From a virus, in the IMG/VR virus record IMGVR_UViG_3300028578_000005, positions 1 to 45,041 of that record: a stretch of DNA of 45,041 nt. One strand, written 5' to 3'. Numbering within the stretch: position 1 is the stretch's first letter; each line of letters opens with the position of its first letter. The notes beneath the pieces were generated by a model. The model had not been told where the DNA came from and did not search any database. It was given only the letters and a program-made list of their open reading frames with translations. This document shows positions 1 through 45,041 of this stretch, piece by piece. Made by a program: the position numbers and the translations under genes.

Positions 1-233
1 AGCGGGCGTACTACGAGGCCAACAAGGACGAGATCGCCGAGAAGCAGCGGGCGTACCGCGAGGCCAACAAGGACGAGATCGCCGAGAAGCAGCGGGCGTA
101 CCGCGAGGCCAACAAGGACGAGATCGCCGAGAAGAAGCGGGCGTACTACGAGGCCAACAAGGACGAGATCGCCGAGAAGAAGCGGGCGTACCGCGAGGCC
201 AACAAGGACGAGATCGCCGAGAAGCAGCGGGCG
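1..233 (+). repeat. 45-bp in-frame tandem repeat array (first unit cut by window edge, about 5 units)
   Basis: Unit atcgccgagaag[c/a]agcgggcgtac[tac/cgc]gaggccaacaaggacgag repeated head to tail. Only two codons vary. It is the same array as 44865..45041. Confidence 0.95.
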
Positions 234-473
234 GGCGCGGCCCGGCGCGTCGCCGAGCTCGCAGCCGACCCCGCTCTGGTCAACCGTGGCGCGGTCGACG
301 CCGCCGTGGAAGCCGTGCTGTCGGGGGCCACCGCGAAGGGCCTGCCGATGACGGACCGGGCGGCCGCGACGCTCGAGCTCCTGCGTCGCGGTGCCCGGTC
401 CGGCACCATCCAGCGCCTTGGCTGGTCCGGTCTCTACGCCGGCGCGTGGGTCGCCTGGTGGGAGCAGCGGTGA
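3..473 (+). CDS. C-terminal part of Zn-finger / 15-aa tandem-repeat protein (5-prime end lies at 44709..45041 across the window junction)
   Basis: Open frame 3 from the window edge to TGA 471-473, with high GC3. It encodes RAY[Y/R]EANKDEIAEK[Q/K] repeats followed by a 79-aa non-repeat tail ending WVAWWEQR. It is absent from the ORF track because it has no start codon in the window. Confidence 0.8.
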   Translation, partial: RAYYEANKDEIAEKQRAYREANKDEIAEKQRAYREANKDEIAEKKRAYYEANKDEIAEKKRAYREANKDEIAEKQRAGAARRVAELAADPALVNRGAVDAAVEAVLSGATAKGLPMTDRAAATLELLRRGARSGTIQRLGWSGLYAGAWVAWWEQR

Positions 474-3454
474 CAGTCCTCGCCCCGCACCTCGCGCAGG
501 CCGCCGCCGACGCTGCGGACGTCGACGTCGACGTGCTCCTCGACGCCGTCCAGATCGCGCTCGGCGGCGGTCCCGACGAGACCGCTCCCGACTGGATCAG
601 CTGGGCCTCGTGCCGCACCGAGCACACCGACACGTACTTCCCCGGGCGGGGCCAGGACTCCAAGCACGTCGTCGAGGACTGCAAGGAGCGCTGCGCCGTG
701 CAGGCCGAGTGCCTCGGCGCCGCGCTGGCCTACGGGGAACGCGAGGGCGTGTGGGGCGGCACCTCGAGCGCGGCGCGGCTCCGGCTCCGCAACGTCCTGC
801 GCGAGGCCGGCCTGCTCGGTGTCACCGGCGAAGACGCCCACATCGCGTGGCGCGAGTCCGGCGCCGACCACGAGCCCCCCACCCGCCTCGACGTCCGCCG
901 GATCCGCAAGCCCTGGCCGCACCAGCTGCAGGCCGTCGACGCCATCGTCGACGCGATCCGTGACGGCGGGATCTGCCAGATCGCCATGGCCACCGGATCC
1001 GGCAAGACCTGGGTGTCCTTCGCCGCGGCCGCAGAGCTCCAGGCGCGCACCGTCCTCGTACTCATGCCCAGCCTCGCGCTCGTCACCCAGAGCGCGGCGG
1101 CCTGGCGCGCCGACGAGCGGTGGGCCGACACCCCCATGCTCGCCGTCTGCTCGGACACCGGCGGCTCGGGCCTCGAGGCCACGACCGACCCCGACCGCGT
1201 CTCGGAGTTCGCGGCCGGCGGGGGAGTGGTGTTCGGCACCTACCAGTCCTCCGACGTCCTCATCGCCTCCCGGGTCTGCTTCGACCTGGTCATCGCAGAC
1301 GAGGCCCACCACCTCGCCGGCGACGCCGACAAGACCTTCGCCGCGATCGTCCGCGGCGAGATCCTCTGCGACCGCACCCTGTACATGACCGCCACACCCC
1401 GCCGGTTCCTCAAGAAGCGGTCCGGGCCCGACGTCGACGTCGTCTCCATGGACGACCACGCCGCCTTCGGGCCGCGCGTCTACGAGCTGTCCCTGTCCGA
1501 CGCCGTCGACGCCGGCGTCATCGCCGACTACCGCGTCGTCGTCGCTGCGGTCGACCGGCACGTGTTCGACAAGATCGCCGAGCACCCCGACATGGAAGGC
1601 GTCGACCCGCACCTCCTGGCCGGGGCGATCGCCATCGTCGAGGCCATGGGCACCATGCGCCTCACGTCGTGCGTGTCGTTCCACACCCGCGTCGAACGGG
1701 CCCGGTCGTTCAGCCGCCTCGTCGGCGCCGTCGCCGACCTACTGCCGGGGATCCGCCCGATCCGCCCGGGCTGGGCCGGCTACATCAGCGGCGACACCTC
1801 CGTCCGGATCCGCGACCGGCTCCTCGCCCGACTCGCTGACCGGACCACCTGGGGAGTCCTCGCGAACGCCAAAGCCCTCGGCGAAGGCGTCGACCTCCCC
1901 GAGCTCGACGCCGTCGCCATCGTCGACCCCAAGAACAGCGAGGTCGACGTCCTCCAGGCCACCGGCCGCGCCCTGCGCCGGCCGACAGGCACCACCAAGG
2001 TCGGCACCGTCCTGCTCCCCGTCCTCGTCGACGAGGGCGCCGCGATCGACGACCCCATGTCCGGCATCGACGAGCGGTCCATCGGCCTCGTCGCCGGCGT
2101 CCTCCGTGCCCTGCGCACCTACGACACCGAGCTCGGCGGCCGCCTCGACGCGATCCGCCGCGGCAACGCACGCCGGTCGATCGACCCCGAAGCCACACCA
2201 GAGCTCGTCTACGCCATGCGCGCCAGGGCAGCCCGCGGGCTCCTGCAGTCCCGCGTCGAGCTCCACCTCCCCGGCGGGGCCGTCGGCGACCTCGCCGGCG
2301 CCATGGCCCTCCACCTGGTCCGCGAAGCCACCGCCTCCTGGGACGAGGCCTACGGGAGGCTCCAGGCCTGGGTCGCCGAACACGGCCACTGCCGCATCCC
2401 ACAGTCCGCCGAGGTCACCATGACCGCCGACACGACCTCGACCCTCGGCCAGTGGGTATCGCGCCAACGGACCCTGCACCGCCGCGGGCTCCTCGCAACC
2501 GAACGAGTCGACGCCCTCGAGAAGCTCCCCGGCTGGATGTGGAACGCCCGCGACGAAGCCTGGTGGGAGAAGTTCGACGTGTTCGAGGAGTTCGTCCGCT
2601 CCCACGGCCGGTACCCAACCCAGTTCGAGGAATGGCACGACGTCAAGGTCGGGAACTTCCTGTGGGGCATCCGCGCCGGCGTGAAGCCCAACGACGACGC
2701 GTGGCTCACCAGATTCCCCGACCGCGTCGCGGCGATCGAAGCGCTGCCGGGCTGGACCTGGGACCCGCGCGCCGCGTGGTGGGAAGAGCACTTCGCCCAG
2801 CTCGAGCGGTGGGCCGCCGCCAACGGACACGCCCACCCCTCCCAAGGCGACTGCGCCGAAGACGGCTTCGACCTCGGCAAGTGGACCGCCAAGGAGCGCG
2901 GGAAGATCCGGGGTGGGCGGCGCACCCCCGACCAGGCCGCCCGGCTCCGCGCGCTCCCCGGGTGGGTCGACGACTTCAAGCAGGTCAGCACCGACATGTG
3001 GGAAGACGGGTTCTCCCGCTGCGCCGAGTGGATGGCCACCAACGGCGGGATGCCACCCCAGTCGCTCCGCCTCGACGACGGCTACCGCCTCGGCACCTGG
3101 GTCGCCAAGCAGCGCGAGTCCTACCGCGGCCGCCGCGCGGCCAGCACCCTCTCACCCGAGCGCATCGCCCGCCTCGAGGCCCTCCCCGGGTGGACGTGGA
3201 TACCGCACGACGAAGGCTGGGCGCGCGCCTTCGAGCTGCTCGAGCGCATCGCACCCGCACGCCAGACCGCCGACGGCGAGCTGCTCCTGCCCACCGACGA
3301 CGTCGACGGGTTCGGCCTCAGCGCATGGGCGTACAACCAGCGCCGCGCCTACGCCGCCGGCGAGCTCTCCACCGAGCGCACCGCGCTGCTCGAGACCATC
3401 CCCGGCTGGGTGTGGGACGCCCGCAAGGGCCGCCGCCTCGCCAGCGCGTCGTAA
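470..3454 (+). CDS. WhiB-like domain fused to SF2 (DEAH) helicase with five C-terminal helicase-associated (HA) repeats
   Basis: ORF track 446..3454; GTG 470 overlaps the upstream TGA (GTGA). Motifs: four-Cys WhiB-like region SCRTEH...DCKERCAVQAEC...GVWGG; Walker A MATGSGKT; DEAH box VIADEAHH; motif VI QATGRALR; five repeats of W..F..L..HG...P....LG.W...QR......L...R...L..LPGW.W. Confidence 0.85.
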   Translation: MTVLAPHLAQAAADAADVDVDVLLDAVQIALGGGPDETAPDWISWASCRTEHTDTYFPGRGQDSKHVVEDCKERCAVQAECLGAALAYGEREGVWGGTSSAARLRLRNVLREAGLLGVTGEDAHIAWRESGADHEPPTRLDVRRIRKPWPHQLQAVDAIVDAIRDGGICQIAMATGSGKTWVSFAAAAELQARTVLVLMPSLALVTQSAAAWRADERWADTPMLAVCSDTGGSGLEATTDPDRVSEFAAGGGVVFGTYQSSDVLIASRVCFDLVIADEAHHLAGDADKTFAAIVRGEILCDRTLYMTATPRRFLKKRSGPDVDVVSMDDHAAFGPRVYELSLSDAVDAGVIADYRVVVAAVDRHVFDKIAEHPDMEGVDPHLLAGAIAIVEAMGTMRLTSCVSFHTRVERARSFSRLVGAVADLLPGIRPIRPGWAGYISGDTSVRIRDRLLARLADRTTWGVLANAKALGEGVDLPELDAVAIVDPKNSEVDVLQATGRALRRPTGTTKVGTVLLPVLVDEGAAIDDPMSGIDERSIGLVAGVLRALRTYDTELGGRLDAIRRGNARRSIDPEATPELVYAMRARAARGLLQSRVELHLPGGAVGDLAGAMALHLVREATASWDEAYGRLQAWVAEHGHCRIPQSAEVTMTADTTSTLGQWVSRQRTLHRRGLLATERVDALEKLPGWMWNARDEAWWEKFDVFEEFVRSHGRYPTQFEEWHDVKVGNFLWGIRAGVKPNDDAWLTRFPDRVAAIEALPGWTWDPRAAWWEEHFAQLERWAAANGHAHPSQGDCAEDGFDLGKWTAKERGKIRGGRRTPDQAARLRALPGWVDDFKQVSTDMWEDGFSRCAEWMATNGGMPPQSLRLDDGYRLGTWVAKQRESYRGRRAASTLSPERIARLEALPGWTWIPHDEGWARAFELLERIAPARQTADGELLLPTDDVDGFGLSAWAYNQRRAYAAGELSTERTALLETIPGWVWDARKGRRLASAS

Positions 3455-3481
3455 CGACCAGACCAGCAAAAGGAGATCACC

Positions 3482-4201
3482 ATGACCACGACCACCATCG
3501 ACCTCGACGCCCTGCACCTCGAGCACGGCTCGCACAAGAACCCCGACGAGGGCATGTGCGTGATGGAGGCCGTCTCCCTGATGGCCGGCGAGCACTTCAC
3601 CGACGCCCCTGCGTGCGCGTCCCCGGTGATCCGGGCGTTCATGATCGGCTGGAACGACGCGCTTCCCGATGGCGATCGGCAGCAGCTCAAGCAGTACATC
3701 CCGCGCCTCATCGGCACCGCCGGCACACCCGAGCTCGAGGTCCGCCGCTCATGGATCGCTCTCGACTGGCTCGTGCGCGTGCAGGCGCCCGCGTGGCTGC
3801 GCCTCGCCGGGCTCGTCGACCAGGCCGCCCTCCTCGAGGGCATGCCCGAGGTCACTGCGGCAAGTGCACCGTCGATCAAGGCCCCCCTGCAGGCAGTCCG
3901 CGACGAGGCAGCGGCGAAGCGGGCCGCCGCCAGGGACGCCGCCTGGGCCGCCGCCGGGGACGCCGCCTGGGACGCCGCCTGGGACGCCGCCTGGGCCGCC
4001 GCCGGGGACGCCGCCGGGGACGCCGCCTGGGCCGCCGCCTGGGCCGCCGCCTGGGCCGCCGCCAGGGCCGCCGCCAGGGACGCCGCCTGGGCCGCCGCCG
4101 GGGACGCCGCCAGGGCCGCGCTCGAGCCCACCAAGGTCGAGCTCCAGGCCAAGGCCCACGAGCTCATCGAGCGCCTCATCACCGCCGAGGTCGCCATGTG
4201 A
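3482..4201 (+). CDS. Hypothetical protein with Cys-containing N-domain and 16 x [A/D]AA[W/G/R] repeat
   Basis: ORF track. aaaggag lies 8 nt upstream of the ATG. GC3 is high and the repeat is in frame. Confidence 0.8.
   Translation: MTTTTIDLDALHLEHGSHKNPDEGMCVMEAVSLMAGEHFTDAPACASPVIRAFMIGWNDALPDGDRQQLKQYIPRLIGTAGTPELEVRRSWIALDWLVRVQAPAWLRLAGLVDQAALLEGMPEVTAASAPSIKAPLQAVRDEAAAKRAAARDAAWAAAGDAAWDAAWDAAWAAAGDAAGDAAWAAAWAAAWAAARAAARDAAWAAAGDAARAALEPTKVELQAKAHELIERLITAEVAM
3923..4114 (+). repeat. 12-bp in-frame microsatellite-like tandem repeat (16 units)
   Basis: g[a/c]cgccgcc[tgg/ggg/agg] repeated 16 times, encoding AAAR DAAW AAAG DAAW and so on. Confidence 0.95.
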
Positions 4202-5805
4202 CAGATCTCGTCGACCCGCTCCTCCCTCCCGGCGCGCGACCGGTCCCCAACACCCCCGACGACACGGGGGTGGCGTCGCGCAACGGGCACCACCCGCCCC
4301 GCCAGGACGCACCCCCGCACGACCTCCAGGCCGAACGGTCCCTCCTCGGCGCCGCGATGCTCGGCAACGCCGGCCCGCTCCTCGAGCTCCCCGAGGCCGC
4401 GTTCTACAAGCCCGGCCACGGCCACATCGCGCACGCCATCCGCACGCTCGCCGGCGCCGGGTCCTACATCGACTCCCTCACCGTCCGCGCCCACCTCGAA
4501 GCCCAGGGCCTCCTCGACCAGGCCGGCGGGCCCGTACTCCTCGCCGAGATCCTCGCCGAATGCCCCGCCGCGTCCGGCGCCCCGACCTACGCCGACATCG
4601 TCCGCGACCACTGGCGCGCCCGCACCCTCGCCTACGCCGGCGAAGAGCTCCTCCGCACCGTCCGCACCCAAGGCCCCGACGCCGCCTACGCCCTCCTCGG
4701 GCCCCTCCTCGACGCCGGTGCCCCCACCCGCCGCAGCGACCGGCTCAAGCCCGGCTCCTGGCTCCTCGACTCACCAGCCACACCCCCCGCGATCTGGGGA
4801 CGCGACCACGAGGTCCTCTGGGCCGCCGGCGAACCATGCCTCCTCACCGGACCGCCCGGCGTCGGCAAGACCACCCTCTGCGCCCAGCTCCTCCGCGCAC
4901 GCCTCGGACTCGACGACCAGGTCCTCGGCTGGCCCGTCCAGCCCGAAGACCGCGGCGGCGTCCTCTACCTCGCGTCAGACCGGCCCCAACAGATCCGCCG
5001 TGCCCTCGCCCGCGTGTTCACCACCGCCGACCGCCAGATCCTCGACGACCAGCTCCAGATCTGGACCGGACCGCCCCCCGGCGACCTCGCCAAGAACACG
5101 TCCCTCCTCGTCGAGCTCGCCCAGCGCGCCGGCGCCCACACCGTCGTCCTCGACTCGCTCAAGGACATGGCCATCGGCCTGTCCGACGACGAGGTCGGCG
5201 CCGGCCTCAACCAGGCCATGCAGCTCGCCATCGCCAACGACATCGACGTCCTCGCGCTCCACCACCAGCGCAAGGGCACCGACGGCAAGCGCCCCAAGAC
5301 CCTCGAGGACCTCTACGGCTCCACCTGGATCAGCGCAGGCGCCGGCTCGGTCCTCCTCCTCTGGGGCGCCGCCGGCGACTCCATCGTCGAGCTCCACCAC
5401 CTCAAGCAGCCCGCCTCCGACGTCGGCCCCCTCAAGGTCGAGCACGACCACCACACCGGCGCCACCACCGTCTTCAAGGGCTTCGACATCGTCGCCTACC
5501 TCCGCCACCGCCCCAACGGCGTCACCGCCACCGACGTCGCCCGCGCCTGGCTCGAGAAGGACAAGCCCACCGACAACGAACGCAAGAAGGCCCAACGCCG
5601 CCTCGAGAACCTCGTCCGCCTCGGCCAGGCCCACAAGGTCCAGACCGACACCCGCCAACCCGACGGCACCGTCGCCCCCGCCCGCTTCTACCCCATCGAC
5701 ACCCGCCACCCAGACCCCGACCAGCCCCCCCTCCACGACCTCGAACCACCCCCCGACGAGCCCACCGACGACACCCCACCGGTGCCGTTCGAAGAGGAGT
5801 TCTGA
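4198..5805 (+). CDS. DnaB-N-terminal-like domain plus RecA-fold (RepA / AAA_25-like) ATPase, replicative helicase or loader candidate
   Basis: This is the coding part of the long open frame 2452..5805. GTG 4198 overlaps the upstream stop (ATGTGA). Motifs: LQAERSLLGAAML (DnaB N-terminal type), Walker A GPPGVGKT, Walker B-like HTVVLDSL. Confidence 0.8.
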   Translation: MTDLVDPLLPPGARPVPNTPDDTGVASRNGHHPPRQDAPPHDLQAERSLLGAAMLGNAGPLLELPEAAFYKPGHGHIAHAIRTLAGAGSYIDSLTVRAHLEAQGLLDQAGGPVLLAEILAECPAASGAPTYADIVRDHWRARTLAYAGEELLRTVRTQGPDAAYALLGPLLDAGAPTRRSDRLKPGSWLLDSPATPPAIWGRDHEVLWAAGEPCLLTGPPGVGKTTLCAQLLRARLGLDDQVLGWPVQPEDRGGVLYLASDRPQQIRRALARVFTTADRQILDDQLQIWTGPPPGDLAKNTSLLVELAQRAGAHTVVLDSLKDMAIGLSDDEVGAGLNQAMQLAIANDIDVLALHHQRKGTDGKRPKTLEDLYGSTWISAGAGSVLLLWGAAGDSIVELHHLKQPASDVGPLKVEHDHHTGATTVFKGFDIVAYLRHRPNGVTATDVARAWLEKDKPTDNERKKAQRRLENLVRLGQAHKVQTDTRQPDGTVAPARFYPIDTRHPDPDQPPLHDLEPPPDEPTDDTPPVPFEEEF

Positions 5806-5873
5806 TGCAACTTGAGTCACCCATTGATAGGGGGGGTCGGACCCATTCTCATTACCGACCCCAAAACGAGAAC

Positions 5874-5987
5874 CCCAGGTCACAGCCACTGCCACCATCC
5901 ACGGACATCCACGGACACTCCACGGACACGATCCACGGACATCCACGTCCACTTTTCGCAAAAGCCCAGGTCACAGCCACTGCCACC
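5874..5987 (+). repeat. Two 23-bp direct repeats flanking an array of phased CCACGGAC repeats (iteron- or pac-like)
   Basis: cccaggtcacagccactgccacc occurs at 5874..5896 and 5965..5987. ccacggac occurs 4 times plus a degenerate ccacgtcc between 5897 and 5952, at 10-13 bp spacing. One more gccacggacg lies at 6009..6018. Confidence 0.9.
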
Positions 5988-6022
5988 CCACAGCCACTCC
6001 GGACACCAGCCACGGACGCGAC

Positions 6023-6047
6023 CCTCTCCCCCTTTAGGGGGGAGGGG
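6023..6047 (+). other. GC hairpin (ctccccc-loop-gggggag, extendable with G-U pairs), no T tract
   Basis: Inverted repeat read directly: 6026..6032 pairs with 6038..6044. Confidence 0.6.
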
Positions 6048-6073
6048 CGTGTAGCTCCCCCGACGGCCCCACG

Positions 6074-6340
6074 ATGACCGACCCCAACCCCGACCTCTGG
6101 GGCGACCTGTCCATCGCCGTCGTCCGGTCCATCCTCACCGACCTCATGGGCGGCAAGGTCGCTCGCGGACCCATCGCTGCCAGGGCCATCGCCGCCACGG
6201 GCTGCGCGGCCGGTACCGCCACCGGGCTCCTCAGCGCGCTCGGCCATCTCGGCGTCGTCGACCGGGCGGCCAAGGGCAAGCTCCGGCTCACGGTGCTGGG
6301 TCGTCCGTGGGCGGAGTCGTGGCTCGAGGCGAACCCGTGA
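6074..6340 (+). CDS. Small winged-helix-like DNA-binding protein candidate upstream of small terminase
   Basis: ORF track. High GC3. The C-terminal LSALGHLGVVDRAAKGKLRLTVLG looks like a recognition helix plus wing. Confidence 0.6.
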   Translation: MTDPNPDLWGDLSIAVVRSILTDLMGGKVARGPIAARAIAATGCAAGTATGLLSALGHLGVVDRAAKGKLRLTVLGRPWAESWLEANP

Positions 6341-6969
6341 GCATGGTCCCGGCCGTCGAGGTCTGTGAGCGGTGCGGGCAGGTGCACGAGCGGTGCGCAG
6401 CGCACAACCGGCGGGGTGGGCCGTGTGGGGTGGCGCCGATGGCGGGGCAGCGGGTGTGTGGGACCCATGGAGGGAGGTCGCCCCAGGCGAAGGGCGCGGC
6501 GGCGCGGCGGCTGGAGGAGCGGCGGGTGGAGCACGAGCTGGGCCAGGTCCTCGCTGACCTCCAGGAGGACGTGGCGCGTCGGGGCCCGGAGGCGGTGCTG
6601 CTGGATCAGGTGTGGCGGGCGTGGGCGGTCGCGTGCGTGCTCGAGGTTCGGGTGGCCGAGCAGGGCGAGTCGGCGCTGGAGGGTGATCTCGGCCGGGAGC
6701 TTCGGGAGTGGACTCGTGAGGCGGCGCGGTTGTCGAAGCTGGCTCTGGATGCGGGGTTCGAGCGGCGGCAGGTCGAGCTCGCGGAGGCGACGGCGGGGCA
6801 GCTGGCTGGGGCGTTGCAGTTCGCGGTGGATGCGGTGGTGGCGGCGTTCACGGAGCGGGGGGTGGCCGCCGCGTTGGCCGCGGAGGTGGCGGAGCTGTCC
6901 CGTGGGCTGATGCGTTCTGCGATCGAGCAGGCGCGGGTGATCGATGTGACCGAAACACGAGGAGGATGA
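6337..6969 (+). CDS. Terminase small subunit candidate
   Basis: Same frame as ORF 6307..6969. GTG 6337 overlaps the upstream TGA (ATG 6343 is an alternative). Has a Cys-rich N-terminus ending CGTHGGRSPQ, a motif I recall from actinophage small terminases. Lies upstream of the large terminase. Confidence 0.55.
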   Translation: MSMVPAVEVCERCGQVHERCAAHNRRGGPCGVAPMAGQRVCGTHGGRSPQAKGAAARRLEERRVEHELGQVLADLQEDVARRGPEAVLLDQVWRAWAVACVLEVRVAEQGESALEGDLGRELREWTREAARLSKLALDAGFERRQVELAEATAGQLAGALQFAVDAVVAAFTERGVAAALAAEVAELSRGLMRSAIEQARVIDVTETRGG

Positions 6970-7382
6970 CCATGGGAGGACGACCGGTGCGCGGTGGCCG
7001 TGACGGGATCCGGCGGACGCGCTGGCGTGAGGATCCGATCGCGGGCGACGACCAGCGGCCGAACCCATCGCACCCGGCGCCGCGTGACCAGTGGGCGCGG
7101 GACTTGGGTGTCGACCCGTCGACGGTCCCTGCGGGGCAGCCGTCGTCTCAGCTGCTCCGTGCCCGGGCCGCCGGCGCAGCGATGGCCGCTGGACGGGCTC
7201 CGGTCCCCGCCGACCGTCCGGGGTGGCGCGCTGTGTTCGCGGTGGCGTTCGCGTGGGCCGCGGTCGGTGGGCTCGCCGTCGTCGCCTTCCTGCTCGGCCA
7301 GGCCAACGTCGACGAGCCGCCGCCCCGCGTGTACGTCGTCACCGCGGAAGCCGAGCCGGCCACGACCACGAGCACGCCGTGA
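6966..7382 (+). CDS. Hypothetical membrane-anchored protein (one TM helix)
   Basis: ORF track. ATGA overlap. Hydrophobic stretch AVFAVAFAWAAVGGLAVVAFLL. Confidence 0.6.
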   Translation: MTMGGRPVRGGRDGIRRTRWREDPIAGDDQRPNPSHPAPRDQWARDLGVDPSTVPAGQPSSQLLRARAAGAAMAAGRAPVPADRPGWRAVFAVAFAWAAVGGLAVVAFLLGQANVDEPPPRVYVVTAEAEPATTTSTP

Positions 7383-7606
7383 GCGCTCTCGCCTCAGTCG
7401 GACGAGGCGCCCTCGGCCTGTCCAAAACGATTGCCCGCGCCCAGGAGCACGCAGCGATACTCGAACGCGCCCGCGCCGTCGGCGGCGACGCTCACATGGA
7501 ACGCGCGACCCGGTGTTACCTGTGGTTCGACGTCACCACGGACCAGGCCGTGTCACTCGCGCCCAGCCTCGCGGTGTTCGAGTGGATGGCGAGGCCAGGC
7601 CGCTGA
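7379..7606 (+). CDS. Hypothetical protein (75 aa)
   Basis: GTG 7379 overlaps the upstream TGA. This is the tail of ORF 7091..7606. GC3 is high only from here on. Confidence 0.55.
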   Translation: MSALASVGRGALGLSKTIARAQEHAAILERARAVGGDAHMERATRCYLWFDVTTDQAVSLAPSLAVFEWMARPGR

Positions 7607-7753
7607 TGGGCTACTGGTGGGAAGGCCTGAGCGACGACGAGCTCGTCACCCGGCTCGAGCACCGCGGCCTCGGCGCCGGACAAGGCCGGCTGGCTCGTCC
7701 GTCACCGCGACGACGAAGCCACCCTCGACGCCATCGACCAGGTCCTCGACTAG
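7606..7753 (+). CDS. Small hypothetical protein whose coding signal switches to the +1 frame near 7675-7685
   Basis: ATG 7606 overlaps the upstream TGA. Frame 1 is codon-like through LEHRGLGA. Beyond that, GC3 is high only in frame 2 (DKAGWLVRHRDDEATLDAIDQVLD), which has no start codon and ends at TAG 7751-7753, overlapping GTG 7753. Confidence 0.35.
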
Positions 7754-7953
7754 TGGCCAGCGAACGATCCCGGCCCGTCCGACTCATGCTCACCGCCTAC
7801 GGCATGCGCACCCACGCCCTCGAACAGGAGGCCGCCGCTGCCCTCGCTGACACGGTGTTCGCGTTCTTCGCCGCCCTGGAGCCCAGCGAGGAGTCCGCCG
7901 TCCGCATGCTGGCCGCCTACGACCTCGCCATCAGCGAGAGCAGGCACACCTGA
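7753..7953 (+). CDS. Hypothetical protein (66 aa; alternative start ATG 7786)
   Basis: 3-prime part of ORF 6994..7953. The start overlaps TAG of the frame-2 segment (TAGTG). Confidence 0.5.
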   Translation: MASERSRPVRLMLTAYGMRTHALEQEAAAALADTVFAFFAALEPSEESAVRMLAAYDLAISESRHT

Positions 7954-8151
7954 TGGCCGAGCTCGGCAACCCCACCTGGACCGGCGTCGTCACCGCCATC
8001 GACCAGCTCCCCGAACGGATCCTCGTCGAGATCCAACTCGAAGGCGCCGAACGCCACCGCCTCGAGTTCCCCGCTGGCCACCCCGTCCCCGGCTTCGGTG
8101 ACCGGGGTCCGCCTCACCCTCACCATCGTCGTCCCCGAGCCCGCGGCCTGA
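7953..8151 (+). CDS. Small hypothetical protein with a second apparent +1 frame switch near 8095-8100
   Basis: ATG 7953 (TGATG overlap). Frame 0 is codon-like through HPVPGF. After that, only frame 1 has high GC3 (VTGVRLTLTIVVPEPAA), ending at TGA 8149-8151, which overlaps ATG 8151. Confidence 0.35.
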
Positions 8152-8318
8152 TGGACGAGCTCGAGCATCTCGAGGTCGAGACGATCAACGGCTCCCGCCA
8201 CGTGCTCGCGGTCGAGTGGGCCTGGGAGAACCTCGAGGGCTGGACGTTCGTCGGCCCCCCTGGTGGGCCGCGGCCGAAGCTCATCATCACCGTCACGCAG
8301 ATGGACGCCTGCACCTGA
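8151..8318 (+). CDS. Hypothetical protein (55 aa)
   Basis: ATG 8151 within ORF 7953..8318. GC3 returns to a high level from this codon. Confidence 0.5.
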   Translation: MDELEHLEVETINGSRHVLAVEWAWENLEGWTFVGPPGGPRPKLIITVTQMDACT

Positions 8319-8665
8319 TGGCCGGCCGCTACGGGACGTCATCCACTGCGCAGCTTCCCGTCGGGATGAACGGGCATGCCCTCGCCCGCATGTACCAGCC
8401 CCAGCCCTGGAAGGCCGCGGCCGCGTGCAGTGGTGTCGACCCCGATCTCTTCTACCCCGAGTGGCCCCCCACCGCCGAGTCCCGCGACCAGGCCGCCGAA
8501 GCCAAGCGCGTCTGCCGCGCCTGCCCCGTCCGCCTCGAGTGCCTCGCCTACGCGCTGGCGACCGGTGAGGAGCTCGGTATCTGGGGTGGCCTCAACGAAC
8601 GCGAACGCCGACGCGTTCGCCGGCTCATGGTCCTCGTCCGCAAGCAGCCGGCGGCGGTCGCATGA
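8318..8665 (+). CDS. whiB: WhiB-family Fe-S transcription factor
   Basis: ATG 8318 (TGATG overlap) within ORF 8216..8665. Classic C-X(n)-C-X2-C-X5-C pattern (ACSGVDP...CRACPVRLEC), then GIWGG and a basic tail. Confidence 0.85.
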   Translation: MAGRYGTSSTAQLPVGMNGHALARMYQPQPWKAAAACSGVDPDLFYPEWPPTAESRDQAAEAKRVCRACPVRLECLAYALATGEELGIWGGLNERERRRVRRLMVLVRKQPAAVA

Positions 8666-8690
8666 TGGTTTCAACGATGGAGGTGCTGTG

Positions 8691-8861
8691 ATGGTGGTCG
8701 TGGTGTGGCTGCTCGTGATGCTCGCTGTGCTCGTCGTCTACCTGGGGGCGCGCGCCGGGATCGCCTGGATGGCCCGGGAGGTCGAGGCGCACCCCGAGCT
8801 GCTCGACGACCCGGAAGTCCGCTGGCTCATGCGGTTCGGCACACGACGGCGGCCGCGCTGA
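8691..8861 (+). CDS. Small membrane protein (56 aa)
   Basis: GGAGG lies 8 nt upstream of ATG 8691. Hydrophobic MVVVVWLLVMLAVLVVYL. Confidence 0.6.
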   Translation: MVVVVWLLVMLAVLVVYLGARAGIAWMAREVEAHPELLDDPEVRWLMRFGTRRRPR

Positions 8862-9229
8862 TGCCGACCTACGTCCTCAAGGCCACACCGGAACGCGACC
8901 TGTACTGCCTCTGGTCGACCGGTGTCGACGGTCCAACCTGGTGGGGCACCCGCGCCGAGATCCTCGAGCTCCTGGTCGAGCAAGACGAGAAGAAGGAGCA
9001 GCACGCGCGTCCCGAAGTCGAGGCCCGGCTGGCGAGGGCTGACGCGACCGGCACCTCCGGGATGCATCCCGGCGCAGGCCAATGGGACGACGACCTGATC
9101 TTCCAGATGGCCGGCACGCTCCCACGTGCCCGTCTCGTCGACTTCCTCGACAGCTACGCCGGCTCGACGGACGAGGACGGCGTGCACGATTCGTGGGACC
9201 TGTCGCTCCTCGAGCCGTTCGATCCGTGA
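8861..9229 (+). CDS. Hypothetical protein (122 aa)
   Basis: ATG 8861 overlaps the upstream TGA, within ORF 8705..9229. High GC3. Confidence 0.65.
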   Translation: MPTYVLKATPERDLYCLWSTGVDGPTWWGTRAEILELLVEQDEKKEQHARPEVEARLARADATGTSGMHPGAGQWDDDLIFQMAGTLPRARLVDFLDSYAGSTDEDGVHDSWDLSLLEPFDP

Positions 9230-10737
9230 CGACGACCGACCCGTGGGCGCTGGCCGCTGACCAGGTCGACCCCCCGCCGGCGCCGCACGTCTTCGAGCTC
9301 CTCGGCTACCGCCCCCACCCCGGCCCCCAGGCCGAGTTCCACCAGATCAGACCGTTCGCCGACGGCGGACCCTGGGACGTCCTCTTCGGCGGCGCGATGG
9401 GTGGCGGCAAAACCGAGGCGCTCCTCCACGACGCGCTCGCCAAGGCCCACCGCTACCCCGGCATCGAGGTGTGGTTCGTCCGCGAGACCTACACCGACAT
9501 CACCCGTGACATCGTCCCCCGCCTCGAGCGCATGGGCTTCGCCGCGGCGATCGGCGGACGATGGAACGGCGGCAACTACACGTTGCGCCTCCCCAACGGC
9601 TCGCGCGTCCGGTTCCTCCACGCCCCCAACACCGCAGCCGCAGCGTCGATCCGTGGCGAGTGCCAGTACCTCATCGTCGACGAGAGCACCCTCATCGACC
9701 CCGAGGCCCTCGACATCCTCGCCCTCCGCGTCCGCTCCGGCGACGCCCGCATCCCCGTCATCGGCATCCGCCGCGGATCCAACCCCGGCGGCATCGGCCA
9801 CGGCCGCACCAAGGAAGCGTTCTACGACCCCGCACCCCTCGGACGCACCCCGATCCCCATCGTCGACGTCGAGACCGGGCTCCCGGTCACCACCGACACC
9901 GGGCGCGTGCTCGAACGCTGGTTCCTTCCGTCGCTGGCGAAGGACAACCCGTCCCTCGACTCGTCGTACACGACCCGGTTCCAGCTCATGACCGACGACG
10001 TCCGCGCCGCGTTCCGCGATGGCGACTGGTCGAGGTTCGCCGGCATGCGCTTCCCCAAGATCGGGAGGTGCATCGTCGAGGCCGGCCAGCTCGGCGACCT
10101 CCCCCTCGGCGGGGTGCGCCGCGGACTCGGCATCGACTGGGGCATGGCCGCACCGTTCGCTGGCGGCTGGGGCCTGGTGCTTAACGAGCAGGTGATCGTC
10201 TACCGCGAGCTCCACGAGGCCGGCCTCTCCGTCACCGAACAAGCAGCGCTCGTGCTCGCCTCGGAGATGCCGGGGGAGCGGCTACCACAGCGCCCGATTC
10301 CGACGTGGCTCGACCCGGCGTGCTGGACGAGGGATCCGCAGAAGCCGATGTCCAAGCCGATTGACGCTGACGCCCCGCCCCCCGGGTCGATCGCCGCGAC
10401 GTTCCGTGCCGCTGGCGTGCCCGTCGAGAAGGCCTACAACGACCGGATCTCCGGGTGGACGCTGATCGACGAGCTGCTCGGTGACCTGCCGGATGGCCGC
10501 CGGCGGATGCTGATCTCCGACGCCTGCCCCAACATCATCCGGTCGCTGTCGAACGCCCCGAGGTCGAAGCGCAACCCGGAGGACGTCGACGAGAACTACG
10601 GCGACGACCATGCTGCCGACGCTGCGCGCTACCTGCTGACGGGGCTCATGCGCCGGTCGATCGTCACGACACGCCGCGGCAGCGGAGGATCTGGTGCGCG
10701 GGGCGCCACCAGCGCCGTCGCTCGGGCCGGGACCTAG
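9226..10737 (+). CDS. Terminase large subunit
   Basis: GTG 9226 (GTGA overlap) within ORF 9082..10737. Walker A GGAMGGGKT, Walker B-like YLIVDEST. Size and position (just before the portal) fit. Confidence 0.85.
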   Translation: MTTTDPWALAADQVDPPPAPHVFELLGYRPHPGPQAEFHQIRPFADGGPWDVLFGGAMGGGKTEALLHDALAKAHRYPGIEVWFVRETYTDITRDIVPRLERMGFAAAIGGRWNGGNYTLRLPNGSRVRFLHAPNTAAAASIRGECQYLIVDESTLIDPEALDILALRVRSGDARIPVIGIRRGSNPGGIGHGRTKEAFYDPAPLGRTPIPIVDVETGLPVTTDTGRVLERWFLPSLAKDNPSLDSSYTTRFQLMTDDVRAAFRDGDWSRFAGMRFPKIGRCIVEAGQLGDLPLGGVRRGLGIDWGMAAPFAGGWGLVLNEQVIVYRELHEAGLSVTEQAALVLASEMPGERLPQRPIPTWLDPACWTRDPQKPMSKPIDADAPPPGSIAATFRAAGVPVEKAYNDRISGWTLIDELLGDLPDGRRRMLISDACPNIIRSLSNAPRSKRNPEDVDENYGDDHAADAARYLLTGLMRRSIVTTRRGSGGSGARGATSAVARAGT

Positions 10738-10790
10738 ACAGCTCTGGACTGAACGGCACCAACCCGCCTCCACTGAGACCAGGTAGGACG

Positions 10791-10824
10791 TAGCCGGGGC
10801 CTTGCTCGCCCCGTCGGGCATCGT
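10791..10824 (+). promoter_or_regulatory. Late-promoter-like module 1: TAGCCGGGGCCT-N16-CATCGT, 6 nt before GTG 10831
   Basis: Exact 12-mer plus CAnnnT at +28. There is no Shine-Dalgarno before the portal start. Confidence 0.6.
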
Positions 10825-10830
10825 CCCGGC

Positions 10831-12186
10831 GTGGCCCTCAAGGACGCACCCACCGGCGAGATCGGCGCCCCCGGCATCGCCTCCAGCATCGACGGCTGGA
10901 TCGACTCCTGGGACGACAACCCCCTCCTCCGGTGGCCCCACAACGTCCACATCTACGACCGCATGCGCACCGACGCCCACCTCGAGTCCGGGCTCGACGC
11001 CATCCACCTCCCGATCCTCCAGACCCCCTGGGACCTCACCCCCGACAGCGTCGCCGAATGCCGTCCCGAGGTCGTCAAGCTCGTCCGCGAGGACATCGGC
11101 ATCGCCGAGAAGGGCACCCGGCTACGCCGGCCACGCAACGCCGTCGTGTTCGACGACTTCCTCCGCCACGCGCTCCTCCAAGACGTGTTCGGGCACATGG
11201 TCTTCGAGCAGTGCGCCGAGGTCATCGACGGGAAGGCCCGCCTCCGGAAGCTCGCACCCCGCATGCCCAAGACCATCCAGGGCTGGGACCTCGACCGGCA
11301 CGGCGGCCTCCAGGCCATCAAGCAGCTCATCCCGCTCCCCAACGGCCAGTGGGACGAGAAGCGCATCGCCATCAACCGGCTTGTCGTGTTTACCCGCCGC
11401 AAGGAAGGGTCCGACCCCACCGGCCGCTCCATCCTCCGGTCCGCGTGGGTGCACTGGATCGACAAGGTCGGGCTCCTCAAGGTCGACACGATGTCCGGCG
11501 AACGCAACGGCATGGGCGTCCCCGTCGTGTACTACGACCCCAACCGCATGACGAAGAAGGAGGCGCTCGACATCGCGTCGAACGTGAGGGCAGGCGAGTT
11601 CGCCGCCGCAGCGTTCGAGGAAGGCGCCGGCCGGCTCGAGCTCCTCGGCGTCGATGGCCAGGTGAAGGACCTCATGGCGTCGATCCGGTACCACGACCAG
11701 GAGATGTCGCGGCGCATGCTGGCGATGTTCCTCGACCTCGGCCACGACAACGGCGCACGGTCCCTCGGCGAGACGTTCGTCGACTTCTTCGTCATGGCCG
11801 TCCAGGCCGAAGCGAAGCACATCGCCGGGGTCATCAACGAGCACGTGATCCGCGACCTCGTCGAGTGGAACTACGGGCCCGACGAGCCCTGGCCGCTCCT
11901 CGAGTGCGACGAGATCACCGCGGACGCCGACGTGACCGCGGCGTCGCTCAAGATGCTTGCCGAATCGGGCTACATCATCCCGGATCCGGCCAGCGAGGCG
12001 GTGCTCCGCCGCCGGTACCGGCTTCCCGAGTCGCCGATCGGCGCGCCCCCTGGGATCGCTCCGGTCAACCGTGTCGACCAGCCCGACGAGACGCCCGACG
12101 ACGGCACGATCGAGGCGCTCGAGCAGCAGGTGGCGCGGCTCAAGGCCGGGCCCCGGGCTGTGCCGACTCGCGTAGCATCAACCTGA
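10831..12186 (+). CDS. Portal protein (Mu gp29 / DUF935-like)
   Basis: ORF track. 451 aa, immediately after the large terminase and before the MuF-like gene. Confidence 0.8.
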   Translation: MALKDAPTGEIGAPGIASSIDGWIDSWDDNPLLRWPHNVHIYDRMRTDAHLESGLDAIHLPILQTPWDLTPDSVAECRPEVVKLVREDIGIAEKGTRLRRPRNAVVFDDFLRHALLQDVFGHMVFEQCAEVIDGKARLRKLAPRMPKTIQGWDLDRHGGLQAIKQLIPLPNGQWDEKRIAINRLVVFTRRKEGSDPTGRSILRSAWVHWIDKVGLLKVDTMSGERNGMGVPVVYYDPNRMTKKEALDIASNVRAGEFAAAAFEEGAGRLELLGVDGQVKDLMASIRYHDQEMSRRMLAMFLDLGHDNGARSLGETFVDFFVMAVQAEAKHIAGVINEHVIRDLVEWNYGPDEPWPLLECDEITADADVTAASLKMLAESGYIIPDPASEAVLRRRYRLPESPIGAPPGIAPVNRVDQPDETPDDGTIEALEQQVARLKAGPRAVPTRVAST

Positions 12187-12200
12187 CCTAGGAGGCCGTC

Positions 12201-12386
12201 GTGCTGGAGTTCGTGATCTGCCAGGACCTCCGAGGCGAATGGCGGTGGCGGCTCGTCGCACCGAACGGCCGGGTCATGGCCGACTCCGCCGAGGGCTACC
12301 TGGATCCGACGAACGTCCGCGACGCGCTGGACCGGATCCTGTCGGGCATCGGCGACCGCGAGTACTCCATCGTCGACGCGGCGTGA
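12201..12386 (+). CDS. DUF1508 (YegP-like) small protein
   Basis: ORF track. AGGAGG lies 6 nt upstream. GEWRWRLVAPNGRVMADSAEGY matches the DUF1508 signature as I recall it. Confidence 0.65.
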   Translation: MLEFVICQDLRGEWRWRLVAPNGRVMADSAEGYLDPTNVRDALDRILSGIGDREYSIVDAA

Positions 12387-13345
12387 ACCACCAGCACCTC
12401 GCAGACCAGCTGAGCGCGGCCGAGCTCGAACAGCGGATCCACGTGATGCGCTCCGACCTCGCCGCGGGCACCGTCCCGGCGGGGATGCGCCGCCCCCTCT
12501 TCGACCACGAGGTGCAGGCCCGGACGAACTTCGCGGGGATCGAAGATGACGTGCTCGCCGAGGCCGGGATCATCGGCGCCCGACTCGGGGAGTCGAGGAT
12601 CAGGTTCATCGAGCTCGTCATGGCCGAGCTCCGCCGTGTCGTGTTGATCGCGTCGCCGGTCGCGCCGATCCAGCGGATCGCCCAGAGGATCTTCGACGCC
12701 GACGGGCCCGACGGGCTGCGCGCTATCTCTGGCGCGGCTGAGCTGCTCGAGAAGGACGCGCAGTGGCACCGCGGGCGGCTCACGGTGGCGGGGGAGAAGG
12801 GGTTCCGACAGATCCTCCGCGAGGCCGCCGCGCAGGCGTTCCCCGTGCCGGAGGGCCTGGCGCTCAAGCTCGATGCGGACCAGGCCGACCATCTCGACCT
12901 CGCGGCGCGTCGGTTGGCGCAGGCCCCGCACGTGGACGTGATCCGTGCGCTGCGTGAGCAGGTGTACGTCGAACCGCGCGGGTTCGTCCGGCCCGAGCAG
13001 GTCATCAGCTCACTCGACGTCCACGCCCGCGGCCTGTCACCGGGGCCGTTGCAGCAGTACGCGTCGGACGCGTCCGCGCAGGCCACCGGCATCGGCAGGA
13101 TCGCCACTGCGACGGTGATGCCCGACGCCCGGGCCTACTACGCGTCCGAGCTCCTCGACCGTGCGACGTGCGGGCCGTGCTCGCTCATGGACGGCCACCA
13201 GTTCCGCGACCTGCTCGACATGCGGGCCGACTACCCCTTCGGCCAGTACCGCAAGTGCGAAGGCGGCTCGCGCTGCCGGGGCACCCCCGTGATCGTCTGG
13301 GCAGCCGAGGCCGAGCCCACGTTGCGCACCGCCGGCGACCGATAG
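12383..13345 (+). CDS. Head morphogenesis protein (MuF / SPP1 gp7-like)
   Basis: GTG 12383 (GTGA overlap) within ORF 12239..13345. Position after the portal. C-terminal Cys cluster CGPC...C....C. Confidence 0.65.
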   Translation: MNHQHLADQLSAAELEQRIHVMRSDLAAGTVPAGMRRPLFDHEVQARTNFAGIEDDVLAEAGIIGARLGESRIRFIELVMAELRRVVLIASPVAPIQRIAQRIFDADGPDGLRAISGAAELLEKDAQWHRGRLTVAGEKGFRQILREAAAQAFPVPEGLALKLDADQADHLDLAARRLAQAPHVDVIRALREQVYVEPRGFVRPEQVISSLDVHARGLSPGPLQQYASDASAQATGIGRIATATVMPDARAYYASELLDRATCGPCSLMDGHQFRDLLDMRADYPFGQYRKCEGGSRCRGTPVIVWAAEAEPTLRTAGDR

Positions 13346-13376
13346 CCGGGGCCTGACACGGGCCCGCTCGCACGCT
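13343..13376 (+). promoter_or_regulatory. Late-promoter-like module 2: TAGCCGGGGCCT-N16-CACGCT, 7 nt before ATG 13384
   Basis: The TAG of the box is the stop codon of the MuF-like gene. There is no Shine-Dalgarno before ATG 13384. Confidence 0.6.
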
Positions 13377-13383
13377 GTGCGGC

Positions 13384-14721
13384 ATGCCCGAAGCGACCGG
13401 CACCGTCACGATCCCGGACGTCACGATCCTCCGGCCAGGCACCTGGGCCGCGTCCACCGGACCCGTCACCGTCACCGCCGACCACATCGCCGACGCACTC
13501 GCCGCGTTCGCCGACCCCCAGATCGACACTGCCCCCCTCAAGCTCGGCCACACCGGCAAGCTCTCCGACCTCGGCGACTCCGAACCCGGCCTCGGCTGGC
13601 TCGACAACCTGCGCCTCGCCGACGACGGCGCAGTCGTCGCCGACCTGGTCGACATCCCCGCGTCACTTGAGCCGGCGATCAAGGCCGGGTTCAAGCGCCG
13701 TTCCGCCGAGCTCGCCTGGGGCGTCACCACCACCGGCGGCAAGAAGTACTCGATGGTCATCGACGGCCTCGCTCTCCTCGGTGTGCAGCGCCCCGCGGTA
13801 AAGGGCCTCGAGGACCTCGGGAAGCTCTACACCCCCGCCACCCTCGCGTCCGACGGCCTCGAAGCTGAGTCGCACTCGCGGCTCGCGTTCTACGACATCG
13901 CCCCCGACGAACCGACCCGGCCCGAGAAGATCGCCAACGCGGCGGAGTGGGCGAAGGAGTCCGTCGCGCGCCTCGCCGCGCTCGTCGGCGTGACCGGTCT
14001 CCAGGCCGCGTTCGACGCCATCGACGCGATGACTCGGACGGATAGCCGGGGCCTCCTCGCCGCCGGCCCGCAGAGTGACCCGCATGCACCGCAGCCTCCC
14101 GGAGGGAAGCCGATGAGCACCACCCCGACCCTGAGCGCTGAGCAGCTGGCCGAGGCCCGCACCAAGCTCGGCCTCGCCGACGACGCCACCGACGAGCAGG
14201 TCGTGGCCAAGCTCTCCGAGCTCGACGCCCTGGTGACAGCCATGCGCCCTCCGTCCGCCGGCACGGACGCCGGCGATGGCGGTACGGGTGACGGCACCAC
14301 CACGGGCGAGCCCGCCACCGCCGGCGCGGCCCTGTCCGCGGACCAGCTGCAGGCCGCCGGGCTCGTGACCCTGCCCGCCGCCGCCCTCGCACAGATCCAG
14401 GCCGACGCCGCCGCCGGCAAGCAGGCCGCCACCCACCTCGCCGAGAAGCGCCGCGACGACCTCCTCGACGAGGCCGAGCGCGCCGGCAAGTTCGGCGCCG
14501 GCGACGCCGCCAAGGCCACCCGCACGAACCTCGCGGCGCTCCTCGACACCAACTACGCGGGCACCAAGGCCCTCATCGACGGGATGCCCGCCCTCGTCCC
14601 CGTCGGCGAGATCGGCAACGACTCGCCCGGCCCCGCCCACTCCGAGCTCGCCGCCGGCCAGGCCGACGCCTGGGCCAAGTGGGAGGACGAGGTCTTCGGT
14701 CTCACGGAGGAGAACGCCTGA
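13384..14721 (+). CDS. Capsid maturation protease fused to scaffolding domain (Mu gpI-like arrangement)
   Basis: ORF track. N-terminal globular part with LKLGHTG...GLGWL. C-terminal Ala/Glu/Asp-rich coiled-coil-like half. Lies before the capsid gene. Confidence 0.65.
   Translation: MPEATGTVTIPDVTILRPGTWAASTGPVTVTADHIADALAAFADPQIDTAPLKLGHTGKLSDLGDSEPGLGWLDNLRLADDGAVVADLVDIPASLEPAIKAGFKRRSAELAWGVTTTGGKKYSMVIDGLALLGVQRPAVKGLEDLGKLYTPATLASDGLEAESHSRLAFYDIAPDEPTRPEKIANAAEWAKESVARLAALVGVTGLQAAFDAIDAMTRTDSRGLLAAGPQSDPHAPQPPGGKPMSTTPTLSAEQLAEARTKLGLADDATDEQVVAKLSELDALVTAMRPPSAGTDAGDGGTGDGTTTGEPATAGAALSADQLQAAGLVTLPAAALAQIQADAAAGKQAATHLAEKRRDDLLDEAERAGKFGAGDAAKATRTNLAALLDTNYAGTKALIDGMPALVPVGEIGNDSPGPAHSELAAGQADAWAKWEDEVFGLTEENA
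14043..14076 (+). promoter_or_regulatory. Late-promoter-like module 3 (internal to protease gene): TAGCCGGGGCCT-N16-CAGAGT
   Basis: Same spacing as the other modules. It is followed 7 nt later by ATG 14084 of a 10-codon mini-ORF that ends on the nested scaffold start. Confidence 0.5.
14113..14721 (+). CDS. Nested scaffolding protein (in-frame internal start)
   Basis: GGAGGG at 14101-14106 then ATG 14113, in the protease frame. Encodes 202 aa of low-complexity helical sequence. Confidence 0.5.
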   Translation: MSTTPTLSAEQLAEARTKLGLADDATDEQVVAKLSELDALVTAMRPPSAGTDAGDGGTGDGTTTGEPATAGAALSADQLQAAGLVTLPAAALAQIQADAAAGKQAATHLAEKRRDDLLDEAERAGKFGAGDAAKATRTNLAALLDTNYAGTKALIDGMPALVPVGEIGNDSPGPAHSELAAGQADAWAKWEDEVFGLTEENA

Positions 14722-15101
14722 TGGCCAACGACTGCTTCCCGCTCTTCGACGCCGGCGCCAAGCCGACGTGCCACTGCGAAGCGGCCGTCACGGGCAAGCG
14801 CTTCGTCGAGGTCTCCGGCCCGATGGTCAACGGCCTCATCCAGATCTCCCACGCCACCGCGGCGGGCACGGTCTTCGGCGTCGCCTTCCGCGACACCGCG
14901 ATCGCCGGGACCTGCGGGGTCTACACCGACGGCATCGTCCCGGTCACCGCCGGCGGCGCGTTCTCCGCCGGGCAGCTCCTCGAGGTCGGCGCCGACGGCA
15001 AGGCCGTCGTGCTCGCCGCCGGCATCCCGGTCGCCAAGGCCATGAGCGACGGCGTCAACAACGCCGACGCGTTCGTCCAGCTACTGCGCACTCCGGCCTG
15101 A
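14721..15101 (+). CDS. DUF2190-like head decoration / capsid cement protein candidate
   Basis: ATG 14721 (TGATG overlap) within ORF 14679..15101. 126 aa and Gly/Ala/Val-rich. Lies between the scaffold and the major capsid gene. Confidence 0.6.
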   Translation: MANDCFPLFDAGAKPTCHCEAAVTGKRFVEVSGPMVNGLIQISHATAAGTVFGVAFRDTAIAGTCGVYTDGIVPVTAGGAFSAGQLLEVGADGKAVVLAAGIPVAKAMSDGVNNADAFVQLLRTPA

Positions 15102-15115
15102 GCCAAGGAGAACCG

Positions 15116-16021
15116 ATGCCCGCCAACCCGCTTGCCTACGCCCCGCTCGTCCCCACGGTCGACGCGAACGGCATCATCGGCAACCTCGAGTTCTGGCTCA
15201 ACCAGCCCGCGCGCGTCCAGCGCGTCGCTCGCAGCCTCGTCAACCAGCGGTTCGTCGCCGACGTCATCTTCGGCACCGGTCCCCAGGCCAGCGGCGGCGC
15301 GGTCATGTACGACCAGGTCACCGAGAACGACCTGTACCTCACCAGGGACGTGCAGGAGATCCAGGCCGGTGCGGACTACCCCGTCCTCACCGACGAGGCG
15401 CCCACCCCGAAGATGGCGGCGGTCAAGAAGTGGGGCGGCCGGGTCTTCGTCACCGACGAGGACCGCGACCGCAACGCCTACAACGTCGTCACCCGGGAGC
15501 TCACCAAGCTCGGCAACACGGTCATCCGCAAGGTCGACGGCGTCGCCATCGCCTCGCTCCTCGCCGCCCCGATCCTGAGCGACGTCGGCACCGACTGGTC
15601 CGATCCCGTCGCCGGCGACCCGATCGGCGACATCGTCAACGGCCGCCAGCTCTCCAACGCGCTCGACATGGGCTACGAGCTCGACACCGTCCTCATCAAC
15701 AGCCAGGAGGAGGCGTCACTCCTCGGGATCAAGACCTTCCGCGAGTCCCTCTCGGACCCGTCGAAGGACGCGATCGTGCGAGGCGCCAACCTCGGCAAGG
15801 TCATGCGGATGGACTTCATCGTCTCGAACCGGATCACCCCGGGCGAGGCGATCATCCTCGAGCGCGGCACCGTCGGCGGCATCTCCAACGAGGTGCCGTA
15901 CCAGACCAAGACCTACCGCGAGGAGGGGGCCGACAAGACGTGGGTCCAGGGCTCCCGCCGGGTCGTGCCCTACGTGACCGACCCGAAGGCCGTCGTCCGC
16001 CTCACCGGCCTCGCCGGCTGA
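15116..16021 (+). CDS. Major capsid protein (Mu gpT-like size and position)
   Basis: AAGGAG lies 5 nt upstream of ATG 15116, within ORF 14768..16021. 301 aa with strong codon bias. Confidence 0.8.
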   Translation: MPANPLAYAPLVPTVDANGIIGNLEFWLNQPARVQRVARSLVNQRFVADVIFGTGPQASGGAVMYDQVTENDLYLTRDVQEIQAGADYPVLTDEAPTPKMAAVKKWGGRVFVTDEDRDRNAYNVVTRELTKLGNTVIRKVDGVAIASLLAAPILSDVGTDWSDPVAGDPIGDIVNGRQLSNALDMGYELDTVLINSQEEASLLGIKTFRESLSDPSKDAIVRGANLGKVMRMDFIVSNRITPGEAIILERGTVGGISNEVPYQTKTYREEGADKTWVQGSRRVVPYVTDPKAVVRLTGLAG

Positions 16022-16043
16022 TCCCGAAGGGACCACCTCCGCC

Positions 16044-16424
16044 ATGACCAAGCGCATCGTCATCACCGACGGGTTCACCTGGCACACCCCGACCGGCATC
16101 AACGGCCTGCCCCGGAAGCACCGGGCCCTCAAGGGCGACGAGATCGACGTCGACCTCGCCACCCTCAACGCCGCGCAGCTCGCCGCGCTCGCCGACCCAT
16201 CCGACGCGGCCACGATCGAGGCGTCGCAGTCCGACGGGTGGGTCCAGAAGACCGACGACGAGATCGCCGGCCTGTCGGTCGAGGAGATCGTCGCCTACCT
16301 CAACTCGGCGCCCGAGGACCTGCACGACAGCGAGACCGAGCGCCTGGTCGTCCTCGAGGAGCAGGGCAAGCAGCGCAAGAGCGTCCTCGCGCTCCTCGGG
16401 CCCGTCTCCGACGACGAGGACTAG
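16044..16424 (+). CDS. Hypothetical head-associated protein
   Basis: ORF track. High GC3. Acidic C-terminus. Confidence 0.65.
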   Translation: MTKRIVITDGFTWHTPTGINGLPRKHRALKGDEIDVDLATLNAAQLAALADPSDAATIEASQSDGWVQKTDDEIAGLSVEEIVAYLNSAPEDLHDSETERLVVLEEQGKQRKSVLALLGPVSDDED

Positions 16425-16436
16425 GCGCAGGCCGCC

Positions 16437-16910
16437 GTGGCGGTCGACCTCTACGGCTGCACGCTCGACGACGTCGACGCCCTCCTCGTCTGGGACGTCA
16501 AGCGCGCGGACGAGCCGGGGCCACCTGACGTCGAGACGTGGATCGTCGCCGGTGCGGCGGAACTCGCCGGGCTGATTGGCGAGATCGAGCCTTCGCCGCC
16601 GGTGCCCGACCCGCCGGCAGAGCCCGACCCGGACCCTCCCTGCGGTGGCGACGGATGGCGTTCCCGGGCCAGGCTCGTCGTCGCGCTGTACGCGGCGGCG
16701 ATGGCCGAGGACGCGCACTTCCCGGAGCGGTCGAAGCGTGCGGGGTCGGACTACGGGCAGCGGCTGTGGGAGCGTCACAAGGAGCAGCGCGGCGCTCTCG
16801 TGTCGGCGCTGGAGGCGTGCCGTGACGGGCTGAACCCGGGGGCGGCGCACGGCGGAAGTGGGCACTCGTTCCCGTACCCGCCGCTGTTCACCCGCGACAT
16901 GGGCGTGTAG
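16437..16910 (+). CDS. Head-tail connector / adaptor candidate
   Basis: ORF track; assigned by position only. Confidence 0.5.
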   Translation: MAVDLYGCTLDDVDALLVWDVKRADEPGPPDVETWIVAGAAELAGLIGEIEPSPPVPDPPAEPDPDPPCGGDGWRSRARLVVALYAAAMAEDAHFPERSKRAGSDYGQRLWERHKEQRGALVSALEACRDGLNPGAAHGGSGHSFPYPPLFTRDMGV

Positions 16911-17372
16911 ATGCCGGCCCGCCTGCGGTTCTCGTTCTACGGCGACGCGCAGATCGACCGGACCCTCGACGGCTTCGAGCTCCGTGCGGACGACGCCTCG
17001 CCCGCGTGGGAGGTTCTCGCGGACCGGTTCCTCGACGCTGAGCGTCGCCAGTTCGCCTCCGAAGGCGGATACGGCTCCGGCGGGTGGGCACCGCTGTCCG
17101 CACCGTACGCGGCATGGAAGGCCACCGCTGCGCCGGGCGCGCCGATCCTCGTGTTCAGCGGTGCCCTCAGGGACAAGCTGACGGAGGGCCCTGAGATCCG
17201 GGTCATCACCCCGTCACGGATGGTTGTCGGGGCCTCAGATGAGGTCGGCGGCTACCACCAGAGCGGCACCGACAAGATGCCCCGCCGTCGCCCGGTCGAG
17301 TTCCCGGACGATGAGCGCACCACGTGGGGGCGGGTCGTCCACCGCTTCATCGTCACCGGTGAGGCCATCTGA
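16911..17372 (+). CDS. Virion morphogenesis (Mu gpG-like) head-tail joining protein
   Basis: ORF track. FASEGGYGSGGWAPLS...ILVFSGALRDKL...GGYHQSG resembles the phage virion morphogenesis family. Confidence 0.65.
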   Translation: MPARLRFSFYGDAQIDRTLDGFELRADDASPAWEVLADRFLDAERRQFASEGGYGSGGWAPLSAPYAAWKATAAPGAPILVFSGALRDKLTEGPEIRVITPSRMVVGASDEVGGYHQSGTDKMPRRRPVEFPDDERTTWGRVVHRFIVTGEAI

Positions 17373-17942
17373 GTGCGCGGCTCCACCACCGTCCGCCGCG
17401 AGATCATCGCCCACCTCCAGGAGGCCGCTCACCTGCCGTCGCGCATCGCCGCCCTCAGGGACGCCGGGGCGAACGTTCGCCAGATAGCGGAGGGCGAGTG
17501 GCACCCAGCCTGGAAGCCTGAGGAGAACTGCACCAACTGGCCGACCTTGTGCATCACCACGAGGACCTCGACCAACCAGGGCCGCGAGGACTTCGTCAAC
17601 GGCGACCCGGAGCACCGGTGGCTGCGCACGTTCCGGATCTTCATCTGGGAGCGCGGGGACGGCTACGAGGAGTGCGCTGACCGAACCGAGAACATCGCTG
17701 ACGCTATCGCCGAGGAGTTCCTGGCCCGACCTGGGATCGCCGACGGGGCCGACTCGATGTACGTCCTCGACGCTCCGATGTCGGTGGCGCGATCCACCTA
17801 CGTGGACCGCGATGGAGCCTCGATAGCCGGGGCCTACATCGAGTTCGTCGTCAGCATGACCGAGACCGCCACCATCCCGCCCCTGTGGGACGGCGGAGAG
17901 CTCGACCTGGACCTGATCGTCGGACCGAAGGACCCTGCATGA
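17373..17942 (+). CDS. Neck / tail-terminator candidate
   Basis: ORF track; assigned by position before the sheath operon. Confidence 0.5.
   Translation: MRGSTTVRREIIAHLQEAAHLPSRIAALRDAGANVRQIAEGEWHPAWKPEENCTNWPTLCITTRTSTNQGREDFVNGDPEHRWLRTFRIFIWERGDGYEECADRTENIADAIAEEFLARPGIADGADSMYVLDAPMSVARSTYVDRDGASIAGAYIEFVVSMTETATIPPLWDGGELDLDLIVGPKDPA
17824..17857 (+). promoter_or_regulatory. Late-promoter-like module 4 (internal to 17373..17942): TAGCCGGGGCCT-N16-CAGCAT
   Basis: Same 12-mer and spacing. The predicted start near 17864 gives a leader of about 75 nt before ATG 17939. Confidence 0.5.
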
Positions 17943-18169
17943 CGAAGCCGGCGTACAACACCAGCGGCGGACCTGTCGTGATCGACGACGACGGCCACAC
18001 GCTCGCCGCGGGGGACTGGGGCGACGTCGACCCCGACGCCCCGCGCGTGGTCGAGCTGGTCGCCGCGGGGCACCTGGTCATCAACGACGAGTCCCCGGCC
18101 GCTGCGCCGGCCACCGACACGGACGAGAAGCCGATCGGCGAGCCGAAGGGCTCCCGGAGGAGCAGCTGA
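17939..18169 (+). CDS. Hypothetical protein (76 aa)
   Basis: ATG 17939 (ATGA overlap) within ORF 17885..18169. Confidence 0.6.
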   Translation: MTKPAYNTSGGPVVIDDDGHTLAAGDWGDVDPDAPRVVELVAAGHLVINDESPAAAPATDTDEKPIGEPKGSRRSS

Positions 18170-19797
18170 TGGCACCCGCCGCCCCGGTCCCTCACGTGTG
18201 CCGCCCCCACCGAGCGAAGTCGCGCCTCGGCCGAGGCCTCGAGCGCATCACCGCACCGTTCCTGCTCGTCGTCGGCCTGCTTGGCGCCCTCTTCCACCTC
18301 CTCGCCACACGGCTGGCGATGGCCGGCCCGGGCGTGTTCGTCGAGACCGCACCCACCGCCACCCCCTCCGACAACCAGGCCGCCCCCGGGGCAGCGTTCT
18401 TCCTCGTCGGGCTCTGCGACCGAGGGACCACCACCGGTGTCGTCACGGTCCGCTCGTACACCGAGTTCCTGAACGTGTGCGGCCCCCACGTCCCCTACGG
18501 GTCCCTCCACGACCAGGTCCGGCTCTACTTCGCGATGGGCGGCAACCTCGCCCACATCGCCCGGGTCGTCGGCGGCGCAGCGACCGTCGGCACCCTCACC
18601 CTGCAAGACCGCAACGGCACCCCCGCGAACACCGTCCGCATCGACGCCGTCTCGGCCGGCGCATGGTCGGCCAACATCGCCATCGAGATCACCAACGGCG
18701 AGCTCGCCGACACCTACACGATCAAGGTGTACGTCGACGGCGCCACCGTCCCCAACGAGGTGTACCCCAACCTCGCCACCCCGGCCGCCGGTGTCACCGC
18801 GCTCCTGCAGTCGAGCTACGTGCGCGGCACCGACCTCGCCTCCGGGTCGACTGCGCCGGCCAACAACCCGGCGGTCCTCGTCAAGACCGCCCTGTCGGCC
18901 GGGTCCGACGACCGCGCCGCGGTGAACGCCGCCGCGCTGACCGCCGCGCTGGCCCGGTTCACGACCGAGTTCGGTGACGGCATCGTCGCCATCCCCGGCC
19001 ACGACTCCTCGACGGTCGGCGCCGGCCTGATCGCCCACGCCCGCACGTTCAACCGGCTCACAGCGCTGGCCACCACCCGCACCGCGTCGGTCGCGCACGC
19101 CAAGTCCGCCGCGACCGCGTTCGCCGCGTCGAACACCGGCGCCGAGCACGCCATCCTGCTGTACCCGTGGGTGAAGGTCGACGACGGGGCCGGCGGCCAG
19201 CGGTCCATCTCACCGGAGGCCTACCTGGCCGGCGCCCGGGCCCGGGCCCACATCCAGGTCGGCCCATGGAAGGCGGCCGCCGGCGAGATCTCCGTCGCCG
19301 CGCAGGTCCTCGACGTCGAGACCACCCTCACCGACACCGAAGGCGCCGACCTCAACGACGCCCGCGTCGCCGCCATCCGGAAGATCTCCGGGCGCGTCCA
19401 GCTCTACGGCTACCGCACCCTGTCCCTCGACCAGGTTCGCTACCTGTTCCTCACCACCCGCGACGTCCTCAACACCGTCGCCCACCGCGGGAAGCGGTCC
19501 CTGCAGCGCCTCGTGTTCGGGGTCATCGACTCCCGCGGCCAGTACCAGGCCGAGGTCGAAGGCGAGATCATCGCCATCCTCGACCCGATGCTCAACGCCG
19601 GAGGGCTCTACGAGCTCACCAACGACGACGGCGAGGTCATCGACGCCGCCTACGCCGTCGACGCCGGGCCCGGGGTCAACCCGCCCGACCAGATCGCCCA
19701 GGGCATCTTCGCCTGCAACGCCGCGCTCCGCGTCGCCGGTGTCGCCGAGCGGATCCTGCTCCGCATCACCAGCGTCGGCTTCGACGAGACGCTCTAG
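18169..19797 (+). CDS. Tail sheath protein (possible alternative start ATG 18319)
   Basis: ORF track. GGAGGAG precedes ATG 18169. The sheath-type N-terminal motif GPGVFVET begins only at residue 52. Conserved-looking C-terminal domain. A tube gene follows. Confidence 0.8.
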   Translation: MAPAAPVPHVCRPHRAKSRLGRGLERITAPFLLVVGLLGALFHLLATRLAMAGPGVFVETAPTATPSDNQAAPGAAFFLVGLCDRGTTTGVVTVRSYTEFLNVCGPHVPYGSLHDQVRLYFAMGGNLAHIARVVGGAATVGTLTLQDRNGTPANTVRIDAVSAGAWSANIAIEITNGELADTYTIKVYVDGATVPNEVYPNLATPAAGVTALLQSSYVRGTDLASGSTAPANNPAVLVKTALSAGSDDRAAVNAAALTAALARFTTEFGDGIVAIPGHDSSTVGAGLIAHARTFNRLTALATTRTASVAHAKSAATAFAASNTGAEHAILLYPWVKVDDGAGGQRSISPEAYLAGARARAHIQVGPWKAAAGEISVAAQVLDVETTLTDTEGADLNDARVAAIRKISGRVQLYGYRTLSLDQVRYLFLTTRDVLNTVAHRGKRSLQRLVFGVIDSRGQYQAEVEGEIIAILDPMLNAGGLYELTNDDGEVIDAAYAVDAGPGVNPPDQIAQGIFACNAALRVAGVAERILLRITSVGFDETL

Positions 19798-19810
19798 GAG
19801 GACCTGAACG

Positions 19811-20230
19811 ATGGCAGGGGATCTCGTCACCGAAGGCCAGTGGCTCGTCACCGTCGCCGGCATCGCCGGGACGTTCTCCACCAAGACCGGTGGGGCCGTC
19901 TCGGTCGAGCACACCAAGGACTACGACGGCGGCGCGCTCAACCCCGACGCCGCGCAGGGCAAGCCTCAGTTCGAGGACCTGACGGTCGGCCGCGGGTTCA
20001 AGAACCCCCGCGACGTGCAGCTCCGCCAGTCCCTCAACGCCGTCCTCGCCGCGGGCCGCCGGTTCCAGACCACGATCACCTGCGTCCCGCTCAACGAGCA
20101 GCAGGTCGCCGCAGGACCCGCCGAGATCTACACGGGCCTCCTCCAGCGGGTCACCCCCGCCGAGTCGAACGCGGCGTCCGCCCAGCCGTCCCGGATCGCC
20201 CTCGTCTTCACGGTGCTCTCGGCCCGATGA
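19811..20230 (+). CDS. Tail tube protein
   Basis: ORF track. AGGAGG upstream. 139 aa, directly after the sheath. Confidence 0.75.
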   Translation: MAGDLVTEGQWLVTVAGIAGTFSTKTGGAVSVEHTKDYDGGALNPDAAQGKPQFEDLTVGRGFKNPRDVQLRQSLNAVLAAGRRFQTTITCVPLNEQQVAAGPAEIYTGLLQRVTPAESNAASAQPSRIALVFTVLSAR

Positions 20231-20763
20231 CCGCCCCGTTCGTCCACCCCGGCGTCGGCGGCGCCCCTGCACCCGAGTCGCCCGAGGCGGTCGCCGCCCA
20301 GATGGCCGCCCCCGGTGTGCAGCACGCATGGGAGGCCGAGCTCGCCGCCGAGCTCCACCGCGACACCACCCGGCCCAACGTGTTCCTCCCCGTCCCGGAC
20401 CGGCCGGGCTGGGAGATCGAGTACTCCGTCATGTTCGACAAGGACCAGGTCAAGGCCCTCTTCGCTGGCGTCTCCGCCGAGGACGACCGGTTCGACGTGA
20501 TGCTCCTCACCTTGGCGTCGCAGTGCCGCGGGTTCCGCCGCAACGGCGAGCCGGTCACCATCCGGGCCGAGCGCATCACGTTCACGAGCACGTGGCTGGC
20601 CGAGCAGTACCACCCCACGGGCATGCCCTCCGAGCTGTACGACGTCCGCGTCACCGTCCGCGGGTTCATCGGCAACGACCTGGTCGTCGCGTCGATGTTC
20701 GACGACCTCTCGACGGTCGCTGGGAAGGGCCGCCTGGACCCTACGGCCGCGCCCTCCGCCTAG
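20227..20763 (+). CDS. Tail assembly chaperone (G-type product)
   Basis: ATG 20227 (ATGA overlap) within ORF 19840..20763. Lies between the tube and the tape measure. Confidence 0.7.
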   Translation: MTAPFVHPGVGGAPAPESPEAVAAQMAAPGVQHAWEAELAAELHRDTTRPNVFLPVPDRPGWEIEYSVMFDKDQVKALFAGVSAEDDRFDVMLLTLASQCRGFRRNGEPVTIRAERITFTSTWLAEQYHPTGMPSELYDVRVTVRGFIGNDLVVASMFDDLSTVAGKGRLDPTAAPSA

Positions 20764-20936
20764 CGGAGATCCTCGAGGGCCGGCCGGAGACCGAGGTGAT
20801 CGCCGGGGTGGCCGGCGCCTTCAAGATGGACCCCGCTGAGGTGCTCAAGGGCAGCGACAAGGACATCGCTGTGCGCCTCGCTGCCGAGCGTGTCTGGGCC
20901 CGCATGCTCACCGAGGCGGTGAAGGCCCGTGCCTGA
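20227..20936 (+). CDS. Tail assembly chaperone, -1 frameshift-extended (GT-type) product
   Basis: The -1 frame is open and codon-like from about 20740 to TGA 20934-20936 (LAEILEGRPETEVIAGVAGAFKMDPAEVLKG...) and has no start codon of its own. GGGAAG at 20722-20727 is a possible slip site. Confidence 0.5.
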
Positions 20937-23019
20937 CGAGGACAACGAACTCGTCATCCGTGCGGAGCTCCGCAACGACGTCACCCCCGGGGCCCGGTCG
21001 GTCCGCCGTGACATCCGCGGGATCTCCGACGAGGCCGAACGACTCGAACGCTCAGGCCTCCGCGGCGCACGCGGGCTCGACCACCTCGACCGGACCGGTG
21101 CGCGGACCCGTCGCGGGATGGGTGACCTGCACCGCAGCCTCCTGTCCGTCTCGGGCGCCGCCGGCGACCAGCTGTGGCGCGCGAGCACCCGCGGTGCGCA
21201 GGCCCTCGGCATCCTGACGACCGCGACCGCCGGGTTCGGGCTCAAGGCCGCATCGAACCTGCAGCAGGGCCAGATCCAGCTCGAGACGCTCCTCGGCTCC
21301 GCGCAGGAGGCCACGCGGGTCTTCACGTTCCTCAAGCAGCTCGACCCCAAGGTCCCGTTCGATGTGGGCCAGCTGCAGCAGATGACCGTCCAGCTCGCGA
21401 ACGCCAACATCACCGGGAACGAGCTCTTCCGGACCCTCCAGGGCGTGTCGGACGTCGCGGCCACCACGGCGGACCCGAACCTCGCCGCCACCCGCGTGGC
21501 CCGGGCCGTCGCACAGATGAAGTCCGCCGGGGTGATCCTCGCCGAGGAGATCAACCAGCTCGTCGACGCCGGCGTCGCTGTCGGTCCCGCGCTCGAGAAG
21601 GCCTACGGCATCACCCTCGCCCAGTTCCGCAAGCAGCAGTCCCAGGGCGGCGCCCAGCTCGCTCCGGAGCCGCTCTTCGCCGCGCTGTTCGGCATGCGCA
21701 TCGGCTCGGCCGAGCGTGTCGCCACCGAGACCCTGGCAGGCCTGTGGTCCGGTGTCCGCTCGAGGGTCACCCTCAAGCTCGCCGACGAGTCCTCGCCGCT
21801 CGTGCAGATGCTCATGTCCGAGCTCCCCCAGATCGAGGGCGCGGTCGGGCTTCTCCTCGACCAGGCCGGCCCCGAGCTGTTCGGGTTCGTCGGCGACATC
21901 ATCGGCCTGCTCACCGACGCGCTCCCCGCGGCGGCGCCGGTCCTCACGGCGATCTTCGGTGGGCTCGGCTCGCTCCTCTCCGCCGCGGGCCCGGGCCTGC
22001 GCGCGCTCGAGCCGCTCGCTGGTGAGGTCGGTGACGGCATCGCGGACGTGTTCCGCGAGCTCGCCCCCCTGATGCCCGACCTGGTCGCCACGTTCGGGGC
22101 GTGGCTCGGGATCCTCCCCGAGTTCCTCGAGGTCGGCGGGGACGTCGCCCGGGTCCTGCTCTTCATCGTGGGCGGGGTCACCGACCTCATGGGGATCATG
22201 CCCGGCGGCGAACGCGTCGCCGCAACGCTCCTGTGGACCCTCCTGGGCTACCGGGCTCTCGCCAGCATGGCCACCGGGCTCCGGTCGTTCGGGATCGCTC
22301 TCGGGTTCATCGGCAACCAGGCACAGACCGCTGGCGTCAAGGCCCAGGTGGCCTACGGCCGGTTCCTGCGCCTCGGTGCGGGCATCGCCGGCGCGGTCGG
22401 TGTCGCGTCCGGCCTCGGTGGCGCGGCCCAGGGCACGAACAGCGGCCTGGACACCCTCGGGTTCATCGGCTCCGGTGCGCTCGTCGGCGGCTCCATCGCC
22501 GGGCCCTGGGGCGCTGTCGCCGGCGCCGGCGTCGCCGCCGGGGTCACCGGTCTCGGCATGCTCTTCGGCGACCCCGTCGTCCCCGGTCACACCATGGCCG
22601 GACACCTCGCCGCCGGCGGCGGGGCACCCGGGCTGCAGATCACGTCGGGCATGCGCGACTGGGGGCTGCGCTCCGGTGCGTCCGGGCACCTCAACGGCTC
22701 CGCGGTCGACGTCGTCGGCCCGGGCCTGACCGGCTACGTGCAGCGCGTCCGTGACCGGGGCGGCTGGGCAACGATCGAGGGCGCGGGCACCGGCGGCATG
22801 CACGCCCACGCCCTGCCCGCCGGCGACCCCGCCGTGCCGTCGTGGGCAACCAACCGTGGTGCCACGCGGAGCGGCACCGGTCGCGCTGCGGTGTTCAACA
22901 ACTACGGGACGATCGTCGGCGTCACGGACTTCAAGCGGCACATGCGCGACGTGATCCGCGAGACCGAGCTCGAGGACGTCGCCCGGTCTCGCGACCCGAT
23001 CCGCGGGCGGAGGACCTGA
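20929..23019 (+). CDS. Tape measure protein
   Basis: ORF track. 696 aa with Gly/Ala-rich hydrophobic central segments. Lies after the chaperone pair. Confidence 0.8.
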   Translation: MPDEDNELVIRAELRNDVTPGARSVRRDIRGISDEAERLERSGLRGARGLDHLDRTGARTRRGMGDLHRSLLSVSGAAGDQLWRASTRGAQALGILTTATAGFGLKAASNLQQGQIQLETLLGSAQEATRVFTFLKQLDPKVPFDVGQLQQMTVQLANANITGNELFRTLQGVSDVAATTADPNLAATRVARAVAQMKSAGVILAEEINQLVDAGVAVGPALEKAYGITLAQFRKQQSQGGAQLAPEPLFAALFGMRIGSAERVATETLAGLWSGVRSRVTLKLADESSPLVQMLMSELPQIEGAVGLLLDQAGPELFGFVGDIIGLLTDALPAAAPVLTAIFGGLGSLLSAAGPGLRALEPLAGEVGDGIADVFRELAPLMPDLVATFGAWLGILPEFLEVGGDVARVLLFIVGGVTDLMGIMPGGERVAATLLWTLLGYRALASMATGLRSFGIALGFIGNQAQTAGVKAQVAYGRFLRLGAGIAGAVGVASGLGGAAQGTNSGLDTLGFIGSGALVGGSIAGPWGAVAGAGVAAGVTGLGMLFGDPVVPGHTMAGHLAAGGGAPGLQITSGMRDWGLRSGASGHLNGSAVDVVGPGLTGYVQRVRDRGGWATIEGAGTGGMHAHALPAGDPAVPSWATNRGATRSGTGRAAVFNNYGTIVGVTDFKRHMRDVIRETELEDVARSRDPIRGRRT

Positions 23020-23501
23020 TGCCCTCGCTCTCGTTCCTCTTCCCCGGCTCGTCGTCCTCGCCGCCGGCGCACCGCAAGGCCACGATCACCGACGACATCG
23101 GCGCGCTGACCTACACCGTCCCGGTCCTCGCGGATTCGGGGATCGACGAAGCCGCGTCGCGGTGGAACCTGACCGACCGCCCGGGCCTGCACCCGCTCAC
23201 GCAGTGGGCCGGGCCCGGGGCGGTCGTCGCGTCGCTCACGATCCGGATCGGCAACGACCTGGTCACCTCGATCGAGCGGGACATCGCGATCCTGCGCGGG
23301 ATGGCCCGGTCGACTCGGCCGGTGGTCGTGGCGCTCGGCCAGTTCTCCCGCTGGTCTTCCACCGGGTTCTGGGTGATCACCACGGTGAAGGTCGACGACC
23401 AGCTCCTCATCCAGGGCAGCAACGACGCGTGCCAGGCCGTCGTCACCCTCGGGCTGACGTCGGCGATGACGCCGAAGCTCGTCCAGACGACGGGGAAGTA
23501 G
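23019..23501 (+). CDS. Tail / baseplate-associated hypothetical protein
   Basis: ATG 23019 (TGATG overlap) within ORF 22842..23501; assigned by position. Confidence 0.55.
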   Translation: MPSLSFLFPGSSSSPPAHRKATITDDIGALTYTVPVLADSGIDEAASRWNLTDRPGLHPLTQWAGPGAVVASLTIRIGNDLVTSIERDIAILRGMARSTRPVVVALGQFSRWSSTGFWVITTVKVDDQLLIQGSNDACQAVVTLGLTSAMTPKLVQTTGK

Positions 23502-23505
23502 CCGG

Positions 23506-25446
23506 GTGCCGGTCATCACGGTCGACGCGTGCGCCGAGTACGCCTTCGCCGCCGGGTTCCGCGGTGAGGGGCTCATCACGGCGGTCGCAGTGGCGGGGGC
23601 CGAGTCGCAGCCGCCGTACAACACCACGTCGCACAACCCCGACGCCTCGACGGGCGACGACTCCTACGGACTGTGGCAGATCAACATGCTCGGCAGCCTC
23701 GGTCCGGCGCGCCGCAAGCAGTTCGGCCTCTCTCGGAACGACCAGCTCTTCGACCCGGCGACCAACGCCCGGGCCGCCTACTCCATCTCCTCGGGCGGCT
23801 CGAACTGGTCACCGTGGACCACCTACAAGAACGGCAAGCACCGCCCCTTCCTCGACCGGGCCCGCGCCGCAGCGGACGCCGTGTCACGCCGCGGTGGCGC
23901 AGCCATCGCCGCCGGGGCCCAGCCAGTCTCCGCCTCCCAGCCCGCCGTGATCGCCGGCGAAGTCCTCCCGCACGGCGGATCGATCTCCGACGTCTCCGGC
24001 GTTTCATCCCTGTTCCCCGGGGTGCAGCTCACCGGGGTCTCGACAGCGGACGCCGACAAGATCCGGCGCATGGGCATCAGCGGTCAGGTGTCCCTCTCGA
24101 TCGCCGAGACCGCCCAGATCGAGCTCACCTACGCCGACCCCCGCGGGTCGATCGAGACCTGGCAGCGGTTCGTGTCGCTCACCACCGCCCGGCTCGGTGA
24201 CCTCGACATGCAGGTCAACTCCGTCGGGTTCGGCGCCCAGTCCGGTCTCGAGGTCCTGGCCGTCACGCTCCGGCCCCGCACGGTCGAGAAGATGCGCCAG
24301 CCCGACCTCAACAAGTCGCGCACCTGGGCGGACCTGTCACCCACCGAGGTGCTGAACGAGCGCGCGCGTGCGGCGTCGATGCGGTTCTACGGCAAGGGCA
24401 CCGCACGGCGCTCCCAGATCGTGCAGCTCGGCCGAGACGACGCCACCGGCCAGCAGGCAGAGACCGACTGGGACCTCGGGCAGCGCCTCGCCCGAGAAGA
24501 GGGCTTCTGGTTCTTCGAGTCCGCCGGCGCCCTCTACTTCGCGCCGCCCACCTGGCTCCTCGGGAAGGGCACCGTCGTCCAGGCCCGCTACCGCTCGCCC
24601 CAGCACCAGTGGAACGTCCTCGACGTCCCCGACGCCAAGCTCACCGTCGACGAGGTCATCAACACCCGCGCCTTCTCCCGCGTCATCCGGCTCAAGCTGC
24701 CCCGCTGGCGCGGCGAGCAGGTCCGCCCAGGGATGACCTGCCAGTTCGACGGGCTCCCGATGTTCTCCACGAAGCTGTTCGAGAAGGGCCCCGCGCTCTA
24801 CATCGTCACCGACGTGTCCTGGCCCCTCGACGGCGGCATCGCACCCGTCGACGTCGAGATCATGGAGGCGATCGACCCGGTCCCGCAGCCACCCCCGCCG
24901 GACGTGACGGTCACCGACGCCACCGGCCCCGCCGGCGCCGCACCCTCCGCCTCCGCGCCCGCGGGCGGGAACGTGTCCAACCAGGGCAAGGGCTCCTACG
25001 GCTGGCAGTACGACGCCCCCGGCGGCACCGCCAGCGGCCCCCAACCCGGAGCGATCGTGCTCCGCGACCACCTCAAGTCCCGGTACAACTTCATCGGGAC
25101 GACCGGGATCTACGCCGACCGCAACGTCAACGGCACCTCATCGAAGTCGGCGCACGCCGAAGGCCGCGCCGTCGACCTCCACGTCCCCCTCTCGTCGGTG
25201 CAGGGCTCCCAGCTCGCCGCCTACTGCGTCTCCTACGCCTCGAGGCTCGGGGTGCAGTACATCATCTGGAACAAGCGCTCCTGGAAGGCCACCGACAACC
25301 CGCGGGACTGGAAGACCTACCGGCCCCCCAACGGGAAGACCGACGCCACCAGCGAGCACCGCGACCACGTGCACGTCGAGCTGTGCTGGGAAGCGGCCCG
25401 CTACCTCAACCACGACGCCATCAAGGGCATCGGAGTCGGCCCCTGA
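23506..25446 (+). CDS. Baseplate hub (late control D / Mu P-like) with N-terminal lytic transglycosylase and C-terminal LAS-type zinc peptidase domains
   Basis: ORF track. N-terminus AESQ...DDSYGLWQIN is an SLT-like signature. The centre resembles the gpD family. C-terminus has SAHAEGRAVD ... HRDHVHVE (H-x6-D and H-x-H). Confidence 0.7.
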   Translation: MPVITVDACAEYAFAAGFRGEGLITAVAVAGAESQPPYNTTSHNPDASTGDDSYGLWQINMLGSLGPARRKQFGLSRNDQLFDPATNARAAYSISSGGSNWSPWTTYKNGKHRPFLDRARAAADAVSRRGGAAIAAGAQPVSASQPAVIAGEVLPHGGSISDVSGVSSLFPGVQLTGVSTADADKIRRMGISGQVSLSIAETAQIELTYADPRGSIETWQRFVSLTTARLGDLDMQVNSVGFGAQSGLEVLAVTLRPRTVEKMRQPDLNKSRTWADLSPTEVLNERARAASMRFYGKGTARRSQIVQLGRDDATGQQAETDWDLGQRLAREEGFWFFESAGALYFAPPTWLLGKGTVVQARYRSPQHQWNVLDVPDAKLTVDEVINTRAFSRVIRLKLPRWRGEQVRPGMTCQFDGLPMFSTKLFEKGPALYIVTDVSWPLDGGIAPVDVEIMEAIDPVPQPPPPDVTVTDATGPAGAAPSASAPAGGNVSNQGKGSYGWQYDAPGGTASGPQPGAIVLRDHLKSRYNFIGTTGIYADRNVNGTSSKSAHAEGRAVDLHVPLSSVQGSQLAAYCVSYASRLGVQYIIWNKRSWKATDNPRDWKTYRPPNGKTDATSEHRDHVHVELCWEAARYLNHDAIKGIGVGP

Positions 25447-25724
25447 TGCCCCCCGTCGTCCCCGCCGGCGTCTACCGAGCCACCATCCGGGCCATCGACG
25501 GCCCAGTCGCCAAGGTGCAGGTCCACAACCTCCTCGGCGCCAACATCCTCCCAGCGCGCCTCACCGTCTCCGCGGGGATCGTCGACGCCGCCGTGGGCGC
25601 GGTGGAGGCGCCGGCGGACGAGGGCACGGTCGCTCTGCGGCCACTGCAGGTCGACGACGAGGTGATCGTGGGGTTCCTCGAGGGCCGGATCGAGAACCTC
25701 GTGATCCTCGGCCGCCTGGCCTGA
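25446..25724 (+). CDS. Baseplate spike / gpV-like small OB-fold protein candidate
   Basis: ATG 25446 (TGATG overlap) within ORF 24609..25724. 92 aa, lying between the hub and the W-like gene. Confidence 0.5.
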   Translation: MPPVVPAGVYRATIRAIDGPVAKVQVHNLLGANILPARLTVSAGIVDAAVGAVEAPADEGTVALRPLQVDDEVIVGFLEGRIENLVILGRLA

Positions 25725-25758
25725 TAGCCGGGGCCTCACGGCCCTCCACGGCCATCGT
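25725..25758 (+). promoter_or_regulatory. Late-promoter-like module 5: TAGCCGGGGCCT-N16-CATCGT, 6 nt before GTG 25765
   Basis: The box starts immediately after stop TGA 25722-25724. There is no Shine-Dalgarno before GTG 25765. The downstream 34 nt resemble module 1 (shared CATCGT..N5..GTGGC). Confidence 0.6.
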
Positions 25759-25764
25759 CAGGCC

Positions 25765-26085
25765 GTGGCGCAGCGTGTTCTCTCCTACCCGTTCCGCATC
25801 GACCTCTCCGGAGCGGCGGCGACGGTCGAGCAGGACACCGAGCCGCACCTCCGCGAGCAGATCGCCATCCTCGCCCTCACCAGGGCGGGGGAGCGGGCGC
25901 TGCGGCCAGGGTTCGGGCTCACCGACCCGGTCTTCGACGGGTTCCAGCCCTCCGAGCTCGCCGCGAAGCTCGAGCTGTTCGGCCCCCCCGTCGAGCTCGG
26001 GAACATCGTCGTCACCCCGCAGTCGGTCGACGTGCAGCACGTCGAGATCAACTTCGAGCCCGCCACGGTGGTGGCCGCCGCGTGA
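25765..26085 (+). CDS. Baseplate wedge protein (GPW / gp25-like)
   Basis: ORF track. YPFRIDLSG...REQIAILALTRAGERALRPGFG fits the gp25 family pattern. Confidence 0.75.
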   Translation: MAQRVLSYPFRIDLSGAAATVEQDTEPHLREQIAILALTRAGERALRPGFGLTDPVFDGFQPSELAAKLELFGPPVELGNIVVTPQSVDVQHVEINFEPATVVAAA

Positions 26086-27209
26086 GCGACATCTCCCCCG
26101 ACGCCCTCCCGTCCGCGGAGCTGCTCCTCTACGACCGGTCACCTGAGGAGCTGCGGACCCTCGCGCTGGCGCACGCCCAGACGCTCATGCCCGAGGCGAA
26201 CTTCCGGGAGGCGTCGGTCGAGACCAACATGGTCGACGCCCACGCCCTCGTGTTCTCCGAGGTCGTCTTCGCCATCAACCGGGTCCCGAAGGCGGTCCTC
26301 GAGGACGTCCTGACGCTGCTGGACATCACCAGGGACGCCGGGGCGCCGGCGACCACCACGGTCCTGTTCAACCTGGCGGACGACGACGGCCACACGATCC
26401 CCGCGGGGACGCGGGTACGGCTCGACATCTCCGGTGAGGCATGGGTGTTCGCCCTCGACGTCGACGCCGTCGCCGCTCCGACCGAGACCACCGCAACCGC
26501 AGCGGCCACCGCCGAGGTCGTGGGCGCGACCCCGAACGGCATCGCCGCGGGCACCGCCGTCATCCCGGTGGACCAGCTCTTCTTCGTCGACTCCGCCGAG
26601 ATCGACAGCGAGATCGCCGCCGGCCGCGACCCCGAATCCGATCTGGCCTGGACCACGCGAGCCGGGCAGGCCCTCCGGCAGCTCTCGCAGGTCCTCGTGC
26701 TCAACGGCCAGTTCACCGCCGCCTCGCTGCTGGACCCGGCGGTGTTCCGGGCGTTCACGATCGACACCTACGACGGTACGGGCGGGCCCCCGTACACCGA
26801 CCCGGGGCACGTCACCGTCGTCGCCCGCGGCGTCGCCGGGAACCTCTCGGCCCCGCAGAAGGCCGCGCTCGAGGCGTCGCTCGAGGCGAAGGTCGTCGCC
26901 GGCGTCGACGTCCACATCATCGACCCCACCATCACGTCCGTCGCGGTAACCGCGACGGTCGGGATCAAGACGGGGTTCGTCGAGGCCGACGTCCTCGCCG
27001 CGGTCGAGACCGCGCTGCAGGGCTACCTGTCGCCGGACACGTGGGACTGGGGCGGGACGGTCCGCCGCAACGAGCTCATCTCCCTGATCGACCAGGTCTC
27101 CGGTGTCGACTACGTCGCCACCCTCACCGCTCCCGCCGCCGACGTCGCCCTCTCCGGTGACGGCCCGCTGGCTGACGCCGGGGCGCTCGACATCCAGGCG
27201 GCCGCCTGA
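26082..27209 (+). CDS. Baseplate J-like protein
   Basis: ORF track. GTGA overlap. 375 aa, after the W-like gene. Confidence 0.7.
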   Translation: MSDISPDALPSAELLLYDRSPEELRTLALAHAQTLMPEANFREASVETNMVDAHALVFSEVVFAINRVPKAVLEDVLTLLDITRDAGAPATTTVLFNLADDDGHTIPAGTRVRLDISGEAWVFALDVDAVAAPTETTATAAATAEVVGATPNGIAAGTAVIPVDQLFFVDSAEIDSEIAAGRDPESDLAWTTRAGQALRQLSQVLVLNGQFTAASLLDPAVFRAFTIDTYDGTGGPPYTDPGHVTVVARGVAGNLSAPQKAALEASLEAKVVAGVDVHIIDPTITSVAVTATVGIKTGFVEADVLAAVETALQGYLSPDTWDWGGTVRRNELISLIDQVSGVDYVATLTAPAADVALSGDGPLADAGALDIQAAA

Positions 27210-27910
27210 TGCCCGCCCCCGCGGTCGCCGAGGCGACGCTCGACCTGTACGGCCGGCTCCCGGAGCACTTCCGCACCGCCGATGTGGCCACCGGGTACCA
27301 GCTGCTCCGCTACCTCGACCTCCTCGGGTTCCAGGCCCAGGAGGTCCGCGACGTCCTCGAGCTCCTCGGCGCGGGGCAGGCGGGGATGCCGCTGACCGCG
27401 CCGGGGGCGTGGCTGGACTGGATGGCCCAGTTCGTCAACCTGGACACGACGGCGATGCCCGAGGCGGAGAAGCGCATAGCGATCGACGCTGCGTCATCGC
27501 TGATCGCAGGGTCGGAGGAGTCGATGCGCCTCACGATCGAGGCGCTCCTGGGCGGCGAGAAGCGCTACATGATCGAGCGCCACGCTGACGGTGAGCCGTT
27601 CAAGATCAGGATCTACGTGAACGTCGACGACGCCGGCGGGACGACGTGGGACACGTTGGCGGTGGACTACCCGTCGTGGAATGCCTGGGAGGCGGTCACG
27701 TCGTGGGATGACCTCGCGACCGTGGCGCCGATCAACGAGCGCGCCGCGCTGCTCGCGGTGAAGCCGGCGTGGATCGTCCTGGAGATCGAGGCGATCGGGT
27801 CGGGCTCGATGTGGCTGTTCTTCGAGCAGACCTACGAGACGTGGGACGAGTTCGAGGCGGCGTTCGCGACCTGGGATGACTTCGAAGCGGAGGTGTTCGG
27901 ATGGCTGTGA
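27209..27910 (+). CDS. Baseplate / tail protein I-like (P2 gpI type)
   Basis: ORF track. ATGA overlap. Position after J. Confidence 0.55.
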   Translation: MPAPAVAEATLDLYGRLPEHFRTADVATGYQLLRYLDLLGFQAQEVRDVLELLGAGQAGMPLTAPGAWLDWMAQFVNLDTTAMPEAEKRIAIDAASSLIAGSEESMRLTIEALLGGEKRYMIERHADGEPFKIRIYVNVDDAGGTTWDTLAVDYPSWNAWEAVTSWDDLATVAPINERAALLAVKPAWIVLEIEAIGSGSMWLFFEQTYETWDEFEAAFATWDDFEAEVFGWL

Positions 27911-28560
27911 CCACCACCGAGCGGCTGGAGCTGCCGCAGTGGTCATCGGGGTCCGATCCGCCCGTCAACCGCGTCCAGCTCGATGGTGCCTTCGCGAGTC
28001 TCGAGGCCCAGGTCGCGGGGCGCCTGCAGGACGTCGCAGCCAACCGGCCGGCCGCCGCGGCCGAGTACAACGGCTTCTTCTTCTGGGCGACCGACACCGA
28101 GGTCCTGTCGTACTGCGACGGCGACGAGTGGGCCACGATCCCCATCGGCGCCTTCCTCGCGCTCGCCGGCGGGACGCTCGCCGGCGCACTGAACATGGAC
28201 GGCAACGAGCTCCAGGCCGCCGTCGTCCTCAACGCCAAGGACAAGAAGACCACCGCCAACGTCTCCGGCGCGGTCGTCATCGACGCCAACACCGCGGCGC
28301 TCCACGTCCTCACCATCACCGGCAACGTCTCGAGCGTCACCATCAACAACCTCGACGACGGCGAGACCATCCGCGTCCTCTGGATCGAGAACGCCACCGG
28401 CAACTTCACCGTGGCGTTCCCCGGCACCCTCAAGTGGGTCGGCGGCGCAGCGTCCGGCGGCACCGGGTTCAAGACGACGCCCAACGCCGAGAACTACATG
28501 GAGTTCATGAAGATCGGCGCAACGATCTACGCGTTCCTCGGCGCCGACATGAAGGTCTGA
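27901..28560 (+). CDS. Tail fibre protein
   Basis: ORF track. The N-terminal TERLELPQWSSGSDPPVNRVQLDGAF motif is typical of actinophage fibre / minor tail proteins. Confidence 0.6.
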   Translation: MAVTTTERLELPQWSSGSDPPVNRVQLDGAFASLEAQVAGRLQDVAANRPAAAAEYNGFFFWATDTEVLSYCDGDEWATIPIGAFLALAGGTLAGALNMDGNELQAAVVLNAKDKKTTANVSGAVVIDANTAALHVLTITGNVSSVTINNLDDGETIRVLWIENATGNFTVAFPGTLKWVGGAASGGTGFKTTPNAENYMEFMKIGATIYAFLGADMKV

Positions 28561-28561
28561 C

Positions 28562-29314
28562 GTGAGCACCCTCACGGCCAAGAGCGCGCTCCTGATGGGC
28601 GCTGGCGCTGTCCCGGTCCTCGTCGGCCAAGCAGCTGCAGCCTTCCTGAACAACGGGGCCACGAGCAGCACCGCGACACTCACCGCAACCGCCCCCGCCG
28701 GCCGCCAGGTAGGTGACCTCCTCCTCGACACCGGCTACGTCGAGACCGTCTTCACCCCGCTCCCACCCACGGGCTACTCCGACCTTGGGGCCGGCGCCAC
28801 CGCGGGCTCCCGGATGTTCAAGCGCTCAGCGAGCGCCACAGCAGCAGACGACTGCTCATGGGCCCCCAACGCCTCCAGCCAAGCCCACGCGAGCCACCTC
28901 ATCGTTCTCCGGGGGGTGGGGGCCACCGTCACCCGCGGCGACCAAGGGGCCGGGAACGACATGCCGGGCTCGGCCGGATTCGCCGGCGGCGCAGCGACCG
29001 TCTCCGTCCCTCCGTCCACGACGGGACGCCCAAACGCTCCGGGACCGGGCTGGGAGTTCCTCACCGTCCTCCTTGCAACGTCGTCGGGGGCCAGCTCGTC
29101 GTTGGCCTACGGGGCCCCACCGGCAGGGTGGCTCAAGCTCGGCGAGCACTTGTTCTTCACACTCCAGGGGCGCGAAGGCCGGTGTGTCGTGCTGGCGCGC
29201 CGCATCTTCGCTGCGGGCATCACTCCGGACGACACCGTCCAGATCAACCTGACCAGGACCCCGACCTCGGCCACGATGGGTGGGGTCGCATCGCGATTCG
29301 CGGTGACAGCCTGA
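28562..29314 (+). CDS. Hypothetical fibre-associated protein
   Basis: ORF track; assigned by position. Confidence 0.5.
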   Translation: MSTLTAKSALLMGAGAVPVLVGQAAAAFLNNGATSSTATLTATAPAGRQVGDLLLDTGYVETVFTPLPPTGYSDLGAGATAGSRMFKRSASATAADDCSWAPNASSQAHASHLIVLRGVGATVTRGDQGAGNDMPGSAGFAGGAATVSVPPSTTGRPNAPGPGWEFLTVLLATSSGASSSLAYGAPPAGWLKLGEHLFFTLQGREGRCVVLARRIFAAGITPDDTVQINLTRTPTSATMGGVASRFAVTA

Positions 29315-30033
29315 TGGGCTACGGCCTGGTCTACGACGGCCCGCCCACGAGGTGCGCGAAGGGCCCTCGCCCCGGCACCAAGGCGCTCGAGAAGGGCGTC
29401 ATGGAGCGGTTCGGGTGCGGCACCCAAGGCATCTTCAACTGCCGCCCCATCCGCACCAAGGGCAGCACCGTCCTGTCGTTCCATGCCGACGGTCGCGCCT
29501 GGGACGCCAAGTGCTCCGGGGAGCTCAACCGGCGCATCGCCGACTGGCTCGTCGCCAACGCCGACGAACTCGGCGTCCAGGAGGTCATCTGTACCGGCCG
29601 GCGCCGCTGGACCTCGAGGACGCGCACCTGGGCGCACTACGGCGGCGACGACGACCACTCCACCCACGTCCACGTCGCCCAGTGCATCCGCGCAGCGAAC
29701 TCGCTCACCCTCGCCACCGTCCGCGCCATCGGTGGCGAGGGCCCCACGCCACCCGACCAGGAGGACGACGACATGCCCAAGCTCTACCGAGTCGACAGCG
29801 GCCCCGACAAGGGCAAGATCTTCTGGGTCGGCAACGGCGACCGCGTCTACGTCGACGACCCGGCCAAGCTGCCCGAGCTCGAGCGGCAGTACGGCAAGGT
29901 CACCCCGATCAACGAGGTCGCCTGGTGGTACGAGGTCCAGTCGACCGCGCTCAACGAGGAGGGCGCCCGCTCGATCCCGCCCAAGCAGGTCGACGCCCTC
30001 GTGAAGCGCATCGCCGACGCGCTCAAGGCCTGA
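29314..30033 (+). CDS. Endolysin, LAS-type (M15-like) zinc peptidase with C-terminal domain
   Basis: ATG 29314 (TGATG overlap) within ORF 28858..30033. SFHADGRAWD ... DDHSTHVHV motifs, paralogous to the C-terminus of 23506..25446. Confidence 0.7.
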   Translation: MGYGLVYDGPPTRCAKGPRPGTKALEKGVMERFGCGTQGIFNCRPIRTKGSTVLSFHADGRAWDAKCSGELNRRIADWLVANADELGVQEVICTGRRRWTSRTRTWAHYGGDDDHSTHVHVAQCIRAANSLTLATVRAIGGEGPTPPDQEDDDMPKLYRVDSGPDKGKIFWVGNGDRVYVDDPAKLPELERQYGKVTPINEVAWWYEVQSTALNEEGARSIPPKQVDALVKRIADALKA

Positions 30034-30051
30034 CGTGGATGAGACCGCCTC

Positions 30052-30387
30052 GTGAAGACCTTCCTGCTTGCCTCGGCCGTCACCGGCGCCGCCTCCGTCC
30101 TCGCGGAAGCCGGCGACTCGATGCCGCCATGGGCGCAGTGGGGAGTGCTCGGCGCGGTCATCGTCGGCCTGCTCATCACCAAGACGATCGTGCCCGGCTG
30201 GATCTACCAAGACACCCGCGCGGAGCTCATCGCCGCCAAGGCCGACATCAAGACGCTGTCTCAGCAGCTCATCGACAGCCAACAAGTAGCACTGCCTGCG
30301 CTCCAGACCTCGTCGCAGGTGATCGCCGACGCCCTACCCATCGTGCGCGATGCGTTGCGGCTCCGCGATCAGCGACGAGGGGAGTAG
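30052..30387 (+). CDS. Holin candidate (two hydrophobic segments plus coiled-coil tail)
   Basis: ORF track; lies directly after the endolysin. Confidence 0.5.
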   Translation: MKTFLLASAVTGAASVLAEAGDSMPPWAQWGVLGAVIVGLLITKTIVPGWIYQDTRAELIAAKADIKTLSQQLIDSQQVALPALQTSSQVIADALPIVRDALRLRDQRRGE

Positions 30388-30573
30388 ATGGCCATGGCCT
30401 TCTGGAACAAGGACAAGCCCAACGCGGACGACATGCGGGAAGCGATGGATGCCGCCGCGAAGAAGCGCCGGATCGTGCAGCTCGGCCGCCAGAACGAGAT
30501 CTACGCGTCGCTGCTGCTGGAGAAGGCCCGCGAGCTGAGAGAGGTGCTCGAACGTGATACCGCCGCCGGATGA
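30388..30573 (+). CDS. Small hypothetical protein (61 aa)
   Basis: ORF track. Confidence 0.5.
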   Translation: MAMAFWNKDKPNADDMREAMDAAAKKRRIVQLGRQNEIYASLLLEKARELREVLERDTAAG

Positions 30574-31072
30574 GGAAGCACGCACCAAGCGGGCGCTAGC
30601 GGAGTCGCGCGCCGAGACCGACGCGGCGCACCACGAGTCGGATCTCAACACGGCGACCGTGGTCTCCATGATCGAGGAGTTCGCGATCCAAGCCGAGCGC
30701 ATCGCCGAAGGCAACCGCAACCTCCAGGCCGAGCTCGTCGAGAGCCTCGTTGCCGAGAACCTCGTGTTCAAGCGCCGCAACCGGGTGCTCGTGATCCTCG
30801 CTGGGACGATCGCAGTGTGCTGCCTGGTCCTGGTGGCCGGGATGGGGTTCCTGTTGTACCGCAGCCTGTTCCAGACGGGCCCGCTGATCCGAGAGACCAA
30901 CAAAGCGGTTGAGGCCACGCTCGACGCACGCAACGAGACCATCGCCGATCAGGAGATCGTCATCGGTCAGGCGGTCGCTGCGATCCAGCAGATGGCCCAG
31001 CAGATCGTCGATCTCGGCGGGACACCTCCCCAGATCGTCCTCGACCCTGATCGGGACGATCCGGCGCCATGA
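30554..31072 (+). CDS. Membrane protein with one central TM helix flanked by coiled-coil-like regions
   Basis: ORF track. VLVILAGTIAVCCLVLVAGMGFLLY. Confidence 0.55.
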   Translation: MIPPPDEEARTKRALAESRAETDAAHHESDLNTATVVSMIEEFAIQAERIAEGNRNLQAELVESLVAENLVFKRRNRVLVILAGTIAVCCLVLVAGMGFLLYRSLFQTGPLIRETNKAVEATLDARNETIADQEIVIGQAVAAIQQMAQQIVDLGGTPPQIVLDPDRDDPAP

Positions 31073-31206
31073 CCGCCCACCAGATCCGCGACGCCGTCGT
31101 GGCCACCGGCAAGGTCGCCGTCGCCCTCGCCATCACCGCCGCGCTCACCTACCTCGTCGCGGCCGCGTTCGTCGCCTGGACCGTCCCCGCCAGCAGGTAC
31201 CGATGA
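31069..31206 (+). CDS. Small membrane protein (45 aa)
   Basis: ATGA overlaps at both ends. Hydrophobic VAVALAITAALTYLVAAAFVAW. Below the ORF-track size cut-off. Confidence 0.5.
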   Translation: MTAHQIRDAVVATGKVAVALAITAALTYLVAAAFVAWTVPASRYR

Positions 31207-31508
31207 CCACGACACCACCCCCGACCGGCCAGTGGGAGCCCCAACACCTCACGGCCGAGCCCACTCCGCCCACGGAGCGCCAGCTCGAGGACCTCGGTGA
31301 CCTCGACCGCGGGAGCCGCGTCGGCCGAACCGCTGTCCAGGTCGGCGTCCCCGCCGCCATCCTCGGCATCGCCACCTGGGCCGCCCGCCTCGCCGGCCTC
31401 GACCTCGACCCCGGAGCCGGCGTCGACCTCCCCGCCGACGTCGCCGGCTACTGGGTCGCCATCGGCACCTTCGCCATGTCCCTGCGCATGAACCGGACCC
31501 GGCCGTGA
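31203..31508 (+). CDS. Membrane protein (101 aa, two hydrophobic segments)
   Basis: ATG 31203 within ORF 30909..31508. Confidence 0.55.
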   Translation: MTTTPPPTGQWEPQHLTAEPTPPTERQLEDLGDLDRGSRVGRTAVQVGVPAAILGIATWAARLAGLDLDPGAGVDLPADVAGYWVAIGTFAMSLRMNRTRP

Positions 31509-31612
31509 GCTGGCGCAGCTGGGTCGTCACCATCGGCTGGATCCTCCTCGCCGTCGCACTCGGCATCTGGATCGCCGACTACGCCGGCTGGATCGAACCC
31601 GGGACCGGCTAG
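31505..31612 (+). CDS. Small membrane protein (35 aa)
   Basis: GTG 31505 (GTGA overlap). WVVTIGWILLAVALGIWIA. Confidence 0.4.
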   Translation: MSWRSWVVTIGWILLAVALGIWIADYAGWIEPGTG

Positions 31613-31615
31613 CCC

Positions 31616-34468
31616 ATGCCCGAGACGACCGTCACCGAGGACCTCGTCCTCCCCAACGGGGCGGCGCCCTCACGCGCGTCGGTCACCTACCGGCTCGTCG
31701 GCACCGGCGGCCACCCCATCGGCGAGGCCTACGTCGACGGCACCACCATCGTCTCGTTCCTCCAGATCACCCCCAACACCGAAGGCGAAACATCCGTCGA
31801 CCTGTGGGGCAACGACGCCATCACCCCCGCCGGCACCCGGTGGCGCCGCGACATCAACCCCGCCAGCGACACCGCCGGCCGCTCCTCGGCCTACCTCGAC
31901 GTCCCCGACGACGGCGGCACCTACCGCGTCGACCAGCTCCTCGACGACCCGCCCGGCACCATCGGATCCTCCGCCCTCGCCGTCCACGCCGCCCTACGCG
32001 GCCCCGGCGGCCACCTCCCCGACGGCACCCCCGACGAGGGCGACACGATCGGCTGGAACGACGACGACGGGATCTTCGAGTACGTCCCCCAGACCGCCGC
32101 CGCAGCCGTCCTGACCGTCAACGGCCGCATCGGGAACGTCGTCGGTCTCGCCGAACAGGTCGACCTCACCGCCGAGGCCGACGAGCGCGCCGCCGCCGAC
32201 CTCCTCCTGATCCCCCTCGTACAGAAGGGCGCGGCCAACGGTGTCGCCCCCCTCGACGCCGGATCGAAGATCCCAGCCGTCTACCTCCCCGCGATCGGGA
32301 TCGTCGACGTGTACGTCGTCGCAGACATCCCGGCCCGCGACGCCCTCACCGTGCAGGAAGGCGACGTCGCAGTCGTCGTCGATGCCACCGCCGACCCCGG
32401 CGTCGACGCCGGCGGGGCCTCCTACATCTACGACGGGACCGCCTGGCAGCGACTCCTCACCCCCACCGACGCCGTCCTGTCCGTCGACGGGCGCACCGGG
32501 CCCGTCACCCTCTCCGACCTCTACGACGCCATCGGCGCCGCGGCGGCGGCGCAGGCGTTCGCGATCCAGCGCGGCAACCACTCCGGCAACCAGGCCATCG
32601 CCACCGTCACCGGCCTGCAGGCCGAGCTCGACGGCAAGGTCCCGCTCGCCCTCGTCGACGCCAAGGGCGACGAGCTGCTCGGCACCGCAGCCGACACCCT
32701 CGCCCGCCTCCCCGTCGGCACGACCCGCCAGGTCCGCACCCCCGACCCCACCGCGGCCACCGGCCAGAAGTGGGCCGCGCCCGACACGCTCCTCCAGTCC
32801 CTCTACGCCGGGGTCCGCGGCACGATCTACGGCGACTCCTGGTCCGCCGCCGACACCTACACCACCCCCGGCGCCCGCTGGTGGAACCTCCTCCAGCGCC
32901 GCCTCGACCTCGGCAAGATCACCAACAACGCCGTCAACGGCACCGGCTCCATCCAGCACCTCCGCGCCCTCATGGTCGGCGCCGTCGCCTGGACCCTCGA
33001 CCAGAACCGGCTCGTGTTCCTCAACGAGGGCACCATCGAACAGACCGGCGGCGCCGACCCCGTCGCCGGTGTCCGGGTCGCCCAGACGTTCCAGGACACG
33101 GTCCGCAACAGCCTCCGCCGCCTCGGCGCAGGCACGGTCATCGAATCGTCGACGTGGACCGAAACCGGGGCGTGGAGCCCCTCCGGCACCGCGGACGCCT
33201 ACTCGGCCGGATCCGGCCGGGCCACCACCACCGCCGGGGCCAAGGCGTCGTTCCAGTTCACCGGCACCGAGGTCTGGATCCAACTCGGCGCGGTCGACGC
33301 ATCCGTGCTCCGCGGCCGGCTCATCGACATCGTCGTCGACACCGTCACCGTCGTCTCCGGCCTCGACCCCACCCGACTCGCGACCGCGGCGGCCTGGTCG
33401 GCGTTCGCGCACGGCGGGATCAACACGTTCGTCGTCGAGATCTCCGGGCTCACCAACGCACTGCACACCGTCGAGATCGTCGCCGGCGCCAACTCGCCGA
33501 TCGGCGCCGGCACCGGGGTGGTCCTCACCGACTGCGCCATGGTCCCCTCCGCCACACCGCCCCTGGCGGTGGTCCTCAAGGCTCCGCGACTCCCGGTGTT
33601 CGCCACCCAGCCCGAATGGGACGCCTGGTCCGCGGCGCTCGACGCCGCCGCCGCCGGGATCGGCTACGCGGTGGTCGTCAACCTGAACGACGGGTTCGAC
33701 TCGGCGACGATGCTTGGCGCCGACGGCGCCCACCTCAACGACATCGGCACCCAGCACGCCTACCGCAAGGTGCTCGAGGCCCTCGCCGCCCGCACGTCCC
33801 TCCCGTGGGGCACAGCGGTCGCCGACGCGCTGGTGGGGGAGCGTCAGGCCGCCCTCCCAGTCACCGAGGGCGGCACCGCGCTGACCAGCCTCGGCGCCGC
33901 CAAGCGGCAGCTACGCGTGAACGCGGCCGCCACCGCCTTGGAGTACGCGCAGCCCCGGTCCGTCATCGTCGCATCTGGTGTCGACTCCACCGTCATCAAC
34001 ACGGTGGTCGAGACGACGCTCATCACCGCCGCGGTCCCGACCGATCTGGTTGCCGGGGACATGCTTCGCCTCACCATGTTCGGCACGCTCCTGAACAACT
34101 CGGGGGCGAGCGTCACCTACAGCCCAAGGTGGAAGCTCGGAGCCACGACGTTCCTGAGCAGGACCCCCAACAACCAGACCACCAACGCCCTGGGAGCAGC
34201 GTTCCACTCCACCGTCGAGATCGTGGTCGGCAACCCGGCCTCCTCGCAACGAGCGGGCGTGATCTCGCTGCAGGGCGGCGTCGCCGCCGACGGGGCCGTG
34301 GCAGCCAACGGGGCCCTCCTCATGTCGTTCGTCGGCCGCAACGAGAGCCTCGCCGAAGACCTGACGTCCGCGAAGAACCTCGTGTTCACCATCGAGATGG
34401 GCACCGCCGCCGCGGCAGCATCGTTCACCGTCCGAGGCTGGGCGCTCGAAGTCATCCGAGCCGCCTAG
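31616..34468 (+). CDS. Large fibre-like protein with central SGNH/GDSL esterase domain
   Basis: ORF track. Fibre-type motifs VNGRIGNVVGL and GVAPLDAGSKIPAVYLP. GDS block IYGDSWS (about 32828..32848) and DxxH block GADGAHLND (about 33718..33744). Confidence 0.75.
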   Translation: MPETTVTEDLVLPNGAAPSRASVTYRLVGTGGHPIGEAYVDGTTIVSFLQITPNTEGETSVDLWGNDAITPAGTRWRRDINPASDTAGRSSAYLDVPDDGGTYRVDQLLDDPPGTIGSSALAVHAALRGPGGHLPDGTPDEGDTIGWNDDDGIFEYVPQTAAAAVLTVNGRIGNVVGLAEQVDLTAEADERAAADLLLIPLVQKGAANGVAPLDAGSKIPAVYLPAIGIVDVYVVADIPARDALTVQEGDVAVVVDATADPGVDAGGASYIYDGTAWQRLLTPTDAVLSVDGRTGPVTLSDLYDAIGAAAAAQAFAIQRGNHSGNQAIATVTGLQAELDGKVPLALVDAKGDELLGTAADTLARLPVGTTRQVRTPDPTAATGQKWAAPDTLLQSLYAGVRGTIYGDSWSAADTYTTPGARWWNLLQRRLDLGKITNNAVNGTGSIQHLRALMVGAVAWTLDQNRLVFLNEGTIEQTGGADPVAGVRVAQTFQDTVRNSLRRLGAGTVIESSTWTETGAWSPSGTADAYSAGSGRATTTAGAKASFQFTGTEVWIQLGAVDASVLRGRLIDIVVDTVTVVSGLDPTRLATAAAWSAFAHGGINTFVVEISGLTNALHTVEIVAGANSPIGAGTGVVLTDCAMVPSATPPLAVVLKAPRLPVFATQPEWDAWSAALDAAAAGIGYAVVVNLNDGFDSATMLGADGAHLNDIGTQHAYRKVLEALAARTSLPWGTAVADALVGERQAALPVTEGGTALTSLGAAKRQLRVNAAATALEYAQPRSVIVASGVDSTVINTVVETTLITAAVPTDLVAGDMLRLTMFGTLLNNSGASVTYSPRWKLGATTFLSRTPNNQTTNALGAAFHSTVEIVVGNPASSQRAGVISLQGGVAADGAVAANGALLMSFVGRNESLAEDLTSAKNLVFTIEMGTAAAAASFTVRGWALEVIRAA

Positions 34469-34761
34469 GCCCGTCTGAAACACGTGGGCGCCCTCGCGGC
34501 AAGTACCTGGTGATGGCCTTCGAGACCGACCTCAGGAACCGGCTCCTACGAGCAGCTCGGCACCAGCGCAGATGGCGCATCTTCGCCCGCTGGGTACCGC
34601 CTCCCACGACGTCCACGCCCGCAGCCACAGACCGTCCGTCGACCGGCCACACACCGGCGTCTCCGGGCGGCCAGGAGGCCCAGGAGCCATCCGATGCGCC
34701 ACCGCCCGCAGATCCCCACGAGGCCCCGTAGCCCACACCACGAGCCGATCGTCGCGCGGGC

Positions 34762-35022
34762 TCAGCCCACCCGTCGACGGTTGGCCGCCATCCACGGGTT
34801 CGCCCGCACCATCGACGCCGTCCGTCGCCGCGCGCTCTCGAGCTCGCCCTCGGCGACCAGGTCCAGGCCCAACGACCTGGCCAGCTGGATCAGCGTCGCC
34901 TCCGACGGCACCACCCGACCCGCCTCGATCGCCTCGAGCAGCTCTACGTCGACGCCGGCGGGCACCGGCCGGTAGCCACGCAGCCGACGCAACGTCGGTC
35001 CGAGAGGTCCAGTACGAGCCAT
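34762..35022 (-). CDS. Small XRE-like HTH protein
   Basis: ORF track. LRRLRG....AIEAGRVVPSEATLIQLARSLGLDL. The ATG lies 6 nt after TAGCGT. Confidence 0.6.
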   Translation of the reverse strand: MARTGPLGPTLRRLRGYRPVPAGVDVELLEAIEAGRVVPSEATLIQLARSLGLDLVAEGELESARRRTASMVRANPWMAANRRRVG

Positions 35023-35052
35023 GAGGTCACGCTACGAACCGGGTGTGACAGG
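35023..35052 (-). promoter_or_regulatory. Lysogeny-block promoter/operator element copy 1
   Basis: Minus-strand read: CCTGTCACACCCGGTTCGTAGCGTGACCTCATG. -10-like TAGCGT lies 6 nt from the ATG. Confidence 0.55.
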
Positions 35053-35053
35053 C

Positions 35054-35680
35054 CTAGGCCGGCACCCAGCGGCACCCCGACTCCGTACGAAGCGCCGCCG
35101 TACCCGCGGGATCGATCAGGATCTCGGCACCCGAGCTGCCGTTGTAGACCTGACCGGCGAGATCGAGCAGCTCCCACCGGCACGCAGCACCGTCGGTCGT
35201 CACCCACCGTCCCGGCTCAGGGTCAAGGAACACCCAGGACAGCTCGTCGGTCGCGTAGTGGGCATCAGGGTCGGTCGAGTCAGGCGGATCGATGTTCGCG
35301 ACTGGGTCCGAGTCCGTCGGGTCACCCGGAGGGGCTGCGGCGTCGCCGCCGGACAAGGGGTCCACCCAGTTCTCGTCGCACGAGCGTGCCGCCTGGACGA
35401 GGAGCCGCGGCATCGGGCCGCCGCTGAGCAATGCCTGCTCGATGGCCAAGTACCGGCTCAGCTCGGCGCGGTCTTCGACCTCGTCGAGAGTGCACCCGCA
35501 GAAGTCCTCGGTGCTGGCCCCCCGGCTGAACCCGGCGCAGCTAACCAGGAAGGCATCCCGGACGCTGTCCGGGTAGTCCCGCGTGTCGCGGGCGTCCCAC
35601 CACAGCCAGCCGGCCGTCGCGCCGACGCCGATCAGCAGCGTCAGGAGCACGGCGATGATGGCGGTCTGGGCCCGGCTCAT
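35054..35680 (-). CDS. Membrane-anchored / exported Cys-containing protein of unknown function
   Basis: ORF track. N-terminal TM helix IIAVLLTLLIGVGATAGWLWW. Next to the integrase on the lysogeny strand. Confidence 0.7.
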   Translation of the reverse strand: MSRAQTAIIAVLLTLLIGVGATAGWLWWDARDTRDYPDSVRDAFLVSCAGFSRGASTEDFCGCTLDEVEDRAELSRYLAIEQALLSGGPMPRLLVQAARSCDENWVDPLSGGDAAAPPGDPTDSDPVANIDPPDSTDPDAHYATDELSWVFLDPEPGRWVTTDGAACRWELLDLAGQVYNGSSGAEILIDPAGTAALRTESGCRWVPA

Positions 35681-35701
35681 GAGGTCGTCATCCTGCCGCG
35701 C

Positions 35702-36808
35702 TCAGAGCCCGGCCGCATCGCCGGCGCGCCGGGCGCCCTCGGTGCCGGGGTGGGTGTAGATGGCCAGGGTGACGTTGGCGTTCGCATGGCCGGCCCGGGC
35801 GGCGACGTCGTGTACCGGGATCCCTTGATCCAGGAGGTAGGTGCACATGGCGTGACGGAACGCGTGGAGCCGGACTCCCTCGAGCCCGAGGCGGCCCCGC
35901 CAGCGGCGCCAGCGGAGGCTGAGCGCGTCGGGTGACATCGGCGTGAACGGCTCGGCGTCCGACCGTGGGAAGACGTAGCCACCGTCGATCTCGACCTCGA
36001 GCTGACGGCCTCGGTCCTTCCATCGCAGGCGGTGCTCGTCGAGGACCTGCAGCGTCCCGGCGTCCAGGGCGAGCCGCCGGGCCCGGTGGCTCTTCGTGTC
36101 CTCCTGGACGACGAGCCGGCCGCGCTCATCGCGGACCACGGTGCGCTGAATCGTGAGGAGCCCGTCGTGGAGGTCGCTCCATCGCAGGCCCACGAGCTCG
36201 GCTCGGCGTGCGCCGACGACGGCCTCGAGGTGGAGGAGCGCGGCGAAGTCGGGGTCGACCCTGGCCACGGTGGCCACGGCCTCAGCGACGGCCGCTCGGG
36301 CAGGGACCTTCACGGGCCGTCGTCGCACGGATGGGGGCTCGGCCCGGTCGGCCGGGTTCCAGGGCAGCCAGCCCCACCGCACGGCGTCGTCGAGGGCGTC
36401 GTGGAGCATGACGTGGACCTTGTAGACGGTCGCCGGCGCAAGGCGCTGGAGCAGCTGGGCGTAGAGCAGGTCGAGCCAGTCCGGTGTGATCTTCGAGATG
36501 GCCCGGTCGCCGTGGGGCTCGAGGTAGAGGCGCCGGTAGGTGGCGTACCCGCGGCGGGTGGCCGGCGCCCATGTGGGGGAGGAGTGCGTCCACCACCGGT
36601 CCAGAAGCACGGTCAGGGCCGTGTCGGGGCCTCGGTGGGCGCCGGCGTCGAGCTCGGCCAGGAGCTTCGTGAGGGCCCGCTCGGCGTCCTCGCGCCGGCC
36701 ACGGACGGTGCGCGACACGAGGCGCCGCCGCCCGGTGACGGGGTGGGACCCGGCGCTGACCCGGATCTCCCAGGCGTCGCCGCGTCGTCGGATGTGGCCA
36801 CGGCTCAT
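35702..36808 (-). CDS. int: Tyrosine integrase
   Basis: ORF track. N-terminal SAM-like arm. C-terminal HAFRHAMCTYLL ... GHANANVTLAIYTH catalytic motifs. Confidence 0.9.
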   Translation of the reverse strand: MSRGHIRRRGDAWEIRVSAGSHPVTGRRRLVSRTVRGRREDAERALTKLLAELDAGAHRGPDTALTVLLDRWWTHSSPTWAPATRRGYATYRRLYLEPHGDRAISKITPDWLDLLYAQLLQRLAPATVYKVHVMLHDALDDAVRWGWLPWNPADRAEPPSVRRRPVKVPARAAVAEAVATVARVDPDFAALLHLEAVVGARRAELVGLRWSDLHDGLLTIQRTVVRDERGRLVVQEDTKSHRARRLALDAGTLQVLDEHRLRWKDRGRQLEVEIDGGYVFPRSDAEPFTPMSPDALSLRWRRWRGRLGLEGVRLHAFRHAMCTYLLDQGIPVHDVAARAGHANANVTLAIYTHPGTEGARRAGDAAGL

Positions 36809-36842
36809 CGCTCACCGACCGTAGGCACGGGGGTGTGACAGG
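36809..36842 (-). promoter_or_regulatory. Lysogeny-block promoter/operator element copy 2 (upstream of int)
   Basis: Minus-strand read: CCTGTCACACCCCCGTGCCTACGGTCGGTGAGCGATG. Confidence 0.5.
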
Positions 36843-36918
36843 CCGTCCGCTGGCGACCTGGTAGCCGCCCGGTAGCAAACTGGCCGGGCGACTTGCCCTC
36901 GCGGGGCTCTGACCAGGG

Positions 36919-36992
36919 TGGGCGCAAAGGGACTCGAACCCCTGGCCTCTGCCGTGTGAAGAGACCAACGCTGGTCCAGGCCTGTCGCGCCC
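36919..36992 (-). tRNA. tRNA-Val(CAC)-like sequence: intact 3-prime 42 nt (attP core candidate), degenerate 5-prime half
   Basis: Minus-strand read: TTCACAC loop, GGCAG, AGGCC, AGGGG-TTCGAGT-CCCTT T-arm, TGCGCCC-A acceptor end at 36919..36960. Upstream, GGGCGCG (36986..36992) can pair with the acceptor 3-prime strand, but the anticodon-stem 5-prime strand does not pair. Confidence 0.5.
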
Positions 36993-37091
36993 CGTGTCTG
37001 CGTGTCGCACCGTTCTTCTGTTCCCGTGGGCGCGGTCCAGTGCGAGGGCCGTCTGAGCGGGCATCCGGTAGCGCCGCTGGTAGCGGGCGGA

Positions 37092-37517
37092 CTAGAAGCC
37101 GGCGGCCAGCCGGCGCAGCGCCAAGTCTGCGACCTCGATAGGAACCTCGAAGTCCTCGGCCACGTCGCGCGCGAGCACCATTCCCTCCTCGGCGCGCCGG
37201 CGGACATACCGCTCGAGCTGCTCAGGCGGCAAGAGCTCGTCTGCGACCAGCGCCTCGACGTGGCGCTCCTCGCGGAGCGTGACGACCCGGAGCAGGGGAG
37301 GGGCATCGGGATCGTGGCAGCCACCACCTCGGTCGTCATGGTGGAGCTCATGGCAGATCGCGGCCAGGCGCTCGGCCGGGTCGAGCCTCCGACTGACGAG
37401 GATGGCCCGATCCGGGCCACGGCGCGCGTGGATCGCCTTGACCCCAGGGGGCAGGTCGCACAGCACGAACTCGATCTCGGGGCGCTCCCTGAGCACCCGC
37501 CACGGCCTCTCCGCCAT
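37092..37517 (-). CDS. ImmA/IrrE-family zinc metalloprotease (anti-repressor protease)
   Basis: ORF track. HELHH (HExxH) motif. Immediately downstream of the XRE repressor gene. Confidence 0.75.
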   Translation of the reverse strand: MAERPWRVLRERPEIEFVLCDLPPGVKAIHARRGPDRAILVSRRLDPAERLAAICHELHHDDRGGGCHDPDAPPLLRVVTLREERHVEALVADELLPPEQLERYVRRRAEEGMVLARDVAEDFEVPIEVADLALRRLAAGF

Positions 37518-37547
37518 CCTCCGGACGCTACGACCGGGGTGTGACGG
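37518..37547 (-). promoter_or_regulatory. Lysogeny-block promoter/operator element copy 3 (between repressor stop and ImmA start)
   Basis: Minus-strand read: CCGTCACACCCCGGTCGTAGCGTCCGGAGGATG. Confidence 0.55.
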
Positions 37548-37982
37548 TCATCCCTTGCGGCGGTCACGTGCCCGATCGAGAGCGATCTCCGCCTGGCGGA
37601 TGATCGCCTGGTAGGCCTCAGGGTCCAGCCGGCGCAGCTCGTCGAGATCGACCCCCGACGCGCTGATTCGTACGCCTCGGCCGCCCGCCTTGCCTCCACC
37701 CTTCACCGAAGCCTTGCCCGTGACCTCAGTCGGCGGTTCGTACCCGAGGAGCCGGGTGAAGTGGCCCGGGAACAGGTCGAAGATCCGCTCGAGGGCGAAA
37801 ACCTTGTCCCGGGACGGCTCGGACTCGCCACGGCACCACTCACCGACCGCGCTCCCCGTCACCGTGATGGCCTCGTCCTGGGCGAGGACGCTGGCGACGT
37901 GCGCGTAGGACCACTCGCGGGCCTTGCGCCACTGGTTGAGCTCGGTGGCGAAGAGCTCGAGGCGGGGGTCGGGGGTGGCCAT
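37548..37982 (-). CDS. XRE-family (CI/ImmR-like) repressor
   Basis: ATG at 37982 within ORF 37548..38609. HTH WSYAHVASVLAQDEAITVTGSAVGEWCRGESEPS. Divergent from the Cro-like gene. Confidence 0.75.
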   Translation of the reverse strand: MATPDPRLELFATELNQWRKAREWSYAHVASVLAQDEAITVTGSAVGEWCRGESEPSRDKVFALERIFDLFPGHFTRLLGYEPPTEVTGKASVKGGGKAGGRGVRISASGVDLDELRRLDPEAYQAIIRQAEIALDRARDRRKG

Positions 37983-38139
37983 CGTGGTGCGCACTCTCCG
38001 TGACCACCCGAGGGCTGTCCACGGCCAAAGAAAAGTGTTGCTTGCGACTGTAGTTCCCTGCCTGTAGTTCACTGTCGGCCGCAGGCGCCGCCGATTAATC
38101 ACAAGTTGCCCTTGCACAAGGACGCCCCATGGGTTACAA
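37983..38139. promoter_or_regulatory. Divergent immunity control region with operator-like repeats
   Basis: The most AT-rich stretch of the window. Tandem ctgtagttc[c/a]ctg at 38048..38060 and 38062..38074. t[c/t]acaagt[t/g]g at 38099 and 38134. 9-bp inverted repeat cacaaggac (38115..38123) / gtccttgtg (38143..38151). Confidence 0.7.
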
Positions 38140-38409
38140 GTGGTCCTTGTGAATGCGCCCGTGACCCAGATCGGCACCGAACCGGACCCTGCCGTGCGCC
38201 TCCGCCAGCTGTGGGGTCGCAACATCAGCCGTCTCCGCGAGCTCCGCGGCATGACCCGCGCCGAGCTCGCCCTGGCCTGTGACGTGTCCGAGGCCGCCGT
38301 CGGCCAGTGGGAGAGGGGCGAGACCACCCCGCGGCCCCACAAGCAGATCGCCGCGGCCAAGGCCCTCGACGCTGAGCACGGCGTCGTCTTCCCGATGGTG
38401 GCCGCGTGA
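38140..38409 (+). CDS. Cro-like XRE HTH protein (start uncertain: GTG 38140, 38149 or 38161)
   Basis: ORF track. LRELRGMTRAELALACDVSEAAVGQWERGETTP. Confidence 0.7.
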   Translation: MVLVNAPVTQIGTEPDPAVRLRQLWGRNISRLRELRGMTRAELALACDVSEAAVGQWERGETTPRPHKQIAAAKALDAEHGVVFPMVAA

Positions 38410-38603
38410 ACGGCGCCCTCGCCTACACGGTGGCCGAGGCGGCCCAGGTCCTCGGCGTCTCGCGGTCCCACCTGTATCGGGTGGCCAAGCGTGGCCAGGG
38501 CCCGCCGCGTCTTGAGCTCGGCAGCCGGATCCTCTTCCCGAAGGCCGCCCTCCACCGCTGGCTCGAGGAGAACGCTGCCACCCCCGCGAGGAGTGCGTCG
38601 TGA
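38406..38603 (+). CDS. Excisionase-type (MerR/AlpA-like) HTH protein
   Basis: ORF track. GTGA overlap. YTVAEAAQVLGVSRSHLYRVAKRG...RILFPKAALHRWL. Confidence 0.65.
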   Translation: MNGALAYTVAEAAQVLGVSRSHLYRVAKRGQGPPRLELGSRILFPKAALHRWLEENAATPARSAS

Positions 38604-39040
38604 CCGCACTCATGTCCTCCACGCCACGCGTTTCTACGCGCTCCGGCGGCGGCCACCGCGCCGGGATCGGTCCGCTCGAGCGTTCCACGGGCTGGGCCGT
38701 CGACCGCACCGGTGCGACGAAGCGTCAGCTCGACTACTGGGGCCGCGGCGGCCTGCTCGGTGAGGACCATCACGCCCTCGGCTCCGGCAAGCGCCGCCGC
38801 TACAGCGACGCCGACCTCGAGGTCATCGTCGCCCTCCGCCACCTGGCCGCTCTCGGCGCGACCGAGGAGTGGCTGCACGCCGGCTCCGGCGCCGTCCGGG
38901 TCCGGCGGGTCGCGCCGGGGGAGTGGCTCACCGTCACCCTCGACGGCGTCGTCGACCGGTCCCACCGGCCCTTCATGCACGGCCGCCACCCGGCATGGAC
39001 CGTCCCGCTCACCGCCTTCGATCAGGGGCGTCCGCTGTGA
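38600..39040 (+). CDS. MerR-like HTH protein with unknown C-terminal domain
   Basis: ORF track. TGATKRQLDYWGRGGLL....RRRYSDADLEVIVALRHL. Confidence 0.6.
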   Translation: MTALMSSTPRVSTRSGGGHRAGIGPLERSTGWAVDRTGATKRQLDYWGRGGLLGEDHHALGSGKRRRYSDADLEVIVALRHLAALGATEEWLHAGSGAVRVRRVAPGEWLTVTLDGVVDRSHRPFMHGRHPAWTVPLTAFDQGRPL

Positions 39041-39294
39041 CGACCCTCTCCATCGCCGGTTCGGTGCTCCTCTCGGAGCTCGGGCAGGTGCCGCCCCTCG
39101 ACACGCCACGGACCCAGGGTCGACTTGGTGACGGCCGTGTCGAGGGGCTCGCTCCACGAGCCGTGTTCGCACCGGCGGGCCCCGAGGCCCTCCGCGCGCT
39201 CGGCCGGATCCACCACCGGATCACCAACAGCAAGACGCCGTCAGGCCTCCCCTCCAAGAGCGGCCCGACGGCGTCCCGACACCACAGAGGTTAG
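39037..39294 (+). CDS. Hypothetical protein (85 aa)
   Basis: GTG 39037 (GTGA overlap) within ORF 38869..39294. Moderate GC3. Confidence 0.45.
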   Translation: MTTLSIAGSVLLSELGQVPPLDTPRTQGRLGDGRVEGLAPRAVFAPAGPEALRALGRIHHRITNSKTPSGLPSKSGPTASRHHRG

Positions 39295-39297
39295 GTC

Positions 39298-39561
39298 ATG
39301 GACATCAGCCCCATCGGGGTTCAGGCGACCCTTCGCAGCGACGCACGCGCCGCTCTCACCGGTCACGAACACGAGACCGCCACCATCCACCCCGCCGGTC
39401 TCGGCTACGGGCTGTCGCTCCACTGGTCGACCCTTGACGACGCGATCTCCTGGTGGCACGACCTCGGCGACAAGCTCGTCGAGGAGCAGCTCCGCCGCCA
39501 CGACGCCGAGCTCGCGCTCGCTGAGATGGATGAGGCGCTTCGCAAGGCCGGTGCGCGGTGA
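39298..39561 (+). CDS. Hypothetical protein (87 aa)
   Basis: ORF track. Confidence 0.6.
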   Translation: MDISPIGVQATLRSDARAALTGHEHETATIHPAGLGYGLSLHWSTLDDAISWWHDLGDKLVEEQLRRHDAELALAEMDEALRKAGAR

Positions 39562-39770
39562 TGGGCGCCCGGATCCTCATCGCCGACGACGCGCAGGAGA
39601 GCGGCCACGACGAGTGGTGCTTCCTCGCTTGCCCGCACGCGTCGCCTCCGCTCCGGTGCTACTGCGGGGCGAGGCTCGACCCTGACTACGAGGTCCTCGT
39701 CGAAGGGACATGCGGTGCACCGGCATGCCTGCGCATGGCCGGCCTCGACGCCCGGGGGCTGATCCCGTGA
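39558..39770 (+). CDS. Cys-rich hypothetical protein (70 aa)
   Basis: ORF track. GTGA overlap. Confidence 0.55.
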   Translation: MMGARILIADDAQESGHDEWCFLACPHASPPLRCYCGARLDPDYEVLVEGTCGAPACLRMAGLDARGLIP

Positions 39771-40651
39771 CCGCCACGCTGATCGGTCACTTCGAGCCCG
39801 GCTCGGCCGAGTGGAACGCCGCCCGCGCCAACGGCATCGGCGGATCCGAGGTCGCCCCCATCCTCGGCCTCTCACCGTTCGAGTCGCGGTTCTCGCTGTG
39901 GCACCGCAAGGCCGGCTACGTCGGTCCTGTCCAGGAGTCTCCTGAGATGGAGTGGGGCAAGCGCCTCGAGCCGGTGATCCTCGCCAAGTACCGCGACGAG
40001 CACCCCGAGCTCGACTACCGGACCCTCAACGGCACGTTCGCCAACGACGAGCGTCCGTGGCAGATCGCCAACCCCGACCTCCTCACCGCCGAGCGGGTCG
40101 TCGAGGTGAAGTTCTCGATGTTCGGTGACGGCTGGGGCGAGCCCGGCACGGACGAGATCCCCGTGTACTACCGGACCCAGGTCCTCTGGTATCTCGACTG
40201 CCTCAGCTACGAGCGGGCCGATGTCGCTGTCCTCGTCGGTGGCTGCGACTACCGCGAGTACCACGTGCTCTACGACCAGGCCGAGGCCGAGGAACTGCGC
40301 GCCGCCACGGTCGAGTTCCTCGACACGATCGCTGCCGGCGTGCTCCCCGACATCGACGCGCACTCGGCCACGTACCAGGTCATCCGGGAGATGCACCCGC
40401 TCATCGACGAGGCCGACGTCGAGCTCGACAACGACGTCGCCCACGCCTACCTCGCTGCCCGCCTCGCCGTCCACGACGCCGAAGCCCAGGAGCAGCTCGC
40501 CAAGTCCCTCATCGCCGACGCCATGGGCAACGCCAAGCGCGCCCTCTGGGACGGCCAGACCATCGCCACCCGCCGCGCCCGAGGCGAGGGCACGCCCTAC
40601 GTCCAGGCCGAGCGGAACCTCCACGACCTCGCAAGGAGCGTCGCAGCATGA
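39767..40651 (+). CDS. YqaJ-type viral recombinase exonuclease
   Basis: GTG 39767 (GTGA overlap) within ORF 39710..40651. GIGGSEVAPILGLSPFESRFSLWHRK signature. Paired with RecT. Confidence 0.85.
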   Translation: MTATLIGHFEPGSAEWNAARANGIGGSEVAPILGLSPFESRFSLWHRKAGYVGPVQESPEMEWGKRLEPVILAKYRDEHPELDYRTLNGTFANDERPWQIANPDLLTAERVVEVKFSMFGDGWGEPGTDEIPVYYRTQVLWYLDCLSYERADVAVLVGGCDYREYHVLYDQAEAEELRAATVEFLDTIAAGVLPDIDAHSATYQVIREMHPLIDEADVELDNDVAHAYLAARLAVHDAEAQEQLAKSLIADAMGNAKRALWDGQTIATRRARGEGTPYVQAERNLHDLARSVAA

Positions 40652-41565
40652 GCACCACCGAGACCGCCACAGACAACGGAGCTACCCCCACCGGGCAGGC
40701 CCTCGCCGTCCTCACACCCAAGAAGATGGTCGCGCAGTACGCCGCCGACTTCGCCGCTGTCCTCCCGTCGCACATCAAGGCCGAGACCTGGGTCCGACTC
40801 GCGCAGGGTGCGCTCAAGAAGGGCAAGCGCCTCCCGTCCGGGCAGACCGAGCTCGAGGCCGCCGCGCTCAACAACACCGGCGCCTTCATGGCGGCGCTCC
40901 TCGACTGCGCCCGCCTCGGCCTCGAGCCCGGCACCGAGGAGTACTACCTCACCCCCCGGAAGGTGAACGGCAAGACCGAGATCCTCGGGATCGTCGGCTA
41001 CCAGGGCATCATCGAGCTCTTCTACCGAGCCGGTGCCGTGTCGTCCGTCGTCGCGGAGTGCGTCTACACGAACGACCGGTTCCAGTACTCGCCGGGCCGC
41101 GACGAGCGCCCGATCCACGAGATCGACTGGGACTCCGCCGACCGCGGCGACCTGCGCCTCGTCTACGCCTACGCGGTGATGAAGGACGGCGCCACGTCCA
41201 AGGTCGTCGTCCTCAACCGCGAGTCGATCAACCGGATCAAGGCGAAGTCCGCTGGCTCAGATTCGAAGTACTCGCCGTGGCAGACCGACGAGCCCGCGAT
41301 GTGGCTCAAGTCCGCGGTGCGCCAGCTTCGCAAGTGGGCGCCCACGTCGTCGGAGTACATCCGGGAGCAGCTACGCATCGCGCGCGACGTCGCAATCGAG
41401 GGGCCCCGCATCGACGCTCCTGATCTGCCTGCCGGCGCCGACACCGACGGGTACATCGACTCCGACATCATCGACGCCGAGATCGTCGAGCCCGGTGACG
41501 AGGACGAGCCGCAGTACGCCCCGGGCGAGGAGCCCTTCGAGCCCGAGCCCGGGTGGGACGGGTGA
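40648..41565 (+). CDS. recT: RecT-family single-strand annealing protein
   Basis: ORF track. LDCARLGLEPG...YLTPRK...ILGIVGYQGIIELFYRAG. ATGA overlap with the exonuclease gene. Confidence 0.85.
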   Translation: MSTTETATDNGATPTGQALAVLTPKKMVAQYAADFAAVLPSHIKAETWVRLAQGALKKGKRLPSGQTELEAAALNNTGAFMAALLDCARLGLEPGTEEYYLTPRKVNGKTEILGIVGYQGIIELFYRAGAVSSVVAECVYTNDRFQYSPGRDERPIHEIDWDSADRGDLRLVYAYAVMKDGATSKVVVLNRESINRIKAKSAGSDSKYSPWQTDEPAMWLKSAVRQLRKWAPTSSEYIREQLRIARDVAIEGPRIDAPDLPAGADTDGYIDSDIIDAEIVEPGDEDEPQYAPGEEPFEPEPGWDG

Positions 41566-41972
41566 TGGCCGTGGCACCCGTCCTCGCTTTGCCCGCCGCG
41601 CTCGACCAGGACGAGCGTTGGATCCGCGGCGAGCCCCTCGTCGACATGGACCGTCACCACCGGGCCAACCTCATCCCGTTCCTGCGGCGCAACGTCGTCG
41701 TCCTCTACGCCGTCGCTCACGATGTCACCCAGGACGAGTTCACCCCGGCCGAGGCAGAGGAGTGGCTGGAGCAGACGCCGCTCATGCGCCGCCTCGTCGA
41801 GCTCGAGGCCGGCCGGCCGCTCGAGGAGCGTCGCGAGACCTTCGAGCGCAACCAGACGCACCAGGCCGAGACCGGGTACCAGAAGATCCAGCTCGTCGAC
41901 CCCCGCGAGATCGAGCGGCGCCGGCGGGAGTTCGAGGACGCGTTCGGTGACGACGGGTGGTGGGAACCGTGA
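41565..41972 (+). CDS. Hypothetical protein (135 aa)
   Basis: ATG 41565 (TGATG overlap) within ORF 41553..41972. Confidence 0.6.
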   Translation: MAVAPVLALPAALDQDERWIRGEPLVDMDRHHRANLIPFLRRNVVVLYAVAHDVTQDEFTPAEAEEWLEQTPLMRRLVELEAGRPLEERRETFERNQTHQAETGYQKIQLVDPREIERRRREFEDAFGDDGWWEP

Positions 41973-42712
41973 CCGCCTCGTGGGTCGACGACACCTGGCT
42001 CGCCGTCGACTGCGAGACCACAGGCGTCGACGTGTGGTCCGACCGCATCGTCGAGATCGCCTGCGTCGAGGTCCGCCCCGACGGCACCATCGGCGAGTCC
42101 TACAACACGATCGTCGACCCCGGCGTCGAGATCTCCGACGAGGTCGCCGCGATCCACGGCATCACCACCGCCCGAGCACGTGACGAGGGCATCGCCCCGG
42201 CCGTCGCGCTCACGGAGGTCGCACGCCGGATCTTCGCCCACGGCTACCGCCCAGTCATCGGGTTCAACATGCGGTTCGACTGGCCGCTCATGCTCTCGGA
42301 GGCAGAGCGCCACGGCGTCGACTTCCCGTTCCTCGCGCCCGTGCTCGACCCCTACCTGATCGACCGGATGGTCGAGCGCTACCGGAAGGGCAAGCGCAAG
42401 CTCACGCTTGTCGCCCAGCACTACGCGGTGGAGCTCGACGAGGCTGACGCCCACGGCGCGCTCGCCGACGCCATCGCTGCGGCCCGGGTCATGCGGGCGA
42501 TCGTCGCCAGGCACCCGAAGGTGGGGGAGCACTCCCTCGCCTCCGCATACCTGCGGCAGGTCCGCGGTCACGAACGCCAGCGCGTCGACTTCGTCGACTG
42601 GAAGCACAAGAACGGCGACCTGGCGTTCGACGAGCCACCGGGCTGGCCGATCCCAGCGCTCGTGAACGGCGGCCTGCCCGTCGTCGACCAGCCCGAGACC
42701 CAACCCGCCTGA
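41969..42712 (+). CDS. DnaQ-like DEDDh 3-5 exonuclease
   Basis: GTG 41969 (GTGA overlap; ORF track start 41957). Motifs LAVDCETTG, AIHGIT, FDWPLM, HGALADA. Confidence 0.8.
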   Translation: MTASWVDDTWLAVDCETTGVDVWSDRIVEIACVEVRPDGTIGESYNTIVDPGVEISDEVAAIHGITTARARDEGIAPAVALTEVARRIFAHGYRPVIGFNMRFDWPLMLSEAERHGVDFPFLAPVLDPYLIDRMVERYRKGKRKLTLVAQHYAVELDEADAHGALADAIAAARVMRAIVARHPKVGEHSLASAYLRQVRGHERQRVDFVDWKHKNGDLAFDEPPGWPIPALVNGGLPVVDQPETQPA

Positions 42713-42723
42713 GGAGGCACCCC

Positions 42724-43197
42724 ATGACCACCGCCGCTGACACCACCCTCGGCGACTTCGAAGGCGACGCCGTCGAGTCCGTCGGCATCGAGATCCCCTC
42801 CGCCGCCGGCGGCCTGCGCGACGCCTTGGCGATCGACCCGATCGTCATGCACAAGGACGACGAGTCCATGGTGCTGCTGCGCTGCAAGGTCCAGAAGATC
42901 CGCCACGACCCCGTCAAGGACTCTGACGGGTGGCGGCGCGTCCACATCCTCGAGACGACCTCCGCGACGATCGTCGACGGCGACGTGTTCGAGGAGGCCC
43001 TCGCTGCGCAGGCCGAGCGCATCGAGAAGGCCAAGGCCGAGGAGCAGCGCCGCAAGGACGCCGAGGCCGGCCAGGGCCGCATCGATGACGCCGCGGTCGA
43101 CGCCGCACACGACGCCGGCGACCACGCCGGCGGGCTCGTCGTCGGCTGCTCCAAGTGCGAGGCCGAGAAGGCCGCAGTGGAGGCCGAGGACGCGTGA
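42724..43197 (+). CDS. Hypothetical protein (157 aa)
   Basis: ORF track. GAGGAGG upstream. Confidence 0.65.
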   Translation: MTTAADTTLGDFEGDAVESVGIEIPSAAGGLRDALAIDPIVMHKDDESMVLLRCKVQKIRHDPVKDSDGWRRVHILETTSATIVDGDVFEEALAAQAERIEKAKAEEQRRKDAEAGQGRIDDAAVDAAHDAGDHAGGLVVGCSKCEAEKAAVEAEDA

Positions 43198-43337
43198 CCC
43201 GGCAGGACCGGGTCGTCTACTGGATCGCCGGCGTCGCGTTCCTCGGCGCGCTCGTGCTGCTCGGCCTGCAGGGCCCGGAGCCCTGCCTCGACCCGCACAA
43301 CACCGCCTGCGCGGTGCCCTACCGAGAGGAGCCCTGA
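43194..43337 (+). CDS. Small membrane protein (47 aa)
   Basis: GTG 43194 (GTGA overlap) within ORF 43155..43337. VVYWIAGVAFLGALVLLGL. Confidence 0.45.
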   Translation: MTRQDRVVYWIAGVAFLGALVLLGLQGPEPCLDPHNTACAVPYREEP

Positions 43338-43780
43338 TGGGCACGACCCTGACCTACACCGAGCAGCTGATCGTCGAGGAGTGCCCGACGTGTGGCTGCA
43401 AGCACGGGATACCCGCCGGCCTCCGCCAGCGCGCGCTCGAGAACCCAGGGCCGCGCAACAAGCTCTACTGCCCGAGCGGCCACACGTGGTGGTTCACCGG
43501 CAAGAGCGACGCCGAGAAGCTCCAGGAGCAGCTCGACGCCACGGAGCGGAAGCTGGCGGCCGAACGGGCCCGTCGCGACCAGGCCGAGGCGGACGCCGAG
43601 CACGAGCGCCGCCGAGCCAACGGCTACAAGGGGGCCGCCGCCAAGACGAAGAAGCGCGCGGCCAAGGGCGTGTGCCCGGCGCCGGGCTGCAAGCGCTCGT
43701 TCGTCGACGTCGCCAAGCACGTCGCCACCTGCCACCCCGACCTCGAAGCTGCGCCTGTCGAGCCCGTCGGCGCTCCATGA
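43337..43780 (+). CDS. Zinc-ribbon / coiled-coil hypothetical protein
   Basis: ATG 43337 (TGATG overlap) within ORF 43085..43780. CPTCGC...CPSGH and CPAPGC....H....CH clusters. Confidence 0.6.
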   Translation: MGTTLTYTEQLIVEECPTCGCKHGIPAGLRQRALENPGPRNKLYCPSGHTWWFTGKSDAEKLQEQLDATERKLAAERARRDQAEADAEHERRRANGYKGAAAKTKKRAAKGVCPAPGCKRSFVDVAKHVATCHPDLEAAPVEPVGAP

Positions 43781-43947
43781 CCGTCGCGCACTGGGACCAC
43801 GACGGCGTCGGCGGGCACAGCCCGTCCGAGCGTCTGCCGTGCGGGCACCACAGCAGCGACGGGGAGTGCCGCGAGTGCGACGAGCTCGGCACCCCTGACC
43901 CGTGGGCCCTCGCCGGCGGCGACGAGCTCGAGGCGACCACCCCGTGA
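43777..43947 (+). CDS. Hypothetical protein (56 aa, Cys/His-rich)
   Basis: ATG 43777 (ATGA overlap) within ORF 43381..43947. Confidence 0.45.
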   Translation: MTVAHWDHDGVGGHSPSERLPCGHHSSDGECRECDELGTPDPWALAGGDELEATTP

Positions 43948-44087
43948 TCTCGACGCAGCCCGTGCACGACCCTCGGACCTGCCCGACCTGTGGGCCCATC
44001 ATCGCCAGCGAGGCCTACCGGCGCGGTCTCGAGCGCGCCGGCCGCATGGACATCCCCCTCGTGGTCGATCGGGAGCCCGTCCGGTGA
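43944..44087 (+). CDS. Hypothetical protein (47 aa)
   Basis: GTG 43944 (GTGA overlap) within ORF 43902..44087. Confidence 0.45.
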   Translation: MISTQPVHDPRTCPTCGPIIASEAYRRGLERAGRMDIPLVVDREPVR

Positions 44088-44563
44088 CCGTCATCGTCGA
44101 CTTCACTGCCATCGGCACCCCGCGTCCCCAGGGCTCGAAGCGGGCGTTCATCGCCAACGGCCGCGCCGTGATGACCGAGACCAACCAGGCCGGACACCGC
44201 GACTGGCGCGCCACCGTCCAGCAGGCCGCCATCGAGGCCATGGCCGGGCGGCCTCCTGTCGACGGGCCGATCGAGACGCTCGTGACGTTCGCTCTCCCGC
44301 GCCCCGGGTCGCACCCCAAGAGCAGGCGGACCTGGCCGGTCAAGCGCCCCGACTACGACAAGCTCGTCCGCGCCGTCAACGACTCGCTCACCCACGTGGT
44401 GTGGCGCGACGACTCGCAGATCGTCGACGCCCGCGTCCGCAAGGTGTGGGCCCACGTTGACGTCGCCATGGCCCCGGGTGTCCGCGTCGTGGTCCGCACC
44501 GCGGAGACCACCGAGGTCGCCTCGGCCGACGCCGGGCAGCTGCAGCTCGGAGTGAACGCGTGA
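44084..44563 (+). CDS. rusA: RusA-family Holliday junction resolvase
   Basis: ORF track. GTPRPQGSKR ... RPDYDKLVRAVNDSL ... WRDDSQIV. Confidence 0.8.
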   Translation: MTVIVDFTAIGTPRPQGSKRAFIANGRAVMTETNQAGHRDWRATVQQAAIEAMAGRPPVDGPIETLVTFALPRPGSHPKSRRTWPVKRPDYDKLVRAVNDSLTHVVWRDDSQIVDARVRKVWAHVDVAMAPGVRVVVRTAETTEVASADAGQLQLGVNA

Positions 44564-44712
44564 GCGCGCCCCGTCCCGTCCTGGCCCGGCTATGGCTGGG
44601 CTCGTTGTCGCTTGCGGTGACCGCTGGCGTGATGGGGCGCATCGCGATCGACCCGCCCTCGCCGTTCATCCTCGACCGACCCGAGGTCGAGATGCGCGAG
44701 GCACAGCGGTGA
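44560..44712 (+). CDS. Small hypothetical protein (50 aa)
   Basis: GTGA overlaps at both ends. Below the ORF-track cut-off. Confidence 0.4.
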   Translation: MSAPRPVLARLWLGSLSLAVTAGVMGRIAIDPPSPFILDRPEVEMREAQR

Positions 44713-45041
44713 GCGCGGCCGAGCACGACATGACCGACCGGCCAGCCGACGCCGCTGACCTGACGTGCCCCGAGTGTGGGTACGTCGCCGCCGCGCCACA
44801 GGGCCTGGGCGCGCATCGTCACTACCAGCACGGGGTCACGGGGGACATCAACTATGGACGACGGATCGCCGAGAAGCAGCGGGCGTACTACGAGGCCAAC
44901 AAGGACGAGATCGCCGAGAAGAAGCGGGCGTACTACGAGGCCAACAAGGACGAGATCGCCGAGAAGCAGCGGGCGTACCGCGAGGCCAACAAGGACGAGA
45001 TCGCCGAGAAGCAGCGGGCGTACTACGAGGCCAACAAGGAC
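44709..45041 (+). CDS. N-terminal part of C2H2 zinc-finger / 15-aa tandem-repeat protein (continues at 3..473)
   Basis: GTG 44709 (GTGA overlap). CPECG-x12-H-x4-H finger. The repeats start at 44865. The frame is open to the last base of the window and is in phase with frame 3 at the window start. Confidence 0.8.
   Translation, partial: MSAAEHDMTDRPADAADLTCPECGYVAAAPQGLGAHRHYQHGVTGDINYGRRIAEKQRAYYEANKDEIAEKKRAYYEANKDEIAEKQRAYREANKDEIAEKQRAYYEANKD
44865..45041 (+). repeat. 45-bp in-frame tandem repeat array (3.9 units, cut by window edge)
   Basis: Same unit as 1..233. Confidence 0.95.

Follow-up and report, generated by a model that had tools for sequence, protein, structure and literature searches.

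Predicted phage-specific late promoters with an invariant box in the −35 region of the virion operon of a Mu-like actinobacteriophage

Introduction

To our knowledge, late-gene control in actinobacteriophages is poorly mapped, and the virion-gene block of the phage studied here, a temperate myovirus with a Mu-like head from a high-GC actinobacterium, raises the question of how it is transcribed. The phage is uncultured and known from metagenome assemblies alone (IMG/VR record IMGVR_UViG_3300028578_000005; the window, i.e., the whole stretch of DNA analysed, has 45,041 nt). A consensus scan for promoters with a TTGACA-like −35 hexamer gave zero promoter-like sites between 8.5 and 28 kb, and terminators were found neither in this interval nor at the box sites. 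Without consensus sigma-70 promoters or terminators in this region, late expression needs other promoters. We propose, from sequence comparison, that five copies of a box-hexamer module, each with a GC-rich box in the −35 position, are likely to be phage-specific late promoters, distributed along one long co-directional virion operon.

Results

Five identical box-hexamer modules

The exact 12-mer TAGCCGGGGCCT starts at positions 10791, 13343, 14043, 17824 and 25725, always on the + strand and never on the − strand, and in each copy a CAnnnT hexamer (CATCGT, CACGCT, CAGAGT, CAGCAT and CATCGT) starts 28 nt past the first T of the box. These are the modules that a sequence-only reading of the window had described as an invariant box with a weak −10 element, feeding leaderless virion genes. 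Its claim that such a repeat should be rare is borne out by simulation: the 12-mer count was zero in each of 100 dinucleotide-preserving shuffles, and the full pattern TAGCCGGGGCCT-N16-CANNNT, present five times in the window, was absent from all 100 as well. In all five modules the second base of the hexamer is A and the sixth is T, and in four of them the box extends to GATAGCCGGGGCCT. When up to three mismatches were allowed in the box together with the hexamer, no convincing further sites appeared in the window. As had also been pointed out, two copies touch upstream stop codons: the TAG within the box of copy 2 terminates the gene at 12383-13345, and the box of copy 5 adjoins the TGA (25722-25724) of the gpV-like gene (25446-25724, + strand). 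From the end of the box to the start codon there are 28-29 nt for sites 1, 2 and 5; the distance grows to about 58 nt for site 3 and to about 100 nt for site 4.

Leaderless geometry at sites 1, 2 and 5

Predicted late promoter 1 (10791..10833, + strand) consists of the box (10791-10802), a 16-nt spacer, CATCGT (10819-10824) and 6 nt leading to GTG 10831, at which the Mu gp29-like portal gene (10831-12186, + strand) begins. At predicted promoter 2 (13343..13386, + strand; box 13343-13354, CACGCT 13371-13376), 7 nt separate the hexamer from ATG 13384, which opens the Mu I-like protease/scaffold gene (13384-14721, + strand). Predicted promoter 5 (25725..25767, + strand; box 25725-25736, CATCGT 25753-25758) lies 6 nt before GTG 25765 of the gpW-like baseplate gene (25765-26085, + strand), followed by the baseplate J gene (26082-27209, + strand). 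The three start codons named in the sequence-only reading are thus correct, and so is its statement that they have no Shine-Dalgarno sequence, these starts having the weakest anti-Shine-Dalgarno pairing of the block (−2.5, −1.7 and −2.5 kcal/mol for 10831, 13384 and 25765, respectively). GGAGG-type sites are found, as it had noted, upstream of 12201, 15116 (AGGAG), 18169 and 19811.

The same geometry recurs in related phages. Site 1 orthologues in the relatives L052, L053, L055 and L056 all have the form box-N16-CAnnnT-N6/7-ATG; site 2 is kept in four relatives, with a 17-nt spacer in L053; and site 5 is kept in L058 (9653), L059 (3081) and L060/L061 (6714/1669), with GTG or ATG 6-7 nt past the hexamer. 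In every phage, sites 1, 2 and 5 have an ATG or GTG at 6-7 nt without a Shine-Dalgarno sequence, and the protein N-termini are conserved from the predicted leaderless start codon onward. In Mycobacterium tuberculosis, transcription begins 7-12 bp downstream of the −10 element, usually at a purine, and C is preferred at position −1 (PMC3898074). The geometry of sites 1, 2 and 5 equals that of an actinobacterial leaderless promoter, and we predict that the portal, protease/scaffold and gpW-like genes are expressed from leaderless transcripts.

Two modules within coding sequence

Site 3 (predicted late promoter 3, 14043..14115, + strand; box 14043-14054, CAGAGT 14071-14076) lies within the protease/scaffold ORF, where the box is read as the codons GAT AGC CGG GGC CTC (DSRGL). 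The predicted transcription start is near 14083-14084, and ATG 14084 opens a 10-codon mini-ORF that ends at TGA 14116, overlapping the next start as ATGA. That next start, the in-frame ATG 14113, is preceded by GGAGGG (14101-14106) and would begin a nested scaffold protein (14113-14721, + strand), predicted to have about 21 kDa and the N-terminus MSTTPT. The Pfam family Mu-like_Pro matches amino acids 243-417 of the protease/scaffold protein, i.e., from 14110, and the GGAGG and the in-frame ATG fall at the protease/scaffold domain boundary. In five of five phages the box, the hexamer, the GGAGG and an in-frame ATG 33-39 nt past the hexamer are all kept. Constraint is also visible at the level of codons: in 5/5 phages the box keeps its rare GAT (15 of 485 Asp codons) and the hexamer its T-ending codon, while neighbouring codons vary. 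Given the conserved GGAGG and in-frame ATG downstream, copy 3 would be the promoter of a nested, Shine-Dalgarno-led scaffold gene with its start at ATG 14113, and not of a leaderless gene at 14084. A GTG found past site 3 in L052 and L056 was considered as a leaderless scaffold start and dropped, given the GGAGG and ATG further downstream in all five phages.

Site 4 (predicted late promoter 4, 17824..17857, + strand; CAGCAT 17852-17857) occupies the 3′ end of a 189-aa gene (17373-17942, + strand), and its distance to the stop codon of that gene is 103-118 nt in all the phages. Its box is read as ATA GCC GGG GCC T. Twelve large genes contain 288 Ile codons, just one of them ATA; at site 4, nonetheless, ATA is fixed in five of five phages while neighbouring codons vary. 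From copy 4 we predict a transcription start near 17864 and a leader of about 75 nt to ATG 17939, the start of a 76-aa gene (17939-18169, + strand) that is followed by the sheath gene (18169-19797, + strand).

Conservation of the box among related phages

The sequence-only reading had proposed to look for the box at equivalent junctions of related phages, and there it proved invariant at every orthologous junction, at portal protein identities of 58-64%. All 24 boxes at orthologous junctions are identical, in at least five related phages and at least six phage genomes, while the phage proteins of the box-bearing relatives have diverged to about 45-65% identity. In the hexamer, A2 and T6 are each kept in 23 of the 24 sites and C1 in 22. 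Box and hexamer are separated by 16 nt in 23/24 sites and by 17 nt in the remaining one, and the sequence of the spacer drifts freely, carrying no information.

All box-bearing phages form one clade, and the box changes stepwise with divergence: partial variants (TAGCCGGGGCAT, TAGCCCTCCGCC) appear at 55% and 53% portal identity (L185 and L182), and site 1 of L185 (portal 55%) has the box with one mismatch in the same geometry. No cultured phage was matched in a megablast search with 9-27 kb of the window, and a portal-protein scan of the genome collection recovered two distant prophages only. Scanning IMG/VR and metagenome contigs for the exact pattern yielded single, apparently chance matches per contig, among at least 120 metagenome matches listed.

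A second box class in more distant relatives

More distant relatives carry a different box in the same arrangement, GTCCCAC-N20-CAnnnT-N6/7-ATG. It is found at the junctions of the portal gene, of the protease gene or internal scaffold, and of gpW. In the cultured Arthrobacter phage KBurrousTX, the GTCCCAC modules coincide with the annotated start codons 2837, 24247 and 31594. This class is common to an Arthrobacter phage and a Nakamurella prophage, and in KBurrousTX and L050 GACAC, the motif of host WhiA, is often found 7-8 nt upstream of GTCCCAC. Despite the same architecture, KBurrousTX has neither the WhiB nor the Zn-ribbon protein described below.

Candidate box-reading factors

In agreement with the sequence-only reading on sigma factors, Pfam, PHROGs and NCBIfam recognised neither a sigma factor gene nor an activator in the ORFs scanned; in particular, Pfam gave no match to a Mor/C-family activator among the early and late ORFs scanned, and none of the three collections matched a MotA or AsiA homologue. 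Three early proteins had been put forward as candidate factors. The protein at 6074-6340 is not conserved and thus unlikely to be the factor, and the only two early proteins conserved among the box-bearing phages are the other two candidates: a free WhiB-like protein and a Zn-ribbon (HGG) protein.

The WhiB-like protein (115 aa, 8318..8665, + strand; Pfam Whib, E=2e-24) is also found upstream of the terminase gene in L052, L053, L055 and L056. All box-bearing phages for which upstream sequence is covered have WhiB, whereas the box-less relatives lack it, the WhiB HMM matching box-bearing phages only, but this co-occurrence is confounded by descent, since the box-bearing phages are all one clade. 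A tblastn search of cultured phages found relatives of this WhiB below 51% identity only, in phages without related late modules. According to a published report, WhiB-like proteins do not bind DNA in a sequence-specific manner (PMC13013590), so an invariant box of 12-14 bp cannot be explained by WhiB alone; it would be a candidate partner of host sigma-A region 4 at the box promoters.

The second protein (210 aa, 6337..6969, + strand), with a HGGxSTG-like Zn-ribbon and a helical part (NF041373, E=2.5e-5, below the cutoff), is conserved among the box-bearing phages, but homologues also occur in the box-less L007 and L008. It might be the box reader or a small terminase subunit. Sequence searches of PDB and Pfam were empty, and its structural model (helical, pLDDT 69) had no meaningful match in PDB or BFVD.

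Discussion

Comparison between phages thus supports the proposed combination of an invariant box, a weak −10 element and three leaderless genes, and suggests the following mechanism. RNA polymerase holoenzyme with a sigma factor of the sigma-70 family would melt the CAnnnT hexamer. Sigma region 2 flips out A-11 and T-7, and CAnnnT keeps both bases; the C at its first position, instead of the T of TANNNT, leaves room for a recognition mode other than that of sigma-A. In place of the −35 element, between about −40 and −29, would stand the invariant (GA)TAGCCGGGGCCT box, bound by a dedicated reader, most likely phage-encoded, which may act with the phage WhiB on sigma-A region 4. Transcription would begin 6-7 nt past the hexamer. 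For portal, protease and gpW, the first transcribed base would then be the A or G of the start codon, and the mRNAs would be leaderless; site 3 would produce a short mRNA with a Shine-Dalgarno sequence for the scaffold nested in frame in the protease gene, and from site 4 the sheath and tube genes would be expressed on an mRNA with a leader.

The same promoter architecture could instead belong to an existing host promoter class, its box being read by a host alternative sigma or activator. A slowly evolving host reader would easily fit a box that is invariant while phage proteins diverged, and no phage sigma or activator was recognised among the ORFs scanned; moreover, the GTCCCAC class, often with the WhiA motif GACAC (PMC10243135), spans an Arthrobacter phage and a Nakamurella prophage. 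However, related phages have two different boxes at the same junctions, and the box shifts stepwise with phage divergence; every contig matched by the exact pattern, be it in the viral collection or in the at least 120 metagenome matches listed, has a single match only; and GACAC is not enriched upstream of the TAGCCGGGGCCT-class boxes, the 6 of 24 sites with GACAC or GTGTC within 60 nt upstream, against a background of 12.5%, not being counted as enrichment. We therefore regard a host reader as unlikely.

It is quite improbable that the box acts in RNA, be it as a processing site that makes 5′ ends at the start codons or as a linear element recognised by an antitermination or translation factor. 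All copies are on the transcribed strand, the two within coding sequence are transcribed anyway, and the 5′ end that leaderless translation requires at the start codon could also come from cleavage. But such an element accounts neither for a hexamer at a fixed distance of 16 nt in which exactly the A and T of −10 melting are conserved, nor for the 6-7 nt from hexamer to start codon, and sites 3 and 4 keep the hexamer without a start codon at that distance. There is no Rfam match, the mean folding z-score is −0.27 over the 24 sites versus +0.23 ± 1.13 in control windows, and the pairing of the box differs from copy to copy. Least probable, to the point of being remote, are stoperator-like sites at which a prophage repressor blocks elongation through the late genes, the alternative offered in the sequence-only reading. 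The phage is indeed temperate, with an integrase and an ImmA/HTH pair (HTH repressor at 37548-37994, − strand), the site is asymmetric with one orientation relative to transcription, and some copies share bases with a stop codon, a feature of Cluster A mycobacteriophages as well (PMC9283540). Nevertheless, the sites number only five and are confined to the virion block (10.8-25.8 kb), and no copy with up to two mismatches lies near the repressor/cro divergent region (37.5-38.4 kb) or the early genes. A repressor site needs no strict register with a −10-like hexamer and start codons, and the same layout is seen in KBurrousTX, whose record has no integrase or immunity repressor annotated. With few sites, none in the immunity region, and a fixed −10 register, this alternative is not supported. 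Cluster A stoperators and the start-associated Cluster K SAS do resemble the boxes as short asymmetric repeats in a single orientation near gene boundaries (PMC9283540, PMC3203893), but the former are numerous and genome-wide and match the early-promoter operator, none of which holds here, and the latter (GGGATAGGAGCCC) lie immediately upstream of start codons (PMC3203893), whereas the boxes lie about 35 nt upstream and the predicted leaderless genes have no Shine-Dalgarno sequence. The GGAG within GGGATAGGAGCCC looks like a Shine-Dalgarno sequence.

As predicted promoters, the modules have several known counterparts. The middle promoters of T4 have, instead of the −35 element, a conserved asymmetric box at a constant interval from a −10 of the sigma-70 type (PMC6755090). 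The likeness to this MotA/AsiA system lies in the box in the −35 position and its fixed distance to the −10, here 16 nt in 23/24 sites; the T4 system also includes a small phage protein that grips sigma region 4, and here WhiB is present in all box-bearing phages with upstream coverage. WhiB-like proteins of other phages have been described as binding sigma-A region 4 and compared with AsiA (PMC13013590). The two systems differ in the sequence of the box, its length (12-14 bp here versus 9 bp in T4), its position (about −40 to −29 versus centred at −30), the −10 (weak CAnnnT here, near-consensus in T4 middle promoters, which need it) and the genes served, which here are late virion genes, many with transcripts predicted to be leaderless, and in T4 middle genes. 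A tentative extension, which we hold to be rather unlikely, is that the phage WhiB acts like AsiA: on sigma-A region 4 it would block −35 recognition and redirect polymerase to TAGCCGGGGCCT, alone or with a partner (e.g., the Zn-ribbon protein), turning on the leaderless virion genes.

The head module itself is Mu-like, with a Mu portal, a Mu I-like protease with nested scaffold and a Mu/P2-like baseplate, and the predicted nesting of the scaffold in the protease gene resembles that of Mu gpZ inside gene I. One of the predicted promoters precedes the protease gene and one lies in the baseplate region, which we take to match the positions of Mu PI and PP. The late promoters of Mu (the MuC-dependent Plys, PI, PP and Pmom) possess a −10 but no −35 and require a dedicated factor (PMC12867686). 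A small number of late promoters of this kind would also serve the phage described here, its dedicated factor being presumed; however, Mu has the dyad TTAT-N5-6-ATAA, which overlaps the −35 region (PMC12867686), in contrast to the asymmetric GC-rich 12-mer, and here an additional internal scaffold promoter and some leaderless starts are predicted. The Streptomyces sepX promoter, a sigma-A promoter that depends on WhiA and WhiB, gives a leaderless transcript (PMC10243135), and the modules may share with it an actinobacterial sigma-A holoenzyme helped by a WhiB-like protein on region 4. At sepX, though, the −35 is retained and WhiB contacts DNA non-specifically, whereas an invariant box of 12-14 bp occupies the −35 position here.

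The modules thus define a predicted late-promoter class, validated comparatively, whose marks are a signature of 12-14 bp, a −10 that is defined and start sites that are predicted, and with unusual uses, namely an internal promoter for a nested scaffold gene and the leaderless expression of major virion genes. The motif would fix the true start codons in this phage group, as for the gpW homologue of L060, and reveals a nested scaffold gene that gene callers miss. Since the GTCCCAC class is present in cultured Arthrobacter phages (KBurrousTX, ArV1), the architecture is testable now. Phage-encoded WhiB proteins are among the commonest regulators in actinobacteriophage genomes. The box sites offer a concrete set of DNA targets for the action of phage WhiB at host polymerase, and, if the AsiA-like reading is true, it would give phage WhiB a defined job together with a DNA target.

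Box copies and their genomic setting

The box, an invariant 12-mer (TAGCCGGGGCCT), occurs exactly five times in the window, starting at 10791, 13343, 14043, 17824 and 25725 (sites 1 to 5), always on the + strand, and extends to GATAGCCGGGGCCT in four of the five copies. Neither the 12-mer nor the full pattern TAGCCGGGGCCT-N16-CANNNT appeared in any of 100 dinucleotide-preserving shuffles, and because the window has a G+C content of ~71%, a fixed-phase C-A-n-n-n-T in all five copies is very unlikely by chance. The identical, phased modules described by the sequence-only reading are thus real. We also observed a near-copy of the box just 5' of the tape measure gene (TGGCCGGCGCCT at 20809 in the window; TCGCCGGGGCCT at 14408 in the relative L053). 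A correctly spaced CAnnnT is missing; what is conserved here is probably the coding sequence, not a sixth promoter.

Assembled from metagenomes (JGI, Logan SRR8270007), the window represents the genome of a temperate phage and has its genes mostly on the + strand. Since 45-bp tandem repeats (15-aa unit RAYYEANKDEIAEKQ) are shared by its two ends (1-300 and 44774-45041), circular permutation of the contig is likely, and a single gene containing the repeats would then run across the junction. A 1002-aa WhiB-helicase fusion (446-3454, +) combines an N-terminal WhiB domain (aa 50-114), a ResIII/DEAD helicase core and four helicase-associated (HA) domains; relatives match its WhiB part only. Next to it, a 239-aa ORF without family match (3482-4201) contains ~17 or more copies of a 12-bp tandem repeat (GGGNCGCCGCCN, 3873-4160). 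DnaB and a set of small early genes, among them a free WhiB (8318-8665), are also present. The large terminase (9226-10737), a Mu gp29-like portal (10831-12186) and a Mu I-like protease/scaffold (13384-14721) are accompanied by genes for the decoration, major capsid and tape measure proteins, a sheath-sized gene, gpU-, gpD-, gpV-, gpW- and gpJ-like baseplate genes, and tail and lysis genes. The lysogeny module (35702-38409), which has no box copy, consists of a tyrosine integrase (35702-36808, -), an ImmA/IrrE-like peptidase (37092-37517, -) and an HTH repressor (37548-37994, -), this last pair facing a divergent Cro-like HTH gene (38194-38409, +). Scanning the window, we found no sigma-70 consensus promoter or intrinsic terminator in the late block, and no tRNA or Rfam match.

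Conservation of the box in related phages

Cultured phages and IMG/VR provided only distant relatives (portal identity 42% or less), and a large protein collection provided closer ones, at 58-64% (L052/L058, L053, L055, L056/L060 and L059). All of the latter carry the identical 12-mer at the same junctions: 5' of the portal gene, 5' of the protease gene, within the protease/scaffold ORF, within the 3' end of a 189-aa gene upstream of the sheath operon, and between the gpV-like and gpW-like genes. Conservation at equivalent positions had been set beforehand as a check, and the box proved invariant at all 24 sites compared. The preceding bases are frequently G (21/24) and A (19/24); the 16-nt spacer carries no information, with one site having 17 nt, and the hexamer retains C1 in 22, A2 in 23 and T6 in 23 of the 24 sites. 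Because the flanking proteins have diverged to 40-75% identity around an invariant box, selection must be acting on the DNA itself.

Predicted leaderless starts and embedded sites

At sites 1, 2 and 5, an ATG or GTG lies 6-7 nt 3' of the hexamer in every phage, protein N-termini are conserved from that codon onward, and no purine-rich Shine-Dalgarno (SD) sequence is present; few starts in the block pair as weakly with the anti-SD (-1.7 to -2.5 kcal/mol). This agrees with the leaderless starts proposed earlier for the portal, protease and gpW-like genes. With the start codon as +1, the hexamer occupies roughly -12 to -7 and the box covers roughly -40 to -29, the place of a -35 element. The geometry matches that of leaderless actinobacterial promoters, in which the -10 element precedes the transcription start by 7-12 bp, transcripts usually begin with a purine and C is preferred at -1 (PMC3898074).

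The other two sites are embedded in genes. Site 3 is read in frame inside the protease/scaffold ORF (codons GAT AGC CGG GGC CTn), and is followed in 5/5 phages by GGAGG and an in-frame ATG, 33-39 nt past the hexamer (GGAGGG 14101-14106 and ATG 14113 in the window). As this ATG coincides with the start of the Pfam Mu-like_Pro match, we predict that site 3 is the promoter of a nested scaffold gene, an arrangement mirroring Mu gpZ within gene I. Site 4, read ATA GCC GGG GCC T, precedes the stop codon of the 189-aa gene by 103-118 nt, and would produce a leader of ~75 nt to a 76-aa gene (17939-18169) and the sheath gene. In 12 large genes ATA accounts for 1 of 288 Ile codons and GAT for 15 of 485 Asp codons, yet they are fixed in 5/5 phages at sites 4 and 3, respectively, as is the T-ending codon supplying T6 of the hexamer. 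The fixation of these codons shows that both sites are under nucleotide-level constraint. Separately, a 10-codon mini-ORF (14084-14116) starts 7 nt past the hexamer of site 3 and ends in a TGA that forms ATGA with the scaffold start (ATG 14113); it could act as a leaderless coupling ORF or be there by chance. L055 has a similar out-of-frame ORF of 11 codons, L052 and L056 have a GTG at that position in frame with the scaffold, and L053 lacks a start codon there, its one nearby ATG being out of frame and overlapping the hexamer.

Variant boxes and a second class

The portal sites of two further relatives read TAGCCGGGGCAT-N16-CACGCT-N6-GTG (L185, 55% portal identity) and TAGCCCTCCGCC-N16-CACCAT-N6-GTG (L182, 53%). 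More distant relatives, namely cultured Arthrobacter cluster AR phages and a Nakamurella prophage, use another box in the same layout, (GACAC-N7-8-)GTCCCAC-N20-[C/A]AnnnT-N6/7-ATG, located at the portal, protease/scaffold, pre-sheath and gpW junctions. It is found in the Nakamurella prophage (L050) at 9830, 12671 and 17338, upstream of the portal and protease genes and of the gene ahead of the sheath gene; in L001 at 1391, 5257 and 6984; in L002 at 3822 and 5598; and at six late + strand sites of the Arthrobacter phage KBurrousTX (MH744419.1, L186/L187; 2798, 6648, 8410, 14668, 24208 and 31555). Three of these six place annotated starts (portal, gene 27 and the baseplate wedge gene) 6 nt past the hexamer, and one falls within the scaffold/protease gene. 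In a genome paper on cluster AR (PMC5513430), the words "promoter" and "motif" do not occur. GACAC is the host WhiA motif (PMC10243135), and is not enriched at sites of the window class. Other relatives have ordinary SD-led starts at these junctions.

Both GTCCCAC-class phages encode a DnaN-like sliding clamp (L050, 6056-7360; KBurrousTX gene 100, 67009-68115), of note given the coupling of late transcription to the clamp in Mu and T4 (PMC12867686). No such gene was detected among the ORFs scanned in the window phage.

Alternative readings and candidate factors

The sequence-only reading had offered stoperator-like repressor sites as an alternative. We reject it: the sites number only five, no copy turns up in the immunity or early regions with 2-3 mismatches tolerated, and a repressor site does not need a phased -10. 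A role as an RNA element is very unlikely, folding of the 24 sites giving a mean z-score of -0.27 (controls, +0.23 +/- 1.13) and no common pairing. The late-promoter reading, with its three leaderless starts, is well supported by the comparative evidence of invariant boxes, phased hexamer and leaderless geometry. A host factor rather than a phage one may read the box at these promoters, though this seems less likely.

Among the phage factors suggested earlier, the 6074-6340 protein is unlikely, as it is not conserved in box-bearing relatives. The only early proteins that are conserved there are the free WhiB and a 210-aa Zn-ribbon (HGGxSTG-like) helical protein. An HMM built from five WhiBs matches box-bearing phages only. 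The Zn-ribbon family also occurs in the box-less L007 and L008; the predicted model of the protein gave no fold match, and it might just as well be a small terminase subunit. KBurrousTX has no homologue of either protein. Phage WhiB-like proteins bind sigma-A region 4 without specific DNA binding, and have been likened to T4 AsiA (PMC13013590). This makes attractive, by analogy, a two-component scheme like the sigma appropriation of T4 MotA/AsiA (PMC6755090), in which the phage WhiB would be the most promising candidate for an activating factor.

The modules are best read as an activator- or sigma-dependent class of phage late promoters, comparable to the C-dependent promoters of Mu (PMC12867686) and the MotA promoters of T4. 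Three things about the class are new: the sequence, the host group, and the fact that it would drive leaderless virion genes together with a nested scaffold gene.

Follow-up and report, generated by a model that had tools for sequence, protein, structure and literature searches.

We found that a viral gene, split between the two ends of a 45,041-nt stretch of DNA (IMGVR_UViG_3300028578_000005, positions 1 to 45,041; hereafter the window), encodes a tandem array of a 15-residue unit whose family, as delimited by profile search, is very large, uncurated and without a name. Arrays of this family evolve by gain and loss of units together with homogenisation, and positions 4, 5 and 9 of the unit are polymorphic within each array. 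Homogenised arrays with polymorphic, fast-turning positions 4, 5 and 9 are the sequence signature of a selected interaction surface. Our preferred, still tentative reading (probability of about 0.42, from sequence and structural models) is that the window protein may be a modular, bipartite DNA-binding factor, with the repeat rod as a positioning and interaction arm.

The gene is an early gene in the recombination and replication operon of the phage. Its product is built of three modules, beginning at the N-terminus with a C2H2-like zinc finger, followed by a helix of ~140 residues made of eight and a half copies of the unit and, at the C-terminus, by a small helical domain. The phage genome is 71% GC and WhiB-encoding, and its host is presumably actinobacterial. 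An identical 258-aa protein is on record (P0001); it is encoded on an independent MEGAHIT contig of 11,183 bp (L001) that covers the entire array and the genes flanking it on both sides. The features of the locus are:

44084 to 44563, plus strand: RusA Holliday-junction resolvase, the upstream neighbour (Pfam RusA, E=1.6e-19)
44560 to 44712, plus strand: 50-aa open reading frame, ending in a stop codon that overlaps the repeat gene's start (ORF list, L001)
44709 to 45041, plus strand: 5′ part of the repeat gene, which starts at a GTG overlapping the stop codon of the small ORF before it (GTGA); the gene call in L001 has the same start
44766 to 44831, plus strand: zinc-finger-like motif C20-x2-C23-x12-H36-x4-H41 (sequence; Cys/His conserved in the orthologues P0009 and P0014)
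44865 to 45041, plus strand: first part of the repeat array, units 1-3 and most of unit 4 (TRF, sequence)
1 to 29, plus strand: terminal overlap, an exact duplicate of 45013-45041, to be merged and not concatenated (validated against L001)
30 to 212, plus strand: second part of the repeat array, comprising the last piece of unit 4 and units 5 to 8 (TRF, merged ORF)
213 to 236, plus strand: incomplete ninth unit IAEKQRAG, with the array decaying here into the C-terminal part (merged ORF)
237 to 473, plus strand: C-terminal helical domain (ELAAD…RRG…RLGW…WW) and TGA stop at 471-473 (conserved in P0009 and P0014)
470 to 3454, plus strand: fusion of a WhiB domain with a DEAD/ResIII helicase carrying HA domains, the downstream neighbour, which begins at a GTG overlapping the repeat gene's stop codon

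The overlapping start and stop codons suggest translational coupling of the repeat gene with both neighbours. A WhiB gene also lies downstream of the orthologue P0009, and array genes adjoin replication genes in the window, in contig L070 and in Liberibacter phage SC1. In a DNA search of cultivated phages, the RusA neighbour alone was matched.

TRF detected a 45-bp tandem array at both ends of the window, with 4.1 copies (94% matches) at 44860-45041 and 5.2 copies (95% matches) at 1-233. The last 29 nt of the window are identical to its first 29 nt, and this overlap lies within the array. An earlier sequence-only reading had joined the two ends in phase: the single ORF from GTG 44709 to TGA 473 was recovered when the ends were merged over the overlap, but the ends do not abut. 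A literal end-to-end join put the ORF out of frame and was therefore rejected. The merged ORF, 258 aa long, carries eight full units of the form IAEK[Q/K]RAY[Y/R]EANKDE, spaced at exactly 15 residues (45 bp), followed by the partial ninth. At the DNA level the units differ only at codon 5 (CAG/AAG, Q/K) and codon 9 (TAC/CGC, Y/R). TRF, the merged ORF and L001 all bore out the roughly eight near-identical repeats varying at two residues that had been read from the sequence, and the proposed order, QY KY QR QY QR QR KY KR (four Y and four R at position 9), was identical in the merged ORF. Two SNPs, at 42810 and 42813, separate L001 from the window, and neither lies in the array. Because this independent contig spans the same array, its existence, copy number and unit order are no artefact of one contig.

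To follow how arrays vary, we compared 15 near-identical arrays, drawn from about nine lineages. All 15 were dimorphic for R and Y at position 9, position 5 varied in 10 and position 4 in eight, and any other unit position varied in at most four of the 15. Only eight codon-instances in this set were polymorphic at synonymous sites alone. Family-wide, ~80% of units carry R or Y at position 9. Among close relatives of the XRE-HTH type, differences per site amounted to 0.375 at positions 4, 5 and 9, 0.017 in the rest of the array and 0.048 in the flanks, so that the three positions turned over ~8-fold faster than the flanking domains. Close relatives with near-identical flanks carried 3-12 units; in one pair (L026 and L027) the flanks were identical, yet the arrays held 12 versus 7 units in a different order. 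Substitutions and codon choices specific to an array were common to all of its units. Concerted evolution and copy-number variability, both surmised from the window, are thus seen in these arrays. Free variation at all unit positions, named beforehand as the contrary outcome, was found in part: in divergent homologues positions 1-5 and 15 were free to vary, but the core K-A-Y-[R/Y]-E-A-N-K-E was kept. No clear signal emerged when position 9 was tested for mutual information with 44 neighbouring positions, or from the R/Y order of adjacent units. The strongest partner was position 10 (z=3.2), a near-invariant site at which the value was driven by a few rare variants, and the coupling of positions 5 and 9 was weak (z=1.9).

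The earlier remark that similar motifs occur in other phage proteins proved well founded, in that the repeat belongs to a family mostly fused to HNH, EndoVII and GIY-YIG nucleases. A profile of the family (A2), which the window array matched with 250 bits, retrieved 110,732 cluster representatives at E<=1e-3, of which 40,664 passed E<=1e-10; ~40,000 protein clusters is to be read as an upper bound. The family core recurs with a period of 15 or 11 residues (218 and 13 cases, respectively), and 11-residue units are interchangeable with 15-residue ones. In a Pfam census of the best 144 members, partner domains were HNH (58), HNH_5 (49), HNH_4 (17), EndoVII (5), HTH_3 (3) and GIY-YIG (2), and no family covered the repeat itself. 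Most members were Zn-ribbon–array–HNH nucleases; others had EndoVII, GIY-YIG or XRE-HTH. The array typically connects a Zn ribbon with the nuclease head (HNH, EndoVII or GIY-YIG), and in the XRE-type members it joins an N-terminal domain to the HTH. Some members consist of an array and HNH alone (P0020, P0038, P0043, P0077) or of GIY-YIG and an array alone (P0024, P0040, P0070). In many nuclease members the array is the only non-catalytic region and hence the only candidate targeting module. A phage record holds array genes in 3-5 places. We found no Pfam or NCBIfam model for the repeat, and no paper on the family in the literature on the motif, on 15-residue repeats in phage HNH enzymes or on intragenic phage repeats.

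AlphaFold predicted the arrays of P0001 (pLDDT 98) and P0020 (pLDDT 95-97) as all helix, with small breaks at most, not all, of the conserved Asn residues. The helical 15-residue period proposed at the outset agrees with these models and with the interchangeability of 11- and 15-residue units. The modelled window protein is a rod with no DNA-wrapping solenoid (pTM 0.46). In a toy backbone model, the kink at Asn gave anything from a near-straight rod to a superhelix of 11-Å radius, depending on the phi/psi assumed, and we gave it no weight. On a 15/4 helix, K4, Q/K5, R6, Y8, Y/R9, N12 and K13 form one basic, aromatic face, and E3, A7, E10, A11, D14 and E15 form the opposite, acidic and alanine-rich face. 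Net charge averaged +1.88 per unit in HNH-linked arrays, was −0.12 per unit in the window array, which is approximately neutral, and was near neutral in HTH-family arrays. Neither the rod nor the C-terminal domain had a significant match when both models were compared by fold with PDB and BFVD, or in sequence and profile searches of PDB.

For the end domains, the finger spacing noted earlier, C20-x2-C23-x12-H36-x4-H41, was confirmed and fits the classical C2H2 spacing (C-x2-4-C-x12-H-x3-5-H). The C2H2 identity itself was upheld by this spacing and by the Cys/His residues conserved in the orthologues, but not by the domain models: the window N-terminus had no match to Pfam zf-C2H2, the best orthologue, P0014, reached E=2.5e-4 and 21.8 bits, under the Pfam gathering cut-off of 25.2 bits, and residues 1-50 were modelled at pLDDT 47-63, a low confidence for any ββα fold. 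AlphaFold gave the C-terminal domain three to four helices (pLDDT 83-93), and its best Pfam match was a weak one to the winged-HTH AbiEi_4 (E=0.087). The Pfam matches on which the DNA-binder identity of both end domains rests are sub-threshold. The C-terminal domain also occurs as a stand-alone 94-aa protein (P0231), the one such relative among proteins. A metagenome scan with a profile of this domain found nothing, and a repeat-deleted query of finger plus C-terminal domain had zero matches among 5.8 billion proteins.

If the array is a DNA arm, its basic, aromatic face with the variable residues would lie against nucleic acid, between or beside sites held by the end domains. A specific partner protein seems a less likely ligand of the variable face than nucleic acid. 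Array length would then set the reach or footprint, and the pattern of Q/K and Y/R would tune affinity or site preference. For such an arm we count the nuclease partners of the family, the members in which the array is the one candidate targeting module, the basic charge of the HNH-linked arrays, the confidently modelled helices, the concentration of variation at positions 4, 5 and 9, the changes in copy number and the location beside replication genes. Against it count the near neutrality of the window array, unlike the nuclease-linked ones, the prediction of a rod rather than a DNA-wrapping solenoid, the lack of resemblance to any solved or predicted structure, and the sub-threshold matches behind the end domains. 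The 11/15 periodicity and the stripe of I1, x5, Y8 and N12 fit a non-heptad coiled coil equally well.

A close rival, possible but somewhat doubtful, is an array that acts as an oligomerisation stalk, a non-heptad coiled coil that di- or tetramerises DNA-binding or nuclease heads. Here I1, x5, Y8 and N12 would be the seam with positions 4 and 9 beside it, and the choices of Tyr versus Lys/Arg and of Q/K would tune stability, register and self/non-self pairing among the array proteins of a phage. Dimerisation would benefit the single-active-site HNH and GIY-YIG heads and the XRE HTH domains, and we count this for the stalk. The long, confidently predicted helices, the near neutrality of the window and HTH-family arrays and the several array genes per phage also speak for it, as do the GenBank annotations of relatives as 'coil containing protein' and the period of 15 with interchangeable 11-residue units, both known in coiled coils (PMC8203680). 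However, hydrophobicity along the seam is weak: two of its positions are apolar (I1, Y8) and two polar (x5, N12), and in divergent arrays position 1 is freely variable (3.2 bits), leaving Y8 as the only conserved large apolar residue. A hypervariable interface is moreover unusual in a homo-oligomer, and neither the R/Y order nor neighbouring positions showed paired-residue covariation.

Alternatively, the array could be a passive rigid spacer, a single stable α-helix that acts as a ruler between the end domains and in which the variable residues are tolerated noise. We consider this unlikely, even though a rod is predicted, the sequence offers intrahelical salt-bridge spacing (E3-R6-E10-K13 and E15-K4′), and the TAEL repeats in HsdS of EcoR124I/II provide a precedent in which the number of repeats fixes how far apart DNA half-sites lie (PMC3874165). 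A7, Y8, E10, A11, N12 and K13 are kept across very distant, differently coded arrays, which exceeds the needs of a mere spacer, and rod length differs up to fourfold among close relatives. The same codons are polymorphic in all 15 arrays in which synonymous sites are homogenised, a pattern that is not neutral. By analogy with modular repeat codes, a bolder version of the DNA arm is conceivable, in which positions 4, 5 and 9 (Tyr versus Lys/Arg; Gln/Lys/Arg) would each help specify a DNA or RNA contact per rod segment, and shuffling of unit variants and changes in copy number would retarget phage nucleases and regulators; we regard such a recognition code as a long shot. In favour of the TALE-like code that had been put forward as speculation, variation does cluster at positions 4, 5 and 9 in unrelated arrays; against it, each unit is a single-helix segment of a rod, and the window array is near neutral in charge.

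It is highly improbable that the 45-bp repeats are DNA-level iterons of a replication origin within an initiator gene, as in lambda O, with the protein repeats a by-product. The gene lies directly 5′ of helicase genes, its units are DNA-identical without synonymous differences, and the array has 64% GC versus 71% for the genome. Yet the protein motif is conserved in low-GC relatives with unrelated DNA, and near-identical arrays also occur in nuclease genes and at other genomic positions. Furthermore, the unit lacks dyad symmetry and any inverted repeat of >=5 nt, no AT-rich stretch adjoins the array (the lowest GC nearby, 58-62%, is the array itself), the GC skew shows no inflection, and 45 bp is no multiple of the DNA helical repeat. 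An assembly artefact in the array or its copy number has next to no credence: the contig break falls inside the array and many public contigs likewise end within such arrays, but the second contig, with its two SNPs elsewhere, has identical units in identical order, and each run of three successive units is unique, from which we infer that the array is resolvable in an assembly graph at k=141.

The repeat is present in tens of thousands of proteins from phages and mobile elements, most of them free-standing HNH, EndoVII or GIY-YIG nucleases. Were its surface to read nucleic acid, this would account for target finding by many minimal phage nucleases, and the repeat could provide a very compact scaffold for engineering. 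Were it a pairing stalk, it would reveal the means by which phages prevent cross-pairing of many similar rods. Should a code exist, it would be a TALE- or zinc-finger-like one in the shortest repeat known. On the practical side, short-read assemblies break at these arrays, and their variable copy number makes them VNTR-like markers for closely related phages.

Among known systems, TALE repeats of Xanthomonas TAL effectors and bacterial TALE-likes resemble the array in their head-to-tail, near-identical DNA repeats, in variation limited to two residues per unit, in variable copy number and in their DNA-related context. A TALE unit is a two-helix hairpin of 33-35 aa whose variable residues sit in a loop, and successive units wind around DNA as a superhelix. 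The window units, in contrast, are 15 aa long and predicted to form a single, nearly continuous helix, and each variable site is essentially two-state. The Pfam TAL effector repeat model gave no match even at E<=10, and there is no sequence similarity.

The array is matched by PHROG 17714, of unknown function (E=4e-13), and by PHROGs 7091 (HNH endonuclease) and 2340 (endonuclease) at E of ~1e-3; these are clusters without a described function or a definition of the repeat, and they leave the finger and the C-terminal domain uncovered. The prokaryotic Ros/MucR type likewise has one finger with C2H2 spacing, carried by a bacterial or phage protein, and the orthologue P0014 has a weak ROS_MUCR match below threshold (E=0.012), whereas the window finger has no match at all and lacks the usual aromatic core residue (A27 instead).

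Homing-endonuclease modules (NUMOD, AP2, HTH) are small, single or tandem, sit on HNH or GIY-YIG heads and are thought to serve targeting (PMC5714182). Their partner domains are the same as those of the repeat family; unlike these small globular domains, however, the array is a helical repeat rod, and the window protein has no nuclease. Models of NUMOD1, NUMOD3 and NUMOD4 had no match in P0001 or 154 relatives. Non-heptad (hendecad and pentadecad) coiled coils, such as the VASP tetramerisation domain, share the 15/11 periodicity (PMC8203680) and can be compared with the semi-polar stripe of the array at positions 1, 5, 8 and 12, but this stripe is weakly hydrophobic and contains variable residues, and the array is known from sequence and a monomer model. 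Lastly, in HsdS of EcoR124I/II, TAEL repeats lie in the helical connector between two DNA-recognition domains, and their copy number alters the geometry (PMC3874165). Both systems have in-frame tandem repeats in a helical connector; in HsdS, 2-3 copies of a 4-aa repeat sit in an antiparallel coiled coil and no position is hypervariable, whereas the arrays described here consist of 15-aa units in 3-12 copies.

Tandem Repeats Finder (TRF) detected the 45-bp tandem array at either window end, with 4.1 copies at 44860-45041 and 5.2 copies at 1-233. The window begins and ends with the same 29 nt, the longest exact overlap between its ends. Plain concatenation of the ends shifted the reading frame and was rejected; merging the 29-nt overlap instead gave one 258-codon ORF that starts at GTG 44709 and stops at TGA 471-473, with eight complete units of IAEK[Q/K]RAY[Y/R]EANKDE followed by a cut-off ninth (IAEKQRAG). 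The DNA of the units differs only at codon 5 (CAG/AAG) and codon 9 (TAC/CGC), and the merged ORF reproduces the unit order given by the earlier sequence-only reading (QY KY QR QY QR QR KY KR). The exact 258-aa protein (P0001) is present in databases, encoded on a separate MEGAHIT contig of 11,183 bp (L001) that crosses the array into the genes on either side. This contig aligns collinearly with the merged window, the only two differences being at 42810 and 42813. Because it spans the array and differs only outside it, there is good support for the array as well as for its copy number and unit order. The window is a genome, circular or circularly permuted, that was broken by the assembler within the repeat. 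Public viral and metagenomic contigs often stop within such arrays (L021, L024, L025, L028, L071, and L081), and the repeat regularly splits short-read assemblies, that of the window included.

The protein consists of three modules, the central one being a repeat-built rod that is predicted to be helical. Its N-terminal motif, C20-x2-C23-x12-H36-x4-H41, has a spacing and Cys/His residues, kept in both orthologues (P0009 and P0014), that agree with the C2H2 finger proposed from sequence alone. However, the zf-C2H2 model did not match the window sequence itself, P0014 scored below the 25.2-bit cut-off (E=2.5e-4, 21.8 bits), and the finger region of the window protein was modeled by AlphaFold with a pLDDT of 47-63. 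P0014 also matched ROS_MUCR weakly. "C2H2-like finger" is a reasonable, not a proven, label for this N-terminus. The C-terminal ~75 residues (ELAAD…RRG…RLGW…WW) are conserved in both orthologues and also occur without finger or array as a 94-aa protein (P0231; 958-1242 of the phage-like contig L099), showing that this domain is an autonomous module. AlphaFold predicted three to four helices here (pLDDT 83-93); fold and PDB searches returned nothing significant, and the sole family hint was a weak match to the winged-HTH AbiEi_4 (E=0.087).

The array belongs to a very large family. Neither Pfam nor NCBIfam holds a model for the repeat, and in PHROGs it matched family 17714, of unknown function (E=4e-13), and weakly HNH-endonuclease families. 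An initial homology search yielded 86 proteins that carry the unit fused to varied heads: the finger/C-terminal architecture in P0009 (5 units) and P0014 (2-3 units), a large set with XRE-type HTH domains from temperate phages, HNH, GIY-YIG, and EndoVII nucleases, and other small zinc-binding modules. A profile built from them and searched against 1.84 billion cluster representatives matched 110,732 at E<=1e-3, 40,664 at E<=1e-10, and 605 at E<=1e-30, numbers that are upper bounds since the profile takes in weakly conserved flanking columns. The consensus of the best 144 runs from a CxxC…CxxC zinc ribbon through ~7 units of K-x-Y-x-E-A-N-K-E to an HNH domain, and Pfam assigned these 144 to HNH (58), HNH_5 (49), HNH_4 (17), EndoVII (5), HTH_3 (3), GIY-YIG (2), and a eukaryotic Helitron-like protein (1). 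The last, P0091 (1204 aa; Helitron_like_N, DUF6570), carries ~30-residue super-repeats of this motif, RQAQYNDAHRDTIAQ / RQTTYNEENREAINQ, and the module therefore reaches beyond phages. Among GenBank phages, 65 records matched, often with 3-5 array genes per phage; these are labeled "coil containing protein," "HNH endonuclease," "endonuclease VII," or "hypothetical protein," and some are lodged among structural genes, like homing-type nucleases. Literature searches found no account of the repeat, and, large as it is, the family seems not to have been described. One NCBI protein (P0003, 432 aa, on a 669-kb contig) has an N-terminal DUF6745 domain and 8-9 units, after which it reads SPRRSGRTTRPTR, a translation of this repeat DNA in frame +1; this frameshift is either real or a sequencing error.

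AlphaFold2 modeled the array of P0001 with a pLDDT of 98 throughout (pTM 0.46), as a series of 14-residue helices; in every unit, DSSP marks a break of one residue at position 12, the conserved Asn. In P0020, a divergent HNH-fused relative (pLDDT 95-97), breaks fall at most Asn residues, and a single unbroken helix at residues 76-115 passes two of them, indicating that the breaks are minor irregularities of a nearly continuous rod rather than hairpin turns. A toy backbone model showed that the kink geometry hinges wholly on the Asn conformation; if straight, the helical stretch would measure roughly 200 Å (~140 residues x 1.5 Å). Units of 11 residues (positions 5-15) are intermixed with 15-residue units in L073, L075, P0020, P0006, and P0024, and since both lengths are near whole helical turns, this agrees with an unbroken helix that keeps one face conserved. 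When the sequence is plotted on a 15/4 helical wheel, K4, Y8, N12, I1, Q/K5, Y/R9, K13, and R6 form a basic, aromatic face, with the variable residues at its center, and E10, D14, E3, A7, A11, and E15 lie opposite.

We then compared variation among arrays. In the window family, the evenly split sites are positions 5 (Q/K) and 9 (Y/R), at 1.0 bit each; the lesser entropy seen at positions 1, 3, 13, and 14 comes from the three orthologues differing from one another. The XRE-HTH family (54 proteins, 209 units) varies only at positions 4 (K/Y/R), 5 (Q/R/K/H), and 9 (R/Y/H). Free variation at all positions, which the sequence-only reading had set against its own proposal, was found in part: in divergent nuclease-linked arrays, positions 1-5 and 15 are free to vary, but the core K6-A7-Y8-x9-E10-A11-N12-K13-E14 is kept, with R or Y at position 9 in ~80% of units. 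At the DNA level, we collected 15 distinct near-identical arrays from about nine protein lineages, with 4 or more units, a mean pairwise identity of at least 90%, and a locus GC of 52-73%. Position 9 is polymorphic in amino acid in all 15, position 5 in 10, position 4 in 8, and every other position in at most 4; synonymous-only polymorphism amounted to just 8 codon-instances. Whole arrays share array-specific states (K6 in L011 and L017, Arg9 as CGT or CGC, differing residues 3, 14, and 15), and hence are homogenized. Across 61 XRE-HTH pairs of equal length with flanks at least 90% identical, which are not independent of one another, positions 4/5/9 showed 0.375 differences per site, against 0.017 for the rest of the array and 0.048 for the flanks. 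Close relatives carry from 3 to 12 copies; loci L026 and L027 have identical flanks, yet 12 and 7 units, respectively, in different K/Q-Y/R order. Both concerted evolution and copy-number variability, anticipated by the sequence-only reading, are thus borne out. The R/Y order along arrays looks random, unlike that in L028 (1-438), where Y and R alternate strictly and four units make up a higher-order repeat. We saw no clear signal of covariation between position 9 and other positions: the top score (position 10, z=3.2) came from a handful of rare K/A variants where the residue is otherwise nearly invariant, and acidic position 5 with R9, or basic position 5 with Y9, was a weak trend (z=1.9). 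That the same two to three codons escape homogenization in unrelated arrays argues for selection, which would maintain a mixture of residues there.

The repeat gene is an early phage gene in a window of 71% GC. The genes near it all lie on the + strand, and GTGA start/stop overlaps join it to its neighbors at both borders.

Genes near the repeat gene
Upstream, + strand: RecT
Upstream, + strand: RNase T-like exonuclease
Upstream, + strand: several small ORFs
44084-44563, upstream, + strand: RusA (Pfam E=1.6e-19)
Upstream, + strand: 50-aa ORF
470-3454, downstream, + strand: WhiB domain fused to DEAD/ResIII helicase
3482-4201, downstream, + strand: 239-aa repeat protein, between the WhiB-helicase and DnaB-like genes
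Downstream of the 239-aa repeat protein, + strand: DnaB-like helicase

The P0009 gene is placed likewise, with a WhiB gene directly 3' and DnaB farther along. In Liberibacter phage SC1, the gene for a small array protein lies directly 5' of a primase gene; this protein (gp170, L097 2453-2842, 129 aa) is nearly all divergent array (YYLKNRDK units), and the primase is P4-type. The 994-aa product of 470-3454 also contains several helicase-associated (HA) domains, an unusual fusion. The 239-aa protein, which had no Pfam match, holds a second intragenic array (3921-4119; 12-bp unit, 16.6 copies) encoding four-residue AAW[D/A]/AAGD repeats. Four genes 5' of the repeat gene, a 147-aa protein (43337-43780), likewise without a Pfam match, combines a Zn-ribbon-like CPTCGC motif and a C-terminal finger-like CPAPGC-x12-H-x3-CH with a charged helical stretch between them, making it a second Zn/helix/Zn protein of the operon. 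The GC minima of the genome (55-59%) lie at ~5776-5975 and ~37976-38150; the latter holds a 14-bp direct repeat (38048-38074) and falls where the genome has its sole cluster of long ORFs on the minus strand (35.7-39.2 kb), possibly a region for regulation or lysogeny.

The family mostly tethers nuclease or DNA-binding heads. We infer that the rod would serve as an interaction and positioning arm, with nucleic acid as its candidate ligand. Nucleic acid is favored because the array is the only non-catalytic region in many nuclease relatives (HNH: P0020, P0038, P0043, and P0077; GIY-YIG: P0024, P0040, and P0070), because HNH-linked arrays are basic (net charge +1.88 per unit on average), and because the variable residues, Tyr versus Lys/Arg as well as Gln, are of the kinds that typically contact nucleic acid and lie on the basic face. 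For the window protein, however, a near-neutral array (-0.12 per unit; HTH family, +0.41) and the prediction of a rod rather than a DNA-wrapping solenoid count against this ligand. That positions 4, 5, and 9 form a compact recognition code is improbable, though it would be of high interest if true.

A close rival is that the array forms a non-heptad coiled-coil stalk: 15- and 11-residue periods occur in coiled coils (PMC8203680), so the periodicity fits, and a stalk suits the needs of dimeric heads; its seam, however, would be weakly hydrophobic and oddly hypervariable. A passive ruler, like the TAEL repeats of HsdS (PMC3874165), leaves the conserved core and the site-specific polymorphism unaccounted for. 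That the 45-bp repeats are origin iterons is unlikely, as the motif is kept as protein in low-GC relatives, and the unit lacks dyad symmetry, an AT-rich flank, and a skew signal.

The likeness to TALE repeats, on which the sequence-only reading had speculated, is formal: the units are near-identical, two residues in each vary, and the copy number differs between arrays. Membership fails on unit length and sequence; NUMOD models did not match the repeat either. We rate the array, proposed above as an interaction and positioning arm, as a repeat-built accessory module of the kind known in DNA-binding and homing-nuclease proteins, made unusual by its family-wide R/Y dimorphism and hypervariable positions 4 and 5.
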